Position numbers and translations under genes: made by a program
Shown: positions 1-64,000 of the stretch, piece by piece
How the letters are laid out: each line of letters begins with the position of its first letter
Position numbering within the stretch: the first letter of the stretch is position 1
The notes under the pieces: model-generated
The model's input: only the letters and a program-made list of their open reading frames with translations
The model's database searches: none
What the model was told of the DNA's origin: nothing
Origin: Trichoplax adhaerens
Lineage: Eukaryota > Animalia > Placozoa
Length of the DNA stretch: 64,000 nt
Reading direction: 5' to 3'
Assembly (NCBI RefSeq): GCF_000150275.1
Contig: NW_002060950.1
Location: forward strand, 68,679-132,678

Positions 1-2586
1 ATTAATGTTAACTTGCTGACAGATTTTTTTGTACTGATGCAATCCTTCTTTGCATTGGTTATTATTACGCGTTTCTACACATAGCTGGATATGCATAAAA
101 ATGATTTCTTGGTGAACTTTCGTCCAAGTACGATGCTTTTTACTATTGATGACATCGTTTAAGCAAGCTAGTGCTTGTTCTTTTTTTCCAACTTCGATAA
201 ATTCTATACACGTATATAAAACGAATATTAATAAAAAAATTGCCTGCTATCACCTATCGTAATACGCTTTTATTACTGTACTGTACTCTGTTACAGTACT
301 ATATGAAGCACGCTTGTTCTGTACCGTACAGCATCTAAATTTGAATGCTCCGGTGCCAGGGACTTCTGAACTACAGTTCTTTCAGAAGTGTAGTTGTAAA
401 AGAAATCTCTTTCTTTTAGTAGTCCCTGAACGTGCGTAAATCCAAAGACCAAATCTCATGAATGTACAGTATACTGTAGTTTTAGTGCTCTGTATTTGTC
501 GTTAAAAGATGTCACCTGTACACTCAGTAACTTAGACTACACGAAAGCAATACTGAAATTTAATTTATGAAGTTATATAAGTAATACTGATCAGAATACT
601 CTATTAAATGATACAGAACGCGTACATGCAAATCATAATTAGTATAATCAGGCAAAGTTACGCATATATAATATTATACATATATACTTATATTATATAG
701 TATAATAATGTGAGAAATGTTATGTCCGTTTTCTGTCATACCGGTCGATCGGTGATTGTGTTGGCATTCTACAGCAACTACAGTCAGGGACTACTTAAAA
801 AATAGAGACATGACAGGAAACGGCCTTCAGTGCGAAATATTAATAACTGAGGCTATTATTTTTTCGGTCATACTACTATATGGTATCAAAGAAACGTACA
901 TCACCATACTGCATAAAACCAACTTAGCAGGCTAATAGCAGCTACTGTAATTTGATGTCAATCACGGACAGTATAATGAAACGTTGGGGACATGCGATAC
1001 ACTTGAAATGACCAGTAAAATAATTGGTCTACACATTATCAGTATAGTGAACGATCGTTTCCTGTCCTGTCTCTTTCAGTTTTAGTAGTCCAGGATACAG
1101 TACAGTATATTATACGCACTGTAAATTAAAATATGACTGTCTAACGCTCTATGCAGCGCCTGATTTGTCGGAAATATTTGAATGAGATCGCTAACAACGT
1201 TATTCCTACTGTTGCGTAATGTAGCTAAGTAAAAAAAAAGCTCCTAAGAAGATAATATACAGTGACGTTATTCCTGAACAGTACAGTAGTATCACTAGAG
1301 TTTGTACAAGTAGGAAGATAGCTCTCTGAACTACCTTCGACATAAAGATTGAAGTGGGTTTTACTGACTGTATGCAGTTAGGTACACCGATTTACTGTAC
1401 TGTATATTGCATAGTAAGGCATTAATATCGTCTGTAAATCGTAAAATATACAGTCTGTTCGAGGAAAGTGAAGCCAAAACTAATACAACAGGGCATAGGT
1501 TAGGATAGGATAATACAAGTATATTACTAAAAACAGCGCGCCATTTCCTTGACAGAATATATTCGGAGGATCTAACAACTAGGTTTTTCTTTTAGTGGTC
1601 CGTGATCCAGTACAGTACTACAGTATACAGTACGTATTGTACAGTACATTAACGGCACGTGACATTGCGTTGGGAAAACTTAATAATGCTACTCGTTGCT
1701 GTAAAGCATAAGTCACACATTCCGTGGACAGTATCCAATTTTACGTTAGTTACTGAATTAACACTCACTATGTAGTACACTAGTGGCAAAAAATACTTCG
1801 GTGCAAGCTTCGACTGAAGAAAATAAATGGTGTAAAGAATTATAGTATTTTATTCGCGAATATAGTGCAAATATTATAAACTGTACGTACTGTATAAGAT
1901 GCAGGCACATGTCATTGAACAGATGAAAAATAACTGTTGTACGTAACTCGAGGGAACATCCTAAAATTTTCCATCAGAACGCAGTTAGTAATTTATTACT
2001 TACTACGTAATACTGTAATTTAAGCCAAAAGTTAGCGTTGCTACTTTTAAACCATCATGCATTTTGGAGTTTTACATACAGACATGATGATAGTGTACTT
2101 AATTAATTAACAACACGTGTACAGGTAAAAGCCGTAATGTACAGTACTACTTTGCTGTACTGTACTGTTCGCAGTATTGAACTAGACTTAAAAAAAGTAT
2201 TTTGTTGGCACTGTATCTATAAACGGTGCGAATTACTGTATCAGGCCACCACCAGCACGAGAGTTAGAAAGGGACAAGGCCGTTCATATTTTAGACTAGT
2301 CGAAAGTGTTAAGCTTTTTTACATACTGCCAATGAGTAGCTAGACAAACGACCAACTCCATCATTTACTAATCTTTGAAATATTTATAGCGTTTACTATA
2401 ATAGCTTAGTATTAAGCCTTCCACTGTTGATCCAATTCTTGTACTGTATCTGTAATGTCTTACACCTACAATACGTATTCTTTTTACTAACAGAAAACTC
2501 AACTTTTACAGAATATGCATAAATCGATGACATTTACCTTTGGCGCGTTTTAGCGCATTTCCAGGTTTAGCAAAGTTTTCTCTCAT
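1..2586 (-). CDS. EIF3A: Eukaryotic translation initiation factor 3 subunit A, 5' part (exon 1 2586-2538, exon 2 203-<1; continues beyond the window)
   Basis: Spliced translation [84 protein letters not shown] matches the eIF3a N-terminus (PENALKRA..EF..VGKK..KKHRTW..KEGL.QYK.ICQQVN). The 2.3-kb GT-AG intron is phase 1. Not in the ORF track. Confidence 0.95.
357..428. mobile_element. 72-bp miniature inverted-repeat element (CAGGGACT ends)
   Basis: Begins CAGGGACTTCTGAA and ends TTTAGTAGTCCCTG. Same terminal motif as the element at 785-1094. No clear TSD. Confidence 0.5.
785..1094. mobile_element. MITE with ~39-bp imperfect terminal inverted repeats (hAT-like CAGGG terminus), in eIF3a intron 1
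   Basis: Left end CAGGGACTACTTAAAAAATAGAGACATGACAGGAAACG (785-822); reverse complement of right end (1056-1094) CCTGGACTACTAAAACTGAAAGAGACAGGACAGGAAACG. TACAGT occurs in both flanks. Non-coding interior. Confidence 0.7.
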
Positions 2587-2754
2587 GATAATTATACTGT
2601 AATCCTAATTTCTGCTTTGCAAATTATTCGATATTCCAGACGGCGAAATACATTTCTATAAAATCAATCAATCGATACTGCATGTTCTCTCAACTTTTCC
2701 CCGGAGCAATGTGAGATTTTACATAACGTACCCGCACATAGAGATTTTTTTACT

Positions 2755-2950
2755 TTCTGTACTGTACCGTACAGTACAGTACGTACAGTGTACTGTACTG
2801 TACAATACCGTAACTGTACTGTACAGTGTACAGTACAGTACAGTAATGATAGACAAGCTAATGTACTGTACTGTACACTGTACAGTACAGTACAGTATGC
2901 TAACTATTATACAGTACTGTACTGTAGTAAACTGTACTGTACAGTACTGC
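2755..2950. repeat. Degenerate TACAG/CTGTA pentamer array upstream of eIF3a (shared eIF3a/PACRGL promoter region)
   Basis: Dense runs such as ACAGTACAGTAC, TACTGTACTGTACA and ACTGTACAGT. Confidence 0.85.
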
Positions 2951-3246
2951 GTGCGGTCCTAGTCTTCCGATTGCATACGCACTTCCGATATAGCGAAATG
3001 ACCAGTTAAATAGTAAGCCTCCACATTTTTTTAAATGAAAATCGATGACAGTCCCTCTCTCTCTCTTCTTTAAGTATTCCCTGCTAATATCATAGTACTG
3101 TACTACAAGAAAAACCTTAACCATTACCGTACCCATGTAGCATGCTACATGGGTTCCCATAGTAATCAATACAAAATTTTGAATCAAAAATCGGAGTGTC
3201 TAGTTCTTGTCACTGATTTTAATTACAGTGGTAAGTGCTGTAGCAA

Positions 3247-3470
3247 GTACTGTACAGTGTACAGTACATTACGGTTGTGTGCAAAAACTTTGAACATGTC
3301 AACTACAAATTACAGGTTCTCGGATATTGGATCACGGGCACAGCTGCGGTACTGTACAGTACTGTACCGTACGCTGATACAACACTATGTACTGTACCGT
3401 AATGTACACTTGTACAGTACAGTACAGTACAATACAGTACACTCGAATATAAAGTACTGTATACTACAGT
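3247..3470. repeat. Degenerate TACAG/CTGTA array immediately upstream of PACRGL
   Basis: Runs such as GTACTGTACAGTGTACAGTAC and TGTACAGTACAGTACAGTAC, ending ~90 nt before ATG 3562. Confidence 0.8.
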
Positions 3471-3561
3471 ATTTATTACTATTTTTCGTCATTTAACTCA
3501 AGTCTTGTACTGTACAATATAGTCATAATAACATATTATTCGTTTTACATTAGCTACAGTA

Positions 3562-6209
<2,648 letters not shown>

Positions 6210-8583
6210 TTTAAGATCGAAAGGTGCGTAAAATGTAATAAATTTCTATTAGTGATGTATGTCCCATGTGTTTCTTGTTCCAAATTTATAGCTGTATTTG
6301 AATTTCCGGATCTGGGTATGAACGTCACAATACTAAATGCTTTGAATACCAAGAACTTGCGATTGCTTAATTTCAACAAAAACTAGCTAATAGAGTCGGT
6401 TGTCCGTTATATCAGCGTAATACTGTTCTGCCTGAGAAAGGCTCAGTCAATTATAACTATCGAAGTAAAAACTTGCAAAATGTTAACGTGTTTAAATTTA
6501 CATTGATTGAAGTTGGAATATTCTAAATGTAATTATTCGTCACTGTAATACATCCGTTGGCTAGGGGTACTTAGCCGCTCAATGTAACATCTCTCGATTT
6601 TGATCTTCAATTATAACTATTTTAGCTATTCAATGTTGAGGCATTAATAAGAAGTGCAAATGAAAAATTAGTTAAAGTAACAATAAACTTCAAAGACTTT
6701 ACTTCACTGTCAGTGTGTTAATTTCCATGGAACAACGTATAATGCATTCCGATTCTCTCACTGAACTTGAACATCTGTATCATCAGTAACGTGGACAACA
6801 GTATTTCCAGAACGAAAGCTCGTGTTAATGTGTCTACGATAAATTACAAAATTTATTATCCGAAACCCCTAAAACTAAAGAACCGCTCAACAAGTATGAC
6901 TTTGCGAGTCTTTAAATGGTGTATTTTTGTCTAATAGTTAGAGGAATGCGAATGCATATTATTAACATCTTGCATGCACGCTACAGATACGTGTATGAAT
7001 AAGTGAATATTATTTTCATAAGCTAACTCTAAAAAATTTTAACTTTAATGGTCAGTGTACTCGGCACTAGGTTGTGCATATACGAGTACAGTATATTATA
7101 TTATATTTTTTTTAATAAATCCCACCTGCCCTCCCTTGAAATGAGCAGCGCGGGGGGTATTTATACTACTCTTAGATGACTGTGATTATGGGTTCATTTC
7201 AATAGGTCAGTATAAGATTCTTACAGTACTATTTATCTCAAGATTTATTCATGTAAAACGAATAGCTCTAAGGTAGTAATTTTTGCAGAGTACTAATTAT
7301 TAAAATAGTATTCGTTATATCGCTAAGGGTGGCAACTGGGCCTTTAAATTTTGATTTGATGTAATATTCTGATGAAAATTGAATAAACATAGAATCTTAA
7401 TAGAGTTTTCTACACAGCCATTTTGATCGTTACATTTTCTTATAACGGTTGCTATCGACAGAGCAAGCTTTGCTTGCATACTCAAGCGATCCTTAGACAC
7501 ATTATAATGATTGGTATATAATTGACCACAGTACTAAGGACATTGTACCGCACTGTAGATATCTTACAGTACCTGCTAATCTTAACTTGGACATGTCCAT
7601 CACCGTACCGTACATTAGTTATCATAATGTGCTTTGTACCATTAACTAATCTTAATATAGCATTTCATCCGTGAATGCATTATTGAAAAGTACGGTAGTA
7701 TTCTACAAGCATAGCTATGAATATACTGTAGTAGTGCCTGGCTATTACCGGGATATACAGTATATAAATAATGTCGAATGGTAATACTATCTGTTAATTA
7801 TTAACAAATAAGTACATTAACGTAAACCGTCAGCAAAGCGATGTGAATTTGTACTAGATTGTACTAAATATGTACTTTATAAAAAATAGCGCAAAGGATA
7901 CACACATTCTACAGACGAATATTATTACGCACCCCTAACTTTTACTAATAAAGCATGGCAAATTAGATTTCAGTTACTTTAGACAGATACTGTATAATGA
8001 GGATGAAGTTCGCATTAAAATTGTTGCACTCTTAGGTCAGATTAGAAACGCCAGATATTTCTTGCACAGGCATGTTTACATAGTCAGGCTTTCGATAAGA
8101 CATGAAACCTAAGGCTTCTAGGAAGAAACATTTCTGATAAATGATCTACCCTAACGTACGGTATACGCGTACTGTATCTTGTCCGAATACTTCTTCATCT
8201 AGGAGTGACATTACTGTCAGTTGATTTTATCATTAATTAGGACCATCGTTTTGTTTTACAGTTAGGTTACATTTTCTTCGTTTTTCCGTTAATTTTTATT
8301 ATCTAAGAGTAACTTCTATATAAGGTAACAATCATGTTATTATTCATAAGCATCAATGACTTAGGACACGTTACGCATAGCAATAACAGCGAATCTTGGA
8401 TCACCTACCAGGTGATCTAAATCTGTTTAGCTTAGTGCTAGCAATAAATGAGGTATGATTTATATTGGTATTGCACCGCGCATTGACAGTAGCAAGTCCA
8501 ACAGAGCAGGATATAATTTTAAGTACAGAGATAAAAGTAGAACTAAATCCGTCACCTAACTGTAAATTTCTGGCTAACGATTC

Positions 8584-8661
8584 GCCTACAACTCTTCTTC
8601 CAATAACAGGGCTCTAAAATTTAGAGTTTACCTTGGCTATTATTATCATTACTTTGTAGGC
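8584..8661 (-). promoter_or_regulatory. SECIS element (type II) in the 3' UTR of the SelU gene
   Basis: Minus strand reads GCCUACAA-AGUA-AUGAU-AAUAAUAG-CCAA-GG-U-AAA-CUCUAA-AUU-UUAGAG-CC-CUGUUAUU-GGAA-GAAGAG-UUGUAGGC. This gives an 8-bp helix I, AUGA/GA core, helix II, unpaired AAA and a 6-bp apical ministem, ~245 nt after the stop codon. Confidence 0.85.
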
Positions 8662-8905
8662 TTGAAGATAGCCGGAGAAATCAATAGAGTGACTGCATTA
8701 ATTACTCTATATTGTACAGTACTGTATATGTATTATGTACTGTACCTATGTGTACGACGTAAGTGCATGTACAGTACACGTGCACTATACTGTAGCTATT
8801 AATCCAAAGTCATTGATTAAGGTAAGTACAGTATTCCAATTTCACCTGATTTTTCTTTCAAGCGTAATTAAGAAAATCAGCTAATACTGATAATTCTAAC
8901 TGGAT

Positions 8906-9571
8906 TTATCGAATCTTTTCACAAGCTGACATGACTTGATTAATATCAGCGTGGTGTCCGAAGTATTTTTGTCTATGCTCGAAGAGGATGCCTTGATCGC
9001 CTTTACCAACGACATAAAGGGCACCCAAAATTCTGCCTTCACCAACTAAATTTCCGGATACACCAGATTTCCATGCCTTGTAGGATGATTTCCAGAGGCC
9101 AAAGTTGAGAAATCCGGATAAAAACATATAACGCTGATTTCGCTCACCGCCGTAGAACCGTTTTTCAGTATCCAGATAAATTTGACCTTTAAAATAGTCT
9201 CTAAACTCATCTATGCCAATGTCTTCATGCACAACGCCAATTAAACGTACGCCTAATTTATCTAGTTTAGGCTTGATGGAGGAAACTTCAAGTGCTTCCT
9301 CCCTGCATACATGTCATCCGGGTCTTCTCACAGCTAATATGACAGCACCAGTTCTTTTCCATAAATCACCAGCACTTAAGGACGGTAATGTGGATTCCTT
9401 CCTATCGACTCGTTTAGAGTTTTGTTCTAGAAATATCAATCTAGCTTCATTTAAATATCGGACATCAGAATTTGGAGGTGACGGCCAAAAATCATGATTG
9501 GAGTAAGCTATTGCTGCAAAAACAGCAGCTGCAGAAGCAGCTTTAATCAAGGAAGTGATTGTCCACTCCAG
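8906..9571 (-). CDS. PRXL2A: Selenoprotein U / peroxiredoxin-like 2A (FAM213A family), UxxC form; TGA at 9316-9314 read as Sec; start uncertain
   Basis: Track ORFs 9314-9550 and 8906-9232 are one frame: ..GAVILAVRRPG-U-HVCREEALEVSSIKPKLDKLGVRLIGVVHEDIG..YFKGQIYLDTEKRFYG..GNLVGEGRILG..QGILFEHR. The TGA aligns with the first Cys of the family RRPGCxxCREEA motif. A SECIS lies downstream. Confidence 0.93.
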
Positions 9572-9655
9572 ATTGCCGAGAATAAGAGAGAAGTAAATCT
9601 TAACGTTCGTATCGTCTACTTATTTATTCACTTTTCTTCTTTTTTGCTCTGTATA

Positions 9656-9907
9656 TACTGTACAGTACAGTACAGTACAGTCTGTTGTTAAGGGTGGGTT
9701 AACTCGGTACAGTTTGCCTAACTGTACACTGTACAGTACACTACAGTACAGTACAGTACAGTGCAAGAAAATCGTACTGTACAGTACAGTACTGTACTGT
9801 AAGTTCTACAGTAAGTACCTTACAGTGGTTGTTAAGTTATTTGTTGCCGCCTGCTCGTACTGTACGGTAACATGAACTACGGTACAGTACAGTACAGTAC
9901 AGTACAG
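9656..9907. repeat. TACAG/CTGTA array between divergent SelU and WDR91
   Basis: Several (TACAG)3-4 runs and ACTGTACAGT palindromes within the ~530-bp head-to-head interval. Confidence 0.85.
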
Positions 9908-10098
9908 CAAAATCTTCGCGCTTGCTTTTCACTGGCACTGTTTTGCAACTTCCGTCATATATACTGTATCTAGACCTCTTTGTATCCATTAACCTCGGTA
10001 AATGTTATAGTAAATGTTAAAAACGCTTCCATGTTTTAGCAAGGAATTACCATACTGTACTGTACAGTATTTTATTACGGTTTATTGAAAAAATCAAA

Positions 10099-13000
10099 AT
10101 GACTGCCGCCATTCCAGTGTTAGATGAGAAAATTAAGGAGTATTTCCTATTTCGTGGATTTACGGAAACATTAAAAAGCTTTGAAGCCGAAATCAAAGCC
10201 GATAAGAATAAAAGCTTCAAGGTAAATTAAAAGAATTCTGATTCGAGCTAACATTTTACAAAGTTGTATAGGTTTTGTAAATACAGTAGTGATCTTTAAT
10301 TCTTGATGCATTGACGTTATTTACGTAGCGTACGCGTATTGTATCCACATAAAACAATTATAATTATATTAACACGATTTTAAAGCCTACGATAAGTTAT
10401 ACTTAGCTCAGGAAGAGTTCAGGTTTTCGTTTAATGCGTATACTGGTAGCAGTAATCGTTTCTTTGGAAATTATGCTGTGAAGCTGTGATATCACGTATC
10501 ATGCAAATGATAATTATAATGTGCACCAGCGAAGCCCCTGCTGTGTACCAACACCAACTGTGATGGGAGCGATTCAACATTCACTACAATTTTGCCTCTA
10601 TGTTCACAACTCTGCAGAGTTCTCGTCTGTACTATTGTGCTACACTTGTAGGAGGAATAGAAAAGGAAAAGAAAAGTGTTACTGTATTTAAAGCTCAGTA
10701 TAAGTGCTTGCTCGTTTTCTCGAAATTTTATGTACTGTATAATATTTGTAGGATACGAAACGTACAGTATTGTACAGTATCGTATTTCGAACACTAGAAA
10801 ATACACGATTATACATTTACTTACAGTTAGTGTATTAGTGTGTATCTGCTGAATAAATATCGTAATGGATGACAACACTATTCACTGATTGAAACAGCTT
10901 AGTGATAATTTGCTGCCAACCTTCGCTATTACACCTATTCTACTGTATTCTATTTAAAATACAATATACAGTACAGTACCATCAGTTTGTCGCTTACTAC
11001 GGCTAAAGTATACAGTACAACTAAAATTTTCATTCCTAGTTATTTCTATTTACTGTACAGTAACGGTACCATATACAGTAGCTGAAATTTCGAGGTCATT
11101 CGTTTAGCGCTATACGGGTATTAATTGACTAGGTATGCTACAGTAGTACAGTAAATTAATTTACAGTATATTTACGTTTTATAGAATTATCGAACTGCTT
11201 CGGAGTCTGAGCTATTCACTAATTAGAAATGTCCGATTCAACCACGTTGCACAGAAAGCAGTAAGTGCGATGTCTGACAATATGCGCTGAATGCAGCCCA
11301 AAGTATTAATAGGCATTTTCGCATTAGGTGCTATCAGTATAGCAGGAAGGACTAAATGCATTTTTTTGATAGAAACCTTTATGAAGTAAAATAGTAAATA
11401 GCTCAACTAGCATTTACTAGTGTATCCTATTTACGGGATTAGAAATCACAATTGTGGCATTCTATTAAATGAATAAAAACTGAAAAATTGAGATTAACTT
11501 TCTTGTTGAATATACTCGTAATTATCAAAAATTAGTACAGCATCGTAAGATACTATAATTGATCACATGTCTTTCATGCTTGCGTGGACAGACATACTCA
11601 CTTCCTTTATAAGATTTCTGTCATACTCGATGTTTTGGGTTGATTGTGATCATTGATTACTTTTGGCGAAAATACTTGTGCAACTTGATGAGATAAAACA
11701 GTTATATTTTTAATTGAGTTCGTAATCCCTATAGATATTTAATTAAACAAATTTTATTGTACTGATATATACAGCAACGTAAACTTAGACTATGGAGGAT
11801 ACCTCGGTAAACGTAATAAGTGTATAGGCCTCCACCAGGGATTACTGTAAAATCTGGTTTTATACGAAGTAGCTATGTTAAGTAGGCATACAATTGAGCT
11901 GTAGCTTCTGTACGTGGTAGACGTACAGGATAGAATGGAAAGAAAATTTAATAACATAAAATAATTTATTTATTATTGTATTCTGTTAGGTATTTATTTG
12001 CATATAGTTATATTGATAGATGACAGGTAGACGTTTTGATACATTCCGCTTAATTTGGTTATGCTAGATTGGAAAAATTATCGAACAATTGCTTTATCAT
12101 ATAAAGTCTTACGACATTGTTGGCTTAAAAGAATTTTATGCTGGCTTAGACAGACAATTTTTTTGCCGACTGGAACGTAATCAACTACCGAACGTCCGTC
12201 GTGTTGAAAATGGATTGCTTCGTTATTATTTAGTGAACGCAGTTCAAAATAATAAGCATGAAAAGGTCATTGAATTTTTTCAGAAATACTCGGCTGAATT
12301 ACTAAATCAGAGTGATTGGAAGGAGTGGTTTGGTAAGTTTATATAAAAATAAGAACTACGAAGCTTAATATAGCATAAGATTCTTCGTGTAACGTAAAAG
12401 CTAAGTTCTGTACTTAATTTCCTATGTGATGCAAATAGTATCAGCCATTTAAGTGCATTTTCGTAGCTGAAGTGACTGCTTAGGCTATATTGTAATCAGT
12501 AACTATACAACTCAGTCGCCTTCGATAAACTCGGTATATTAATCTAATAAGTAATCTTTGTTTAACCATAGAGATAGTTTTAATATATGTTACTATTTTA
12601 ATAGCCTTGCCCTTTGTAAAGAATCCAGAGCAAAGCCCCACGTTTTCTATTTATTTTCACAAATCTTGGTTAGAATCATTTGTGCTATCTTTACACAACT
12701 TCCTGAGCGTAATATGCCACACCATGCATATCCTTTATATTAATATCAAAGAGAGTATACAAAGGTCAATGCTTTCTTGGCGTTAAATGTGCTTTGATTT
12801 TCATTAATTTTATTTATTAATGAATATGGATCACTTCAGCTTATGCGTCATTTAGTCTGGATAATAAGAGCTACCAAATGTACCTTCTTTAATACTTACA
12901 TCCTTGTAATTGTAGAATATTACGTTATTTAATTATTATTACAGCTATTTATTATAAACTATTGATTCACTAATAGCGCTTATAGACCTTAATCAAGTTT

Positions 13001-15950
13001 ACCCGTACCTAGTATATTAAATTTTGAAAATGAAATGATCAAATTCCACGAACTTGAGGAAGAATATCAGGCGCTGCAAAAAAGTTATTCTGAAATGCAG
13101 ACGGCCCTAAATAAGCAGTCACAAGAACCGAATTCTAACAGGATTATTGAGAATAAGTCTTCCCAGTAAGTGGCATAATGTGAAGATTAATTTGTTACTG
13201 TATTGCCTCGGTAGGCAGAAATAAAAGAATGAGATTTGTAAGCCATTATTATTATAAAAATATAGGCCGTCACATGAGTCTAGGAAAGCAGTGGAGCTTC
13301 CGATTATAACTAAGAAATCTGATAAACTCAATAAGAAAGAAAAGCGTTTCCAATTGAATGGATCGTTAACTAAATCTAAGAATGATGAGTTAGGCAATAG
13401 AGATAGTGCTGATGGCGATCGCCGAAATCCTGTAAAAGATGTCAATGACAGCAAAAAAACGACTTCGGCTGAACGACAAAGCAATGCGTTAAAACAGGTT
13501 TTTAAAATAGTGACTTACTTTTAGTTGAAACTAAGGTGTAATTCATGCGTTTTTTAAGGAGATTTGTTTTCATCTTTCTTAGCTACAAGGCCTGACTAAA
13601 CGACGAATGACGCCTACCCCAAAGGAAAGTAAAAGTGTCACGGAATCCAATCTCACGACTATTGCAGAGAATGAAGAGAGTATATCCGCTCAAAACATTA
13701 CAACAAAGAAACCCGGTAACGAAGATGCTACGAAATCTGTGCAAGTAGTTCCTGAGTCTACAGACGCACAGAGCCAAATATCTCATTCAGTATCGCAGGT
13801 GCTATCATCGAGCACGATATCCCCTGGGATAAATTTTCATGTCCCCACTCATTCATCTTCACAAGAAACAGCTTCGTCTGTGCCTCCAGCTCCTCCTCCT
13901 CCGCCTGTATCGAAAGTTAATCGAAATAAGCAGATATCTAATAACGGAAATCGAATTAGAGATAGTAAAAATCCTGTGATAGGTAACCTATCAGATAAAA
14001 TGCTGCATTTTTATCACTATCTTTTAATATTCATATTGGTAGAATTTTTGTACTAAAGTGAATCATACGTCACTAGATGAAGATGACGAAGAGCATGAAT
14101 CTTCAGGAGAATTGAAAGGTTACATTAAATAGGCTTTACATTCCACCAAGTGCATTAATTCTTACTGTCTTCAAATTTTTGCTGATTGTCATCATTAGAT
14201 AGTAATAACGCTGACGCTGGCAATCATCCGTTTACTTATTTAACCTCAGTAAGCACATTCAGTCCACTGATAATTTTTAATGCCACTTTTAGAGTTTTAA
14301 ATATATTTATGCTACGTATCTGTTGGGATTTTCTGATTAGTATAAGTATTTGGAACATCACTCTGCAATAATTCAATGTCGATTTTCATTCGATGCCAAG
14401 TATGTTGGTAGCTTAGAAACAGATGGTGTCGCCAAGTAAGAGTAGTCTTGATTGTATCGTGAATTTAGTTTTGAATTATCGGCTAAGGAAGCTTTTTGAC
14501 TAATAATTTTATAATTAATCGCAATCAGAATATGGAATCATCAACCAAATATATCAACGGTAGATACATTAGTATCGAAGCCACCTGGCTTTGTATCGTT
14601 GGAATGGATCAGCAATTGTGACAAGGTAGGCAATTGAAAGCAATCGCATGCTGTGTTATTAATTTTGGTCTAACACTGCAACTGTCTCAGTTGCTGTTAG
14701 GCACGGGAGATGGTACCATTCGAATTTATGATAGTAGTGTCAGGAAAACCGTTAAGGATATTGAAGTTGACAAGGAATATCCCAGGTGAGATTGATGGCG
14801 ATCTGATTATATTCGAGGTCAAATTAGCTGAATCTAGTAAAATTTTGTTTTTGTAGAGTTCAAGTTCTAGCATCTAGTCCTACAGGAACCTCGTTTGTAA
14901 GCGCAAATCAGGCCAGAATTTCATTTAACAGTGTTATGAACAACAAAGGCCAAAAGAATCACATATCCTTCTCTGGCATTGACACTAAGTCAGGAGTTTT
15001 GTTGACTTGGGATATGACGACTATGATGAAGCAGGTTACTATATCATATGTTAATTTTCTATTTCGCGTTTGGTGAAAATTCTGCCTCTTATTGTCGCTT
15101 ATATTTTGCTAGGAATCGCTACCTTTGGAAAAATCTGTTTTCATTAATTGTATATCATACAATGTTAGCGGAAATCTTCTTATTACTGGCGGAAGTGACG
15201 GCAAATGTAGATTATACGGTTAGATTTATTATTAAGGTACTGTAAAGTATTTGGCTATAGCCCACCAACACATATTAGAATTGAATTTTTAGATATTACC
15301 AACAACTTGCGCACTGCAACTTGGCAAGCACATAATGGAACAGTCTATGCTGTGCAGTTTAGTGGTGATGATAACAGTATTTATAGCATGGGTGCCGATA
15401 GAAAAGTAATGGGATGTTTGTCCACTGTATCACATTATTTCCTAATTTATTTCGTATAAATCTTTGTTAATACTTTTTCATTACTTTTAGTTCATTCAAT
15501 GGAGTATGCGTACAATAGGTACCAAAATTGCTGATTTTAATGTTACCCAAGGTGCATTTGGAGGCTTCTGTACACCCAATTCACAAGGCAGCATGGATAA
15601 AAAGTATTATACTCCTCGTGGAAATCTTTTCTCCTTTGATTCTAAAGGCGAATACGTCATTACGTTTGCATCGACTTGTGGACACATTTATAGGGTACTA
15701 TGCATATAGTTCATTTCATGAATAAGATTTTACTGGAACGTATTGCATATATAGGACTATATCTGAATATTTTGCTATCTTTTATCAGGTTAAGGATTCT
15801 GAAGAAGGTAATTTATTCAAGGTGCTTACTTTAGGGACACATCAGTTACCTGTGATGTGTGTGGATTGGTTTACAGCGAATACTTCTGGCACCGGTGTAA
15901 CAGGGTCTTTAGATGGTACTATTCATGTAACAAATTTTTTGAAAAGTTGA
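10099..15950 (+). CDS. WDR91: WD repeat-containing protein 91 (multi-exon; exon 1 10099-10221, exon 2 12068-12332, last exon 15790-15950)
   Basis: [78 protein letters not shown]; C-terminal WD40 exons (EHHSAIIQCRFS, LLLTGGSDG, WQAHNGTVYAVQF, TPRGNLFSFD, GSLDGTIHV). These match recalled WDR91 motifs. Confidence 0.93.
12728..13002 (+). other. U12-type (minor spliceosome) AT-AC intron in WDR91
   Basis: 5' site ATATCCTTT at 12728, branch-like GACCTTAAT at 12985-12993, terminal AC at 13001-13002. Splicing restores ..[12 protein letters not shown] in frame. Confidence 0.9.
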
Positions 15951-16859
15951 TGTATTGGATATTAAAGTCATTTAGCCCTGGTGAGACAGATTAAGAACTG
16001 ATGACTACGTACTTACGCTTTAGAAATGAAAATTCTGTGCGGCAGGTGAGATTCTACTGCAATGATATGATTTTCTTTTGTCGTAAATTGTACACTTTTA
16101 GTAATTAACCTATGCTTTAAGATATTTCCTGTTAATTTAGGTATTTAATAGTTCTTTGCACATAAACATTGAGATTTTTACGTTTTATGAAACAAAGAAT
16201 TTTAAAAATAATTGTACAGCTGATTGTAATATTACCGCGAGTTTACAATCTACAAAGTGTAATTACTGCCTGATTGATTCCGGAATAAGTAGATAATACT
16301 GATGCCGATAAAATCTGTCATTTTTAATTTACAAAAATCAATTTGTTGTATATTATTTAAAATCTAAAGCCTATTTATGAAAGCCACTTTACTACATTTT
16401 TATATGATGCTGTTTGAAGTGTAATAGTTCATACCATGTTTTAATGCGGCCCTGACTTGAACTTTTATGTAGTAGGAAAACGATAGGTTTGCTATGATCA
16501 ATTTTTGCATAAGCTATAGCATTGTGCATGTACGCTTTAATGAAGGGCGAACTACGTGGCATCTTTCAGAATAATGCGAATATCGAATTTACATAAAATT
16601 TTTGTTTGCTGTCTGTAAAATTTCTCTAAAGCTTTTGCTGTGAATAATGGTTTAATGTATAATAATGTATATGATATATACAGTAGTAAATAATGATCCC
16701 CTAAATGCAAATATTTTTTTTAATTAATACTTTTATGTTCGTGTAATGTATTTATAATAGATGTAAATTCATTATTAAAAGGGAAGGATGTTGATTGTAT
16801 TCTGAAAGTTTCGGATGAACTGACAGCAACATTTTTACACTGAAACTTCAAAATATATG

Positions 16860-17130
16860 TTTTCCATTTACACTCCTGACGAAGCTCGCGTAAGACATTT
16901 CTTATAAGAGTACTATGCACAAGATTAACTGATGGATTGTGTGAAAGAGCATGCTGTTACTTTCTGATATCAGCTTTGGTGGTATACATTTACGAAAAGA
17001 AGTCAGCGACTTCGGCTTCTGAGACGATACAGTCTCGTAACATGAATACGTTAACTTAACTCTGTATATGACATAGATTTGTTCATTTTCGGGAGGATGA
17101 AGATCTTACTGCGTAGCATACGTAATCAAT
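16860..17130 (-). pseudogene. Possible highly decayed hAT-type transposase fragment
   Basis: Stop-containing minus-strand translations PPENEQIYVI and LRDCIVSEAEVADFFS*MYTTKADIRK*QHAL loosely resemble the hAT consensus QNE.I..L...IV.E...A.FFS..ADET.DI...EQL. Weak. Confidence 0.25.
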
Positions 17131-18493
17131 ATGTATTTTGGACGGGTTTTTGTTACAGTAGCAGCATAATATAAGTAGGCTTACAGTATATGAGCAGCTT
17201 AGAGGATTTGATATCAGCTTTCATAGAAATGCTTTTATACGTGTATGCTCGTATACAATTATGCAGCGTATAAACCATTTGTGTATCATGCAAAGTTACT
17301 TTATCGATAGCTAAGATTTGGTTTTTGGCAACACTAAATTCTATGGTTTACACTCTACCACTTTCATCGTAAAACATGATCAATTTCTTTCGCATCGGTA
17401 TTCAATTAGTGATCATCATTCAATAAATCAGTCAATTTTGAGTTCACTCTCGGAGTTACTTCTGATTGATTCTGTATCAACCACAACAATCACCACCATT
17501 ACGTACGAGTGTTCAGCTTATGATATTGTTTTATGAATGGTTGAGATACTGTATTATACTCACAATGAACTGTAAAGCATGTAGATTAGGCAGCACTGTG
17601 AGTTATATTCTAATTTGTGAAAGTCTTGATGGCAATTCACCAAAAATAAACAATTATCGGTGGTACGACAGCCAATACTTTGCGCTCAATGCTAAATTTA
17701 TAGATCGCATTCGGTTTGCTTTCATATCAATAGACAGAAATTATGATCTGCGGTATGCTGCTAAATGTTATAAATTTAATTAATTTTATAGTCTAGACAG
17801 AAGTTATAGTTTTTAAATCACCGACTTAGCTACATGTTAAGCATCAAATTAACAGAGAATTAATATATAATCCGTCTTAAGACCTTTGGCAGTCTGGTTG
17901 CAATAAGATTATACGAAAATTATAACTGTGATATTCCTTTAACTGTATGATTTTGAAGTAATTGCGGCTTGCATTATATCTATAAACAATTACATATAGC
18001 GCGTCGATCAGCGTAAGCACAAGCGTTGATAAAGACAGTAATGTTGTTTCTTGAAGATTGAAATATTACTGAAGGCCATTCATTCGAATTTATTTAAGAT
18101 TAATTTTGCATAAAACTTTATGATTAATGTATGATAGATCAAGAATGAAATTAAGGAAATTGGCAAATTCTTGATAACGTACAATAGAAATAACACGGCA
18201 AATACGGTAGCGTTTAAGATTTCTATTATCATCAGCGATTGTATTACCGACATAAGTTAAGTACCGATCCGCCTAATAAACAATAATTACAAAGTCGCTC
18301 CATAATTGTGAAGGAACCACGTAGATCTACAATTTGGACTCTAAATAAAGTAATTATTTCATAATACCAATACTCTTTTGGTTATAAAGGTTTACAAGTT
18401 AATGCGGAGCATTTTTTAATGTAGAAAAAGAATTCGCAAAGATGAGCGTAATCTTGATATTAGTGGTTTTGATCGCGGTAGAATGTAGTTAAT

Positions 18494-21181
18494 TCATATT
18501 TTCAATTTATTACGAGTGCTTCGACGTATTAAATTTTCGTCATATGCGTCTATTATCCGCTTGCGATTTAATTCTGATGCCATCAAATTCCGAATGCGCT
18601 CACCTTCTCGTACAGGTTCTAACATGTAGGTGCCGTATCCAATTATTATGATCATCACACTAGTCAGTGTATTAAATTGAATCTGAAAATAAATTGTGTT
18701 TATTACCAATCAAATTATTCTACATTAATCAAAGTCGATATTTAAAAGCCTATACGTTAAAGGCTAGAAGAAAACATAGACTTAATCCTCAAAGTTAGGC
18801 TATGTTGTTCTAGAGTCCTTTTGCAGTTTCAGTTTAACAGTATCCTACTACATTTACCTTGCTCTTTTCCAGAAAAGTCAAAATTATGTTAGAATAAAGA
18901 GGACACGGTAAGAGACATAAAGTCAGCATTATAGAGTCACTGAGTTCTATTATTGCTGCGGCAAGGACGTTAAAAATTGCAAAGGAAACACCATAGGCAA
19001 GGATTAAAAGACCTAAAGTAGATAAATTCAATCTGTGTAAATCGTAAAGAAAATTAAAGAGCCAGTAAATATCTATAACCGATTACACCTTTTATAAAAG
19101 TCCATTTCATAGCTAGCAAAGTGTGGATATCAAAAATTAGCCTATTAAAACGAGAAAATATGATGATTAGCAAATTACGGTGCTTGTACAGCAGATACAT
19201 TATTTAAATACAGGATTTAATTTAATCACGCCTACAGTAAATAAATGCTTAATCTTTACCATAATCTTAAAGAAACACTTTATATTAATTATGATTAGCT
19301 ATATTAAAGTGTTATATTTGACGGCTTTTTTGGCTAAAGAGTATCTTAAGATTAGTAAACATACTTACACAATTGCACCCGATATTATGCAATTGAAACT
19401 GCTTTGCATTCCTAATAATTCTAAGCTACCATAAATTTTGATAATAAAATTTTTAAATATAACGCAAATAGCGAAAAGGAGCGATCCAGTAACGCATAAA
19501 AAAACTTCTGTAATTCTCCAAAATTCTAAGAAAGATCAAAAGTACTTTCTGTAAGCATTACCAAAAGAGTAGTTTCGAAGATTTTACTAGAAACAACCTG
19601 TATTCATAATTCGCAACGATAGAGTGAAAAATAGATCACTTTCAGAGTTTCAGTGGCTTCATTCATTACCTGTCGTTTGCATTAAATAGTCTGCTTGAAC
19701 AATAAATGGCGATAGTCGAATACCGAGAAGGCACACTGTTATTCCTAACAGATTGATGATGCCGTAACGGAAGCCAAGAAATAAAAAACCCAGAATTAGA
19801 ATGATAGGAATGGAGAGCTCGAAGACCTAGTTGTTGTCGTTATGTTGCAATGATAACAAATTATGACATAATTAGTTATGATTGACTTCAGGAAGGTTAA
19901 AACTTATAGTACTGTTATGATTTTATCGATCAATTAATTTCATATTTGACATCTTTACGGTCATAACCCGAAGTTACGACCAAGGGATATCTAATAAGTT
20001 ACTAAGATTTTGGATCATAATGTAAGAAATCTGCAGAATAGCATCAGTCAATTGTCACAATTCCAGTAGCAACGTTACTATTAAGTATGAGGCTACGAAC
20101 TATCAAATGTAATCGGAGTGTAATAACGATAAAATAACGATTTTGTTTTAATTTGGAACTTGTCAAATCCTTGCTAGATGTGTTTCTTGTACAAAACACT
20201 GCATTCGCACCGTGCAGTGGCTGGATCATGAAATTCTACCAGACCGTGTCTTAATATTATTTTATGATCCACTAGCTCAACAACTCGTCGATTACTAATC
20301 TCGCAGTTGAATAATCGTAAGTTATTGATATTGCAGCATATTCTTCAGGTGATTTGTGTAACTTGATAGAAAATATTACCTAGGGTATTCCGCTTAAATT
20401 TCAGTACAAGTGCTAGATAATTAATGAAAGTATAGTAAATCCATACAATTACATTAACTATCGTTGTACTTGCATGATAGATTTACTAGCGATAGAGATT
20501 TAATGACCGTGCATCGCTTATTAGCCCAAGGTATAAACAAACCTCATTCACTTCTTACCTCGATACTTCCTCTACTGGTAATGATTGAATGTCTACACAA
20601 CGCAATCAAATTAGCGGCAACTTCGAGAAAGCTAATTGCAAAATATACCATCATTCTGTCAACCAGTTTCCATGAAATTTTGCTTGACTGAAGTCGCATC
20701 ATTCTAGAAGTATACACCGCTGCTACCATACCATAGCCTAAAAAGGTGGTCGTTGGAAGCAAACGAATGGAAAAAATTTTCTTAAGTTTATAACCGATGA
20801 CTTGCTGAAAGGCCAAAACGAATGCCATTAACATTGACAACCATAAAATTTTCCATAGTTTCCTAAAAATTAAAAAAACAATATTAGAAAGAATAGAGCA
20901 ACTCGGAATAAGATTTTGGTACATGCGTCGGTTACTACTATAAATCTCAAATACTGAACGTAATGGATAGGTTAAGGTGCGGACTAGAAATTTTGACCTT
21001 CTAGTAGTCCATAGTTAATTAAATACAAACCCAAGTTGGTCAATGCTCTAATTATTTGAATCTTGAGAATTTATTACCTCTATTTTAATCACCATAGGCA
21101 GTGGAAATTATTGCTTCTAATGACATGACATTCGTTTTTAAAATCTGCTTGACTCATGTTATAATCGATATTTTTTGTCAT
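18494..21181 (-). CDS. Divergent SLC35F1/F2-family multi-pass transporter; exons ~21181-21093, 20862-20559, 19826-19670, ~19525-19369, ~19141-19089, ~19032-18858, ~18682-18494
   Basis: Spliced segments LWKILWLSML, LPTTTFLGY, YFAISFLEVAAN, LSIPIILILGFLFLGFRYGII..GITVCLLG, ELLGM..IISG, MKWT, LYS and IIIIGY follow the SLC35F motif order (PT.QSFLNY; DVEANY; IP..LS..FL..RY..G..VCLLG; EFLGM..IISG). GT-AG introns. The start could be 21181, 21157 or further upstream. Confidence 0.75.
19955..19982 (-). repeat. Dispersed motif CGTAACTTCGGGTTWTGRCCGTAA, copy 1 (SLC35F intron)
   Basis: Reverse complement matches 62241-62264 at 22 of 24 nt. Confidence 0.55.
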
Positions 21182-22048
21182 TACGAAATGGATGAGGTTA
21201 ACGGGGTTGGTTCTGTACTAAAATTCTTATGGTTCGAATACTTCTTAACAGTCAAATTACACATTGATATTAACGTAGGGATATACAGTACTAGAAGTTA
21301 TTGCGAATATCTTGATTATTTTTGAGCAGCTACTTTACAAATTAAACTAATGTCACAGTGTAAAACGTTTATTCGGTTATTGGCCAACAGCGTGGGCTCG
21401 ACCATACTGCAGTCGATCAGTATTAATTGTAGCAACGCTAATGATATGACTGTAGAATTACTTTTTTAGTTTTATCACGAATGCTTCGAATTACATTTCG
21501 CCAACAGATTAGACTACAGCAATGATTAAAATATATATACGACCTTCTCGCGGACGGCTAGTACACGTAAATTATGATCATTTTAGAAGTATTTTTATTT
21601 TTCATTTGCGTCCCTTACTTACGTATACGCACTTCTGCTAATAGAGATCTTGAGAGGTCTATGATTTTTCTTATTTATTACTGACAGATCGACGAGGATC
21701 AGTGTACGTATGTCTATCAGAAGCTATTAAGAAATCGTTTAAAATATTCAGATATAGTACAAATACACGACTACATGAGAACAGCCTGCAGATTTATATT
21801 GACGTGACGCAGACTGAGTAACGTCGAATTTACCGGTTCAAAATCTTGATCTTACATTTGTAGATCTTGACCTTTAAATGCTGCAGCAAAGGGCCGCTAT
21901 TAGCACAGTACATTGCGCGTGAAACAGTACGTACAGTATAGCACGTTGCCAATGTAAGACTAATACCTGCGATATCACTTACTTTTAAGATCGCTTGATT
22001 TATTAAATGCTAAGCTTTACTGTTTGTGAATAAATATACTCATATCAA

Positions 22049-22309
22049 TCACCTTCTTCGAGCTTTAAGCTTTTTAAGTAAGTTCTCGCAGTTTAATTGT
22101 TTGTAAGACTTGTAGTCTTTGTCTCTAATCTTGACCTTCTTCACGTCATCCCTGATAACGTCCCAGACGGCAGGATTTGCTGCAGCAACTGGTACAATTT
22201 TGGTCGAAACGTTATCAATAGATGGTGCTGTCATGGTTAGGAGGGCATTATTATTCGGTAGAGGTGGCAAACACAGTAATAGTGGACAGTAGTAAACATT
22301 TGCAATCAT
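22049..22309 (-). CDS. Hypothetical short Lys-rich ORF, divergent from NHLRC2 (orphan first exon or upstream exon of the SLC35F gene)
   Basis: ATG-initiated (22309 or 22234), coding-like composition (MTAPSIDNVSTKIVPVAAANPAVWDVIRDDVKKVKIRDKDYKSYK..), ends at an AG|GTGATT donor-like site, and lies just beyond a TACAG array. No recognised family. Confidence 0.4.
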   Translation of the reverse strand: MIANVYYCPLLLCLPPLPNNNALLTMTAPSIDNVSTKIVPVAAANPAVWDVIRDDVKKVKIRDKDYKSYKQLNCENLLKKLKARRR

Positions 22310-22577
22310 TGAATTTCTAGCACTTTAGCATTCGATGCTATTAATAAATGACTTTCTGCGCCAACGTTACTACAAACCGTGTCTGAAGTCAAGATGACAG
22401 CAATCCTTCGTCTTCCTATAATTAATTAGATGCTACCGCGTCTCATCAGAACTGTACATTTCAGTATGCCAAACTCTACTGCATGTTAAAGAGATAAAAC
22501 TTCACGTTTGTCGGTTTTAAGCATAAAACTTCAAACTTCAAAACTTTTGCCTGCAAGAAATCAAACTAATGATTTTC

Positions 22578-22850
22578 TACTGTAGTGTACTGTACAGTAC
22601 TGTACGACCATACTGTACTGTACTGTACTGTACATTTGTCTTAGAAGTCCCTGGTACAGTAAAATACTGTACTGTACTGTACAAGTGTACTGTACAAGTG
22701 TACTGTACAGTGTACTGTACATTCAGTCACAGTGCATACTCACAGTGAACAGTGCACAGTGATCTGTACAGTACAGTACAGTACAGTAAAGGAAATCTCA
22801 CCCTTCCCCCTCTCAATAGCTATACTGTACAGTACTGTACTGTACAGTAT
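22578..22850. repeat. TACAG/CTGTA array upstream of NHLRC2
   Basis: (TACTG)4 and (TACAG)4 runs plus tandem GTGTACTGTACA units, ending ~140 nt before ATG 22993. Confidence 0.85.
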
Positions 22851-22992
22851 AGTCGACCGACGTGTTAACATAACTTATACCTTTGAAACGTTTCTCAACT
22901 CCTTGGCAAGTTGGCATACTATCATAACTAGGAAGAGCTGCTTCAGATAGTGTTTTTGCGTAAATAGAAAATAAATCTACAGACATCATGAG

Positions 22993-25900
22993 ATGGATTT
23001 ATCTATGACATCCTTCTTGAATACTTCGCATCAACTAGAAGAAAAGTGCAAAACTATTGTTAATAATGAAAAAAGAGATCAGCTTATAGTCACTTACTTA
23101 AGCGAAAGACATGCAGAATATGTGAATGGTACAAGGCCCAGTTTTGATTTTCCAGCAAACTTAGAATGGCTAAACTGCGAAAATCAGTTATCATTTGAGA
23201 ATGAGTTGAATGGAAAACTATGCGTTTTGGATATATTCACGTACTGTTGTATAAATTGCATGCATGTTATGCCGGATTTAAAACATCTGCATTCGAAATT
23301 CAGTATCGAAGATGGAGTTATGATTATTGGTGTTCATTCAGCAAAATTTGATGATGAGAAGTCAACCGCTAATGTTATTCAGTCAATCTTACGCCACGAA
23401 CTAGATCATCCTGTAGTTAACGATGAAAGAGGAATTATATATGACAGCTTGGATATACAATGTTGGCCGACTTTCGTTATACTTGGCCCTCAAGGTCAGT
23501 TTCTGCATGTCTTGCATGGAGAAGGAAAACGCGAAATGCTGATGTGGCTAGTTCGCCTCGGGTTGCGGTACTATGATTCACTCGGATTGTTATCTCATCA
23601 TTCGATCCCTTTAAGTTTAGAGCGGCATAAAATTAAACCTATGACTCTTTCCTTCCCTGGTAAGGTTTGTGTAGTGAATGATGGAGATGACATAGTTATT
23701 TCTGATTCCGGGCATCACAGAATCCTAATTGTTGGGAAAGATGGAATAACGCGTAGCTGTGTAGGTAACAAGGAGTATTTTGAAGAAGGATTTGTCGATG
23801 GTGTCTTTCAAAAGGCACGTTTTAATAATCCACAAGGCATAACATGCAGCCGCAACGGAAAAACGATTTTCGTCGCAGATACTAACAATCACGCAATAAG
23901 AAAGGTGCGTGCAGTCCGTACATGTTTAATAAACTGTAGCATTATAATCTGTATGGTTTCCGTCAGTTGTTATTGTTACCAGTACGTTATGAATTATGGC
24001 TTTACCATTTTGACGTTGTAAATGGTGTGTGGGTGGAGATGAAATTACGATAACGTAAACATTGATTAAGTACAGTACAGAATAATAAACAGAAATAAAT
24101 AAGATGTGTCCAGATTTTCCGGGCGTCCTGTACTTTACTAGCTGTAAGTGATAATTTAACTTATACTATACCGGATTAATTTTAGACTTATCGAATGTTA
24201 GCACAAGTAGGTCTAGCTTCGCGCGTCTTTAAGAATGTACTACGTGATGTAGGATGAACTGCCTTTTCAAATACTGTTTTCTATGCTGTTATAAGATCGA
24301 TTTAGAATATTGTGAAGTGACTACCATTGCTGGAACTGGAAATCAAGGGAATGATTTGGTTGGTGGGGGTGCAGGAAAAATGCAAGCTCTAAATTCTCCG
24401 TGGGATTTAACACTAGGGCCCAGTCCAGGTACCTAACATTTATCGCAACTGAAAACTAAACTGTATTGTGGACGACTTTATGATATTGCGTTTAACTTTT
24501 AAGGCGTTTAAAGCGCGACAAAGTAATATTTATAAATTCACATTCATCAGCTGACAATACGATGGAAGGATTCACATTCATGAATGATATTTAGGTTGCG
24601 AGGATCAGGAAGTTGTCCTATATATTGCTATGGCGGGATCACATCAGATCTGGGCTTTAGCTTTAGAAGATTGTGTTTGGTTTAATAATAGGTACTGCTG
24701 CATATGGGCACGTAACTTGTTACTCACCCAGTTAACTAGTTAACAAGTTTAATTATTAAAAAATTGCTAAACTTTCGTCATATCACGGCAACTAGTTAAC
24801 CAATTAATTTAATAATTTGATTATTTCAACGGAGAAATGATAATTCAACGTCTTCAGCCGATAGTGTGATACGGTACTACTTAGTCGCCTGTGGTCTTAA
24901 ATCAAATACGCCAGTGCCGCTAAATTCACTTAATTTATAATGAAGATATTCGAATCCAAGTTTAATAAATAGTAATAAATTTAATGCCCGATTTGTACAG
25001 TTTTCAAGATTTCATATAGCGTAATATACTTAGGTCATTACGACGTGGTTGTTGCTTGGCTTTTTGCGGTAGTGGTGACGAAGAGAATAGGAATAATTAT
25101 TACCCGCATAAAGCGGGTTTTGCTCAACCTTCTGGCATAGTGTCTACCAATTCAAGCCTGTATGTTGCGGATAGTGAAAGTAGCACTATACGAATGATTG
25201 ATATCAAAACCGGAAGTGTGAAAGGACTAGTGGGAGGAGGACTTGATCCAAAAGTATATAAACTGTATTTAGAAAGGAAATGCAATATATTAGGATATAT
25301 AATTCATTGTTTGTTTTAGTGTTACTATTATAGAAATTTTTATACTCGTATAATAGGATTTATTCTCTTTCGGGGATGTTGATGGAATTGGTATGTCAGC
25401 TAAGTTACAACACCCAATTGGTATTGCCTGGCGTGCTTGTAGCAAAGACGTTATCATTGCTGATTCTTATAACCATAAAGTAGGGCATAGATCGTGAAAC
25501 AAGAGCTATTCTTGTATGGATTGCATACTTTTGAGATATCACTGTTTACAATTTTTGCAGATCAAAATTATTAATCCAACAAAGCGTACCAGCACTACCT
25601 TAATTGATGGAAATTGTGGGCCGGGCATGAATGACAAAATAGTTCCGGATGTAAAACTGCGCGAGCCAAGCGGGTTACACTTGTCCCCTGATGGAAATTC
25701 GCTCTATATAGCAAACACAAACGCACATGTTATTACCATGATTAATCTGCAAACTATGGAGCAATTAACGGTAGTATACTTAGCAAATACGAGAATGTTC
25801 TGCGAATTGAATATTTAAGTAGTTCTTGTACGTATTTTACAGATGAACATAATATTTACAGAAGCCGTTTCGGATTCAGTCGATAATGTCAATGACAAGG

Positions 25901-26489
25901 TATTAGTGACGGATGCAAAGCCAGTCATTCGACTAAATCAGGTTTGCTTACCTATGGATGCTTATGGTGAAATCCAAATAAGTGTAACATTACCAAAACA
26001 GAGTCATTTCACACCAGGAGCAAAGCATAAATGGATTTACGTCAAAGATACTGGTAATGCACTTACATACCTATGTGCAGCTTTTACACTTACATTATAC
26101 ACTGTAGTAACTTAACTTGCATAACCTTCCTGTATCATTAGCTGCTACAACTATAATCTCCCTCGATAAATTCAGAGGAAAATTTGAACAGAGCTTGGAA
26201 ATTTTAACTACTTATCAACTTAATTCTCCTAGAGCTGTAGATGCTTTTGTTGTAAAGGTAAGATGAAACTGTTTATTCCGATTTGTCGTTTGCAACCGTT
26301 TTGTGCTTTTACTAATGTAGTGAACTTGGTAACGTGTTTCTACAGTTTGATGTGACGGTTTACTACTGTGATGATCTTACTGGAACATGTAGAATAGCTG
26401 ATTCTCGGCTTGTCCTACCAATAGCAGTTACTGAAAAAGAAGAGGCCGTGAGCTCACATTCAATCGCCCTAGACTTTATAGTCCAGTAG
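22993..26489 (+). CDS. NHLRC2: NHL repeat-containing protein 2 (thioredoxin-like + NHL beta-propeller + C-terminal domain); 9 exons, first 22993-23904, last 26346-26489
   Basis: [91 protein letters not shown] and YYCD..GTCR are hallmark NHLRC2 motifs. GT-AG introns. Confidence 0.96.
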
Positions 26490-29400
26490 GTATACTAGCA
26501 TAGTGCTTTATGGGATAAACCTGCATAGTTAAAGTCTCTGGGTAGTGATAATTGCCGAAATTATAACGAATCAGTATCGGATTGAATTTTACTATGAATG
26601 AAATCCGCTCAGACACCCAACTTTTGCTTGCGATTGCGATGCTGAAATATAATTATAGCACTCAATCGGATACTCTGCAGTATAAGTCTTACTTTTTGAT
26701 TCATAAGTAATCATTTTGTCCGTTCCTACGAGTCTTAATTTTAAATACTAAATATGAATCATTTTCATATTAATATCAAGCTCAGATAGTTAAGTATTTG
26801 TATCAGACACGGCGTTTTAAATTATGTACGCTAAAAATAAAACTGAGTACGCTTATAATTTACTTAATGGTATTGATAATACACGGCAATTACTCTAGAA
26901 TTGAACATCATGAGGCAATGGTACCCTATAATTTAATTTTAACATAAATAATTGACTAATATAACATATATAATTAGATGTATCTATAGTAGATTCAGTA
27001 ATAATAATTTCGATGGTGCTGCTGCAGCAATCTGCACGTACAAATTTAATGTACGTTTTTATATTACTTTTTGAAGAAAATTGACATTTATACAGTATTA
27101 TAGTGGTGCTGCGGTGAAGTAATATTTGGATATTGATGTTAAATTAAATTAAAATGGGCCTATGATTAATATTTTTGCTGTTATAGTAGAAAAATGTTAC
27201 AAAAGTTAATTTTCGACAGTTATAATTATTATCTGTTAGTGAATGTTATGGCTTTATTACAGTTTATTATTAAATTATACGAAAATGATTAAAGAATATA
27301 TGTGTCGAATATACGATAATTTTAGTATTTGCAATTAGAAGATACGATTATGGTTAGTCAAGACCAAATCACGAATTTTTTGTGAGTGGTCTCATAAAAC
27401 CACATTCAGACTGTAGCCTGATATCATTAATTTTAGTACTGATACTTTATATGTTTACGTTTAAATGGTACTACCTTATATACCAAATTTACGAAAAGAC
27501 ATTATAACGAAGACTGTAGCTATAAAGACTAGATGTTTGGTAATCAAGATCATAAGGAAGTCTTTGATATTTGGATTGATGCTGCAGATGCTGACTTCGA
27601 CCAATGTTAGCTTAAAATTATATTAGTCACTCTAGAGCATGAAATAGCATGGACACTCTGCAATTGATGAATTTACTATTTCTCGGTAAAGTAGAACAAG
27701 TAAGGTGCGCTGTACTCGGTATAGAAAGCTTCGAGTCTGCGATATTATGCACACTGTGTACGCACCACAGTACTGTCCATACTGCAATCAGTTGACTACA
27801 ATTAATGATACATGCTTATCCTTTTCACATGTAACGAAAGGTGTTCTTCATTAAGCTAGCGCCTGCTATTATCACTAATAAATCACAAGATCAAACACTA
27901 GATAGAGCTGGAATATATTTGATGAAACAAGTGCTTACTTATAGGCAATTATTATATATATATTACCAAAGTGCGAATGGAGTATCAATTATTGAAATCA
28001 ATTTCAAGGATGTAGTTCGTATATGTGTAATTACTGTTCCGTAACGTTTTACCAATATTCCGTAGCTGAGGTTGCTTACATACGCGTATATGTATGACGT
28101 ATACAGTAGTAATATAAGTCACAAAATAAAGTGGATCGATGATGGTATTCCTTTGGTTGCATATTGTGTCATCATGTCAAAATGATTGGAAGGAGTTCGA
28201 TTCAAAAGCGACTAAGACTACTGCGTAGTGCATAGTTTCTGTGAAAGTGTTATCAGCACTATAGCCGAATGTTAACATTCGATAAGCTTTGAAGGATTAT
28301 GATACTATAGAAATTGATATTCCTGCAACTAAGAATGATTTAGCACAATAAGATACAGTATAATCTTATAATATATAAGTATATTGTGCGAGAATAAATT
28401 TATAGCATCTAAAGGTAGATTTATATACTTATTCAAAATGTAACGATGGAGTTGAGATCCTACAGTAATCGAAGATTTAGTAAATTTATTCAACTGTTTA
28501 GATATCGTATCATATTCCGTCTTATGCCGTTTATTTATGTTGTCTGGTCGCTTCGTGATTAAATTATCATGATAACAAAGATGTGATTATGAACGATGGA
28601 ATTATGCCACATATACATATTAGAGATGTGCTATAAACAATGATGTTAAATTATTTGGTTAATAAATAATACAGGCTTTTAATAGCCGTAGTGACTTTAC
28701 GCAACATATAAATCTATTGTTAGCATATTTCGTATATGGGTAAACGGCAGTAGTATGATAGCTGTTACAGTATAATTATCATACCGTAATGCTTTCGTTT
28801 TATCATTGGCAATGTACATTCTTTTATTCATCAGCTGTATCAGGCAATGAAAGTACAAGCAGCATTTAATTTCAGTAACTAAAATACGGATGCACAACCT
28901 AATTATAAAAGTTACTCATATTTTTAATTAAGGATTAACAACGGTATTACTTCATGAAATCCTATTAATTTAATACATTCTGAATCCTATTTAGGTTAGA
29001 TGAACCAAAATTTAATGTCAAATAACTTACACACACAGCTAATAAAATGCTACATTTTAATATGTTAAAAGTTATGGTATTAAAACATTGATACAGACAT
29101 TATGGTTTATTTATCCTGTATTAGACTTTAGGTAAATGGTAAAATTATTTTCATCAACAGTAAATGAGTTCTAAGTGCTGTATTGCTAGCGAGATATCCA
29201 TAACTTACAGCGGCTTTCGCTTATTAATTATAGCCTTACATATCATTAGATAATGCAATTATCTTAACCCACCTCATAATTTCAGTTCGCTTTTATGCCC
29301 TCCTTAGGACCAGTATATGTGTTTTAAGATATAAAGTAAGTGCAATATGTGGCTGAAATATCGCCTGATTATTCATTAATAATGACCAGTCCCGTAAAAT

Positions 29401-29846
29401 GTATTACATGCTAACATTGGCAATTATTGCTTGCTGCTTATGTGCTGAGTACAACACCAAGTAAAACTATAACTCGTACGGTATGGTGTGCGGCAAGTTG
29501 GTTTTTATAAATTGGCATCATTGTTATAACAAGATATTGTAAATTTTTAAATTCGAGATTTCATTGTTACACACGCTGAGACTATATAACTTCAGTAAAA
29601 CTAGTTCTATAATCATATTCTCAAAAATTGAGCTTATTATTAAAATGCTCCATCTATATGAGATTAGTCATCATACCTTTCTATACGTATTTTAATTATA
29701 TTTAACCGATTTAGCAGAGATATAAGATTTAGCATGTCTCATGAGTAAATTTTAAGTGAATATTCTAAAAGTCAAAATATTGCAGTTGGTGAGATTAAAC
29801 AAAGCGCTAAATACTTTTACATTTAATGCTGCTATATTAAACTTGC

Positions 29847-30775
29847 CTATAAATTTCCATGCTGTTCAGCAATATCTCTGATCAGATTTTGAAAAGCATA
29901 GAAAGCAGTTGTTCTGTGGCGGTCTCGCCACATAAATTCGCTTAGATATCCAAGAATTTCTGGAGCATGACAGCATTTCATTGATTTCAATTCCCCTTTG
30001 TTTGATTCCAATAAAATTTGTGTGCTCTATATCCACATCATGCACGGAATCAATGAACCATAACGGATGATTTGCGGTACCATGAGCAGCGACATTCGAT
30101 AGCTGAGCAATAATGCAGTATCCTCTCTATTCGTTAGAATATATCTACAATAATTTCCGGAGTTGTATGCTCCTGAATAATAGATAAGAGCGTGGCAGGA
30201 TTCCTTAGATGTACAATCTGCGCAAAACCTAGTTCGGGTACCTGAGAAATGCTAACCATTCTTAATACCTATATCTCAGAAGTTGTTGGGCGGCCGCGGT
30301 CTTGTTGAACACACTAATTTAAAATTAACTAATTCGTATTGTTTCCTTGTTTTAACAATTGCTGCACTGTCTGCACATCTATAATTTTAAACAAGTTTAT
30401 AAAAAGGACGAAAATCTTCTTGATTGATATTAAAAGAACATTACATCACATGATATTATTTTGGATTTGTGTCTAAACAGATTCATCTACTTTGTATTAC
30501 ACTATCCTATTTCGACCTCAAAGGACAACTTTAGTTTGTAAAAGCTTTCAGAACATACTTCTCTAAACTATCTGTATACATTACAGGCAGTATTATCATC
30601 AATTCCGATGTCTTCGCTGGCTTCTGTTAAAAGATATTCTCTTGACTAATTGTCACAAATTTCGTTTGTGACAATGAATTCTTCTTCTATGATTACCAGT
30701 AAAACCTTCTACCGTATTGTAAATCTGCTACCACGTGTCACTACTTTCACTACCTTCGTGAAGGATCTTAGTCAT
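29847..30775 (-). mobile_element. Decayed Merlin (IS1595/IS1016-like DDE) DNA transposase pseudogene
   Basis: Collinear motifs with stops and frameshifts: *SREY..TEASED; VYR*FREVCS; IQ-VDES-LFRHKSK; RGRPTTSEI*VLRMV..SQVPELGF..IV..RNPATLLSIIQEH; SNE*RGY; ANH..FID; YWN; LKSMKCCH..GYLSEFMWRDRH..AFQNLIRDIAEQ. These match the Merlin consensus QIDES, RGR..WVFG, TLLPII, SD.W..Y, VNH, YL.EFMWR. Confidence 0.85.
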
Positions 30776-33311
30776 CAGCAAGAGTCAGTCTAGAAGTTTA
30801 CTAGGTAATATTACAAAGCTATCTTTATTCAACTGTCGTTCCACTCAGCTTAAATTACTCTCGTCTCTTTTTAAGTACAAATGCACTTCCTTAGATACTT
30901 GTGCCAAATTCCACCTGTACAATCTGTTAATTATTTTCTATACTGTAATATAGTCTTTTTCTATACACTAGTAATTATATTAATAGAGCATATATATGTG
31001 TTAATTAATATATTGTGTCCTAATTTAAATCAGCTTAGTGCCTAACAGATTGCATGAAAGTGTGACAACCGTCATTTTGATTATTACACGTATTTAGAAA
31101 AAGTACGTACTTAACTTAAATCTACGCAGTTGTTAATGGAAATCCATTATCAGTTGAATATTACAATTTTACAATAATATTTACAACTGTCTATCTCTAA
31201 ATCAACTACATTATCACATTTACTGTCTTAAACCATAGCACTAATATAGAATAAGAAGAAGCTATTTCTACAGAAATATAACACAAATGATACATAAAAG
31301 GATATTCATCTAATACATTTAGAGGTGATGTAAAAAGCTAATATACGGTAGCGATAATATTTGGAATAAGTTATTACTGTATCATAAAATATTCGGAACA
31401 TGCTATTTCATATGATAATTAATATATACGTTCGTAATAAATGTGCTCATATGTTAATATGGATGTGATGATGTAATAAAAGGTAATATAATCTATATTA
31501 CGATAATATAGTATATGTATTTGGGATAGGGTTTAAATAAATGAGCGATAGTTAGGTTTCATCCATGGTACAGTATACCTATATGATATTGATTTTACAG
31601 ATACTGTACCGTATCGTAAAGGCAAAAACTTCATCATGGAGAACACTACATGATTATAATTGACGCGACAAAGTGTACAATATGAAAGTTACTATTGCCC
31701 TCGTCGTACGGTGTAATGTTACCGGATGGTATGCTCGCAAATGATGCTTCTGATATGTAGAATCTTAAGGACAAAACCACTCTTAGGAATGGCCGTAACA
31801 TATATATGTATATAATATCTTAGAAAGAGAGAAAACGAGAAGACTACGAGGAGAGCATTGGTTGAAGAATACAGTAGATTGAGCGTACTCCGGATATACT
31901 TATCTTACCTAGCACAACAAATATGGATATTTCCCGTATTAGCTAGGGTACCACTGCACTACGTATTAATTAATAATCCCTGGTACCCTTAAAGTCCATT
32001 TGCCAAAAAAATGTTATACATTTTGTACATTCTTCAATTTTAATTATTTTTCAGTTCCTCAGAGCTTAACTCTCGATAAAGTTCTCAGCCAAGCTTAAGC
32101 TATATTCTCAATTTGGTTCCAAAATATTTTCGAATTTTCACAATAGATTGGGTAGGGTCCATTAGACCCCACTTGCAGCTGAGCGTCGTTATAGTAACAC
32201 TGTGGCTAAGTATACAGTTTAAAGACTAATAAGAACCATTTATTACAGTCAATTGCATCTACTACTTCTTCTGCTAGTATCAATGACCTTTGAGTAATGT
32301 CTAAGAATTACAGCTGGACTAACAAATGCAAATAAGTTACGAAATATGAAACGATGTATAGCTGTTGCATAGAAAGTGATATGACAGCCATTCTGTAAGG
32401 GGTTGTAAAACCCACCACTACAGCTTGGTACAGAACAAACTAACGCTATAGTTTCAAGTTATGAAGTAACATGTACTAAAAGTAGTATCTTCTTTAGGAC
32501 GTACTTTTTCAGATATAAATCTAAACATTAAGTTCACCATTTGGTTAAAGTGAATGGAGATGTAAAACACAACGAGTAATAAAAAAACTCAATAAATTCC
32601 TTAGCCTAGGTGTAGAACGCCGGCGGCGGGTAGCGGCGCAGCTTTACTGCGTATTGTATCATTTAAACTTTACATTATTTAAGGCATATAATTTTTGTAT
32701 TATTGAAATCTTCATGACTAATCACCAATTGTTTTAATTGGAACTTCAATTTTTCTCTCTTGATCGGAAACAAATTCCGCTTGTTATTTTTTGTATCGCA
32801 GTTTTAATGTAAATTATAACTACTTTTATACAAAGAAATTGTACGTGAAAGCACGGTCAAACAAATTGCGTCTGTGAAAACAATAGTTAGTAGTTTATTT
32901 GCATAAGGTAGATATTGTTCAAAGCTTTGCTAAATGACTTATCAGTTCGAATTGTTCGTGTCTTACAATAGCTTTCAATCAGCATCCGATGTTAAGAAAA
33001 CAATAACAAGTACGACAATTTATGGCCTTATATAGGACAACTCTGACGTTTTGCAGTATTACGTAAGCAAGGCTTTAGAGCATCCTTACAAACCGAAAAA
33101 ATTTTCCGATGTAACAAGTTTTCGCAGCTTTTGATCGAAATATATATTCAACATACAGCATCAGATTTAATTGAACTAGTATCGAAACAAGCTAGTTATA
33201 AGTTGATTTTAAATCGATATTTAATACATCTGGATAAAGAACCAAGATTGGATAGAAGTTACAGGTGGTCAAGATTCGTTCAAAGTATCTTCAGCCTGTT
33301 ATACAAGTAGT

Positions 33312-36300
33312 ATGGCCTTGCCTCAATTAATTCTGTGTATTGCGCTGCTATCATGCTCTCACGGTAAGATATTTAATACGATTTTGATATTTCTGTAATA
33401 ATAATTGTAGATCATTAAAGCTAAAATTGTTTCTAGATATAGAATATTTTACAAAAGAGAAACTTTAACATCACTGTAAAAATTTCCAAGTACTAAAAAT
33501 CTATGAACCGGTCATATGAATCATTAATTTCAACTCAACAATTACTTTTGTCTAGGTGCAACCATTATTAACAATATTACACCGACAACAGGCAGCACGG
33601 CAGGAGGCACCCGAGTCACAATTTATGGGGAAGGTAAAATTCGTATATTTGATATACTTCAATCTTTAATATTTCTATTCTAATAGAGACTATGTCCAAT
33701 TATACTGAAATCTATGCATAAACAATATTAAAAGTAATAAAGCTAGAACTATTGCAGTTGCAAACTGATATCCATGCAAACTTATACCTTTCATTTGATT
33801 AACTAGAATTCAGTCAAGATCAATTCAATTATGATGTCCCTTCTCGTGGCAATATCGTATACCTCTCTTCAGATCGAAACTTACTAAGATGTGATGTTAT
33901 CACCTACTTAAGTAACACAAAAAAAATCGTCTGCGATACACGGTAATACATATTAATGTAGACCGCATAATAAAACTACTACTCTTTTTCATTTTTCGAA
34001 AATTATTCGTTCATGATACTTGTAGCTAAGACTACTACGAGCGAACTTCGAATAGTACTTCTCTTCCTATATGTGACTGCTCGATATATACTACTAACTA
34101 CTTCATAGATAACTTTACTATTATTAAATGTAAAGTAGTTGAAGTCTCTAAAATTCTAACTAAAATATTACAGCAGTAACATTGATACTGCTTCGGTGCA
34201 CTGGAAAATATTATATATATACATAGCACTGTCATTTATCCTTTTATAAAATATACTGCATTCTATCGAATTTATTATTGTATGGACCATACAGAATATC
34301 TTGCATCAACTTCGACTTTAATATGCAATAGTGCGCAATTTACGTGGTCATGAATATGCCAGATTTTTGGATAAAAGAAACTTCAGTTATGCTAGCCTCA
34401 GTATTTAATACTGTACGTATTTATATATATATATACCATTATTATTAGTAACCTCTACGTGACAAATAGAGACCCCTAAATTAGTTACGTACGTAATAAA
34501 CAGAAATCTACACCAATAACGTTTACTATGTCTGCCGTAATAGTTTATTCACGTAACCATCTGTGAACCACTATTATAAGTATTATTATTAAAATTATTT
34601 ATTATCCTGGAAAATATAAATGCTGAGATAATTATTCCAATATTAAATGACATTAAGTAATTAATTATCTCATAAGGTATTGCATTACGATCACAAATTA
34701 TCTGTTTAACTATTACTATTACATATTTACATTAGACCTTCACCTTCCTCTGAAGTATATAAATTGATCCTTTTCGTTGACGGTGTAAGAATTTCCGAAA
34801 ATAGTGGAGCATACTGTGGCAGTCAATGTAATTACCAGGTATGTAAACTATATGAAATCGTAAAGTTAATACTGTACGTAATCAAAGCTTTATCCTCTAT
34901 TCAGTTGCATCTTCTAATAGAACTAACTTTTGATGTTAATTCATTCAAGTAAATACTTCGTAGTTATCAACGGCATATTTAACCTACTGTCAACAAATTA
35001 AAATAGTATACAATGCAATGTTCTCATATTTAATTACTGATAAAATAGCAAATGTCAAGGTTAATATACTAATAGTTTGCTTTTCAAAATCATGATAGCA
35101 ATATTTTACATTGGAGCCATAATAATATATTCGATTATACTAACGGGCATACGGAAGTTGCCGTAATTACTGAGAAATACTGTAGAGTATAACATACGAA
35201 AATAACGAAATAATAAACTTAGCCTTAGTTCGTACTATGTTATTTGATAAGGCTGTATTATTACAGATAACCTTTATTATAGTATTATACTGTGCAATAA
35301 TCTCCATAATACTGTACACTAAAACGATTGAGACTCCGCAACCTGTGATATCACCTATAGCCACACGGAAACATCAATAAAATACTTGTAAAGACATAGT
35401 AAATTAATCTTAAAGATTTTGTTATTGCTTTTTAGAATATAAATCATTAAAAATATAAAATGGCTCATAGTTAAGATTTTATCTCAGATATAGTGAAATA
35501 TAATTAATTAATGTGATTCTTCATTTAATGCATCTATTTATCTCATTCTCTACCTTTAGTATTCAGAAAGTGTTTCACCGACTATAACTGCCATATTACC
35601 GAAAAGTGGTTTACCGGGTAAGTGGCGTAGTCAATTTTTGAGAGCAGAATGTATTACAAAATGGATAATTGCCTACTCCTACAAATCACAAGCTAGTTTA
35701 TGTATGTGATGCTCACTGTCAGAATTATTTTACTATTCGCTTCAAAATATACTTTACTTCTTCTATACATAGGAACCATAATAACAGTAAAAGGTCGAAT
35801 TTTTACCAATTCTGTTAACAGTATTCAAGAACTTGAAAACGATGCCACCGATGTCAAGGAGATTGTAAGGTACATTGCACCGTAACGTTATTATGAGAAT
35901 AAAGCAAATGAACCTAGCAGACAGTATTCTAAGAAGAAATTTTTCATTTACTGAATACTCACTCAAAATTCAAAACCATAGTGATAATCTAACTCAAAAT
36001 AGTGTTATTAATTTAAAATTATGGCTTATCTAACGAACCAAAGCTAAATATGTGCGTATTATGCAATCTACAACTCGCACTAATTTAATTATTAATTCTT
36101 TCCGTGTATCTTTTACCACTGATAGATTATATTTTGGCAGCACCAGCATTTGCAATCCAATTGATCCGTCCACAAATGATGTGTATGGAGTATTAAATTT
36201 ATTTTTCATGATACAGAAACCAATCATAATGATAATTTGTTCGATGTTGAATACCGCAATTGTTCCCACCCCAATACAAATAATTTTGCCTGAAATTTAA

Positions 36301-39300
36301 GTGATTTTATAATGAAATTATCTACTATCATAGATACGGCACTGCAATGAATTCTGAAACATCTACCGAAGGCTACATCAAATGCAAGCTATCAACCACA
36401 ATAATCGGTAAATATAAGTTTTAGCTATAAGGAATAATTTCATCAGGGTTTGAGATTGACGGACTAATTAAAAAAATCCTTAGATTCAATCAATGGATCA
36501 TTTATCATTTCTACTCTGGGAAGGTAAAATAATATTATTTTAAATACTATAGCAAATACATAACAGCTGTTACTACCAGTTATATGTGTAAGGCATCTAT
36601 TACATAGCGATTAATGCGAAAAAAGTAATGAGACTTTGTATGCTAATAGATCTATACGAACTAACAAGGCACTAGTCGCGGACTCCCACCTAAATTTACA
36701 CCTGTTTCAAACTCATGCTGGTAATAATTAATTGCCGTTTATTACTGTATTAAGCAATTAACTAGAAATGATCTTTGCGAATGAAGCAATCACTATCTAT
36801 ACAATAACTTTGTAATGTAGCGAGGTCACGATTGTTAGGGGTATCATCTTGATTGTAATTAATTATACACGTATAGCTATAAAAATTTACTAACAAGGTG
36901 TAGTGCAGCCCAAATATAGCTTAAGATTATATACAGTATGTGTGAATATCGTGCATGACGTAATTACTAGGCTAATTAAGATAGATACGCTTGTATAGGT
37001 GCTAGATCGTAGAGTGAGATTAAATATGTGAGGATTTGTATCAGTAATTGCAATACGGATTGTAAAAGTTATTAGTCATACTGTTTGGCACCTCCAGGTA
37101 CGCTAGAGGTGTGATGTTAGCCTTATTAAGGTAGATAATGATTTATGTGTCACGAAGATACTCTGTACACAATTGTATATAAGCAGGAGATTTTATCTCC
37201 GAAGACAGAGTAGCCATAGATAATCTAGTCCTTGGTAGAAGACGTAATTATTGTAATAAAGTGATTTTCCTTCAAGTTTTGGAAGTCGTTGCGTTTCGAT
37301 AGACACATTATTACACAAGGGTACGATATTTATAAACCGCTTTCTTCTAATACTCTTGTAGCAATCTCAAATATCATTCCAAATGTGGGTAGCACAGAAG
37401 GCGGAACAACTGTTAAGATAATGGGTCAGCATTTGGGTAGCTATCCAAACAACACCCGTGTCGTAATAGGAAATGTAGATTGCCAAGTTGTCAATATTAG
37501 CAGTAATTTAATAACCTGCATTACAGGAAAATCATCAGCGCCTTCGGAAATGTATTCAGGTAATAGTCGTATTAATTTCTAATCACGCAAGGTACAGTAA
37601 GAGGCAAAGAAGCATGAGCATTCCGCTAAAGCTTTTAGCGATCTTAAATAATCACTAAAATTATTCATTTAAAGTGTATAAAATTTGATAGCTCTAGCTA
37701 GGCTGCGAAGATATACTGGATATTAACCTATAGACTAAACATATGTAGGAAATAGAGGTATGCTTCGTGAGATATGGCTATCCAGCTTTCCTAGTACACT
37801 ATCAGCGATTAGCAACTTAAATTCGACATCAGCTGATTATCGGTCGGAAATTGTCCCTACCGCTGCTATGCCAACATCAGCTTCTTTTAATGAATCTATC
37901 CGATACAGCCAGCGACTTTCCGGCTACTTTGTTGCTCCAAAGAATGATGATTACTCCTTTTTGATAAAATCTGACGACGACAGCGAACTATATTTCAGTA
38001 CCTCTGAAAGTGCAAAGAATAAGGTACAGCAATTGACTGCATCAGACGGTACTATTAGATGAATTACATTACCTCCTCTAAAATATTTAGTTCATGCCGT
38101 CTCTGGCCTAATGTACGAGTTTTACGTATAAGAAATACTAATAATTCACCCTATTAGCAGAGATTAATTGAGAGGTTGCACCGTATAACGGTATAATTTC
38201 GCTCAAAAACAACAGATAAATACTATTGTTCTTTTCAATTAAAGTTTTTAGCCCTCGAGCATAAAATGAATTCGATTATAAGACTTGCTCTTCGTTTATC
38301 TTCAAACTATAGGTAAAAATTGCATCTTGTCCGTCATGGTCTAGCACCTGGGATAAGTATTCAACGCAGAGGTCAAAGAAATTGAGCCTTAAAGCTGGAA
38401 AAATGTATTACATAGAGGCTCTTCATAGGCAACGTTATTCCCATGCGGACCTTCAAATTGGAGTGCATATCCATAACACTAGATACCTAGAAGCACAAAC
38501 TGGCCAAGCTATAAACGAACTGCAACAAATTGTTGAAACTACTATCGTCCAGAAAGAAATACAGGTAAGAATGTATTTCAAAGCCGTATCTTCTTTCAAT
38601 TTTATATTATTTGAAAGTAATTTCCATTAGCGATATTGAACTATTAAATCGGTGTTTGTAAGTGAAATACTATTTCATTACTGCTAGAAATGTAAATAGT
38701 ACTAAGCCTTTTAACGTTGCCGTTTACTCACTGAACCAATCTTGATCCTATTTATTTTATGTAGATTCTAACTATCAATAATTGGGATAACGGAACACTC
38801 TCTGAAAAGCAAGAACTCTACGTTCCTTTCTGCTTGACTGGAAACTACTTTCAAATCATTTACAATAATGAATCAAAGGAAAACGAATCAATACCTTACT
38901 GCGAATACTTAAATAGTTATAGGCTAATATTTAACGGCATGGAAACTAAAAAAATACATCCTAACACTACGGCTAAAGGCTTGGCCAAAGCATTAAATAA
39001 TCTAAGCACCGTCAAAGCTATAGGATACCTAACCGTGATAAAATATCACAATTCCACCGGTAATAAGTACATTATCGAATTTCCAATCAATTTAGGGCCC
39101 CAAAACATGATAAAAGTTAGTACACCAAATTACAATGAGACCATTACGATTACGGAAATACGTAAAGGTAGAGCACCTTTACTTGAATTTTCGCTTGATT
39201 GGGGCGGTCAAATCTCAGATCCGGTTCAATTTGATATAACTGCCAAAAATCTACAGGCTAACTTACAGTGGTGGTTTGGAACATGGTGCCTTTATTTAAA

Positions 39301-42300
39301 TGCTGACCCATCCGGAAAATCGCATCCAATACCCACTGCTTATTTTTATCAAGATTACGAAGGCACCAATTCTAGTTCTGAGTCCGGAAAACGGGTTGCT
39401 GACGTTCTGGCTAGATGTGGCAGGAAATCATTAAAAAATCCATATTATATCTTCCGTGCTGGCCACACTCGTGATACTAGTGGCAAGACCAAATCTGGCT
39501 TTGATGTGCAGAGAAGCAGATATGTAAGCAGTAAATCAAGCAAACATTACAGCTAACAGCAAGCCAACGTAATCATTTAAATCACTTCTACTGGCTGTCA
39601 GAATATAGCAGAAATGTCATAAAATTATAGCATTTGGTAATTATATTTATTACTGATATTAATCAATTTTTTCCTACATAGGTCTGCTTTTCTTACAAAG
39701 GCTTAATTAAAGATTCCGTAACTTTTAAGATCGAATATCAAAATGACGCGGGCGACACTTATCAATCCTGGAGAAGCTACCAATTTACTGCAATACAGGA
39801 CAATAAGTGGCATGATGCCTGCATAGACATAGTGGAAAAAATAAATAGTGATAGCGGCTATTTTAGCAAACGGGCATCCATCTACACAAAATATATTGTT
39901 AATGAAGTCCGAGTCTACAAGCTGAACGGAGATCTATATATTGATGACACTTACATCGGCAAAATCAAGCCCTGGAGTATGTGTAGTATCCACTTAAGCC
40001 GATGTGTAATTAACTTTAACTTTGTTCATTGAGCACATAATATAAGAAATAGATAAGTTGTACTGCTGCCGATACATCCAAGTAAGCGAATAATTGATAG
40101 TGTATTCTTTTTTATGCCACAGTCTATACCTATCGAGCCGCTGCTCAGCCTAATGGAGCGATCATTGAGACCGTTAAAGTAAAGAAGTTGAGTGCTGGGT
40201 CATTTGAAATTGAAATGAAACCATTTGCATGTGCTCACAATTTAGGACTTATAAAGGTTGCTCACTCAACAATTACTCAAACTAAAGAAAATTCCAAAAT
40301 TTATCGCGGAGATAAATGGCACGGCAATGCTACCGTTACTGTTACAAGGTCTGTATATTTGTGTATCTATCTTGCACACAAAAGATGCCATTGAATGTCT
40401 CTAAAACAGAAAGAATTATTTGAAATCCACATCTGTACAGCAGCTCTACATAGCAATTTGTAATCGTATGGAGCTAAGCTACTATAGCAATCTAGTCTTA
40501 TTTTGTGATATTCATGGCTGCATTTATTTTACAGGACACGAGCTGCAAGCCCGCCAATCGGAGGAACTTTCGACCTTAGCTTTCAGGGCAATACCATCAA
40601 TAATATCAAAGCAGATGTCAGTGCCGTCGAAATGAAAAACCTTTTAGAATCTAACTTCAATATTGGCGTTGTTCAAATAGAGCGTAGTGGCTCTTGCTCC
40701 GGTTATCGGTGGAACATTAAATGGATGTCGCAAGGCGGCGACAGGGCAGCTATTGACATAAAAGGGTCCTCTCTTACTGGTCTTTCACCAAAAGTTAACT
40801 CGCATACTTTAAGTGACGGGGGCATCTTCTTACGCCCAATTCCTGGTGATATGCTTCGAACCGCATCTCTTTTACCTCAGGCAAGACTTAGCTTACGAGT
40901 ATTTTATGATGCTTTCTTAAGTACGAATTTATTTCTTTAATAAGTTGAAAGGGTGTAGTTAAATTAGGTAGAAAAATTACTGAAAAATACAAAACTTTTA
41001 ATGACTAAATTTTAAAGCATGTATTTAATTTTTACAGGCTGTGGTAAATATTAATCGGATACCATCACTCTGCACAGGAGACTGTGTATACCAATACCAA
41101 TTATCGTCAACGCCTACAGTTACTGGTATAACCCCAACTTCTGGCACAGGTGGCTTAAATCATTTAGGAACGGAGATAAAAATTTTCGGCACGGGTTTCG
41201 GCACCTCCGTAGCAGCAGTAACTGTAAAGATCGGAAAAGTAAATTGTTACGTAACGAAATGTGCTGACAATAACATCACTTGTCACGCTGGAATAAGCTC
41301 TGGGGGCCTTCGTCTTGTGGAAGTCACAATAACTAATAAAGGTAATTGAGGCTTTAATAGCCAACGAAACCCGCTTAATTTTGTATCATCAGGATTACAA
41401 AAGCGGTAATTGATAGTCCTAGTGTGGAACACAACTTTTAAAACATTAAAAGAAATTAATCGTAAAAATGAAAATCATAAGCTAGTGTCGGAAAAACAGA
41501 ATTATTTCTAACAATTGGACCATAGTCAGGTCTAGACCATACTATTTCTACGATTTAAAACAGGATAAATTTCAGATATATCGCTAAATTAAAATGTTGG
41601 ACATTTATAGAATTGTCAATAATCGTGATAGTTCTTACACAATGTCAAATGAGATTTGTGTAGGAACTACCACAATCATTGCCAATATTCTGTAAATTCT
41701 GCTGAAATATTATATTTATGCCTACAAACTATACACGCTTTGAAAGTATGAGGCATTAAAAATTATAATTACTTTAATAGAATTTAATAGATTTATTCCA
41801 TGTTAGCCCATTAGAATAAGACTATCAAGATCTTTAATGTGATTACGATATCTAATAATGTCTTTAGGTAGAGCTCGCCATATGTCTAATATTCCGACTA
41901 ATGCGCAAGGAATCTACTTCCAGTACCCAGTCTTGATAACCAATATCACACCTTCAGAAGGTAGTGCAGGCGGTGGAACGATCTTGACCTTAAGCGGTAA
42001 TGGTTTTAGTTCTGTAACTGGAGAAATTGCAATAACTGTCGGTGGAGTAGAGTGTTCTGTAATCGGAAAGAAATCAAACATAACATCTGTGGCATGCATA
42101 ACTGGTCAATACTCGCAAGTAGCCCCGGCTGCGGTAGATGTTATTGTTTCCGTTAAAGACGTCAATGCAACAGTCGTTAGTGGTTATACATACAAAAACA
42201 CAGGCGAAATTACCTCCTTTAGTCCGAATAAGGGCAGCGTCCTAGGTAAGTAAAAGAATGTAAATCAATTAAGCATATTCTGATCAAAACATTTCTTAGC

Positions 42301-45300
42301 ACCTGATGCTATACGATGTGCTTGCAGGTTTTACCCACAATTTTTTTAAAGGTACTAGAACTATTTCTTTAAGTTAAATCACTACTATTTCATCTATGAT
42401 ATTTTGTAGGAGGAAATTTAGTTACTATCAACGGAAATAATTTTGGAAATTCCAATAATTTGCAGTTTCCGGTACTAATTGGTGTATCCCCATGTAAAAT
42501 ACAAACATACAGCAATACTCAAATCACATGCATTACCACTTCACACCAAAGAGGTACTTTTAAACTTCAGGTAGCCATCGAAGGGCGTGGCATGGCCATC
42601 ATAAATGGAAACGCTAACTACGAGTACATCTTCAAAATCCTGAATATAATTCCAAGATTTGGCTCTATTACTGGAGGAACAGAAGTTACAATCAGTGGAG
42701 AAGGATTCGGAACAAACGCATCCAATTTCATCATAACTCTCGGCTCATCAGATTGTAACCCGATATCAAGTAATGCTACAGCTATCAAATGTATTACAGA
42801 AAGTTCGTTGAAGGAAGTGCAAATTGATAACTCAGGCCATAGTAAAGAATTTGGTCTTGGCTACGCATGGAACAAACCAAATGTTACAATTACTGTCGGT
42901 ACATTTATCAAGTGGAGTTGGTCTGCAGTTGATTATTCATCTTTACGCTACGGTGTTGTTCAAACCAGTTCTAAAGACTCAACATTTTATGATGGAAGTG
43001 GATTCATCAGCCAGCGTTCCGCTACCGGTTCGTTCAGGCATCAGTTTACTGTCCCTGGAGTTTACTACTATTCCGCAGGTAATGTCGATGGGCGTGATCT
43101 AGTTAAAATGAATGGTATCATCAATGTCATAGTAGAAAAAACTGCAAGTGCAACTTTTTCGCTAAAAACTAAGCAAGGTTATGAGGCGAATTACGTTAAC
43201 GAGGAGGTGAACATGACATCAGACAACTCAGGTTGCTCATTCGGAGATGGTCGCACTAGCTCAATCATTGGGTGTGTAGATCCTAAACCGTCAAATATCG
43301 AGCCAACCATGTTTAAATTTACTTGGTGGAGATGCAGCACCCCCATTATCTCTACAATAGAGCCAAATATCGGTACAAGTGCCACCAATATTGTAATTCG
43401 TGGTAAAGGATTTAGTACCACTGCCTGTCAAAATATTGTATCAGTAGGGAATTACTCCTGTTCAATATTATCATCTTCTACAACTGAAATCGTTTGCAAG
43501 CCTACTTTGCAAGGATCTATGACTCCTGGAATCCGTCAGGAGATAAAGTTGTTAGTTAAAAACTTAGGCTACTCATTAACGACAATTGCAAGTGTAAGTA
43601 AAAGATCTTTCACCTTAATGCCAACGATCTCCTCGGTGACTCCAAGAACAGGATCCATTGCTGGTGGCACAGTAGTGACAATTACCGGTGATGGCTTGTC
43701 AGCAAATAACATAGAACCTGTAGTTCAAATTAATGGTTCACTTGATTGTAAGGTCAAGACTAAATCATATACACAAATTACTTGCGTAACTCCCAAGGTC
43801 TTATCCAGTACAAATAACTTAGATGTGAAAGTTCATATCAATGCTGTCGACAGCGTTTGTCATGGAAATGCATGTAGTTTTGCTTTCACGTCAGCTAGGA
43901 CTCCCACGATAACCAGCATTAACCCGACAACTTTTGTCAGTGGGACTACAGTTACTCTTTCAGGTTCTGGATTCTCAGCAAACTCATCTTATATCACTGT
44001 CAAAGTCGGCAATTTTAGATGTCCAGTCATAACTGCATCTAAATCATCAATATCTTGTAACACACTAAACGTAACTTCAGGTACACACAATATTAGTGTC
44101 TACGTAGCCGATAAAGGCAACGGTAGATTCCAATCCGATAATAAAGTGACAAATCAAGCTGTAATTACAGCGATTTCTCCATTGCATGGCAGCTTATTAG
44201 GCAACACCTTACTGACAATATCAGGCAGCGGTTTTAGTAGCAAGAAAGATACTTCAGTCAAAATAGGCGGAACATCCTGCACAATTCAAAGTGTAACAAC
44301 TTCACAAATTAAGTGCAGAACTACGGCAAAGACCGAAGGCAGCTATGACGTATCCGTAACATCGCATGGGATAGCATATCCCAAACAAACATATAGCTAC
44401 AGAGCAAGCTCAACACCATCTGTAACAGGAATTAACCCAACAGCCGGCGAGAGAGGAACCACAGTAACTTTAACGGTAACTGGAATAACTTCGGGAATCT
44501 CTGATATAAATGTTAAAATAGGAAGAGCGAGTTGTATTTTGCAGTCATTCACTGGTAACACAATTGTTTGCACAACAACAGCAAACACTGCCGGTAATTA
44601 TGATGTACAAGTCATATCTGATGGTGATGGTAAAGCTTCAGGAACGGCTCAATTTAGGTATAGACTAAAGGTCGTAAGTGTATCCCCATCCAGATCTTTG
44701 CTAGGCGGAGGCCGCTACATCACCATTCAAGGTAACAGTTTTGATGTACTAGGAGGTACCACTGTCAAAGTGTGTGGCATTATATGTATACAAGATCAAA
44801 ATACGAACCTGACCGAATCAATTGTAACTTGCGAGGCGCCATCCATGAATGTTAATCAAATGAATGATTTGAATTGTTCTATCGATGTTAGTACCAGTTC
44901 CGGACAACAAGCAACACTTGCTGATTCTTTCAGATACTTAGCGTCTGGAACCCCTGTTGTAACCGCCATATTTCCTAATCGAGGTGGTACCGCTGGCGGC
45001 ACAGCAGTCACGATAAGTGGAACAGGTTTCAACACACAGCCAGGTAAAATTTCAGTGTCCATAGCTGGTACAGCATGTTCGATTAATTCTCTTACATCAA
45101 CATCGATTAATTGTACGACCGGCCCACACCAACGAACCGAAAAAGCGCTTGTGAGGGTTTATACTACCCTCGGTAACCGTGCAGGCCTACCAATCTACAA
45201 CACCACTGATAAAGAATTTTACTACGCTGACTTCTGGTCCTCTAAATATACTTGGGGGGGCAGGGATCCTCCAACGGAAGGAGATTATGTTGTGATCAAC

Positions 45301-48300
45301 AAAACCCAAACGGTTATTCTAGATGTTGATACACCAATTCTAAAATTTCTACTGCTGAAAGGAGGAAAGCTCATATTTGACGAAAAAGATCTTACCTTGA
45401 AATCCGAATACATTCTTATAACTGATAAAGGCGCACTCCAAGTAGGTACTGAAGACAAGCCGTTTCAACATAATGCCAACATTATTTTATATGGCCACGT
45501 GCGTTCCAAAGAATTACCTATTTATGGTGCTAAAGTGCTTGCCGTTAGGGAAGGAACATTAGATCTCCATGGTAGGCCAATTCCTGTTACTTGGACAAGG
45601 CTAGCATCAACCGCCCATCAGGGAACTACAACTCTCAACTTAGAATTAGCAGTAACATGGCAGTCGGGAGATAAATTAGTATTAGCTTCCACTAGTACCA
45701 GTCCTGAAGAGAATGAGGAGGTAACCATTGCGAGTGTTACCAATGGCGGGAAAACGGTGCTACTACAGTCGCCTTTACGATATACACATATCTCAGTATC
45801 TCAAAATATTGCAGGTCAGACCATTGAAACCCGCGCAGAAGTTGGTTTATTAACACGAAATGTTGTAGTTCGAGGGTCGAAACATTCAGAATGGATTGAA
45901 TTTGTCAAGGAATGCCCTGTCGACTTTGATCCCGGCCAGTTTGCGACTCAAACCTGCTTCTTAGGTCGTTACGGGAATGAAACACTGAGCGATCAATTCG
46001 GTTGTCATATTATGATGGCGTCAAAAGAAATGGATAAAGATCTGATCGTTGGGAGGCTATCGTACATCGAAGTAACTCATGCTGGTCAGGCCTTTCGCCT
46101 TGGAAGATACCCAATTCATTATCATTTAATGGGAGATATACAGACATCTTATGTACGTGGCTGTGCCATACATAATACGTTCAACAGAGCAGTCACGATT
46201 CATGGAGTTCATAAATTGACGGTAGAAAACAATGTAGCTTATAACACCATGGGACATAGCTTTTTTTTGGAAGACGGTATCGAAACAGAAAATATCATAC
46301 AGTACAACCTTGGTATCTTTACGAGACAATCTTCAAGCTTGCTTAATGTAGACATCACGCCAGCAACATTTTGGATAACTAACCCCAATAATACTGTACG
46401 CCATAACGCTGCTGCAGGTGGCACTCATTTCGGTTACTGGTTTAAAATACCAACTCACCCTGAAGGGCCTTCATTTACTACAAAAATTTGCCCAAGGAAT
46501 GTCAATATCGGCCAATTCTATAACAATTCAGCTCATTCTTTCGGTCGCTTTGGTTTATGGATCTGGCCGAATTATCATCCAAAAGTAGGTGGCAGTTGCA
46601 ATTCCAATGTGGATGCCCCGGTAAAATTAGAAAAATTTCTATCCTACAGAAACCGTAAAGGTGCTGAGGGAGTAAGCAGCGGTTCAACACAGTACGTAGA
46701 CTTTACAGTAATGGATAACATACAAGCAGGTCTAGAAATTCACCAGGTATCAGGTAAATGGGGAGAACAAGGTCCTCTAGTGCATAATTTGATTACGGTT
46801 GGCCATAGCCAAGTCCAAGGTCCTACTTTTATCTGCCAGCAAGCGGGCTTAAAAACCCCCAAATCTTCTAGGCTAACAGTTAAAAATGCTACGTTTGTCA
46901 ATTATGATCGCACTGGCTGTTGGGCTTTAATCCCTTGCGCTTTTTGTAAAGCCAATCAAGGTGGATTTCCAACAAAATTTGAAGAAATAGCGTATTTAAA
47001 CTCACCTAACAGGGTGCGGTTCAACTATGCTCATGAATGTATTTATGAAGACACTGATGGAACGTTAACTGGTATAATCGGAGGTAGTTATGTCCCTTGG
47101 AATGACAATTTGCCGCTATCAAACTGCGTCAAGGGTGAAGTAGAAATAAGCGATGAAGCTCCTGGCGCTAAATGTGATGAAACGGTTGTAATCAGACGTT
47201 TATCATGGAATCAGCCAAGTCCGTCAGCTTTACTATTTAAAGATACAGTTCTTACCAATCGTTTCGGCAGTAGTGTGGTACCTTATAAAAAGAAAAGGCT
47301 TACCCATCCTAAGGGTTGGATGGCCACCCTTGTTATGGGAGAGGACTACAACATGTACTGGAGAAATGCTGCTCATTTGGTAAATATAAGCTACACAGCT
47401 GGATTCTACGAATTAATGAGCGAAGATTATGTTTACATGAATCACCAATTGACTCAGATACCGGACCATTTCGCGACGACTACTAAGTTTATGAATATGT
47501 CCGACGGTTTACCAGATCCGCTGACTGCAGAAAATGGAGAATGGTTTTTTAACCGTACAACTAAGTCCTTTTATTACATTACCAAAGGTAGTGAACTAGA
47601 ACAACCGCTATATAAACGCAATATGCAACCGAAAGTTTACCAATGCTACTTCAGGGATTGTGTCAAACCTGTACCTAAACCAGCTCCTAGACAGCGTCCT
47701 TCAGACTATCGGTTATGGTCCGAGAAAGGTAGTTGGAATGGTAAAGTTAATAAGGCTATACCGAAGTTTGGGGAAGAGATCGTAATTGAGAAGGACTGGT
47801 GGATGGTACTCGACGTAGTTGATCTACCCTACTTCAAAAAAATTACTATTTATGGAGCTTTAGAATTTGACGATAATTCTGATAAAGTCTTAAATACCTC
47901 CTACATTTTCATTCACGGTGGCCAATTAATTATTGGGTGGGAACATAGTCCGTACACCCATAAAGCACACCTTATACTTAGTGGAAATCATCAAACACCT
48001 GAAATAGTTTTAACCAACGGACCTGTTTTAGGAGCCAAGGCCATCGGTGTTTTTGGCTATCTTGATTTACATGGTAAACCTAAATCAACAACATGGACGC
48101 ATCTAGCTCAAACAGCTCCTGTTGGTGCTAATGAGATCACGTTAGAAGAAGCAGTCGATTGGGAACTAGATGATGAAATAATTATTACTTCTTCTACGTA
48201 CGAACCTTTCCAAACCGAAAAAGCACAAATTTCCCATATTTCTACTGATAAGCGCACTATTACCCTATATCAGACTTTACGCTATTCTCATTTATCTGCT

Positions 48301-51300
48301 GTTAACATGGTCAGTGGGCGCCAGTATGCAATGAAAGCGGAGGTGGGATTACTAACACGTAATATTGTGGTTGAAGGAGCAGAAGATGCTATCGGATCGC
48401 TATCAAAGCAAAGCTTTGGTGGCCGTATTTTAGTAGGATCATTTCAGCAGAATGATGGTACAAGATTTACAGGTAATGCCAGAATTGACTACGTGCAATT
48501 TAAAAACACTGGGCAGGAAGGATATCGAGATTATTTCGATCCGCGATTTTCCATTGCGTTTCTGGATATTGGTTTCGTTCCGGCTATGAATCAATTTTAT
48601 TCTTACGTTCGAGGGTGCAGCTTTCATGACGGATATAATACCGCAATCGGAGTTTTCGGCACTGAAAATATGACCGTATCAGACAACGTAATTTACAAAA
48701 CTGTAGGCTCTTCGATTCGAGTTTGGGGTCGAAAAAATCGAATTATTCATAACTTAGCTTCTTTGACGCTAGCCGTCGCTACCTACAATGGTAGATATGA
48801 AGAAGAAAATACCGAATGGGAAGCAAGTTTTGAAGTACATAAAGCCGTTGAACTAACACTGCGTGATAATGTTGCCGCGGGTTCCCAACGCGCCGGATTT
48901 CGTATCCGTGGCGAAAAATGTTATAATATCAATCCGTCGATCAGTTGGTCAAATAATATTGCACACTCGAACATCCATGGTATCATGATGGGTTTTCAAG
49001 ACGCAGAACCAGGCTGTACAAGAATTGCAAACTTTGTTTCTTATCGTAATTACGATTACGGAATATTCTTTTATCAATCATCCCGTATGATAATGTATAA
49101 TGTTACGTTGATCGACAATGTCTGCGGTATTATGCCGTTTGTTTATGCTCCGGCATCAGTGACACATTTAACAGCAAATAAATTTGTTCGCATCCAAGAA
49201 TCCATGATTATAGGTACAAGTCCAAATTTTGATTGTAGTGCTGACTTCGTGATCCCTAAAGATACTGCCATCACTAAAAAGCATCGATGTCCTAAACCTG
49301 CCTCTGGTGGTAGAGCCGGGATATTTATGACCAGCTTCGTCTCCGGTACAAATGCAGCCCCCTTTAAACCGTGGCATGGAGTCAAAAATTATCCTGCTAT
49401 CAACGGCATAACAGAAATTTCTTCTGTTATATTTGCTAATTTTGGTATTGCTTGCGGAAAGCGTGATGTAGCTATTAGTTCAAATAAAAAAACACCTGAT
49501 GCTATTCATCCGATTCAAATGTCTGGTATTACGCTGGACAACGTCTATGAATCATCGAAGTTATACTTCTTCCCCCCAAGTATCAGCTGGGTCAATCCAT
49601 CTGATTGTGTCGATATGGATTGTGATGGTCAAAAACACGCATTGATAAGAGATTTAGACGGAACCTTTCTAGGTAAGACTGGCAATACAGCTATTGGCAA
49701 AGCGGAATATGAATGGGATGGAGATCCCAGGCGTGGTTTAGGTGATTACCGAATACCCAAGACATTTTTAACTGCACTAAACGGATCTCGAATCGCCGTA
49801 AATTCTGTAGCGCCTTATAAAGGTATTGTACGCGGAAATCGTACGTCTTCTAACTGCAACTGGGTAAGTGAATGGAATGCTTATAGGTGTTCAGGACTCG
49901 ATCACCAAATGTTTATCATAGAGAGCATGGATAAGGATACCGAAACGCGTCGTATTTCCCCAGTAGCTCTCGCTGCAGATGGTTACCTGGACTTATTAAA
50001 TGGTCCTCAAGACTTTGGCTGGTGTCTTGGCTATACTTGCCAAGAACGTTTATCTACCTTCTTTACTACTGTGTCAACTGGAAAACTCTACGATGTTCAC
50101 TTCACAGGAACTAACCCCCAGCACTTACGATTGCATTTAATCAATTCTAATTATAATCAAGCCATTGTTGTTGGGATCTTTTATTCCAATCCTCAACGTC
50201 TTGATGTCTATCAATTAGGCACTTATGTTAACCCCACTAACGCTAAACTTAGTGGTAGTACCTTCGAGTATCTTCCGAAAGATCCGAAAAATCCTACTAA
50301 GTTTATTCCTAACTTTCATGGAATAAATGGATTGAACTATTACGATAGTGCTAAACAAACCCTCTATATTTTGGTTCGAGGAAGCAACCCAATCGATATT
50401 ATCACAATGCCGATAATACAGCTCTCCTTGAAATTGCCCGCGATTACGATAGACGAGTTTTTTGAAAAGAATTTAGTTAATAATATTGCTGAATTACTAG
50501 GTATCGATAAGTCAAAAGTAAGGTATGTTGAGGCCATTAATGAGCAATCGAATACCAGACGAAAACGAGCTTCTAGTACTATGACAGTTATTGTAGAAAT
50601 TGGCAATCCACCAGCACCAACAGTTAACGTTGTTGCAGAAGAATTTTACGAAGTAAACTCTACTGACGGTATTAACTCGACTTTACTTTTCCCTCCTCCT
50701 ACTTCTGCTACAACTAATCCAACTCCAAGTTCATATCCTCAAAATTATACCGGAACTTCAGAGCAGATGACCCTTGTTACACTGCAAGTACTAGCCAATA
50801 AAGTTGTGGAGGTCGCCCAAATTGGCGCTTTTCACAAAAAAGGTTACAATCTTCTAGAAATTACTGTTACTGATCCAAGCTCTAGTCCTCAAGATCCACG
50901 AGAGGGGAATCCGTATACAAATACATCTGACTCACCAAATGGAACGGTCTTATATCAAGAGTTACAGGAATCACTGAAACTAAATTCAAGCTCTTACAAT
51001 AGTTCATCGTATACATACCTAATTGCCGGTCGACTACATTTGCAAATGCAACCATCCGGAAGCAACGAAACCGTTTCGCTTCCTACTCAGCCTAGTTTAG
51101 CAATGCTAGATATAAATGGTAATCTAATAAAGCAACTTGGACATCGTTATAGCTCTAATCCATGGACAGTAACGGCATATTTAAAATCTGGATACGGTCA
51201 CAACGATGCTTTCATTGGTGGTAATAATACAGTTTCTTTTTCTTCTGGAATTGCAAATTTTACTGATTTAAGTATTTCTCATAATGGTACGTATGTACTA

Positions 51301-54300
51301 TGTTTTAACGTTTCTCAGCCAATAGAAGCAAACTTTAGTATTTGTTCTCAAGAAATAGAGATATTAGAACGTATTTTTTACCTAAAAATGATACGAGAAA
51401 TTGCTGGAGCAAATGAAACTGTACCATTTCACATGCAACCAGTTGTGGAAATACTCGATGCAGCAAATCATGAAAGAATTACTAATCTAGGCTGGAAAAA
51501 GCGTAATTGGTTTATGCACGCCAAAATTGTAAATCAATCAATTGATGGAAAAATTGGCGGTCAAAATGTATTAAATCTTCTCCATTTACAAGAAATTGGT
51601 CTCGCTACATACGAAAGTTTAAACATCAATTACGCTGCTAAAGATTATGTTTTAAGTTTTTCTTTAATAACAGAACCGAAGTCATCCTATACAAATTTAT
51701 CAACTAATAGTGCTCCTTTTGAAGTTAAAGAACGTATGTTTTACCTAAGTGTTATTCGACAGCCCAGAAATTGCAATGAAACTGTTGCATGTGGGCAACA
51801 ACCTGCACTCGCTATTCACGATAAAGCCAACGGACAAATTGTGAACAATATAGGCTGGCGAGGTAGAAAGTGGTTCATTCAAGCGTACTTAGATGGGAAC
51901 TGCTCAACAACGCTAAATGGTCAAACGAGACTTCCGATACCAGCTAGCGGCATAGCACAGTTTACAAATTTAAGTATATATGATTCTGGTGAACAATTCT
52001 CATTGTTTTATAATGTTAGTTTAGATCAATATTCTGCGACTTATTCTGGTTTATCGGTAAAGAGTAAGAAATTTAACGTCGGCATGAGAGAATTCTACCT
52101 CCATGTTACCATGCAACCTTCTAATGCCAACGAATCTGTAGTTTTCGGACAGCAGCCGATAATAGAAGTTCGTGATGTCGGTACTCAGAAGATTGCAACG
52201 CCATTGAAAGAACCTTGGTATATATACGTTTCTTTAGTCAAGAACCCATGGCCATTGGAGAGTAACGTTTCTCTATTGGGTACTAAAAATGTGACTGTAT
52301 TTAACGAACGGGCAAGATTTCAGAATCTACTGATAACGAAATATGGTATCGGATATAAGTTAAAATTTATATCCACACCTGCGAGCAAAGTTATTAGATC
52401 AAAGTTGTTTGAAGTATTTTATGTCAATAGCTATTCTCCGGTTTTTAATGAAACTAATAGCTTGTATAAATCTACAATATCAGAGAATGTTGAAATTAGA
52501 AGTTACGTTGTTACAGTATTTGCAACAGATAATGATACTGGACCCCAAGGTAAAGTGTACTATGAAATAACAAATGGAAATTCCGATGGTGCATTTGATA
52601 TTGACAAGACGAACGGTCGTATCGTTACTAATGGATCACTTGATCGAGAAAAAGTTTCAGTTTTTACGTTAACAATAACAGCATATGACGGAGCAGTGAT
52701 CGAGAAAAGACGATCTACAAACGCAACAGTCATTATTACATTGCTTGATGTCAACGATAATACTCCTTACTTTGCAGAATATCCAGCGCACTATATTGTT
52801 CCAGAAAATACACGGATTGGCGAAACTGCTGCTATAATTGATGTTCGCGATCCTGACGCTGGCGAAAATGGGGCACTAAATTTTACGATGCTTTCATGTG
52901 ATTTATGCGGCTACTTCATACTAAATTCCACTACTGGAGCTTTCATTACTAATAAGAGCTTGGAACTAGAAAATTCGACTACATTACTACCGTATACAAA
53001 TTTTACGTTTAATATTCACGTTGCAGACCGTGGTACTCCACAGCCCAGAGCAATTACTGGAATAGTTATCTTAACAGTTATACCGACTAATGAATATGCA
53101 CCAGTATTTACTCGAACTAACTTATCCCTAACATTAGCAGAGAACACGAAGGTTGGACATTTAGTAGTGAAAGTTTTAGCTACAGATCGAGATATCGATC
53201 GCCACGGTATCGTGGATTACTACATTGAATCAGGAAACTTTCGTAAGACATTCTCTATTGCTAAAACAAACGGTGAAATTATTTTAATGCAACCACTAGA
53301 TTATGAAACATATTCGTCGTATAAACTCGTAATTACAGCACAAAATGGTCAAGATTACAAGAAGGCTACAAAGATGACCGTTCACATAACGGTTACTGAT
53401 ATACCAGACACAAATGGAGATGTCATCTTAATAGAAGATGTTTTGCCAAAAATTGCACCTTATCAAAGCGTAGCATCATTTGCTGGAATACCTAGTTTTA
53501 GCCCAATCAAAGTTATTTTAAAGTCAAAGCAAGGCAAACGGACCGATATCACCAATGATGTATCTCAAACTATTTTTGATAGTGAAGCAACACATAATTC
53601 TCTAATCGTTAGCCGTCGTAATGGCACGACAGTAATTACCGCTGAACGAGCTACTGTTAACCGCCTGAAGGTTCGTGTTATTAATGTCGGTATCATTGAC
53701 GTTCCATTAATCGCTGTAGATTATACAAGTCTACAATTACAAGCATTTTTATTCCCAAATATTAATAAGGAGGAAGTTAGAAAGGTTTATCTTATCGGCC
53801 GTAGTAAACAATTCGTCAAAGTCGTTTTTTATGCAAAGATAAAAATTAGTGACGGCGAAGTTATTGACGTAACTGATAGTAACCATACCAAATTTTCAAT
53901 ATCGTACAAAAGTTCTGCCAAAGCCGCGTTAGATTCTACCATCAAATCGAACAATGTTCTAACCGTTAATAAAAGCAGCCCAATCGGTAAAATTATTATA
54001 CATGGGTCTTTCGCTAATCAATCGAGACAGGAACTAGTTTTGCACGTTAGTCATGAAGCTGTCAACATTTCTTCTATGCTATCGGTCAACTTAAACCTTC
54101 GAAATAACACTCTGTATGGCACGGCAAATTCAACGATTGCCAGACCAGAAGTCGTGATGAAAATGGCTAACGGAGATAAATTGATGATTAGCAACTTTGT
54201 AACATACCCAAACCTAGTGACATTCACTGTGTCAAAATCGAAATACGCTCGCGTAAACCGCACAACAGGCATAATAACATTACTAGCCAACTATTATGAC

Positions 54301-56941
54301 CCTGTGATTTTTACGGCTTCATCACTTGATAAACCATTCATCAAGACCTTTATTTCATTTTATTGCAATGTAATACCAGGTTTAGGAGGCGTCCATCTTG
54401 GCGAACTTGTCGGGCCGGCAATTGGAAGTTATCTAAAAGGACAAAATGTCAATGTTAACGTCTATGTTAATCGCGGCTCAGCTAAACTGGCAGCTGTTAA
54501 TGTCCTTATTAAATTCGATCCCAATAATATAAAAGCAATCAGTTTTACTCCTAGTCATGACAATGATATTATTTTCGCTTTATACAATACCACTATAAAG
54601 GTTGGAGGTCTAATCAATGCTGCTGACAATACTTATGGGATAATGTACAGGATTGGATTTATTTCAGCGATAATAATGAAGCCAGGTTATCCAAACATTA
54701 CTGGGCGTCCTTTGGAGATTATCGACAATTCTCTTCAATATTTAAACAGTAACATTGAGGTAAAGAAATGTGTTAAGCCCGCAATGGGAGACAGTAACGG
54801 AGATTGCAGTTTTAATATTATGGATGCAGCATATATAAAGATCGAATCCTCGAAAGCCTTGCAGCCTCTAAATGTATCACTGGACTATGACCATAATCAA
54901 GTTGTCGATTATGCTGATGCCTTATTTTTAGTTAAAGTATTTTATAATTTAGCGAGATTTATCAAAAGCGTGTCTGTTAATATCCCACACAATAAAACTG
55001 ACTGCAAGTTGAAGATCGTCTTGCAATTAATGAAAGGCTACGGAGAAGTTACCAGTGACAAGCCTGATCTGTATGTTGCATTCACTTATGGTAATAATTC
55101 TATCGCACACTTTATGTCCACTTCTCGATTTGAAGTCGGTCAAATGATGCGTGAAGGCACCGTTACAGGCAATACTATTAATGGGGTAATTGTGAAAGCC
55201 GAAAGTGATAACGCTAGAAATTACCACATATCTGCTACAACAAGCCATGCAATAGGTAAAGTTGGAATATCGATATTCCAAGTACTGAGAGATTCAAGAA
55301 ACTCGGTGGGAAATATTGCAATCTCGTCAAGCGTTGGAACGAAACAACCCTATTTATACACTGAAACTGTTAAAATACAGCTCGCTAGTAATCTTAGTGT
55401 CGTTTATAAAAATGGATTTTCTCCAATGCAAATCTATAATATAAACACTTCGACCTATCTATGTTACTATCCTATTACCACGAAACAGGTGATATGGAAA
55501 TTTGAGAACGATTATGATCGAGTTGTAAAGCATAGAGAAGCGCAATTTTACACCTTTATACGCAGTATCATAAGTTCTAGATACCAAAGTATAAGCTGCA
55601 CGGGCTTTAAAATTAGCAAAGGTAGCATTTTAGTCCAGTTTAATGCTACCGCACCGTTTGATCAATTGAATCGGTCGTTGGTAATAATGTACACAGAAAT
55701 CCAAGCTGGAATTTCTATATCATATCATGGACATGTGCTAAAAACAGTAAAGGAAATGTTGGTTAATGGTCAACAATACTTTGGCACAGGAGAACGTCCT
55801 GGATTAAAAGGTGGTGAAGCTGCCGGCATGATTATTGGAATCAGTTTAGGAATTATAATCACGATAATTTTGGTTTATGGTGGCTATAAATATAAAACTC
55901 AATTGTCTAACAATGCAAGAGTTTCTTCAGTAGAGCTGCCTAATGACACAAAAATAGCCAAGTCCAAGGTTTCATATGAAGGTTCCTTCGATAATTACAA
56001 CTGTAGCAAGAGTGATATAAAATCTAAATGCCAAAGCGAACAACATTCTACTGAAATTACTGTGGAATCAACCATAAATAAAGTGCTTTTACCAGATATT
56101 GGAGATTCTCTGGCTTCACCGTCAAAGAATGAGGAATTTACTCCTTCAATACGTTTAGAAAATGGCTTACAAAAGTCACCATCTGTCAGTTCAAATATGG
56201 GAAATAAATTGTTGGTTGATAACTCTCGTAGTCGTGGAATGTCCATAATTTCGTTACCTCCAAACTATGTAAATGAAACTGATGCTATGGGTAAGTGCGA
56301 TAGACTAGATATTATGTATTTGCAATCATATTTTACATTCTAGATAAGTAAGGAAAAGATTGTGAGTTACCAGCAATATACCCAATAATTGTTTACCAAA
56401 CTATTCTGCAGATGGAGCAATAAAAATGTCAGTCAAGATTAAAAAATGCAGTGGATCATTTGGAAACATTGGCGTTATAAGTGTTTTACCGACGGAATAT
56501 ACCTTAGCAAATATTCGTGCGGTTATCCTTAAAGTCCTTGGTGAACAATTGATTGGTAAAGAATTCATCTTCATTTCTGAAAAGCTTGATGAAATTCACC
56601 CAGCAAATGAACGGAAAGCTATTGCAAGGGATATTTTCCATGAGGATACAATTCTCATCAAACAACTTAAACTGCTGTGTAAGTATATCATTTTAGCATT
56701 TCAGTAAATAACGTATATATAAATGAAAATAATTATGTTACCAATGTACGTAAATGCGTTATCTTCTGTCCCGATTTTGAAATATCAAACAGCTGACAAT
56801 CGTTCAGAGACTTGTACTTGCGGAAACCAAGCGAAATTCGAATGTTGCAGACAGCAATCATACTGTAGTATCAGATGTCAGAAGTTGGATTGGCCGTTCC
56901 ACCGAGCCAACTGTAGAAAGCCTGCTTTGGATAAGATTTAA
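33312..56941 (+). CDS. Giant (~6,000 aa) fibrocystin-L/PKHD1L1-like single-pass receptor with added cadherin, cohesin/dockerin-like, SEA-like and intracellular MYND modules
   Basis: Signal peptide MALPQLILCIALLSCSHG (exon 33312-33363). About 19 small 5' exons carry IPT/TIG repeats (P..GS..GGT.VTI.G.GF) and PA14 (LSGYFVAP..YSFLIKSDD). Exon 42410-56290 carries more TIGs, two G8 domains (WSSKYTWGG; WSEKGSW), beta-helix repeats (GQAFRLGRYPIHYH), CVDMDCDG, cadherin repeats (LDRE, DVNDN) and a TM helix (~55819-55887). Exons 56412-56678 and 56793-56941 join in phase. Confidence 0.9.
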
Positions 56942-59689
56942 TTAACGATAAAATAACAGGAAGCATTCCTTAGTATATTCTTCTAGCATTATCTAAGACT
57001 AATATAAACTCGCGTTAGCATATTTATTGGCGGCTTTTATCATTTACGGCATCGTAGACTTCGCTTTAATCGAATAAGTTATGGTCAATGCCGGCATATT
57101 TTGTACTGTAGCTCTCATACAGTAGCAATAATCACAGATATTACGTATAGAATTATATAATTACTAGCATCAAGATAACTACTCGTAAAAATATGCTCAT
57201 GATTACAATCCAGCCTGATGCGAGACTTCGGTAATGTTACAACCTAAGTTGTTGCTTACAATTTAATTGTCTCTTCGTATTCACTTTTAATATTACAATA
57301 CCATAAATCTCTTAATTTCAATCAGCACAAACGACCTTAGTAACTAAACGCATAAATTTATCAAGTCCTAAGTTGTAAGTCTTGATACTCGTCTTGTATT
57401 CATCCTATGTTCGAAATTTTATTATATTTATTGTAGTTATGTTTCTATACCGTTATTTCATTTTTATCTGCATTTAATAATAGCACTAAATTGAGGGTCA
57501 AACTTAACCCGACATGATTTGACTTTTAGTTATATGAACAAATTTAATCTCAATCTGTGCCTATTAAATGTCGCCTGAACTACTAGGCCCGAACGTACAA
57601 TTAATTAGTGCTGCTAAATATTGTCCTTTATGTTATCCACTTTACAACTATTTATTGACACTAATAAACAATCACATCAAATTTATATTGTATAATATAG
57701 CGAACCTTAACTAACACCTTAGATGATGTTACCGAAACGAGTCCTTCATTGAACCTAATCCTAACTATAAATAGTTCTCGGTTTACGAGTCCGCAAGTTA
57801 ACGTCTAATGAAGCAATATTTGTACGGGAAAGTATGGTAATATTGCGCAGTACATGTGATTAAATAACTTCCTAATTGTAACTTTAACATGCGTGGCATC
57901 TGAAATCGCCGCAATGTAAACGAATATCCCTGATTACATAGTTCATATTTTAAACAATCTACAATATTGCCAACCCTTAAGTTAAGATAGATCACTATCA
58001 CTCAGCTATATAACTTATTTGGTGACCAATAACATTCTTAAAATGCCTCTCCCGATGTATAATAATGTAATATTATTGTATAGACGTCACTAGTAAACTC
58101 AGTCATTGGTAAGAAGTCAAATATCGTGTTTTTTAAATGTCGTACAATATTCTAAGAACAGAGCTGCGTTCTTTTCCGTAAATTATAAAACGAAACTGCA
58201 GCTCTTACAGAATTGAAAAAACCAATGACTACATTCCTTGTTCCGTACTTTCCGTGTTAATAACCTGAATTAATGTATGAACAACTACTAGCTCTTCTCT
58301 ATCTGGAAATTCTACTGTGAATTACGTTACTGAAGTAATTTTTTACATTTATAATGGGCGGGTGTAGACGAAAATCAAAATCATTTTGTATCTGTTATAA
58401 AACCAGCTAATTGAAACCAATTCCAAAGGATAGCATGATAAATCGTACGGTTTATATGAAATTTATGAAGTACGTGTCTCATGTAGAATTAACAAGCCAT
58501 ATTACTTTAACAAGAATGAGAGTTACAGAAATGCTTCAGCTATCTCAATTCTATCCCAAATTTCAGAATATCCCGAAGAAAAGCATGCAATCATTCTATG
58601 GTTCGGTCAATAATTATGCTACTTGCCATTCCGATGGAAGTATCTATAAATTTAGTCACTGTAAATATGCCACGATTAGAATCGATGATAGCTAAACATT
58701 ATTCCGCTACAGTCAATTAATTACTGGTAGAACCTCCCACTTGTGGTACTTCGCGCACTTGCACTGTTAATTTACTTATAACTAGTTAATATTTAATCTG
58801 AAGTGAAAGTAATACTAAACCTGTATGTTGTATGTACTTTTAGTTATCTTGCTCAATGTGATATAGTGCACTCTGCGTAAGTGGTTAACAGTTTCTGACA
58901 CACTAATTTAATAGTTCATTCAACCCAGTAGCTATTATATCCAATATACAAAATGCGTCTTCACAAAGCGTGTTGATTCTTTAAATATCCAGTATTCCTA
59001 TGTATACATTCATATTTCTATTAAGTTTGCCTGGATTATTGCAAGCGAGTGCGAGATCATTCGAAAAGCAAAATTATTTGTATTTATCTGATAGGATATT
59101 ATTGATACAACGTAAAAGCAAATTAATCTAATCAATTCCATTCTTAAGATACATTAAGTCGTAGATTGATAACGTAATCAGGCACAAATTTTCGATACAG
59201 GTTCTCTATAGTGATAGAAAATGTAAAGTAAAATGTTTACTAGTTAAATTTTGTTCACGAAAGTTCTTGCGCATGGATATCACTAAACAAGAACAAGATT
59301 ATGAAACATAACACAAAGGCTCAATGCTAGAGAATCATTGAATGGATCATATAATAAATCAGATGATAAACGATGCATATCACCTTTATACAATTGATGT
59401 GTAGACATCTACAAATAAAATCAAATGCTTCATCTCATTTTACACAAATACAGCATTATAGAAGCATTATGAAATGAGTTGATATAAAAATAATTATGTT
59501 CAATAATATAATTTACAATTTTAATAAGCAATTTCACCATCACTTGCTAAATGTAAGGTTTGATTTGATCATATCACCTCTGATCCACCATTTAATGAGT
59601 AACAAATGAATTATTAATTTTCTAAAGTACCGTATCTTAAGACTTTAGGCATGATTGTATGGTACATTCCCTTATTTCTACATTACCCC

Positions 59690-60364
59690 TTAACAACAGC
59701 TACTATCAATTGCTACAGCGCTCGAAGAATTATTTGATAAATCCTTTCTATCTACACTAACTGATGCAGCATTACTGAAATTTTCACCAGGTTTAATACC
59801 ATCCCAGCCACTTTTAGGAGATAGCAGGCCTTTTTGAATAAGTTTATAAATATCACGAGCCAAAGTTGAAAATGCTTGATCGACATTGTGTTTGATCTTG
59901 GCGGATGCCTCTAAAAATTGCATTTCATTAACTTGGGCAAATTTTTTCCCCTCTTCTACAGATACTTGGCGCTCTTTTTCCAGGTCACATTTACACCCAA
60001 TCAATATAAAAATCAGTCCATGTGGCTCGGAGAAGCATTTGGCTTCTTCCAACCACGAATGCAAATGATCAAAAGTATCCCTGTTACTAATGTCGTAAAC
60101 CAATAAACAACCTACTGAGTTACGATAGTACGATCTAGTAATGGAACGAAATCTTTCTTGACCAGCAGTATCCCACAACTGTAACTTTATGTTTATATTA
60201 TTTCCGATATTAACAATCCGTGCGTTAAAATCGACACCAACAGTTGGATCACAAAAATCGAAAAATTTTCCATCGCTAAATTGCCTTAATAACGATGATT
60301 TGCCAACAGTACTATCACCGATTAAAATAAATCGGAGCTGATAAGCGTAACCATAGTTTTCCAT
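59690..60364 (-). CDS. RAB39: Ras-related protein Rab-39, intronless CDS
   Basis: MENYGYAYQLRFILIGDSTVGKSSLL, DPTVGVDF, IKLQLWDTAGQERFRSITRSYYRNSVG, GWDGIK and a C-terminal CC prenylation motif are Rab39-type signatures. First ATG is at 60364. Confidence 0.93.
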   Translation of the reverse strand: MENYGYAYQLRFILIGDSTVGKSSLLRQFSDGKFFDFCDPTVGVDFNARIVNIGNNINIKLQLWDTAGQERFRSITRSYYRNSVGCLLVYDISNRDTFDHLHSWLEEAKCFSEPHGLIFILIGCKCDLEKERQVSVEEGKKFAQVNEMQFLEASAKIKHNVDQAFSTLARDIYKLIQKGLLSPKSGWDGIKPGENFSNAASVSVDRKDLSNNSSSAVAIDSSCC

Positions 60365-60780
60365 GAACTCTACTGGCTGAATCTTTTCTACGTCCAAAGA
60401 GAGATACAAAATTTTTAGTATTGTAAAGTATTACAATAGTGAAGAATGAATAACTAAAAATCTTTCCGGGTAATAACATTACCACAACTGATAATATAGA
60501 ATCAATTGCACAATTTTATTTATTGTTCAATGCTAATGTATGACAACACTTCTGTACATACGGTATAGTGAAGTCCTGTATTCATGTAAGAAGATTACGA
60601 ATACAGAATACAACGCTTTCACGTAAGTCAAAAAATCATTCATGAAAGGTTCAAATACCTGTCTTTTACTCCTAGTGCTTTACGATAACGATAAAAGTGC
60701 AAGATGTCTTTCCTGTTAGTTGATAATCCTTTTCCACAAGCTTGAATCTTGATGATATTTCTTGCCTTGCGCTATGTAAT

Positions 60781-61355
60781 ATACAGTACTGTACATACAG
60801 TAAACAGTACCTCGAGGACAGTACAGTGTACAGTACAGTACTGCGCGGTACAGTACATACTGTACTGTACAGTACAGTAACTGTTGTGAACTGTACTGTA
60901 CACTGTACAGTACACTACTGATTCTACGGAACCTGCAGAGTGCAGACTACTGCAGAGTGAAGATAAACGCACTCTATGCAGTGTGTACGGTGTACTGTAC
61001 AGTACTGCTGTAGGCGTAGACCAATATACTGTACAGTACAGTACTGTACAGTGTGTATCAAAGTATTTTGTCACTTTGAAAAGCATCAACCAGTGATTTT
61101 AATAAGCAAATACTGATTAAGAGTTGTTATATTCCATAGCATTCGAGTTACATTCTAACTTGACATCTAAATTTTTCCTTTACATAGTCTTGTTTAATCA
61201 TAAAATCAAATTAAACGCGAAATTTTCTACAGTACCAAGTAAAGACACTCGAGATGTTTTGTGCCAACACTCGCTTTGCTGATAGCGTAGGGTACTACTG
61301 TACAGTGTACAGTACAGTATGATTCACGATACTCGTAGAACAGTACAGTACAGTC
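60781..61355. repeat. TACAG/CTGTA arrays upstream of Rab39 (main block 60781-61052, smaller block ~61295-61355)
   Basis: Repeated TACAGTACTGTA, ACTGTACAGT and (TACAG)n units 0.4-1 kb upstream of the Rab39 ATG. Confidence 0.8.
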
Positions 61356-62236
61356 AGCAAAATGGGCGCTGTGTTTTACATCGTCTAGAGAAGTGCGGTA
61401 TAATTATAGTGCGATGGTGGGAATTATTCCGTCACTTTTTATGAGTTTTTAGCGGCGATTTGTCCGCGACTGTTGTCACAGGAAGCTGAATTGATTAATA
61501 GCGTAAATAGAAATAGAAAATCGATATCGATAATCTATTCTGCAAAGCACACGAAAAGAAAAGAGATAGATACATTTACTTGTACTTTACTTATGGACCT
61601 TGCAGTCAGTAGTATGCAAATTAGCGTTAATCTATGTACTGTACTGAGTAACGAATCAATATTATTATAAGACACATACAATACCAGTCAGATCCTTCAA
61701 AAAGTTATACAAGTAATAGCGAAATTGCCACGGCGCACGAATAGAGCATAAAGTTTATTGGCCTTAGCAAGTAATGCTATTTATTGTCTACGTGCACGGA
61801 TGTCAGTATGCGATACAGACTTAGTACACAACGTTGTGGAATGGAAATTATTGCGGTTGTTGTACTGTATATTACTATCTAGGGTTAATACTAACAACCT
61901 GTAGCGCCGCGTAAATTAAATTTTAACTTAAGATTCCTTCAGTATGGACTAGCTGAGTAATACTCTAGTTATAAGTCCTAAGTACTAAAGAAAGTAATAG
62001 TAATTTGTATGAAGATTTTACAGTCCTAAGTATCAGGATAATTATCCGGCTTATCTTAGCCAGGTGTCGTTTTTGAGTTTGACTAATTTTCAAGTAAGGA
62101 ATTACTATATATAAATGCCTGACACTCCGGGCAATCTACGTAAAACCCCCTGTTTTACAATCTGGACAATGTACAGTACAGTATATGAAAAAACTTCTAC
62201 TATACAGTATACAGTAGAATGCCCGGACCCTTACAT

Positions 62237-62264
62237 GGACCGTAACTTCGGGTTTTGGCCGTAA
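62237..62264 (+). repeat. Dispersed motif CGTAACTTCGGGTTWTGRCCGTAA, copy 2
   Basis: Matches the inverted copy at 19955-19982. Its 3' part TGGCCGTAAC.TATATA also recurs near 31790-31807. Confidence 0.55.
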
Positions 62265-64000
62265 CCTATATATACAGTATATATGCAGTATTTTACGTAT
62301 TAAAAAGTGTTACAAAGAGGATAATGCCAGTTAGTTAGCAATCTGATAGGCGAAGGCGAAGTGAGCATCGTCGAAATGCTCGATCGTTGCGTACATTAAA
62401 TCAATCTGAAAGTAATGCAAGAAGTTCTGACGTACACGATACTCAAGGAGATCAGAACCAGTTCGTAGACAGTCGTATTGAAGGCTCATACTACTCTCAA
62501 TAAGCTTGGGAAACAAGAGATTGTACACGTAGTTGAAGTTATTGTAAAATTAACTACTAAATCCTATTCTTTCTCTTTCTTGAATTGCAAAGCGACGGCT
62601 TATATACTAACGCCGTTCACACTTACAACGCATTATAATTACAAGTTTGTATAACATTGAATTCGCTAGTGTACGCAGTACAATCCACCATTAACACGAA
62701 GAATTAACAAGTGTACGTTAACACTTGTAGAATACCATAAATATTCAATCGCAAGTATTATTATGTAACCTGTGATAATAACAAGTTGTAACGTACTACT
62801 AACTCTAGGTATTATTGAGTTAGCGCAAATACGCAAAAGCAATCTTAACTGTACAGTGTTATTACTGACTGACTCTGTACAGTATATAGTATTGCATCGT
62901 ACAGTCTAATAAATATAGCGTCGTATATAATAACGATCTGTAAGTTCTGTACACTCAGTAGACTCGGTACAGGACTATAAAATGGCAGGATCATGGATTA
63001 CTAAAATTACAGACATAGCACTGTACGAGTACTTTTTGCAACAGAAAGATTCGCGTCTGATTGCCAATTTTGTCAAATCCTTTTAACTGGTTCGTGTTGC
63101 CGAGAAATTGGTTACACTTTAGGGTTTTTACGTGTAGTATTAATGTAGTACACGGATGTCCAACGGTAGATGATAGATATATCATTGATCATTACTTTGC
63201 TTACCGTGCAAGTGTATACATTCACATAACACTGATAATTATATTTATATATATCCCATATATGCGTATATATAATAATGCGGATGCGCTTTGCTGCCGG
63301 TTTGTGTGATTTTGCATGGCATTTTATTCATTAATTAAGCAGACATTACAACGAAATAAATAGCAGTAGGAAGATTAAGACTGCAATGTAGTATCTACAC
63401 CACTGATACGTATCATAGTCACGCTAACAATTTTTCTGTTGTAATACGTACTGCTGGCCAATCTCTGTCAGTGAACTACAGATTTTTACTGTTACACCTA
63501 GTATACCTAACTTACGACAGATCAATTAAGCAATTAAAACGAAGCAAGGACCCATTGATGGATATGTCGGATCTTTATTCCTGTGCGAACTATCGTAGAT
63601 ATTATAAATCATACCCCTTAACCATTAAAGTTAAATATTACAAGGAGTCTGAATATATCGAGATAAAATAACAATTTTAAGTATTGAGAGAATCCTTTTA
63701 ATTTTGAAGCATTAGGCAAAATAACCATTACCTGAATTAAATGTTTAATAAACAGATTTAATAGCATAAATACCATATCTCTTGAAGAAGCTCCACAGTT
63801 AAAGTCAGAATAACGCTTATTGTATCTTAATTTAAGTTTACCGGTCATTCAGCATAACTGTGAGCCAAGTATTTTGGGCAAGATTGAAAATGGCAGTTAC
63901 AATACAGAAAGAAATCAAATATCTCTACGAAGCATTAGTAGTAATTAATAATTTCAATGACATAATTCTCTGAAAGCAATTTTTGTAAATATAAGTATTG

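What the first reader, a model, noticed from the sequence alone, without database searches (positions are those of the whole stretch)
33312..56941. Chimeric giant receptor: fibrocystin-L ectodomain fused to a cadherin-cohesin-dockerin stalk and a MYND-finger tail
Seen: one continuous frame runs from the PKHD1L1-type TIG/PA14/G8/beta-helix region through RRKR (50557-50568), a Ser/Thr/Pro linker, four repeats, three cadherin repeats (~52430-53410), a cohesin-like and dockerin-like pair, a SEA-like module and a TM helix. Two in-phase exons then add a cytoplasmic domain and a MYND finger. Known: vertebrate fibrocystin/fibrocystin-L have no cadherin, cohesin, dockerin or MYND modules. Inference: this may be an undescribed adhesion/sensing receptor that combines a sheddable fibrocystin head, a self-assembling stalk and its own intracellular effector.
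Basis: partly seen in the sequence, partly recalled or inferred. Interest (0 to 1): 0.92.

Follow-up and report, generated by a model that had tools for sequence, protein, structure and literature searches.

The report
Placozoan fibrocystin-L with cohesin-dockerin stalk
This is the Trichoplax version of fibrocystin-L, a giant cell-surface protein. It still carries cadherin, cohesin-dockerin, SEA and MYND parts that vertebrates lack but other invertebrates share in part, so it is an old gene form and not a one-off chimera.

Summary
One gene (33312-56941, + strand) includes a 13.9-kb exon with no stop codon. That exon runs from the TIG/G8/beta-helix head through RRKR, an S/T/P-rich linker, four Ig-like repeats, three cadherins, three beta-sandwich repeats, a cohesin fold, a dockerin, a further beta-sandwich, a SEA-like domain with an invariant G-S motif, and the only TM helix. 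Two in-phase GT-AG introns then add a conserved tail module and a MYND finger.

- **Already public:** the gene is in GenBank as "Fibrocystin-L" of Trichoplax sp. H2 (RDD41961.1, 5948 aa), though that model misses the MYND exon.
- **Family-wide parts:** RRKR aligns with a basic cleavage-type motif in 18 of 20 relatives compared, vertebrates included. The first two Ig repeats, the SEA-like domain, the tail module and the MYND finger recur in hemichordate and echinoderm fibrocystin-L.
- **Stalk parts elsewhere:** Nematostella fibrocystin-L has the cohesin-dockerin pair. An unnamed eukaryote assembly has G8 + four Ig + at least 11 cadherin matches + cohesin-dockerin.

So this is a full-length early-animal form of fibrocystin-L, and vertebrate PKHD1L1 is a shorter form. 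I found no paper describing this architecture.

Cohesin-dockerin binding has only weak model support.

The parts
33312..33363 (+). Exon 1: start codon and signal peptide (17 codons plus 1 base), donor GT at 33364
   Evidence: Exact match to the N-terminus of the H2 model P0171
33555..42253 (+). About 16 small exons encoding the N-terminal TIG/IPT repeats and the PA14 domain. Boundaries are approximate and come from tblastn pieces.
   Evidence: tblastn of P0171 on the window, 86-100% identity per piece; Pfam PA14 and 5 TIG on P0171:1-1300
42410..56290 (+). Giant coding exon of about 13.9 kb, running from mid-ectodomain to most of the cytoplasmic tail.
   Evidence: ORF 42460-56343 without a stop; collinear with P0171 aa 1247-5858; donor GTAAGT at 56291
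45250..45606 (+). First G8 domain, followed by a CEMIP-type beta-helix at 45994-46554
   Evidence: Pfam G8 and CEMIP_beta-hel; genome search with PF10162
47734..48108 (+). Second G8 domain, followed by the second beta-helix
50557..50568 (+). RRKR, a proprotein-convertase-type site at ORF aa 2700-2703. It is followed by a V-E-I-G-x-P-P motif that recurs in most relatives.
   Evidence: Aligned with an R-x-K/R-R-type motif in 18 of 20 fibrocystin-L relatives, vertebrates included; the two ENA cadherin-lineage rows read RRQ. Cleavage is inferred from PKHD1 KRKR3613 (PMC10579373).
50569..51015 (+). Linker: 36% S/T/P, 7 N-glycosylation sequons
   Evidence: partly conserved in ambulacrarian relatives
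51016..52431 (+). Four tandem Ig-like repeats of about 118 aa each
   Evidence: Self-alignment A2, 31-37% identity to the first repeat. Atlas feature search points to Big_1/SMCHD1-Ig-like, a lead only. The match covers the first two repeats in invertebrate relatives and about one in vertebrates.
52465..53409 (+). Three cadherin repeats
   Evidence: Pfam Cadherin, E 1e-50, 3 stretches
53464..54339 (+). About 290-aa region read as three beta-sandwich repeats, Big_2-like at best. The fold was not predicted here.
   Evidence: Homologous to the same region of about 70 cadherin-linked proteins. Only weak Big_2/intimin signals.
54343..54735 (+). Cohesin-fold domain
   Evidence: AlphaFold2 pLDDT 87.8. 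Foldseek gives 52 PDB hits at E<=1e-3 and nearly all of those listed are cohesins. 13 of 25 aligned sequences hit Pfam Cohesin; the window sequence itself does not.
54769..54969 (+). Dockerin-like domain with two acidic Ca-loop-plus-helix segments and a family-conserved Cys pair
   Evidence: Family profile hits PDB dockerins first, E 7e-5. 9 of 25 aligned sequences hit Pfam Dockerin_1. Both D-x-N/D-x-D...D loops are visible in A1.
54970..55452 (+). Beta-sandwich domain ('X') between the dockerin and the SEA-like domain
   Evidence: AlphaFold2 model m2f024aea159f residues 1-166; FN3/CBM-like matches at Z about 7, which is non-specific
55468..55797 (+). SEA-like juxtamembrane domain, with an invariant G4388-S4389 at 55621-55626 in a G-S-I-L-V motif
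   Evidence: Best VIA-align matches are MUC16 SEA domains, Z 8.6 and 8.2. G-S is invariant in 25 of 25 aligned sequences.
55819..55887 (+). Single transmembrane helix
   Evidence: The only 21-residue window with mean Kyte-Doolittle above 2.0 in the 4627-aa exon
55888..56290 (+). Proximal cytoplasmic tail with no recognised domain
   Evidence: No Pfam family
56412..56678 (+). Penultimate exon: a conserved tail module of about 88 aa. The fold is untested and 'ubiquitin-like' is not shown.
   Evidence: Aligns with the segment directly before the MYND finger in 10 ambulacrarian fibrocystin-L proteins. No PDB profile hit and no Atlas hit.
56793..56941 (+). Last exon: MYND zinc finger and TAA stop
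   Evidence: Pfam zf-MYND 29.1 bits against a cut-off of 22.7. 14 invariant columns shared with 11 relatives. The 114-nt intron before it is in phase, with a GTAAGT donor and a CAG acceptor.

Best explanation
The locus is the single fibrocystin-L (PKHD1L1-type) gene of Trichoplax. It encodes a type I membrane glycoprotein of roughly 5,990 residues.

**Domain order (shown).** Signal peptide; about 14 TIG/IPT repeats with a PA14 domain; two G8 + beta-helix units; a proprotein-convertase-type site RRKR; a glycosylated linker; 4 Ig-like repeats; 3 cadherins; 3 beta-sandwich repeats; cohesin; dockerin; a beta-sandwich; a SEA-like domain with a G-S motif; the TM helix; a tail of about 135 aa; a conserved tail module; a MYND finger.

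**Evolution (shown in part).** This is not a recent chimera. Parts of the stalk and tail are shared with fibrocystin-L of cnidarians, hemichordates, echinoderms and an unnamed eukaryote lineage. Vertebrate PKHD1L1 keeps only one Ig repeat, the TM helix and 8 cytoplasmic residues.

**Mechanism (inferred).**
- The head is cut from the stalk at RRKR in the secretory pathway, as in PKHD1.
- The SEA-like domain self-cleaves at G-S and holds the stalk on the membrane stub non-covalently. Force or proteases can then shed the ectodomain.
- The Ca-dependent cadherins and the cohesin-dockerin pair make strong self-contacts. These contacts are either within one molecule or between copies, because the genome shows no other partner of this type.
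- The MYND finger recruits cytoplasmic partners.

The likely role is a sheddable surface-coat, adhesion or force-sensing receptor.
For: **One gene.**
- A 4627-codon exon without a stop.
- Collinear at 99% with an independent H2 assembly model.
- A single TM-like stretch.

**Family identity.**
- 42-49% identity over 951 aa to named fibrocystin-L proteins.
- It is the only G8-bearing gene found in this genome.

**Modules shared with relatives.**
- RRKR aligns with a basic cleavage-type motif in 18 of 20 relatives. PKHD1 is cleaved at KRKR3613 (PMC10579373).
- The two Ig repeats, SEA-like domain, tail module and MYND finger occur in the same order in Ptychodera, Saccoglossus, Asterias, Apostichopus, Lytechinus, Antedon and others.
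- The tail module and MYND finger are directly adjacent in those proteins. That fits the predicted 56678|56793 splice.
- Nematostella has cohesin-dockerin at E 5e-18, a SEA-like domain and a weak MYND match.
- Locus L005 has G8 + 4 Ig + at least 11 cadherin matches + cohesin-dockerin at 35.4 bits, E 5e-13.

**Fold and motif evidence.**
- Cohesin fold: pLDDT 87.8, pTM 0.82; 52 Foldseek hits at E<=1e-3, nearly all of those listed being cohesins.
- Dockerin: profile hits to PDB dockerins at E 7e-5; Pfam hits in 9 of 25 aligned sequences.
- SEA: Z 8.6 to MUC16 SEA; G-S invariant in 25 of 25.

**Binding.**
- Cohesin against dockerin as two chains gave weak support, score 0.55 with a best control of 0.01. 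The mark was reached by 51 of 78 solved complexes and 2 of 108 mismatched pairs. At 0.60 or under it was reached by only 5 of those 78 and by all 4 mismatches that passed. The runs agree in at least 98% of contacts, and the partner's pLDDT is at least 56.
- No other cohesin-dockerin of this type was found in the genome apart from an allelic contig.
Against: - One mRNA from 33312 to 56941 and the MYND splice rest on homology and splice signals only.
- **Public model differs.** The H2 model ends by read-through at 56707 without the MYND exon.
- **Pfam misses the window's own cohesin and dockerin.** It finds neither in the window sequence.
- **Atypical MYND.** The Trichoplax finger has C-C where all 11 relatives have C-x-x-C, so zinc binding by that pair is uncertain.
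- **Weak binding test.** It is a weak pass and may reflect memory of solved cohesin-dockerin complexes.
- **SEA match is borderline.** Z about 8 is near the tool's background.
- **Cleavage untested.** Cutting at RRKR and at G-S was not tested.
- **Direction of change unresolved.** The ENA lineage is unnamed, the tree is a quick one rooted at the midpoint, and basal support is weak at 34. Loss in bilaterians and gain in non-bilaterians both remain possible.
Confidence: 0.7

Rival explanations
1. One reading: a lineage-specific chimera. A placozoan fibrocystin-L gene recently fused with a neighbouring coherin-type cadherin gene and a MYND gene, creating a new kind of receptor.
For: Vertebrate PKHD1L1 lacks all these modules. 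The stalk module (beta-sandwiches, cohesin, dockerin, X, SEA, TM) also forms the C-terminus of cadherin proteins that match none of the fibrocystin-L head domains.
Against: The Ig repeats, SEA-like domain, tail module and MYND finger are present in ambulacrarian fibrocystin-L. Cohesin-dockerin is present in Nematostella fibrocystin-L. The whole G8 + Ig + cadherin + cohesin-dockerin order is present in L005. RRKR and the motif after it recur across the family.
Confidence: 0.07
2. Ancient insertion and not ancestral retention. The original fibrocystin-L was Ig-SEA-TM-tail-MYND, as in ambulacrarians. A cadherin/cohesin/dockerin cassette from a coherin-like gene was shuffled in between the Ig repeats and the SEA-like domain in some non-bilaterian lineages.
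For: A large clade of unnamed ENA sequences and all bilaterians have the Ig repeats directly next to the SEA-like domain. The same cassette exists in cadherin proteins without G8. The giant-exon structure makes in-frame insertion easy.
Against: The cassette sits at the same place in Trichoplax, Nematostella and the L005 lineage, which are far apart in the tree. The SEA-like domain of non-G8 stalk proteins aligns with that of fibrocystin-L, including the G-S motif. That fits one old unit as well as it fits an insertion.
Confidence: 0.3
3. The cohesin-like and dockerin-like modules are only structural spacers. One is a beta-sandwich and the other an EF-hand-like Ca module, and they do not bind each other. 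The stalk does not self-assemble.
For: Pfam does not detect either in the window sequence. The binding prediction is only a weak pass. TMEM132 has a cohesin homologue and no dockerin homologue is detectable in vertebrate proteins (PMC6030884).
Against: Cohesin and dockerin occur together, in that order, in every A1 row that spans both, except P0093, whose dockerin part is poorly conserved. Both Ca loops keep their acidic ligands in the window sequence. The AlphaFold2 two-domain model has pTM 0.82. The three controls scored 0.00-0.01 against 0.55.
Confidence: 0.3
4. The MYND exon is not part of this mRNA. The transcript ends by read-through at 56707, as in the H2 annotation, and the MYND ORF is a separate small gene or a relic.
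For: The public H2 model ends that way. The ORF has its own ATG at 56723. The second Cys pair is shortened to C-C. No reads were obtained.
Against: The intron is in phase, with a GTAAGT donor and a pyrimidine-rich CAG acceptor. In 10 relatives the MYND finger follows the homologous tail module with no gap. 14 columns, including 7 Cys and 1 His, are invariant.
Confidence: 0.1

Closest known systems
Vertebrate fibrocystin-L (PKHD1L1) and fibrocystin (PKHD1)
   Same: Signal peptide, about 14 TIG/IPT repeats, PA14, two G8 + beta-helix (TMEM2/CEMIP-like) units, and 42-46% identity over 951 aa. The basic cleavage site sits at the same alignment position. One membrane-proximal Ig repeat is shared. 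Both are type I proteins with a single TM helix.
   Different: Vertebrate PKHD1L1 goes from one Ig repeat straight to the TM helix and an 8-residue tail (PMC10593026). It has no cadherin, cohesin, dockerin, SEA-like domain, tail module or MYND finger.
Hemichordate and echinoderm fibrocystin-L-like proteins (for example Ptychodera flava P0194, Asterias amurensis P0196)
   Same: The whole head, the basic cleavage site, the linker, two Ig repeats, a SEA-like domain with the G-S motif, the TM helix, the tail module and a C-x-C-G type MYND finger, all in the same order.
   Different: They have no cadherins, no beta-sandwich triplet and no cohesin-dockerin; the Ig repeats abut the SEA-like domain. 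Their MYND second Cys pair is C-x-x-C, against C-C in Trichoplax.
Nematostella vectensis fibrocystin-L-like isoform X2 (P0282)
   Same: Head, Ig repeats, one beta-sandwich, cohesin-dockerin (E 5e-18), a SEA-like domain, and a weak MYND match at the C-terminus.
   Different: No cadherin repeats were detected, and it has two Ig repeats instead of four.
[quoted passage not shown] 2012, as cited in PMC6030884). Also the unnamed giant cadherins P0023-P0030.
   Same: Cadherin repeats and a cohesin domain in one membrane protein. The stalk from the beta-sandwiches to the SEA-like domain is homologous to the C-termini of such proteins, with E down to 3e-68.
   Different: The fibrocystin-L head (TIG, PA14, G8, beta-helix) and the MYND tail. 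The domain order also differs from the cohesin-then-three-BIG order reported for TMEM132 and coherins. Orthology to the published coherins could not be tested because the paper is not held.
Bacterial cellulosome cohesin-dockerin pairs
   Same: Cohesin jelly-roll fold. A dockerin with two Ca-loop-plus-helix segments.
   Different: Both modules lie next to each other in one animal membrane protein. The dockerin has an extra conserved Cys pair. Identity to bacterial cohesins is only 12-21%. Binding is not shown.

Membership tests
Fibrocystin-L / PKHD1L1 family | TIG/IPT array with PA14 and two G8 + beta-helix units in one secreted or type I protein | tested here: met
   Pfam: 14 TIG, PA14, 2 G8, 2 CEMIP_beta-hel. 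Signal peptide at 33312. Single TM helix.
Fibrocystin-L / PKHD1L1 family | Closest named relatives are fibrocystin-L proteins, and it is the only such gene in the genome | tested here: met
   The top 120 hits are fibrocystin-L or PKHD1L1 proteins at 39-49% identity over 951 aa. G8 was found only in this gene in G000.
Fibrocystin-L / PKHD1L1 family | Conserved basic (proprotein-convertase-type) site after the last head domain | tested here: met
   RRKR aligns with an R-x-K/R-R-type motif in 18 of 20 relatives. Cleavage itself cannot be tested here.
Cohesin (PF00963) | Nine-stranded jelly-roll fold of cohesin type | tested here: met
   Model pLDDT 87.8. Foldseek gives 52 PDB hits at E<=1e-3, and nearly all of those listed are cohesins.
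Cohesin (PF00963) | Sequence match over Pfam's gathering score | tested here: not met
   No Pfam hit for the window sequence itself. 13 of 25 aligned sequences match, best E 6e-10.
Dockerin type I (PF00404) | Two duplicated Ca-binding loop-helix segments | tested here: met
   Both acidic loops are seen in A1. Two helices appear in the model. The family profile hits PDB dockerins first, at E 7e-5. Pfam gives no hit for the window sequence but hits 9 of 25 aligned sequences.
Dockerin type I (PF00404) | Binds a cognate cohesin | tested here: inconclusive
   Complex prediction gave weak support: 0.55 against a best control of 0.01, with the caveats stated.
SEA domain | Alpha/beta sandwich fold next to the membrane | tested here: met
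   The best VIA-align matches are MUC16 SEA domains (Z 8.6, 8.2, 7.7). Gpr126 and TMPRSS6, which contain SEA domains, also match at Z 7.0-7.2. Z is near the tool's background level.
SEA domain | G-S-V-V-V type autoproteolysis motif | tested here: met
   G4388-S4389 followed by I-L-V. G-S is invariant in 25 of 25 aligned sequences. Self-cleavage cannot be tested here.
zf-MYND (PF01753) | Score over the gathering cut-off and a full set of Cys/His zinc ligands | tested here: inconclusive
   29.1 bits against 22.7. All 7 Cys and 1 His are present, but the second pair is C-C instead of C-x-x-C.
Coherin (cadherin + cohesin proteins) | Cadherin repeats and a cohesin domain in one transmembrane protein | tested here: met
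   Orthology to published coherins was not tested because the paper is not held.
Classical cadherin | Catenin-binding cytoplasmic domain | tested here: not met
   No Pfam family in the tail at 55501-56340.
TMEM132 | TMEM132-type conserved region, cohesin and three BIG domains in that order | tested here: not met
   No TMEM132 Pfam family hits the window stalk or the A1 and A6 members. The order here is beta-sandwiches before the cohesin.

The most novel reading that the evidence does not exclude
The adjacent cohesin and dockerin form a true Ca-dependent, force-resistant clasp, either within one molecule or between copies. That would make this the first working cohesin-dockerin system in animals. 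Together with the SEA self-cleavage site and the MYND tail, it would be the original force-sensing and shedding machinery of the fibrocystin family, which bilaterians and then vertebrates dismantled step by step.
Probability: 0.3. Interest if true: 0.8.

Novelty: new variant of a known kind. Interest (0 to 1): 0.6.

Why it matters
Fibrocystin (polycystic kidney disease) and fibrocystin-L (hearing loss, stereocilia coat) are medically important, and how they work is still unclear. Vertebrate PKHD1L1 has almost no cytoplasmic part.

Early-branching animals and invertebrate deuterostomes carry a fibrocystin-L with several extra parts:
- a SEA-type self-cleavage site
- a conserved tail module with a MYND finger
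- in placozoans, a cnidarian and one unnamed lineage, a cadherin and/or cohesin-dockerin stalk

These give concrete, testable ideas about what the family originally did: act as a cleavable adhesion, coat or force-sensing receptor with its own signalling tail.

The locus also places a paired cohesin and dockerin in an animal protein. [quoted passage not shown]

I found no paper linking fibrocystin with dockerin, and only incidental co-mentions of PKHD1L1 and MYND.

Tried and rejected

**Spliced model.** It was searched exon by exon, by reference only. The joined protein was never built or searched.

**Protein searches that gave little.**
- The search of ORF aa 2700-4400 was swamped by FAT-type and other cadherins.
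- The word-indexed search of aa 3670-4420 found nothing. The exhaustive search then found 220 relatives.

**Fold of the tail module.** The profile search against PDB found nothing and the Atlas search gave no usable hit. The 'ubiquitin-like' label is therefore unsupported.

**Fold of the four Ig-like repeats and the beta-sandwich triplet.**
- The PDB profile search with the four repeats gave only chance-level hits.
- The triplet gave weak intimin/Big_2 signals.

**X + SEA model.** Foldseek gave no hit at E<=1e-3. VIA-align was needed.

**Literature not reachable.** Nichols 2012 and Peer 2009 are not held. From memory, Peer et al. listed eukaryotic dockerin-like modules; I could not check this.

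**Other limits.**
- The organism behind the ENA assemblies (L001, L005) could not be named.
- The H2 genomic locus could not be fetched because the protein is too long for the tool.
- The careful tree search did not finish, and only the quick tree is reported.

**Rejected readings.**
- Mis-assembly, because of the independent collinear H2 model.
- Bacterial contamination or transfer of the cohesin-dockerin pair, because it lies in the same exon and has eukaryotic relatives.

Full report

Yes. The window is Trichoplax DNA. Its genome copy G000 has 105.6 Mb in 1414 contigs, and the closest public protein is RDD41961.1, 'Fibrocystin-L [Trichoplax sp. H2]' (P0171, 5948 aa).

ORF 42460-56343 on the + strand is 4627 codons long with no stop, in DNA of 35% GC. 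P0171 maps collinearly from 33312 (ATG and signal peptide) through about 16 small exons. It then runs as one piece at 99% identity over 42406-56313.

Pfam finds the following:
- 9 TIG, 2 G8, 2 CEMIP-type beta-helices and 3 cadherins in the giant exon
- PA14 plus 5 more TIG domains upstream
- a MYND finger in the last ORF, at 29.1 bits against a cut-off of 22.7

RRKR lies exactly at 50557-50568. The giant exon has only one strongly hydrophobic stretch, at aa 4451-4476. There is thus no membrane anchor between the fibrocystin head and the stalk.

**2. The modules Pfam does not see in the window sequence**

*Stalk relatives.* An exhaustive search with the stalk (aa 3669-4419) found 220 relatives. 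Many are C-terminal parts of cadherin-rich proteins.

*Cohesin and dockerin.* I aligned the putative cohesin-dockerin stretch with 24 relatives (A1).
- 13 of the 25 aligned sequences hit Pfam Cohesin (best E 6e-10) and 9 hit Dockerin_1 (best E 8e-7).
- The family profile hits solved dockerins first (E 7e-5 to 1e-3) and then cohesins.
- AlphaFold2 gives pLDDT 87.8 and pTM 0.82.
- Foldseek returns 52 PDB matches at E<=1e-3, and nearly all of those listed are cohesins.
- Both dockerin Ca loops keep their acidic residues. A Cys pair is conserved in at least 90% of the family.

*SEA-like domain.* The region after the dockerin folds with pLDDT 85.7.
- Residues 1-166 form a beta-sandwich.
- Residues 172-281 match MUC16 SEA domains best (Z 8.6, 8.2, 7.7). 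Gpr126, TMPRSS6 and dystroglycan follow at Z 7.0-7.2. These Z values are near the tool's background.
- The match is backed by an invariant G-S in a G-S-I-L-V motif in all 25 aligned sequences. This is the SEA self-cleavage motif as I know it from MUC1.

*Repeats.*
- The four repeats at 51016-52431 are 31-37% identical to the first repeat. They look Ig-like (Big_1/SMCHD1-Ig-like) by language-model features only.
- The three repeats at 53464-54339 give only weak Big_2/intimin signals.
- Neither region was folded.

**3. The tail**

The giant exon ends at a GTAAGT donor (56291). After a 121-nt intron the frame continues at 56412. A second GTAAGT donor at 56679 (phase 1) and a CAG acceptor at 56790-56792 join the frame to the MYND ORF.

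I searched each exon separately by reference and did not build the joined protein.

Both exons have clear relatives at the C-termini of fibrocystin-L-like proteins of hemichordates and echinoderms. In those proteins the two segments are directly adjacent and in the same order. This is good indirect evidence for the splice. It also suggests that the H2 model, which reads through to a stop at 56707, is cut short.

The family's MYND finger starts with C-x-C-G. Trichoplax alone has C-C instead of C-x-x-C for the second pair.

The 'ubiquitin-like' label for the penultimate exon is untested.

**4. What it is**

The head is 42-49% identical over 951 aa to named fibrocystin-L proteins. This is the only gene with G8 domains found in the genome.

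The following table shows which 'extra' parts other lineages share.

| Lineage | Parts shared with Trichoplax after the head | Calls |
|---|---|---|
| 18 of 20 relatives compared, vertebrates included | Basic cleavage-type motif aligned with RRKR; the two ENA cadherin-lineage rows read RRQ there | 50 |
| Hemichordates and echinoderms | Linker, two Ig repeats, SEA-like domain, TM; most also the tail module and/or the MYND finger | 41-43 |
| Amphioxus | Ig repeats and SEA-like domain | 41 |
| Vertebrates | One Ig repeat, TM, 8-residue tail | 41; PMC10593026, |
| Nematostella fibrocystin-L-like X2 | Two Ig repeats, one beta-sandwich, cohesin-dockerin (E 5e-18), SEA-like domain, weak MYND | 41, 46 |
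| Unnamed ENA eukaryote (L005) | See below | 45, 54, 75 |

In L005, a 4730-aa ORF carries TIG, G8, beta-helix, four Ig repeats and cadherins. A 165-nt intron splits a cadherin repeat. A second ORF of more than 3278 aa follows, with at least 11 cadherin matches and, near its end, cohesin-dockerin (A1 profile 35.4 bits, E 5e-13).

PKHD1 is known to be cut at the corresponding KRKR3613, with the head staying attached or being shed (PMC10579373).

So the architecture is a shared, old form of fibrocystin-L and not a Trichoplax chimera.

Whether bilaterians lost the cadherin/cohesin/dockerin cassette or some early lineages gained it is open. The quick tree puts the L005 lineage outside Trichoplax + Cnidaria + Bilateria, but with weak support and a midpoint root.

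**5. How it most likely works**

*Shown:*
- domain order and topology
- conservation of the two cleavage-type motifs
- the cohesin fold
- the dockerin loops
- the Pfam MYND match

*Inferred:*
- cleavage at RRKR in the secretory pathway
- SEA self-cleavage that leaves a non-covalent, force-sensitive joint near the membrane
- Ca-dependent contacts through the cadherins
- a cohesin-dockerin clasp
- partner recruitment by the MYND finger

The genome shows no other cohesin or dockerin of this type apart from an allelic contig. Any binding must therefore be within one molecule or between copies.

The two-chain prediction gave weak support only. The score was 0.55 with a best control of 0.01. The mark was reached by 51 of 78 solved complexes and 2 of 108 mismatched pairs. 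At 0.60 or under it was reached by only 5 of those 78 and by all 4 mismatches that passed. The runs agree in at least 98% of contacts, and the partner's pLDDT is at least 56. Memory of solved cohesin-dockerin complexes may contribute to this score.

**6. Comparison with what is known, and novelty**

Cadherins with cohesin domains ('coherins') are described from choanoflagellates and sponges. [quoted passage not shown]

In the library I found:
- no paper that holds both fibrocystin and dockerin
- only incidental co-mentions of PKHD1L1 and MYND
- only one incidental paper with placozoa and fibrocystin

The protein and several relatives are already public, and some carry an automatic MYND annotation.

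I rate this a new variant of a known kind. The gene itself is known. The reading of its stalk and tail, and what that implies for the family's original form, appears not to have been described.

**7. Limits**

- No reads or transcript data were obtained.
- The organisms behind the ENA assemblies are unnamed.
- Two key papers were not available.
- Three regions were not folded.

Noticed in passing
L004 = G000:C1077:1-2676 (matches window 54403-55578): A small separate contig of the same genome carries a 99% identical copy of stalk residues 314-705. It is probably an unmerged allele. The partial public protein TRIADDRAFT_62730 (271 aa) is 99% identical to the same stretch.
   Followed up: partly
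window 56679-56707: The public Trichoplax sp. H2 model RDD41961.1 ends by reading through the GTAAGT donor at 56679 to a stop at 56707. It therefore lacks the MYND exon that relatives place right after this segment.
   Followed up: yes
Alignment A1, columns about 180-245 (for example P0028, P0014, P0026, P0033, P0043, P0047): In the giant multi-cadherin relatives, the linker between cohesin and dockerin is longer and carries R-R-R or R-x-K/R-R motifs. If it is cut there, the two halves might stay joined only by the cohesin-dockerin contact. Trichoplax has no such site.
   Followed up: no
L005:10001-34193 (ENA ERZ25071281 contig): An unnamed eukaryote has a fibrocystin-L-type gene of more than 8,000 codons in two giant exons. 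It has at least 11 cadherin matches before its cohesin-dockerin. The locus ends before the gene does.
   Followed up: partly
L001:1-6015 (ENA ERZ25071792 contig): The roughly 1000-aa stalk relatives called as single proteins (such as P0029) are preceded by ORFs full of cadherin repeats. They are probably last exons of larger cadherin genes.
   Followed up: partly
L002:296-649 (ENA metagenome contig, P0051): A 117-aa fragment is 63% identical to the boundary between the X and SEA-like domains. It may come from another placozoan-like organism in an environmental sample.
   Followed up: no

What the first reader, a model, noticed from the sequence alone, without database searches (positions are those of the whole stretch)
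54380..54950. Cellulosome-type cohesin followed by a dockerin inside an animal cadherin-containing protein (coherin-like)
Seen: KGQNVNVNVYVNRGSAKLAAVNVLIKFDPNNIKAISFT resembles a cohesin beta-sandwich start (G..V.V.V.....L.A....I.FDP..L). It is followed by two Ca-loop/helix segments, GDSNGDCSFNIMDAAYI and DYDHNQVVDYADALFL, which fit the duplicated dockerin pattern. Known: cohesin-dockerin pairs assemble bacterial cellulosomes, and cadherin+cohesin 'coherins' were described in choanoflagellates and sponges. Inference: cis or trans cohesin-dockerin docking could multimerise this receptor, and the find may extend coherin-type modules to another lineage.
Basis: partly seen in the sequence, partly recalled or inferred. 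Interest (0 to 1): 0.85.

Follow-up and report, generated by a model that had tools for sequence, protein, structure and literature searches.

The report
Self-docking cohesin-dockerin pair in placozoan receptor
A giant cell-surface protein of the simple animal Trichoplax carries a real cohesin and a real dockerin side by side, the two modules bacteria use to snap cellulosomes together; they are predicted to clasp each other and are shared with giant cadherins of choanoflagellates.

Summary

**Location.** Window 54349-54978 lies in one 13.8-kb exon of a Trichoplax adhaerens gene. The ortholog in Trichoplax sp. H2 is annotated "Fibrocystin-L". RNA-library contigs show the exon spliced.

**Modules.** The stretch encodes a cohesin (ORF aa 3964-4090), a 13-residue linker and a two-loop dockerin (aa 4104-4173).

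**Evidence for identity.**
- Pfam barely sees the Trichoplax copy on its own.
- It is a clear member of a cohesin-dockerin didomain repeated 2-4 times in giant cadherins of Salpingoeca rosetta and many unnamed relatives.
- Profiles built without Trichoplax score 53.8 bits (cohesin) and 40.3 bits (dockerin). The best of 2000 shuffles scores 7.5.
- The family profiles hit solved cohesins at 1e-6 and dockerins at 5e-8.
- The AlphaFold model matches cohesins only at the top (Z 9-11).
- All ten calcium-ligand positions of the dockerin are kept.

**Predicted docking.** A complex prediction places both dockerin helices on what I read as the cohesin's canonical 8-3-6-5 face (score 0.79, best control 0.01).

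**Best reading.** I read it as a cis, calcium-dependent clasp. In 83% of relatives' copies the linker carries furin-type sites, so the clasp could hold cleaved fragments together. Trichoplax has lost those sites.

Binding and cleavage are inferred, not shown. Novelty: a new variant of a known kind.

The parts
42460..56290 (+). Coding part of one giant exon (4610 codons) of the Trichoplax adhaerens receptor. Order: IPT/TIG x9, G8 + CEMIP beta-helix x2, unassigned repeats, cadherin repeats, cohesin-dockerin cassette, TM, tail.
   Evidence: ORF. Pfam. 99% identical to residues 1265-5858 of P0156 (RDD41961.1, Trichoplax sp. H2, 5948 aa). The splice donor at 56290 is used in RNA-library contigs.
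52414..53421 (+). Cadherin repeats (ORF aa 3319-3654).
   Evidence: Pfam PF00028 at 7.2e-47 with 3 stretches. ORF aa 3540-3651 matched cadherin repeats of thousands of proteins.
53422..54348 (+). Pre-cohesin part of the cassette (about 310 aa, ORF 3655-3963). The fold was not determined here.
   Evidence: Collinear phmmer alignments to the stretch before each cohesin in P0050, P0068, P0088, P0106, P0130 and others, up to 73 bits. No Pfam hit.
54349..54729 (+). Cohesin module (ORF aa 3964-4090). It is a shortened version, lacking about 16 profile positions (125-140) present in relatives.
   Evidence: 53.8 bits against a homolog-only HMM. Pfam Cohesin at 16.9 bits, E 0.0074, below the cut-off of 24.1. 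AF2 beta-sandwich with pLDDT 82-94. Foldseek and VIA tops are all cohesins. The deletion is visible.
54730..54768 (+). Linker of 13 residues between cohesin and dockerin. It has no R-x-[KR]-R site.
   Evidence: The stretch measured between fixed alignment columns is 19 aa here, against a median of 46 in 147 homolog copies. 122 of those copies carry at least one furin-type site there.
54769..54978 (+). Dockerin module (ORF aa 4104-4173). It has a conserved Cys pair, two Ca loops and two helices.
   Evidence: 40.3 bits against a homolog-only HMM. The family profile A3 hits solved dockerins 4fl4_A and 4dh2_B at 5.2e-8. AF2 helices at residues 157-169 and 188-201.
54790..54825 (+). Ca-binding loop 1 (12 residues, ligand positions D-N-D-N-D).
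   Evidence: Positions 1, 3, 5, 9 and 12 are 95-100% D/N across 147 copies. Trichoplax keeps all five.
54883..54918 (+). Ca-binding loop 2 (12 residues, ligand positions D-D-N-D-D).
   Evidence: Positions 1, 3, 5, 9 and 12 are 90-100% D/N across 147 copies. Trichoplax keeps all five.
54979..55539 (+). Domain X, about 190 aa with two invariant Cys. It follows every didomain in relatives. Fold unknown.
   Evidence: jackhmmer and alignment A4. No PDB profile hit and no atlas hit.
55819..55887 (+). Predicted transmembrane helix (ORF aa 4454-4476). It places the cassette outside the cell, about 280 aa from the membrane.
   Evidence: A 23-residue hydrophobic run read directly from the translation. 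No TM predictor was run.
56291..56411 (+). Intron (GT..AG) that ends the giant exon.
   Evidence: Loose ends of RNA-library contigs at 56290 continue at 56412.

Best explanation
Window 54349-54978 encodes a true cohesin module followed, after 13 residues, by a true dockerin module. Both lie in the extracellular, membrane-near part of a giant Trichoplax adhaerens receptor.

The receptor has a fibrocystin-L-like N-terminal half, then cadherin repeats, then this cassette, a TM helix and a tail. The pair is the placozoan copy of a conserved cassette: pre-cohesin region, cohesin, dockerin, domain X. That cassette is repeated 2-4 times in giant cadherins of the choanoflagellate Salpingoeca rosetta and of many unnamed relatives.

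**Most likely mechanism.** The dockerin, with two Ca2+ bound in its F-hand loops, folds back onto the 8-3-6-5 sheet of its own cohesin. This forms a compact, calcium-dependent clasp in cis.

In most relatives the linker carries one or two furin-type sites. After cleavage in the secretory pathway, the clasp would be the non-covalent joint that keeps the two fragments together. In Trichoplax the linker is short and has no such site, so the clasp stays covalently closed and probably serves as a rigid, Ca-stabilised unit.

**Shown here:** module identity, family membership, conservation of the Ca ligands, transcription and splicing.

**Inferred:** Ca binding, cohesin-dockerin contact, cis rather than trans geometry, and cleavage at the basic sites.

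**My odds:** module identity about 0.95, the two modules binding each other about 0.7, cis about 0.55.
For: - **Sequence.** Homolog-only HMMs score 53.8 and 40.3 bits against 7.5 or less for shuffles. 19 of 23 aligned copies hit Pfam Cohesin (best 4.7e-12) and 10 of 23 hit Dockerin_1. Many relatives carry precomputed PF00963 and PF00404.
- **Profiles against PDB.** Cohesins from 1.3e-6 and dockerins from 5.2e-8. In the joint profile, cohesins align to positions 27-138 and dockerins to 193-269.
- **Language-model features.** The nearest clusters are bacterial proteins of about 200 aa with cohesin plus dockerin, score 0.94.
- **Structure.** AF2 with 23 sequences gives pLDDT 74 and pTM 0.70 for the two modules together. 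Foldseek and VIA tops are all cohesins.
- **Docking.** ipSAE 0.79 against a best control of 0.01. Partner pLDDT is at least 84, and the three runs agree in at least 98% of contacts. That mark was reached by 51 of 78 solved complexes and 2 of 108 mismatched pairs. The contacts fall on model strands that I number 3, 5, 6 and 8 by their order, and on both dockerin helices.
- **Unit behaviour.** 147 copies were aligned with cohesin and dockerin adjacent in the same order. A few partial matches exist, such as a dockerin-only hit in P0009.
- **Ca ligands.** They are 90-100% conserved, and all ten are kept here.
- **Covariation.** The strongest of 11,700 inter-module column pairs joins a strand-6 Gly to a helix-3 Phe/Tyr, both in the predicted interface. 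Five of the top 20 pairs are interface-to-interface (hypergeometric 1.3e-4).
- **Partners in the genome.** Only this locus and its near-identical copy on a short contig match either module profile, so the partner is most simply self.
- **Furin-type sites.** 122 of 147 copies have at least one and 81 have two. Both S. rosetta didomains have two.
Against: - No binding, calcium or cleavage experiment exists.
- The complex predictor may score from memory of solved cohesin-dockerin complexes. The tool itself warns that a pass then shows likeness, not that this copy binds. A small molecule also rode along, which the calibration did not include.
- The Trichoplax copy alone is below Pfam's cohesin cut-off and gives no Dockerin_1 hit. 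Its cohesin is shortened and its last strand is modelled with low confidence, pLDDT 39-52 at residues 121-140.
- The covariation signal is largely carried by a difference between paralogous copy classes, so it reflects few independent events.
- I had no model coordinates, so cis geometry rests on the pTM, the short linker and the contact list.
- The own-genome search works exon by exon and can miss divergent partners.
Confidence: 0.6

Rival explanations
1. Trans docking. The dockerin of one molecule binds the cohesin of another copy of the same receptor, on the same cell or an opposing one. This would build dimers, chains or cell-cell links.
For: The same predicted interface is compatible with domain swapping. 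Only this protein supplies both modules in the genome, so any trans partner would be homotypic. The protein also has adhesion-type cadherin repeats.
Against: Cohesin and dockerin were adjacent in all 147 aligned copies, and the Trichoplax linker is short; both make intramolecular pairing kinetically favoured. AF2 folds the single chain into one unit with pTM 0.70. The covariation is between modules of the same didomain, although homotypic trans pairing would give the same signal.
Confidence: 0.2
2. Vestigial modules. Both folds are inherited from a coherin-like ancestor but no longer bind each other in Trichoplax. They would serve only as spacer domains in the stalk of the receptor.
For: The cohesin is shortened, the furin-site linker is deleted, and the copy is divergent at 23-31% identity to relatives. 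It is below Pfam cut-offs.
Against: All ten Ca-ligand positions, the conserved Cys pair and the covarying Gly/aromatic interface pair (G with Y) are retained. The predicted complex scores 0.79 on the Trichoplax sequences themselves without an alignment.
Confidence: 0.15
3. Chance resemblance: a generic Ig-like sandwich followed by unrelated EF-hand loops.
For: A direct Pfam scan of the 237-aa piece and phmmer against PDB found nothing. Single-sequence AF2 failed.
Against: Profile, fold, language-model and homolog-HMM evidence all point specifically to cohesin and dockerin. Pilin-type Ig folds rank below all cohesins, and calmodulins rank far below dockerins.
Confidence: 0.02

Closest known systems
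[quoted passage not shown] 2012, as cited in PMC6030884). The named relative here is Salpingoeca rosetta XP_004996428.1, 'FAT3 protein'.
   Same: A transmembrane protein with cadherin repeats plus a Pfam-type cohesin. The whole cassette (pre-cohesin region, cohesin, dockerin, domain X) is collinear and homologous.
   Different: Trichoplax has one cassette, not 2-4. It gave no TMEM132-type Ig hits and has no furin-type sites in the linker. Its N-terminal 3300 residues are fibrocystin-L-like (PA14, IPT/TIG, G8, beta-helix) rather than long cadherin arrays. I could not read Nichols 2012, so I could not check whether XP_004996428.1 is one of their named coherins or whether they noted the dockerin.
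Bacterial cellulosomal type I cohesin-dockerin pairs (for example C. thermocellum 1OHZ/2CCL, C. acetobutylicum 6KGC).
   Same: Same two folds. The dockerin has the same duplicated 12-residue Ca loop plus helix. The dockerin helices are predicted to seat on what I read as the cohesin 8-3-6-5 sheet.
   Different: Here both modules sit next to each other in one eukaryotic cell-surface polypeptide, not on separate scaffoldin and enzyme chains. A Cys pair conserved in 96-97% of copies sits at the start of the dockerin and in loop 1. The inter-repeat linker is longer in relatives. No carbohydrate-active enzyme is attached.
Non-cellulosomal bacterial proteins of about 200 aa carrying both a cohesin and a dockerin (ESM Atlas clusters; the class reviewed by Peer et al. 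2009, cited in PMC6030884 but not readable here).
   Same: Cohesin and dockerin in one short unit. These are the nearest neighbours of the Trichoplax piece by language-model features (0.94, 205 of 256 features).
   Different: They are free-standing bacterial proteins. No alignment or order of modules was checked here, so the relation is a lead only.
TMEM132 family (PMC6030884).
   Same: Animal single-pass adhesion-type proteins with a cohesin homologue. That paper links them to coherins, hedglings and lefftyrins.
   Different: The TMEM132 order is conserved region, cohesin, three BIG domains, and no dockerin is detectable in vertebrates (PMC6030884). No TMEM132 Pfam model hit the Trichoplax protein.
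Processed non-covalent receptor joints: Notch S1/heterodimerisation domain, GAIN and SEA autoproteolytic domains, furin-processed FAT1 (from my own knowledge, not checked here).
   Same: The proposed logic for the choanoflagellate copies is the same: cleavage in the ectodomain, with the two fragments kept together by a dedicated module.
   Different: The holding module would be a cohesin-dockerin pair, which is unrelated in fold. Trichoplax lacks the cleavage sites. Cleavage is inferred from motifs only.

Membership tests
Cohesin (Pfam PF00963, cellulosome-type) | Nine-stranded jelly-roll beta-sandwich of about 140 aa. | tested here: met
   The AF2 model has eight clear strands at pLDDT 82-94; the ninth is short or uncertain. 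All listed Foldseek hits with E <= 0.001 are cohesin or cohesin-like modules, best 5.9e-6. The VIA top 26 are cohesins at Z 9.1-11.1, rmsd 2.5-3.5 A over 107-115 residues.
Cohesin (Pfam PF00963, cellulosome-type) | Sequence match to the family model above the curated cut-off. | tested here: inconclusive
   The Trichoplax copy scores 16.9 bits, E 0.0074, against a cut-off of 24.1. A six-frame PF00963 scan of the genome found nothing. The family it belongs to does match: 19 of 23 copies, best 4.7e-12, and profile A2 hits 6kgc_A at 1.3e-6.
Cohesin (Pfam PF00963, cellulosome-type) | Binds a dockerin on the 8-3-6-5 sheet. | not testable with these tools
   Prediction only: ipSAE 0.79 against 0.01 for the best control. 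Contacts are at cohesin residues 48-51, 73-77, 84-88 and 122-131.
Dockerin type I (Pfam PF00404) | Two tandem segments, each a 12-residue EF-hand-like Ca loop (ligands at positions 1, 3, 5, 9, 12) followed by a helix, about 70 aa in all. | tested here: met
   The loops are at ORF 4111-4122 and 4142-4153, with D/N at all ten ligand positions. These are conserved 90-100% in 147 copies. Helices follow each loop in the model.
Dockerin type I (Pfam PF00404) | Sequence match to dockerins rather than to other EF-hand proteins. | tested here: met
   Profile A3 aligns full-length to 4fl4_A and hits 4dh2_B at 5.2e-8, and 2ccl_B and 1ohz_B at about 1.6e-6. Solved dockerins and dockerin-bearing enzymes fill nearly all rows above the first calmodulin at 7e-3. 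The Trichoplax copy scores 40.3 bits against the homolog-only HMM. Pfam Dockerin_1 itself does not hit the Trichoplax copy.
Dockerin type I (Pfam PF00404) | Ca2+-dependent folding and cohesin binding. | not testable with these tools
   Inferred from conserved ligands and the complex prediction run with two Ca.
Coherin (cadherin plus cohesin, Nichols et al. 2012 as cited in PMC6030884) | Cadherin repeats and a cohesin domain in one membrane protein. | tested here: met
   Cadherin PF00028 at 7.2e-47, cohesin as above, and a hydrophobic TM run at ORF 4454-4476.
Coherin (cadherin plus cohesin, Nichols et al. 2012 as cited in PMC6030884) | Homology to choanoflagellate or sponge coherins beyond shared domain types. 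| tested here: inconclusive
   Cassette-level homology to S. rosetta XP_004996428.1 and relatives is clear. The defining paper is not held, so I could not confirm that these are the named coherins. No sponge sequence was examined.
TMEM132 | Conserved region, cohesin, then three BIG/Ig domains (Pfam Ig_TMEM132_2nd, 4th, 5th, 6th). | tested here: not met
   No TMEM132 model hits the Trichoplax ORF or P0156, whereas relatives such as P0068 hit the 4th, 5th and 6th domains. Genome scans for PF16070 and PF23481 were blank, but their controls rang nowhere, so they say little.
Fibrocystin-L / PKHD1L1 (the name given to the H2 ortholog) | IPT/TIG arrays with G8 and parallel beta-helix domains, single TM. 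| tested here: met
   TIG at 5.9e-101, G8 at 4.8e-70 and CEMIP beta-helix at 6.4e-70. PA14 plus TIG in the upstream 1264 aa of P0156. Cadherin repeats and the cohesin-dockerin cassette are additions not implied by that name.

The most novel reading that the evidence does not exclude
The cohesin-dockerin didomain is an ancient holozoan 'snap joint'. In choanoflagellate giant cadherins, proprotein convertases cut the linker, and the Ca-loaded dockerin bound to its own cohesin becomes the only, force-bearing link between the fragments. This would be a new kind of processed-receptor joint, analogous to GAIN, SEA or the Notch HD. Trichoplax would keep an uncleaved version, which would be the first dockerin, and the first matched cohesin-dockerin pair, described in an animal. 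It would also answer the question raised for TMEM132 of what eukaryotic cohesins bind.
Probability: 0.35. Interest if true: 0.85.

Novelty: new variant of a known kind. Interest (0 to 1): 0.68.

Why it matters
Cohesin-dockerin is among the strongest known protein-protein locks, and is known almost only from bacterial cellulosomes.

PMC6030884 states that eukaryotic Pfam-type cohesins were thought to be limited to choanoflagellates and sponges. It also states that the partner of animal cohesins is unknown, because no dockerin is detectable in vertebrates.

Three things are new here:
- A placozoan receptor carries both halves of the lock side by side.
- The pair is a conserved unit shared with choanoflagellate giant cadherins.
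- It is predicted to lock onto itself.

This gives a concrete, testable partner for eukaryotic cohesins. It adds Placozoa to the lineages with coherin-type modules. Through the furin-type sites in relatives, it also suggests a previously undescribed way of holding processed adhesion receptors together.

The full-text library I could search holds no paper linking dockerins to cadherins, choanoflagellates or Trichoplax, apart from the TMEM132 paper. Key older papers were not readable.

Tried and rejected
- **Direct scans of the Trichoplax piece.** The first Pfam call failed on a frame error. Pfam on the 237-aa and 700-aa pieces gave no cohesin or dockerin. phmmer against PDB gave nothing relevant. 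Single-sequence AF2 gave pLDDT 33 and was unusable.
- **The search for homologous proteins, region 3944-4180 of the ORF.** Blank. The full-length H2 ortholog is hidden behind a 271-aa cluster representative, and distant relatives share too few words.
- **The search of protein representatives.** My 901-aa query began inside a cadherin repeat, so the 150 listed hits were swamped by cadherins. Only 8 cassette-bearing proteins surfaced.
- **The search for homologous proteins with alignment A1.** Only 2 hits because of the length window. The distribution in sponges, cnidarians, ctenophores and bilaterians therefore stays unknown.
- **Six-frame Pfam scans of the genome.** PF00963 gave none. PF00404 gave one weak hit elsewhere, E 0.83.
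- **TMEM132 models on the genome.** Blank, but the controls rang nowhere, so these are uninformative.
- **Domain X.** No PDB profile hit and no atlas hit.
- **SEA-like reading of the juxtamembrane stretch around 55618-55647.** No support from Pfam or PDB.
- **Papers.** Nichols 2012 and Peer 2009 are not held.
- **The look-up of encoding contigs.** P0080 gave only an unnamed ENA contig, so the organisms of the unnamed relatives remain unknown.
- **Covariation.** It is reported only as weak support because it follows paralog classes.
- **Rejected readings.** Generic Ig plus EF-hands, and membership of TMEM132.
- **Operator rules.** The exon was used by reference, and the database protein P0156 served for the full length.
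Full report
**1. What is at the coordinates**

The finding lies inside one open frame, window 42460-56343 on the + strand (4627 codons).

Pfam assigns the frame nine IPT/TIG domains, two G8 plus CEMIP beta-helix units and cadherin repeats. It assigns nothing to the last 900 extracellular residues. A 23-residue hydrophobic run at ORF 4454-4476 places all of this outside the cell.

**2. Organism and gene**

The assembly has 105.6 Mb in 1414 contigs and about 34% G+C. A 271-aa fragment that is 99% identical is NCBI XP_002118714.1 (TRIADDRAFT_62730, Trichoplax adhaerens).

The same cluster holds RDD41961.1, "Fibrocystin-L" of Trichoplax sp. H2 (5948 aa, P0156). The window ORF equals residues 1265-5858 of that protein at 99% identity. 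About 1264 residues, including a PA14/GLEYA domain and more TIG domains, therefore come from upstream exons.

Contigs from three runs on record as RNA cover 54202-56290 without a break. They continue at 56412, skipping a GT..AG intron at 56291-56411. The exon carrying the finding is thus transcribed and spliced, and its coding part ends at 56290.

Everything from the window was searched by reference to this single exon.

**3. First tests on the Trichoplax piece alone were nearly blank**

- Pfam on a 237-aa piece gave no cohesin or dockerin.
- phmmer against PDB gave nothing.
- A word-based homolog search gave nothing.
- Single-sequence AlphaFold failed.

The only early signal came from language-model features. 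Its nearest clusters were almost all bacterial proteins of about 200 aa with Pfam Cohesin plus Dockerin_1 (score 0.94, 205 of 256 features).

**4. The family**

A full HMMER search with ORF aa 3540-4440 was dominated by a cadherin repeat that I had left at the start of the query. It still brought in eight proteins of 4800-7400 aa.

Each contains two or three complete copies of the whole post-cadherin stretch, collinear with Trichoplax. The order is a pre-cohesin region of about 310 aa, the cohesin-like part, the dockerin-like part, and a further domain of about 190 aa that I call X.

A second search from one of these proteins gave 52 relatives. The only named one is Salpingoeca rosetta XP_004996428.1, "FAT3 protein". 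Many carry precomputed Pfam Cohesin and Dockerin_1 together with cadherin and TMEM132-type Ig domains.

I aligned 147 didomain copies in which cohesin and dockerin are adjacent and in the same order. A few partial matches also exist, for example a dockerin-only hit in P0009.

**5. Is the Trichoplax copy a member?**

HMMs built from the 147 copies without Trichoplax hit ORF 3965-4090 at 53.8 bits and ORF 4104-4173 at 40.3 bits. The best of 2000 shuffles of the segment reached 7.5 bits. With tighter bounds, Pfam Cohesin also touches the Trichoplax piece itself (16.9 bits, E 0.0074), but this is below the curated cut-off of 24.1.

**6. Are the family's modules cohesin and dockerin?**

- 19 of 23 aligned copies match Pfam Cohesin (best 4.7e-12). 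10 of 23 match Dockerin_1 (best 4.1e-4).
- The joint profile against all PDB sequences returns almost only cohesins (profile positions 27-138) and dockerins (positions 193-269).
- The cohesin profile alone (50 sequences) hits 6kgc_A at 1.3e-6, the archaeal cohesin 2xdh_A at 1.5e-6, and about twenty more cohesins.
- The dockerin profile alone hits 4fl4_A at 5.2e-8 with a full-length alignment over both repeats. It hits 4dh2_B at 5.2e-8, and 2ccl_B and 1ohz_B at about 1.6e-6. Solved dockerins and dockerin-bearing cellulases fill nearly all rows before the first calmodulin at 7e-3, which has no individually significant stretch.

So the second module is a dockerin rather than a generic EF-hand pair.

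**7. Structure**

With the 23-sequence alignment, AlphaFold gives pLDDT 74 and pTM 0.70 for the 210 residues. The model is a beta-sandwich (residues 15-126, pLDDT mostly 82-94) followed by two helices at 157-169 and 188-201.

In Foldseek against PDB, all listed hits with E <= 0.001 are cohesin or cohesin-like modules (best 6kge_A at 5.9e-6, 1anu at 8.4e-6). VIA-align gives Z 9.1-11.1 for 26 cohesins (rmsd 2.5-3.5 A over 107-115 residues). These rank ahead of pilin and adhesin Ig-like domains, which reach Z 8.9 at most.

**8. Details of the dockerin and the linker**

Across the 147 copies, loop positions 1, 3, 5, 9 and 12 are D/N in 95-100% of copies for loop 1 and 90-100% for loop 2. Trichoplax keeps all ten.

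Two Cys are present in 96-97% of copies and in Trichoplax. One lies just before the dockerin and one is at loop-1 position 6. A disulfide between them is my inference.

The stretch measured between the cohesin's end and the first Ca loop has a median of 46 residues in the relatives. 122 of 147 copies carry at least one R-x-[KR]-R cluster there, and 81 carry two. Both S. rosetta didomains have two.

In Trichoplax the same measured stretch is 19 residues, and the true linker between the modules is 13. It has no such site. The Trichoplax cohesin also lacks about 16 profile positions (125-140) that relatives have.

**9. Do the two modules bind each other?**

I submitted the Trichoplax cohesin (139 aa) and dockerin (71 aa) as separate chains with two Ca.

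- The score (ipSAE) was 0.79, 0.79 and 0.82 in three runs. The best of three controls scored 0.01.
- Partner pLDDT was at least 84, and the runs agreed in at least 98% of contacts.
- That mark was reached by 51 of 78 solved complexes and 2 of 108 mismatched pairs. The tool warns that these counts hold only roughly here because a small molecule rode along. It also warns that a pass for a family with solved complexes may reflect memory of those complexes.

The contacts fall on cohesin residues 48-51, 73-77, 84-88 and 122-131. By their order in the model, I number these strands 3, 5, 6 and 8, which form the sheet that cellulosomal cohesins use. The contacts also fall on both dockerin helices.

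As an independent check I computed corrected mutual information between cohesin and dockerin columns of the 147 copies. The top pair of 11,700 joins a strand-6 glycine to a helix-3 aromatic residue, both inside the predicted interface. It is G with F or Y in 87 copies and non-G with non-aromatic in 55, with only 5 mixed. Five of the top 20 pairs are interface-to-interface (hypergeometric 1.3e-4). The signal follows paralogous copy classes to a large extent, so it reflects few independent events. I count it as weak support.

**10. Cis or trans**

Profile searches of the whole Trichoplax assembly find each module only at this locus and on a short contig with a 99% identical copy, probably an allelic duplicate. 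The partner is therefore self.

The following favour intramolecular docking:
- the adjacency in all 147 aligned copies;
- the short linker;
- the single-chain pTM of 0.70;
- cohesin residues 127-131, just before the linker, touching dockerin helix 1.

I had no coordinates to measure whether 13 residues suffice. Homotypic trans docking is not excluded.

**11. Proposed mechanism**

*Shown:* a true cohesin and a true dockerin, adjacent, extracellular, expressed, with intact Ca ligands, and belonging to a cassette shared with a choanoflagellate.

*Inferred:* the dockerin binds two Ca2+ and sits on its own cohesin. In relatives, convertase cleavage at the basic sites would leave the cohesin-dockerin contact as the joint between fragments. 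Trichoplax has lost the sites and keeps a closed clasp that stiffens the membrane-proximal stalk.

*Rivals:* homotypic trans docking (about 0.2) and vestigial non-binding modules (about 0.15).

**12. Comparison with what is known**

[quoted passage not shown] It describes the TMEM132 order as conserved region, cohesin, three BIG domains. It also reports that dockerin homologues are not detectable in vertebrates.

The Trichoplax protein meets the descriptive definition of a coherin (cadherin repeats plus cohesin) and is homologous to the S. rosetta cassette. It differs in three ways:
- it has one cassette, not 2-4;
- it gave no TMEM132-type domain hits;
- its N-terminal part is fibrocystin-L-like.

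It is not a TMEM132 member.

Searches of the held literature for dockerin together with cadherin, choanoflagellate, Monosiga or Trichoplax returned only the TMEM132 paper or irrelevant papers. Nichols 2012 and Peer 2009 could not be read, so prior mention of the dockerin there cannot be excluded.

**13. Verdict**

I rate it a new variant of a known kind, with interest 0.68. The main open points are experimental binding, Ca dependence, cleavage in relatives, and the distribution in other animals.

Noticed in passing
window 54979-55539: Domain X: about 190 aa with two invariant Cys. It follows every cohesin-dockerin didomain in Trichoplax, S. rosetta and relatives. It has no Pfam, PDB-profile or atlas match.
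   Followed up: partly
linkers of the didomains in P0195 (S. rosetta), P0068, P0175 and others: One or two R-x-[KR]-R clusters lie between cohesin and dockerin in 122 of 147 copies, followed by a conserved motif of three spaced cysteines around a Pro-Pro pair. Both are absent from Trichoplax and from some copies of P0199 and P0202.
   Followed up: partly
window 56291-56411: GT..AG intron, spliced out in contigs of three RNA-library runs. The long ORF's last 53 bases (56291-56343) are therefore intronic.
   Followed up: yes
G000:C1077:580-1176 (L002): A 99% identical second copy of the didomain on a short contig, probably an allelic or assembly duplicate. It corresponds to the partial NCBI model TRIADDRAFT_62730.
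   Followed up: partly
window 55618-55647 (ORF aa 4387-4396): A G-S-I-L-V motif in the last about 100 extracellular residues recalls the SEA-domain autoproteolysis site. Pfam and PDB searches gave no support.
   Followed up: partly
window 51031-52413 (ORF aa about 2858-3318): Four repeats of about 115-120 aa, each opening with an R-x-F/H-Y/L-L motif and an N-E-T/S-V motif. They lie between the second beta-helix unit and the cadherins and have no Pfam assignment.
   Followed up: no
P0156 residues 355-443 (upstream exons, outside the giant exon): A PA14/GLEYA sugar-binding-type domain near the N-terminus of the full-length ortholog.
   Followed up: no
P0162 2761-2883, P0165 2767-2890, P0188 918-1035 and others: A second, much weaker cohesin-like match (E 1e-3 to 7e-5 against the didomain HMM) lies about 800 aa upstream of the second cassette in several relatives. 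It may be a TMEM132-type cohesin next to the TMEM132-type Ig domains.
   Followed up: no
G000:C1414:11823339-11823473 (L003): The only other Dockerin_1 hit in the genome. It is weak (E 0.83, 16.9 bits) and lies in a 132-aa open frame. It was not examined.
   Followed up: no
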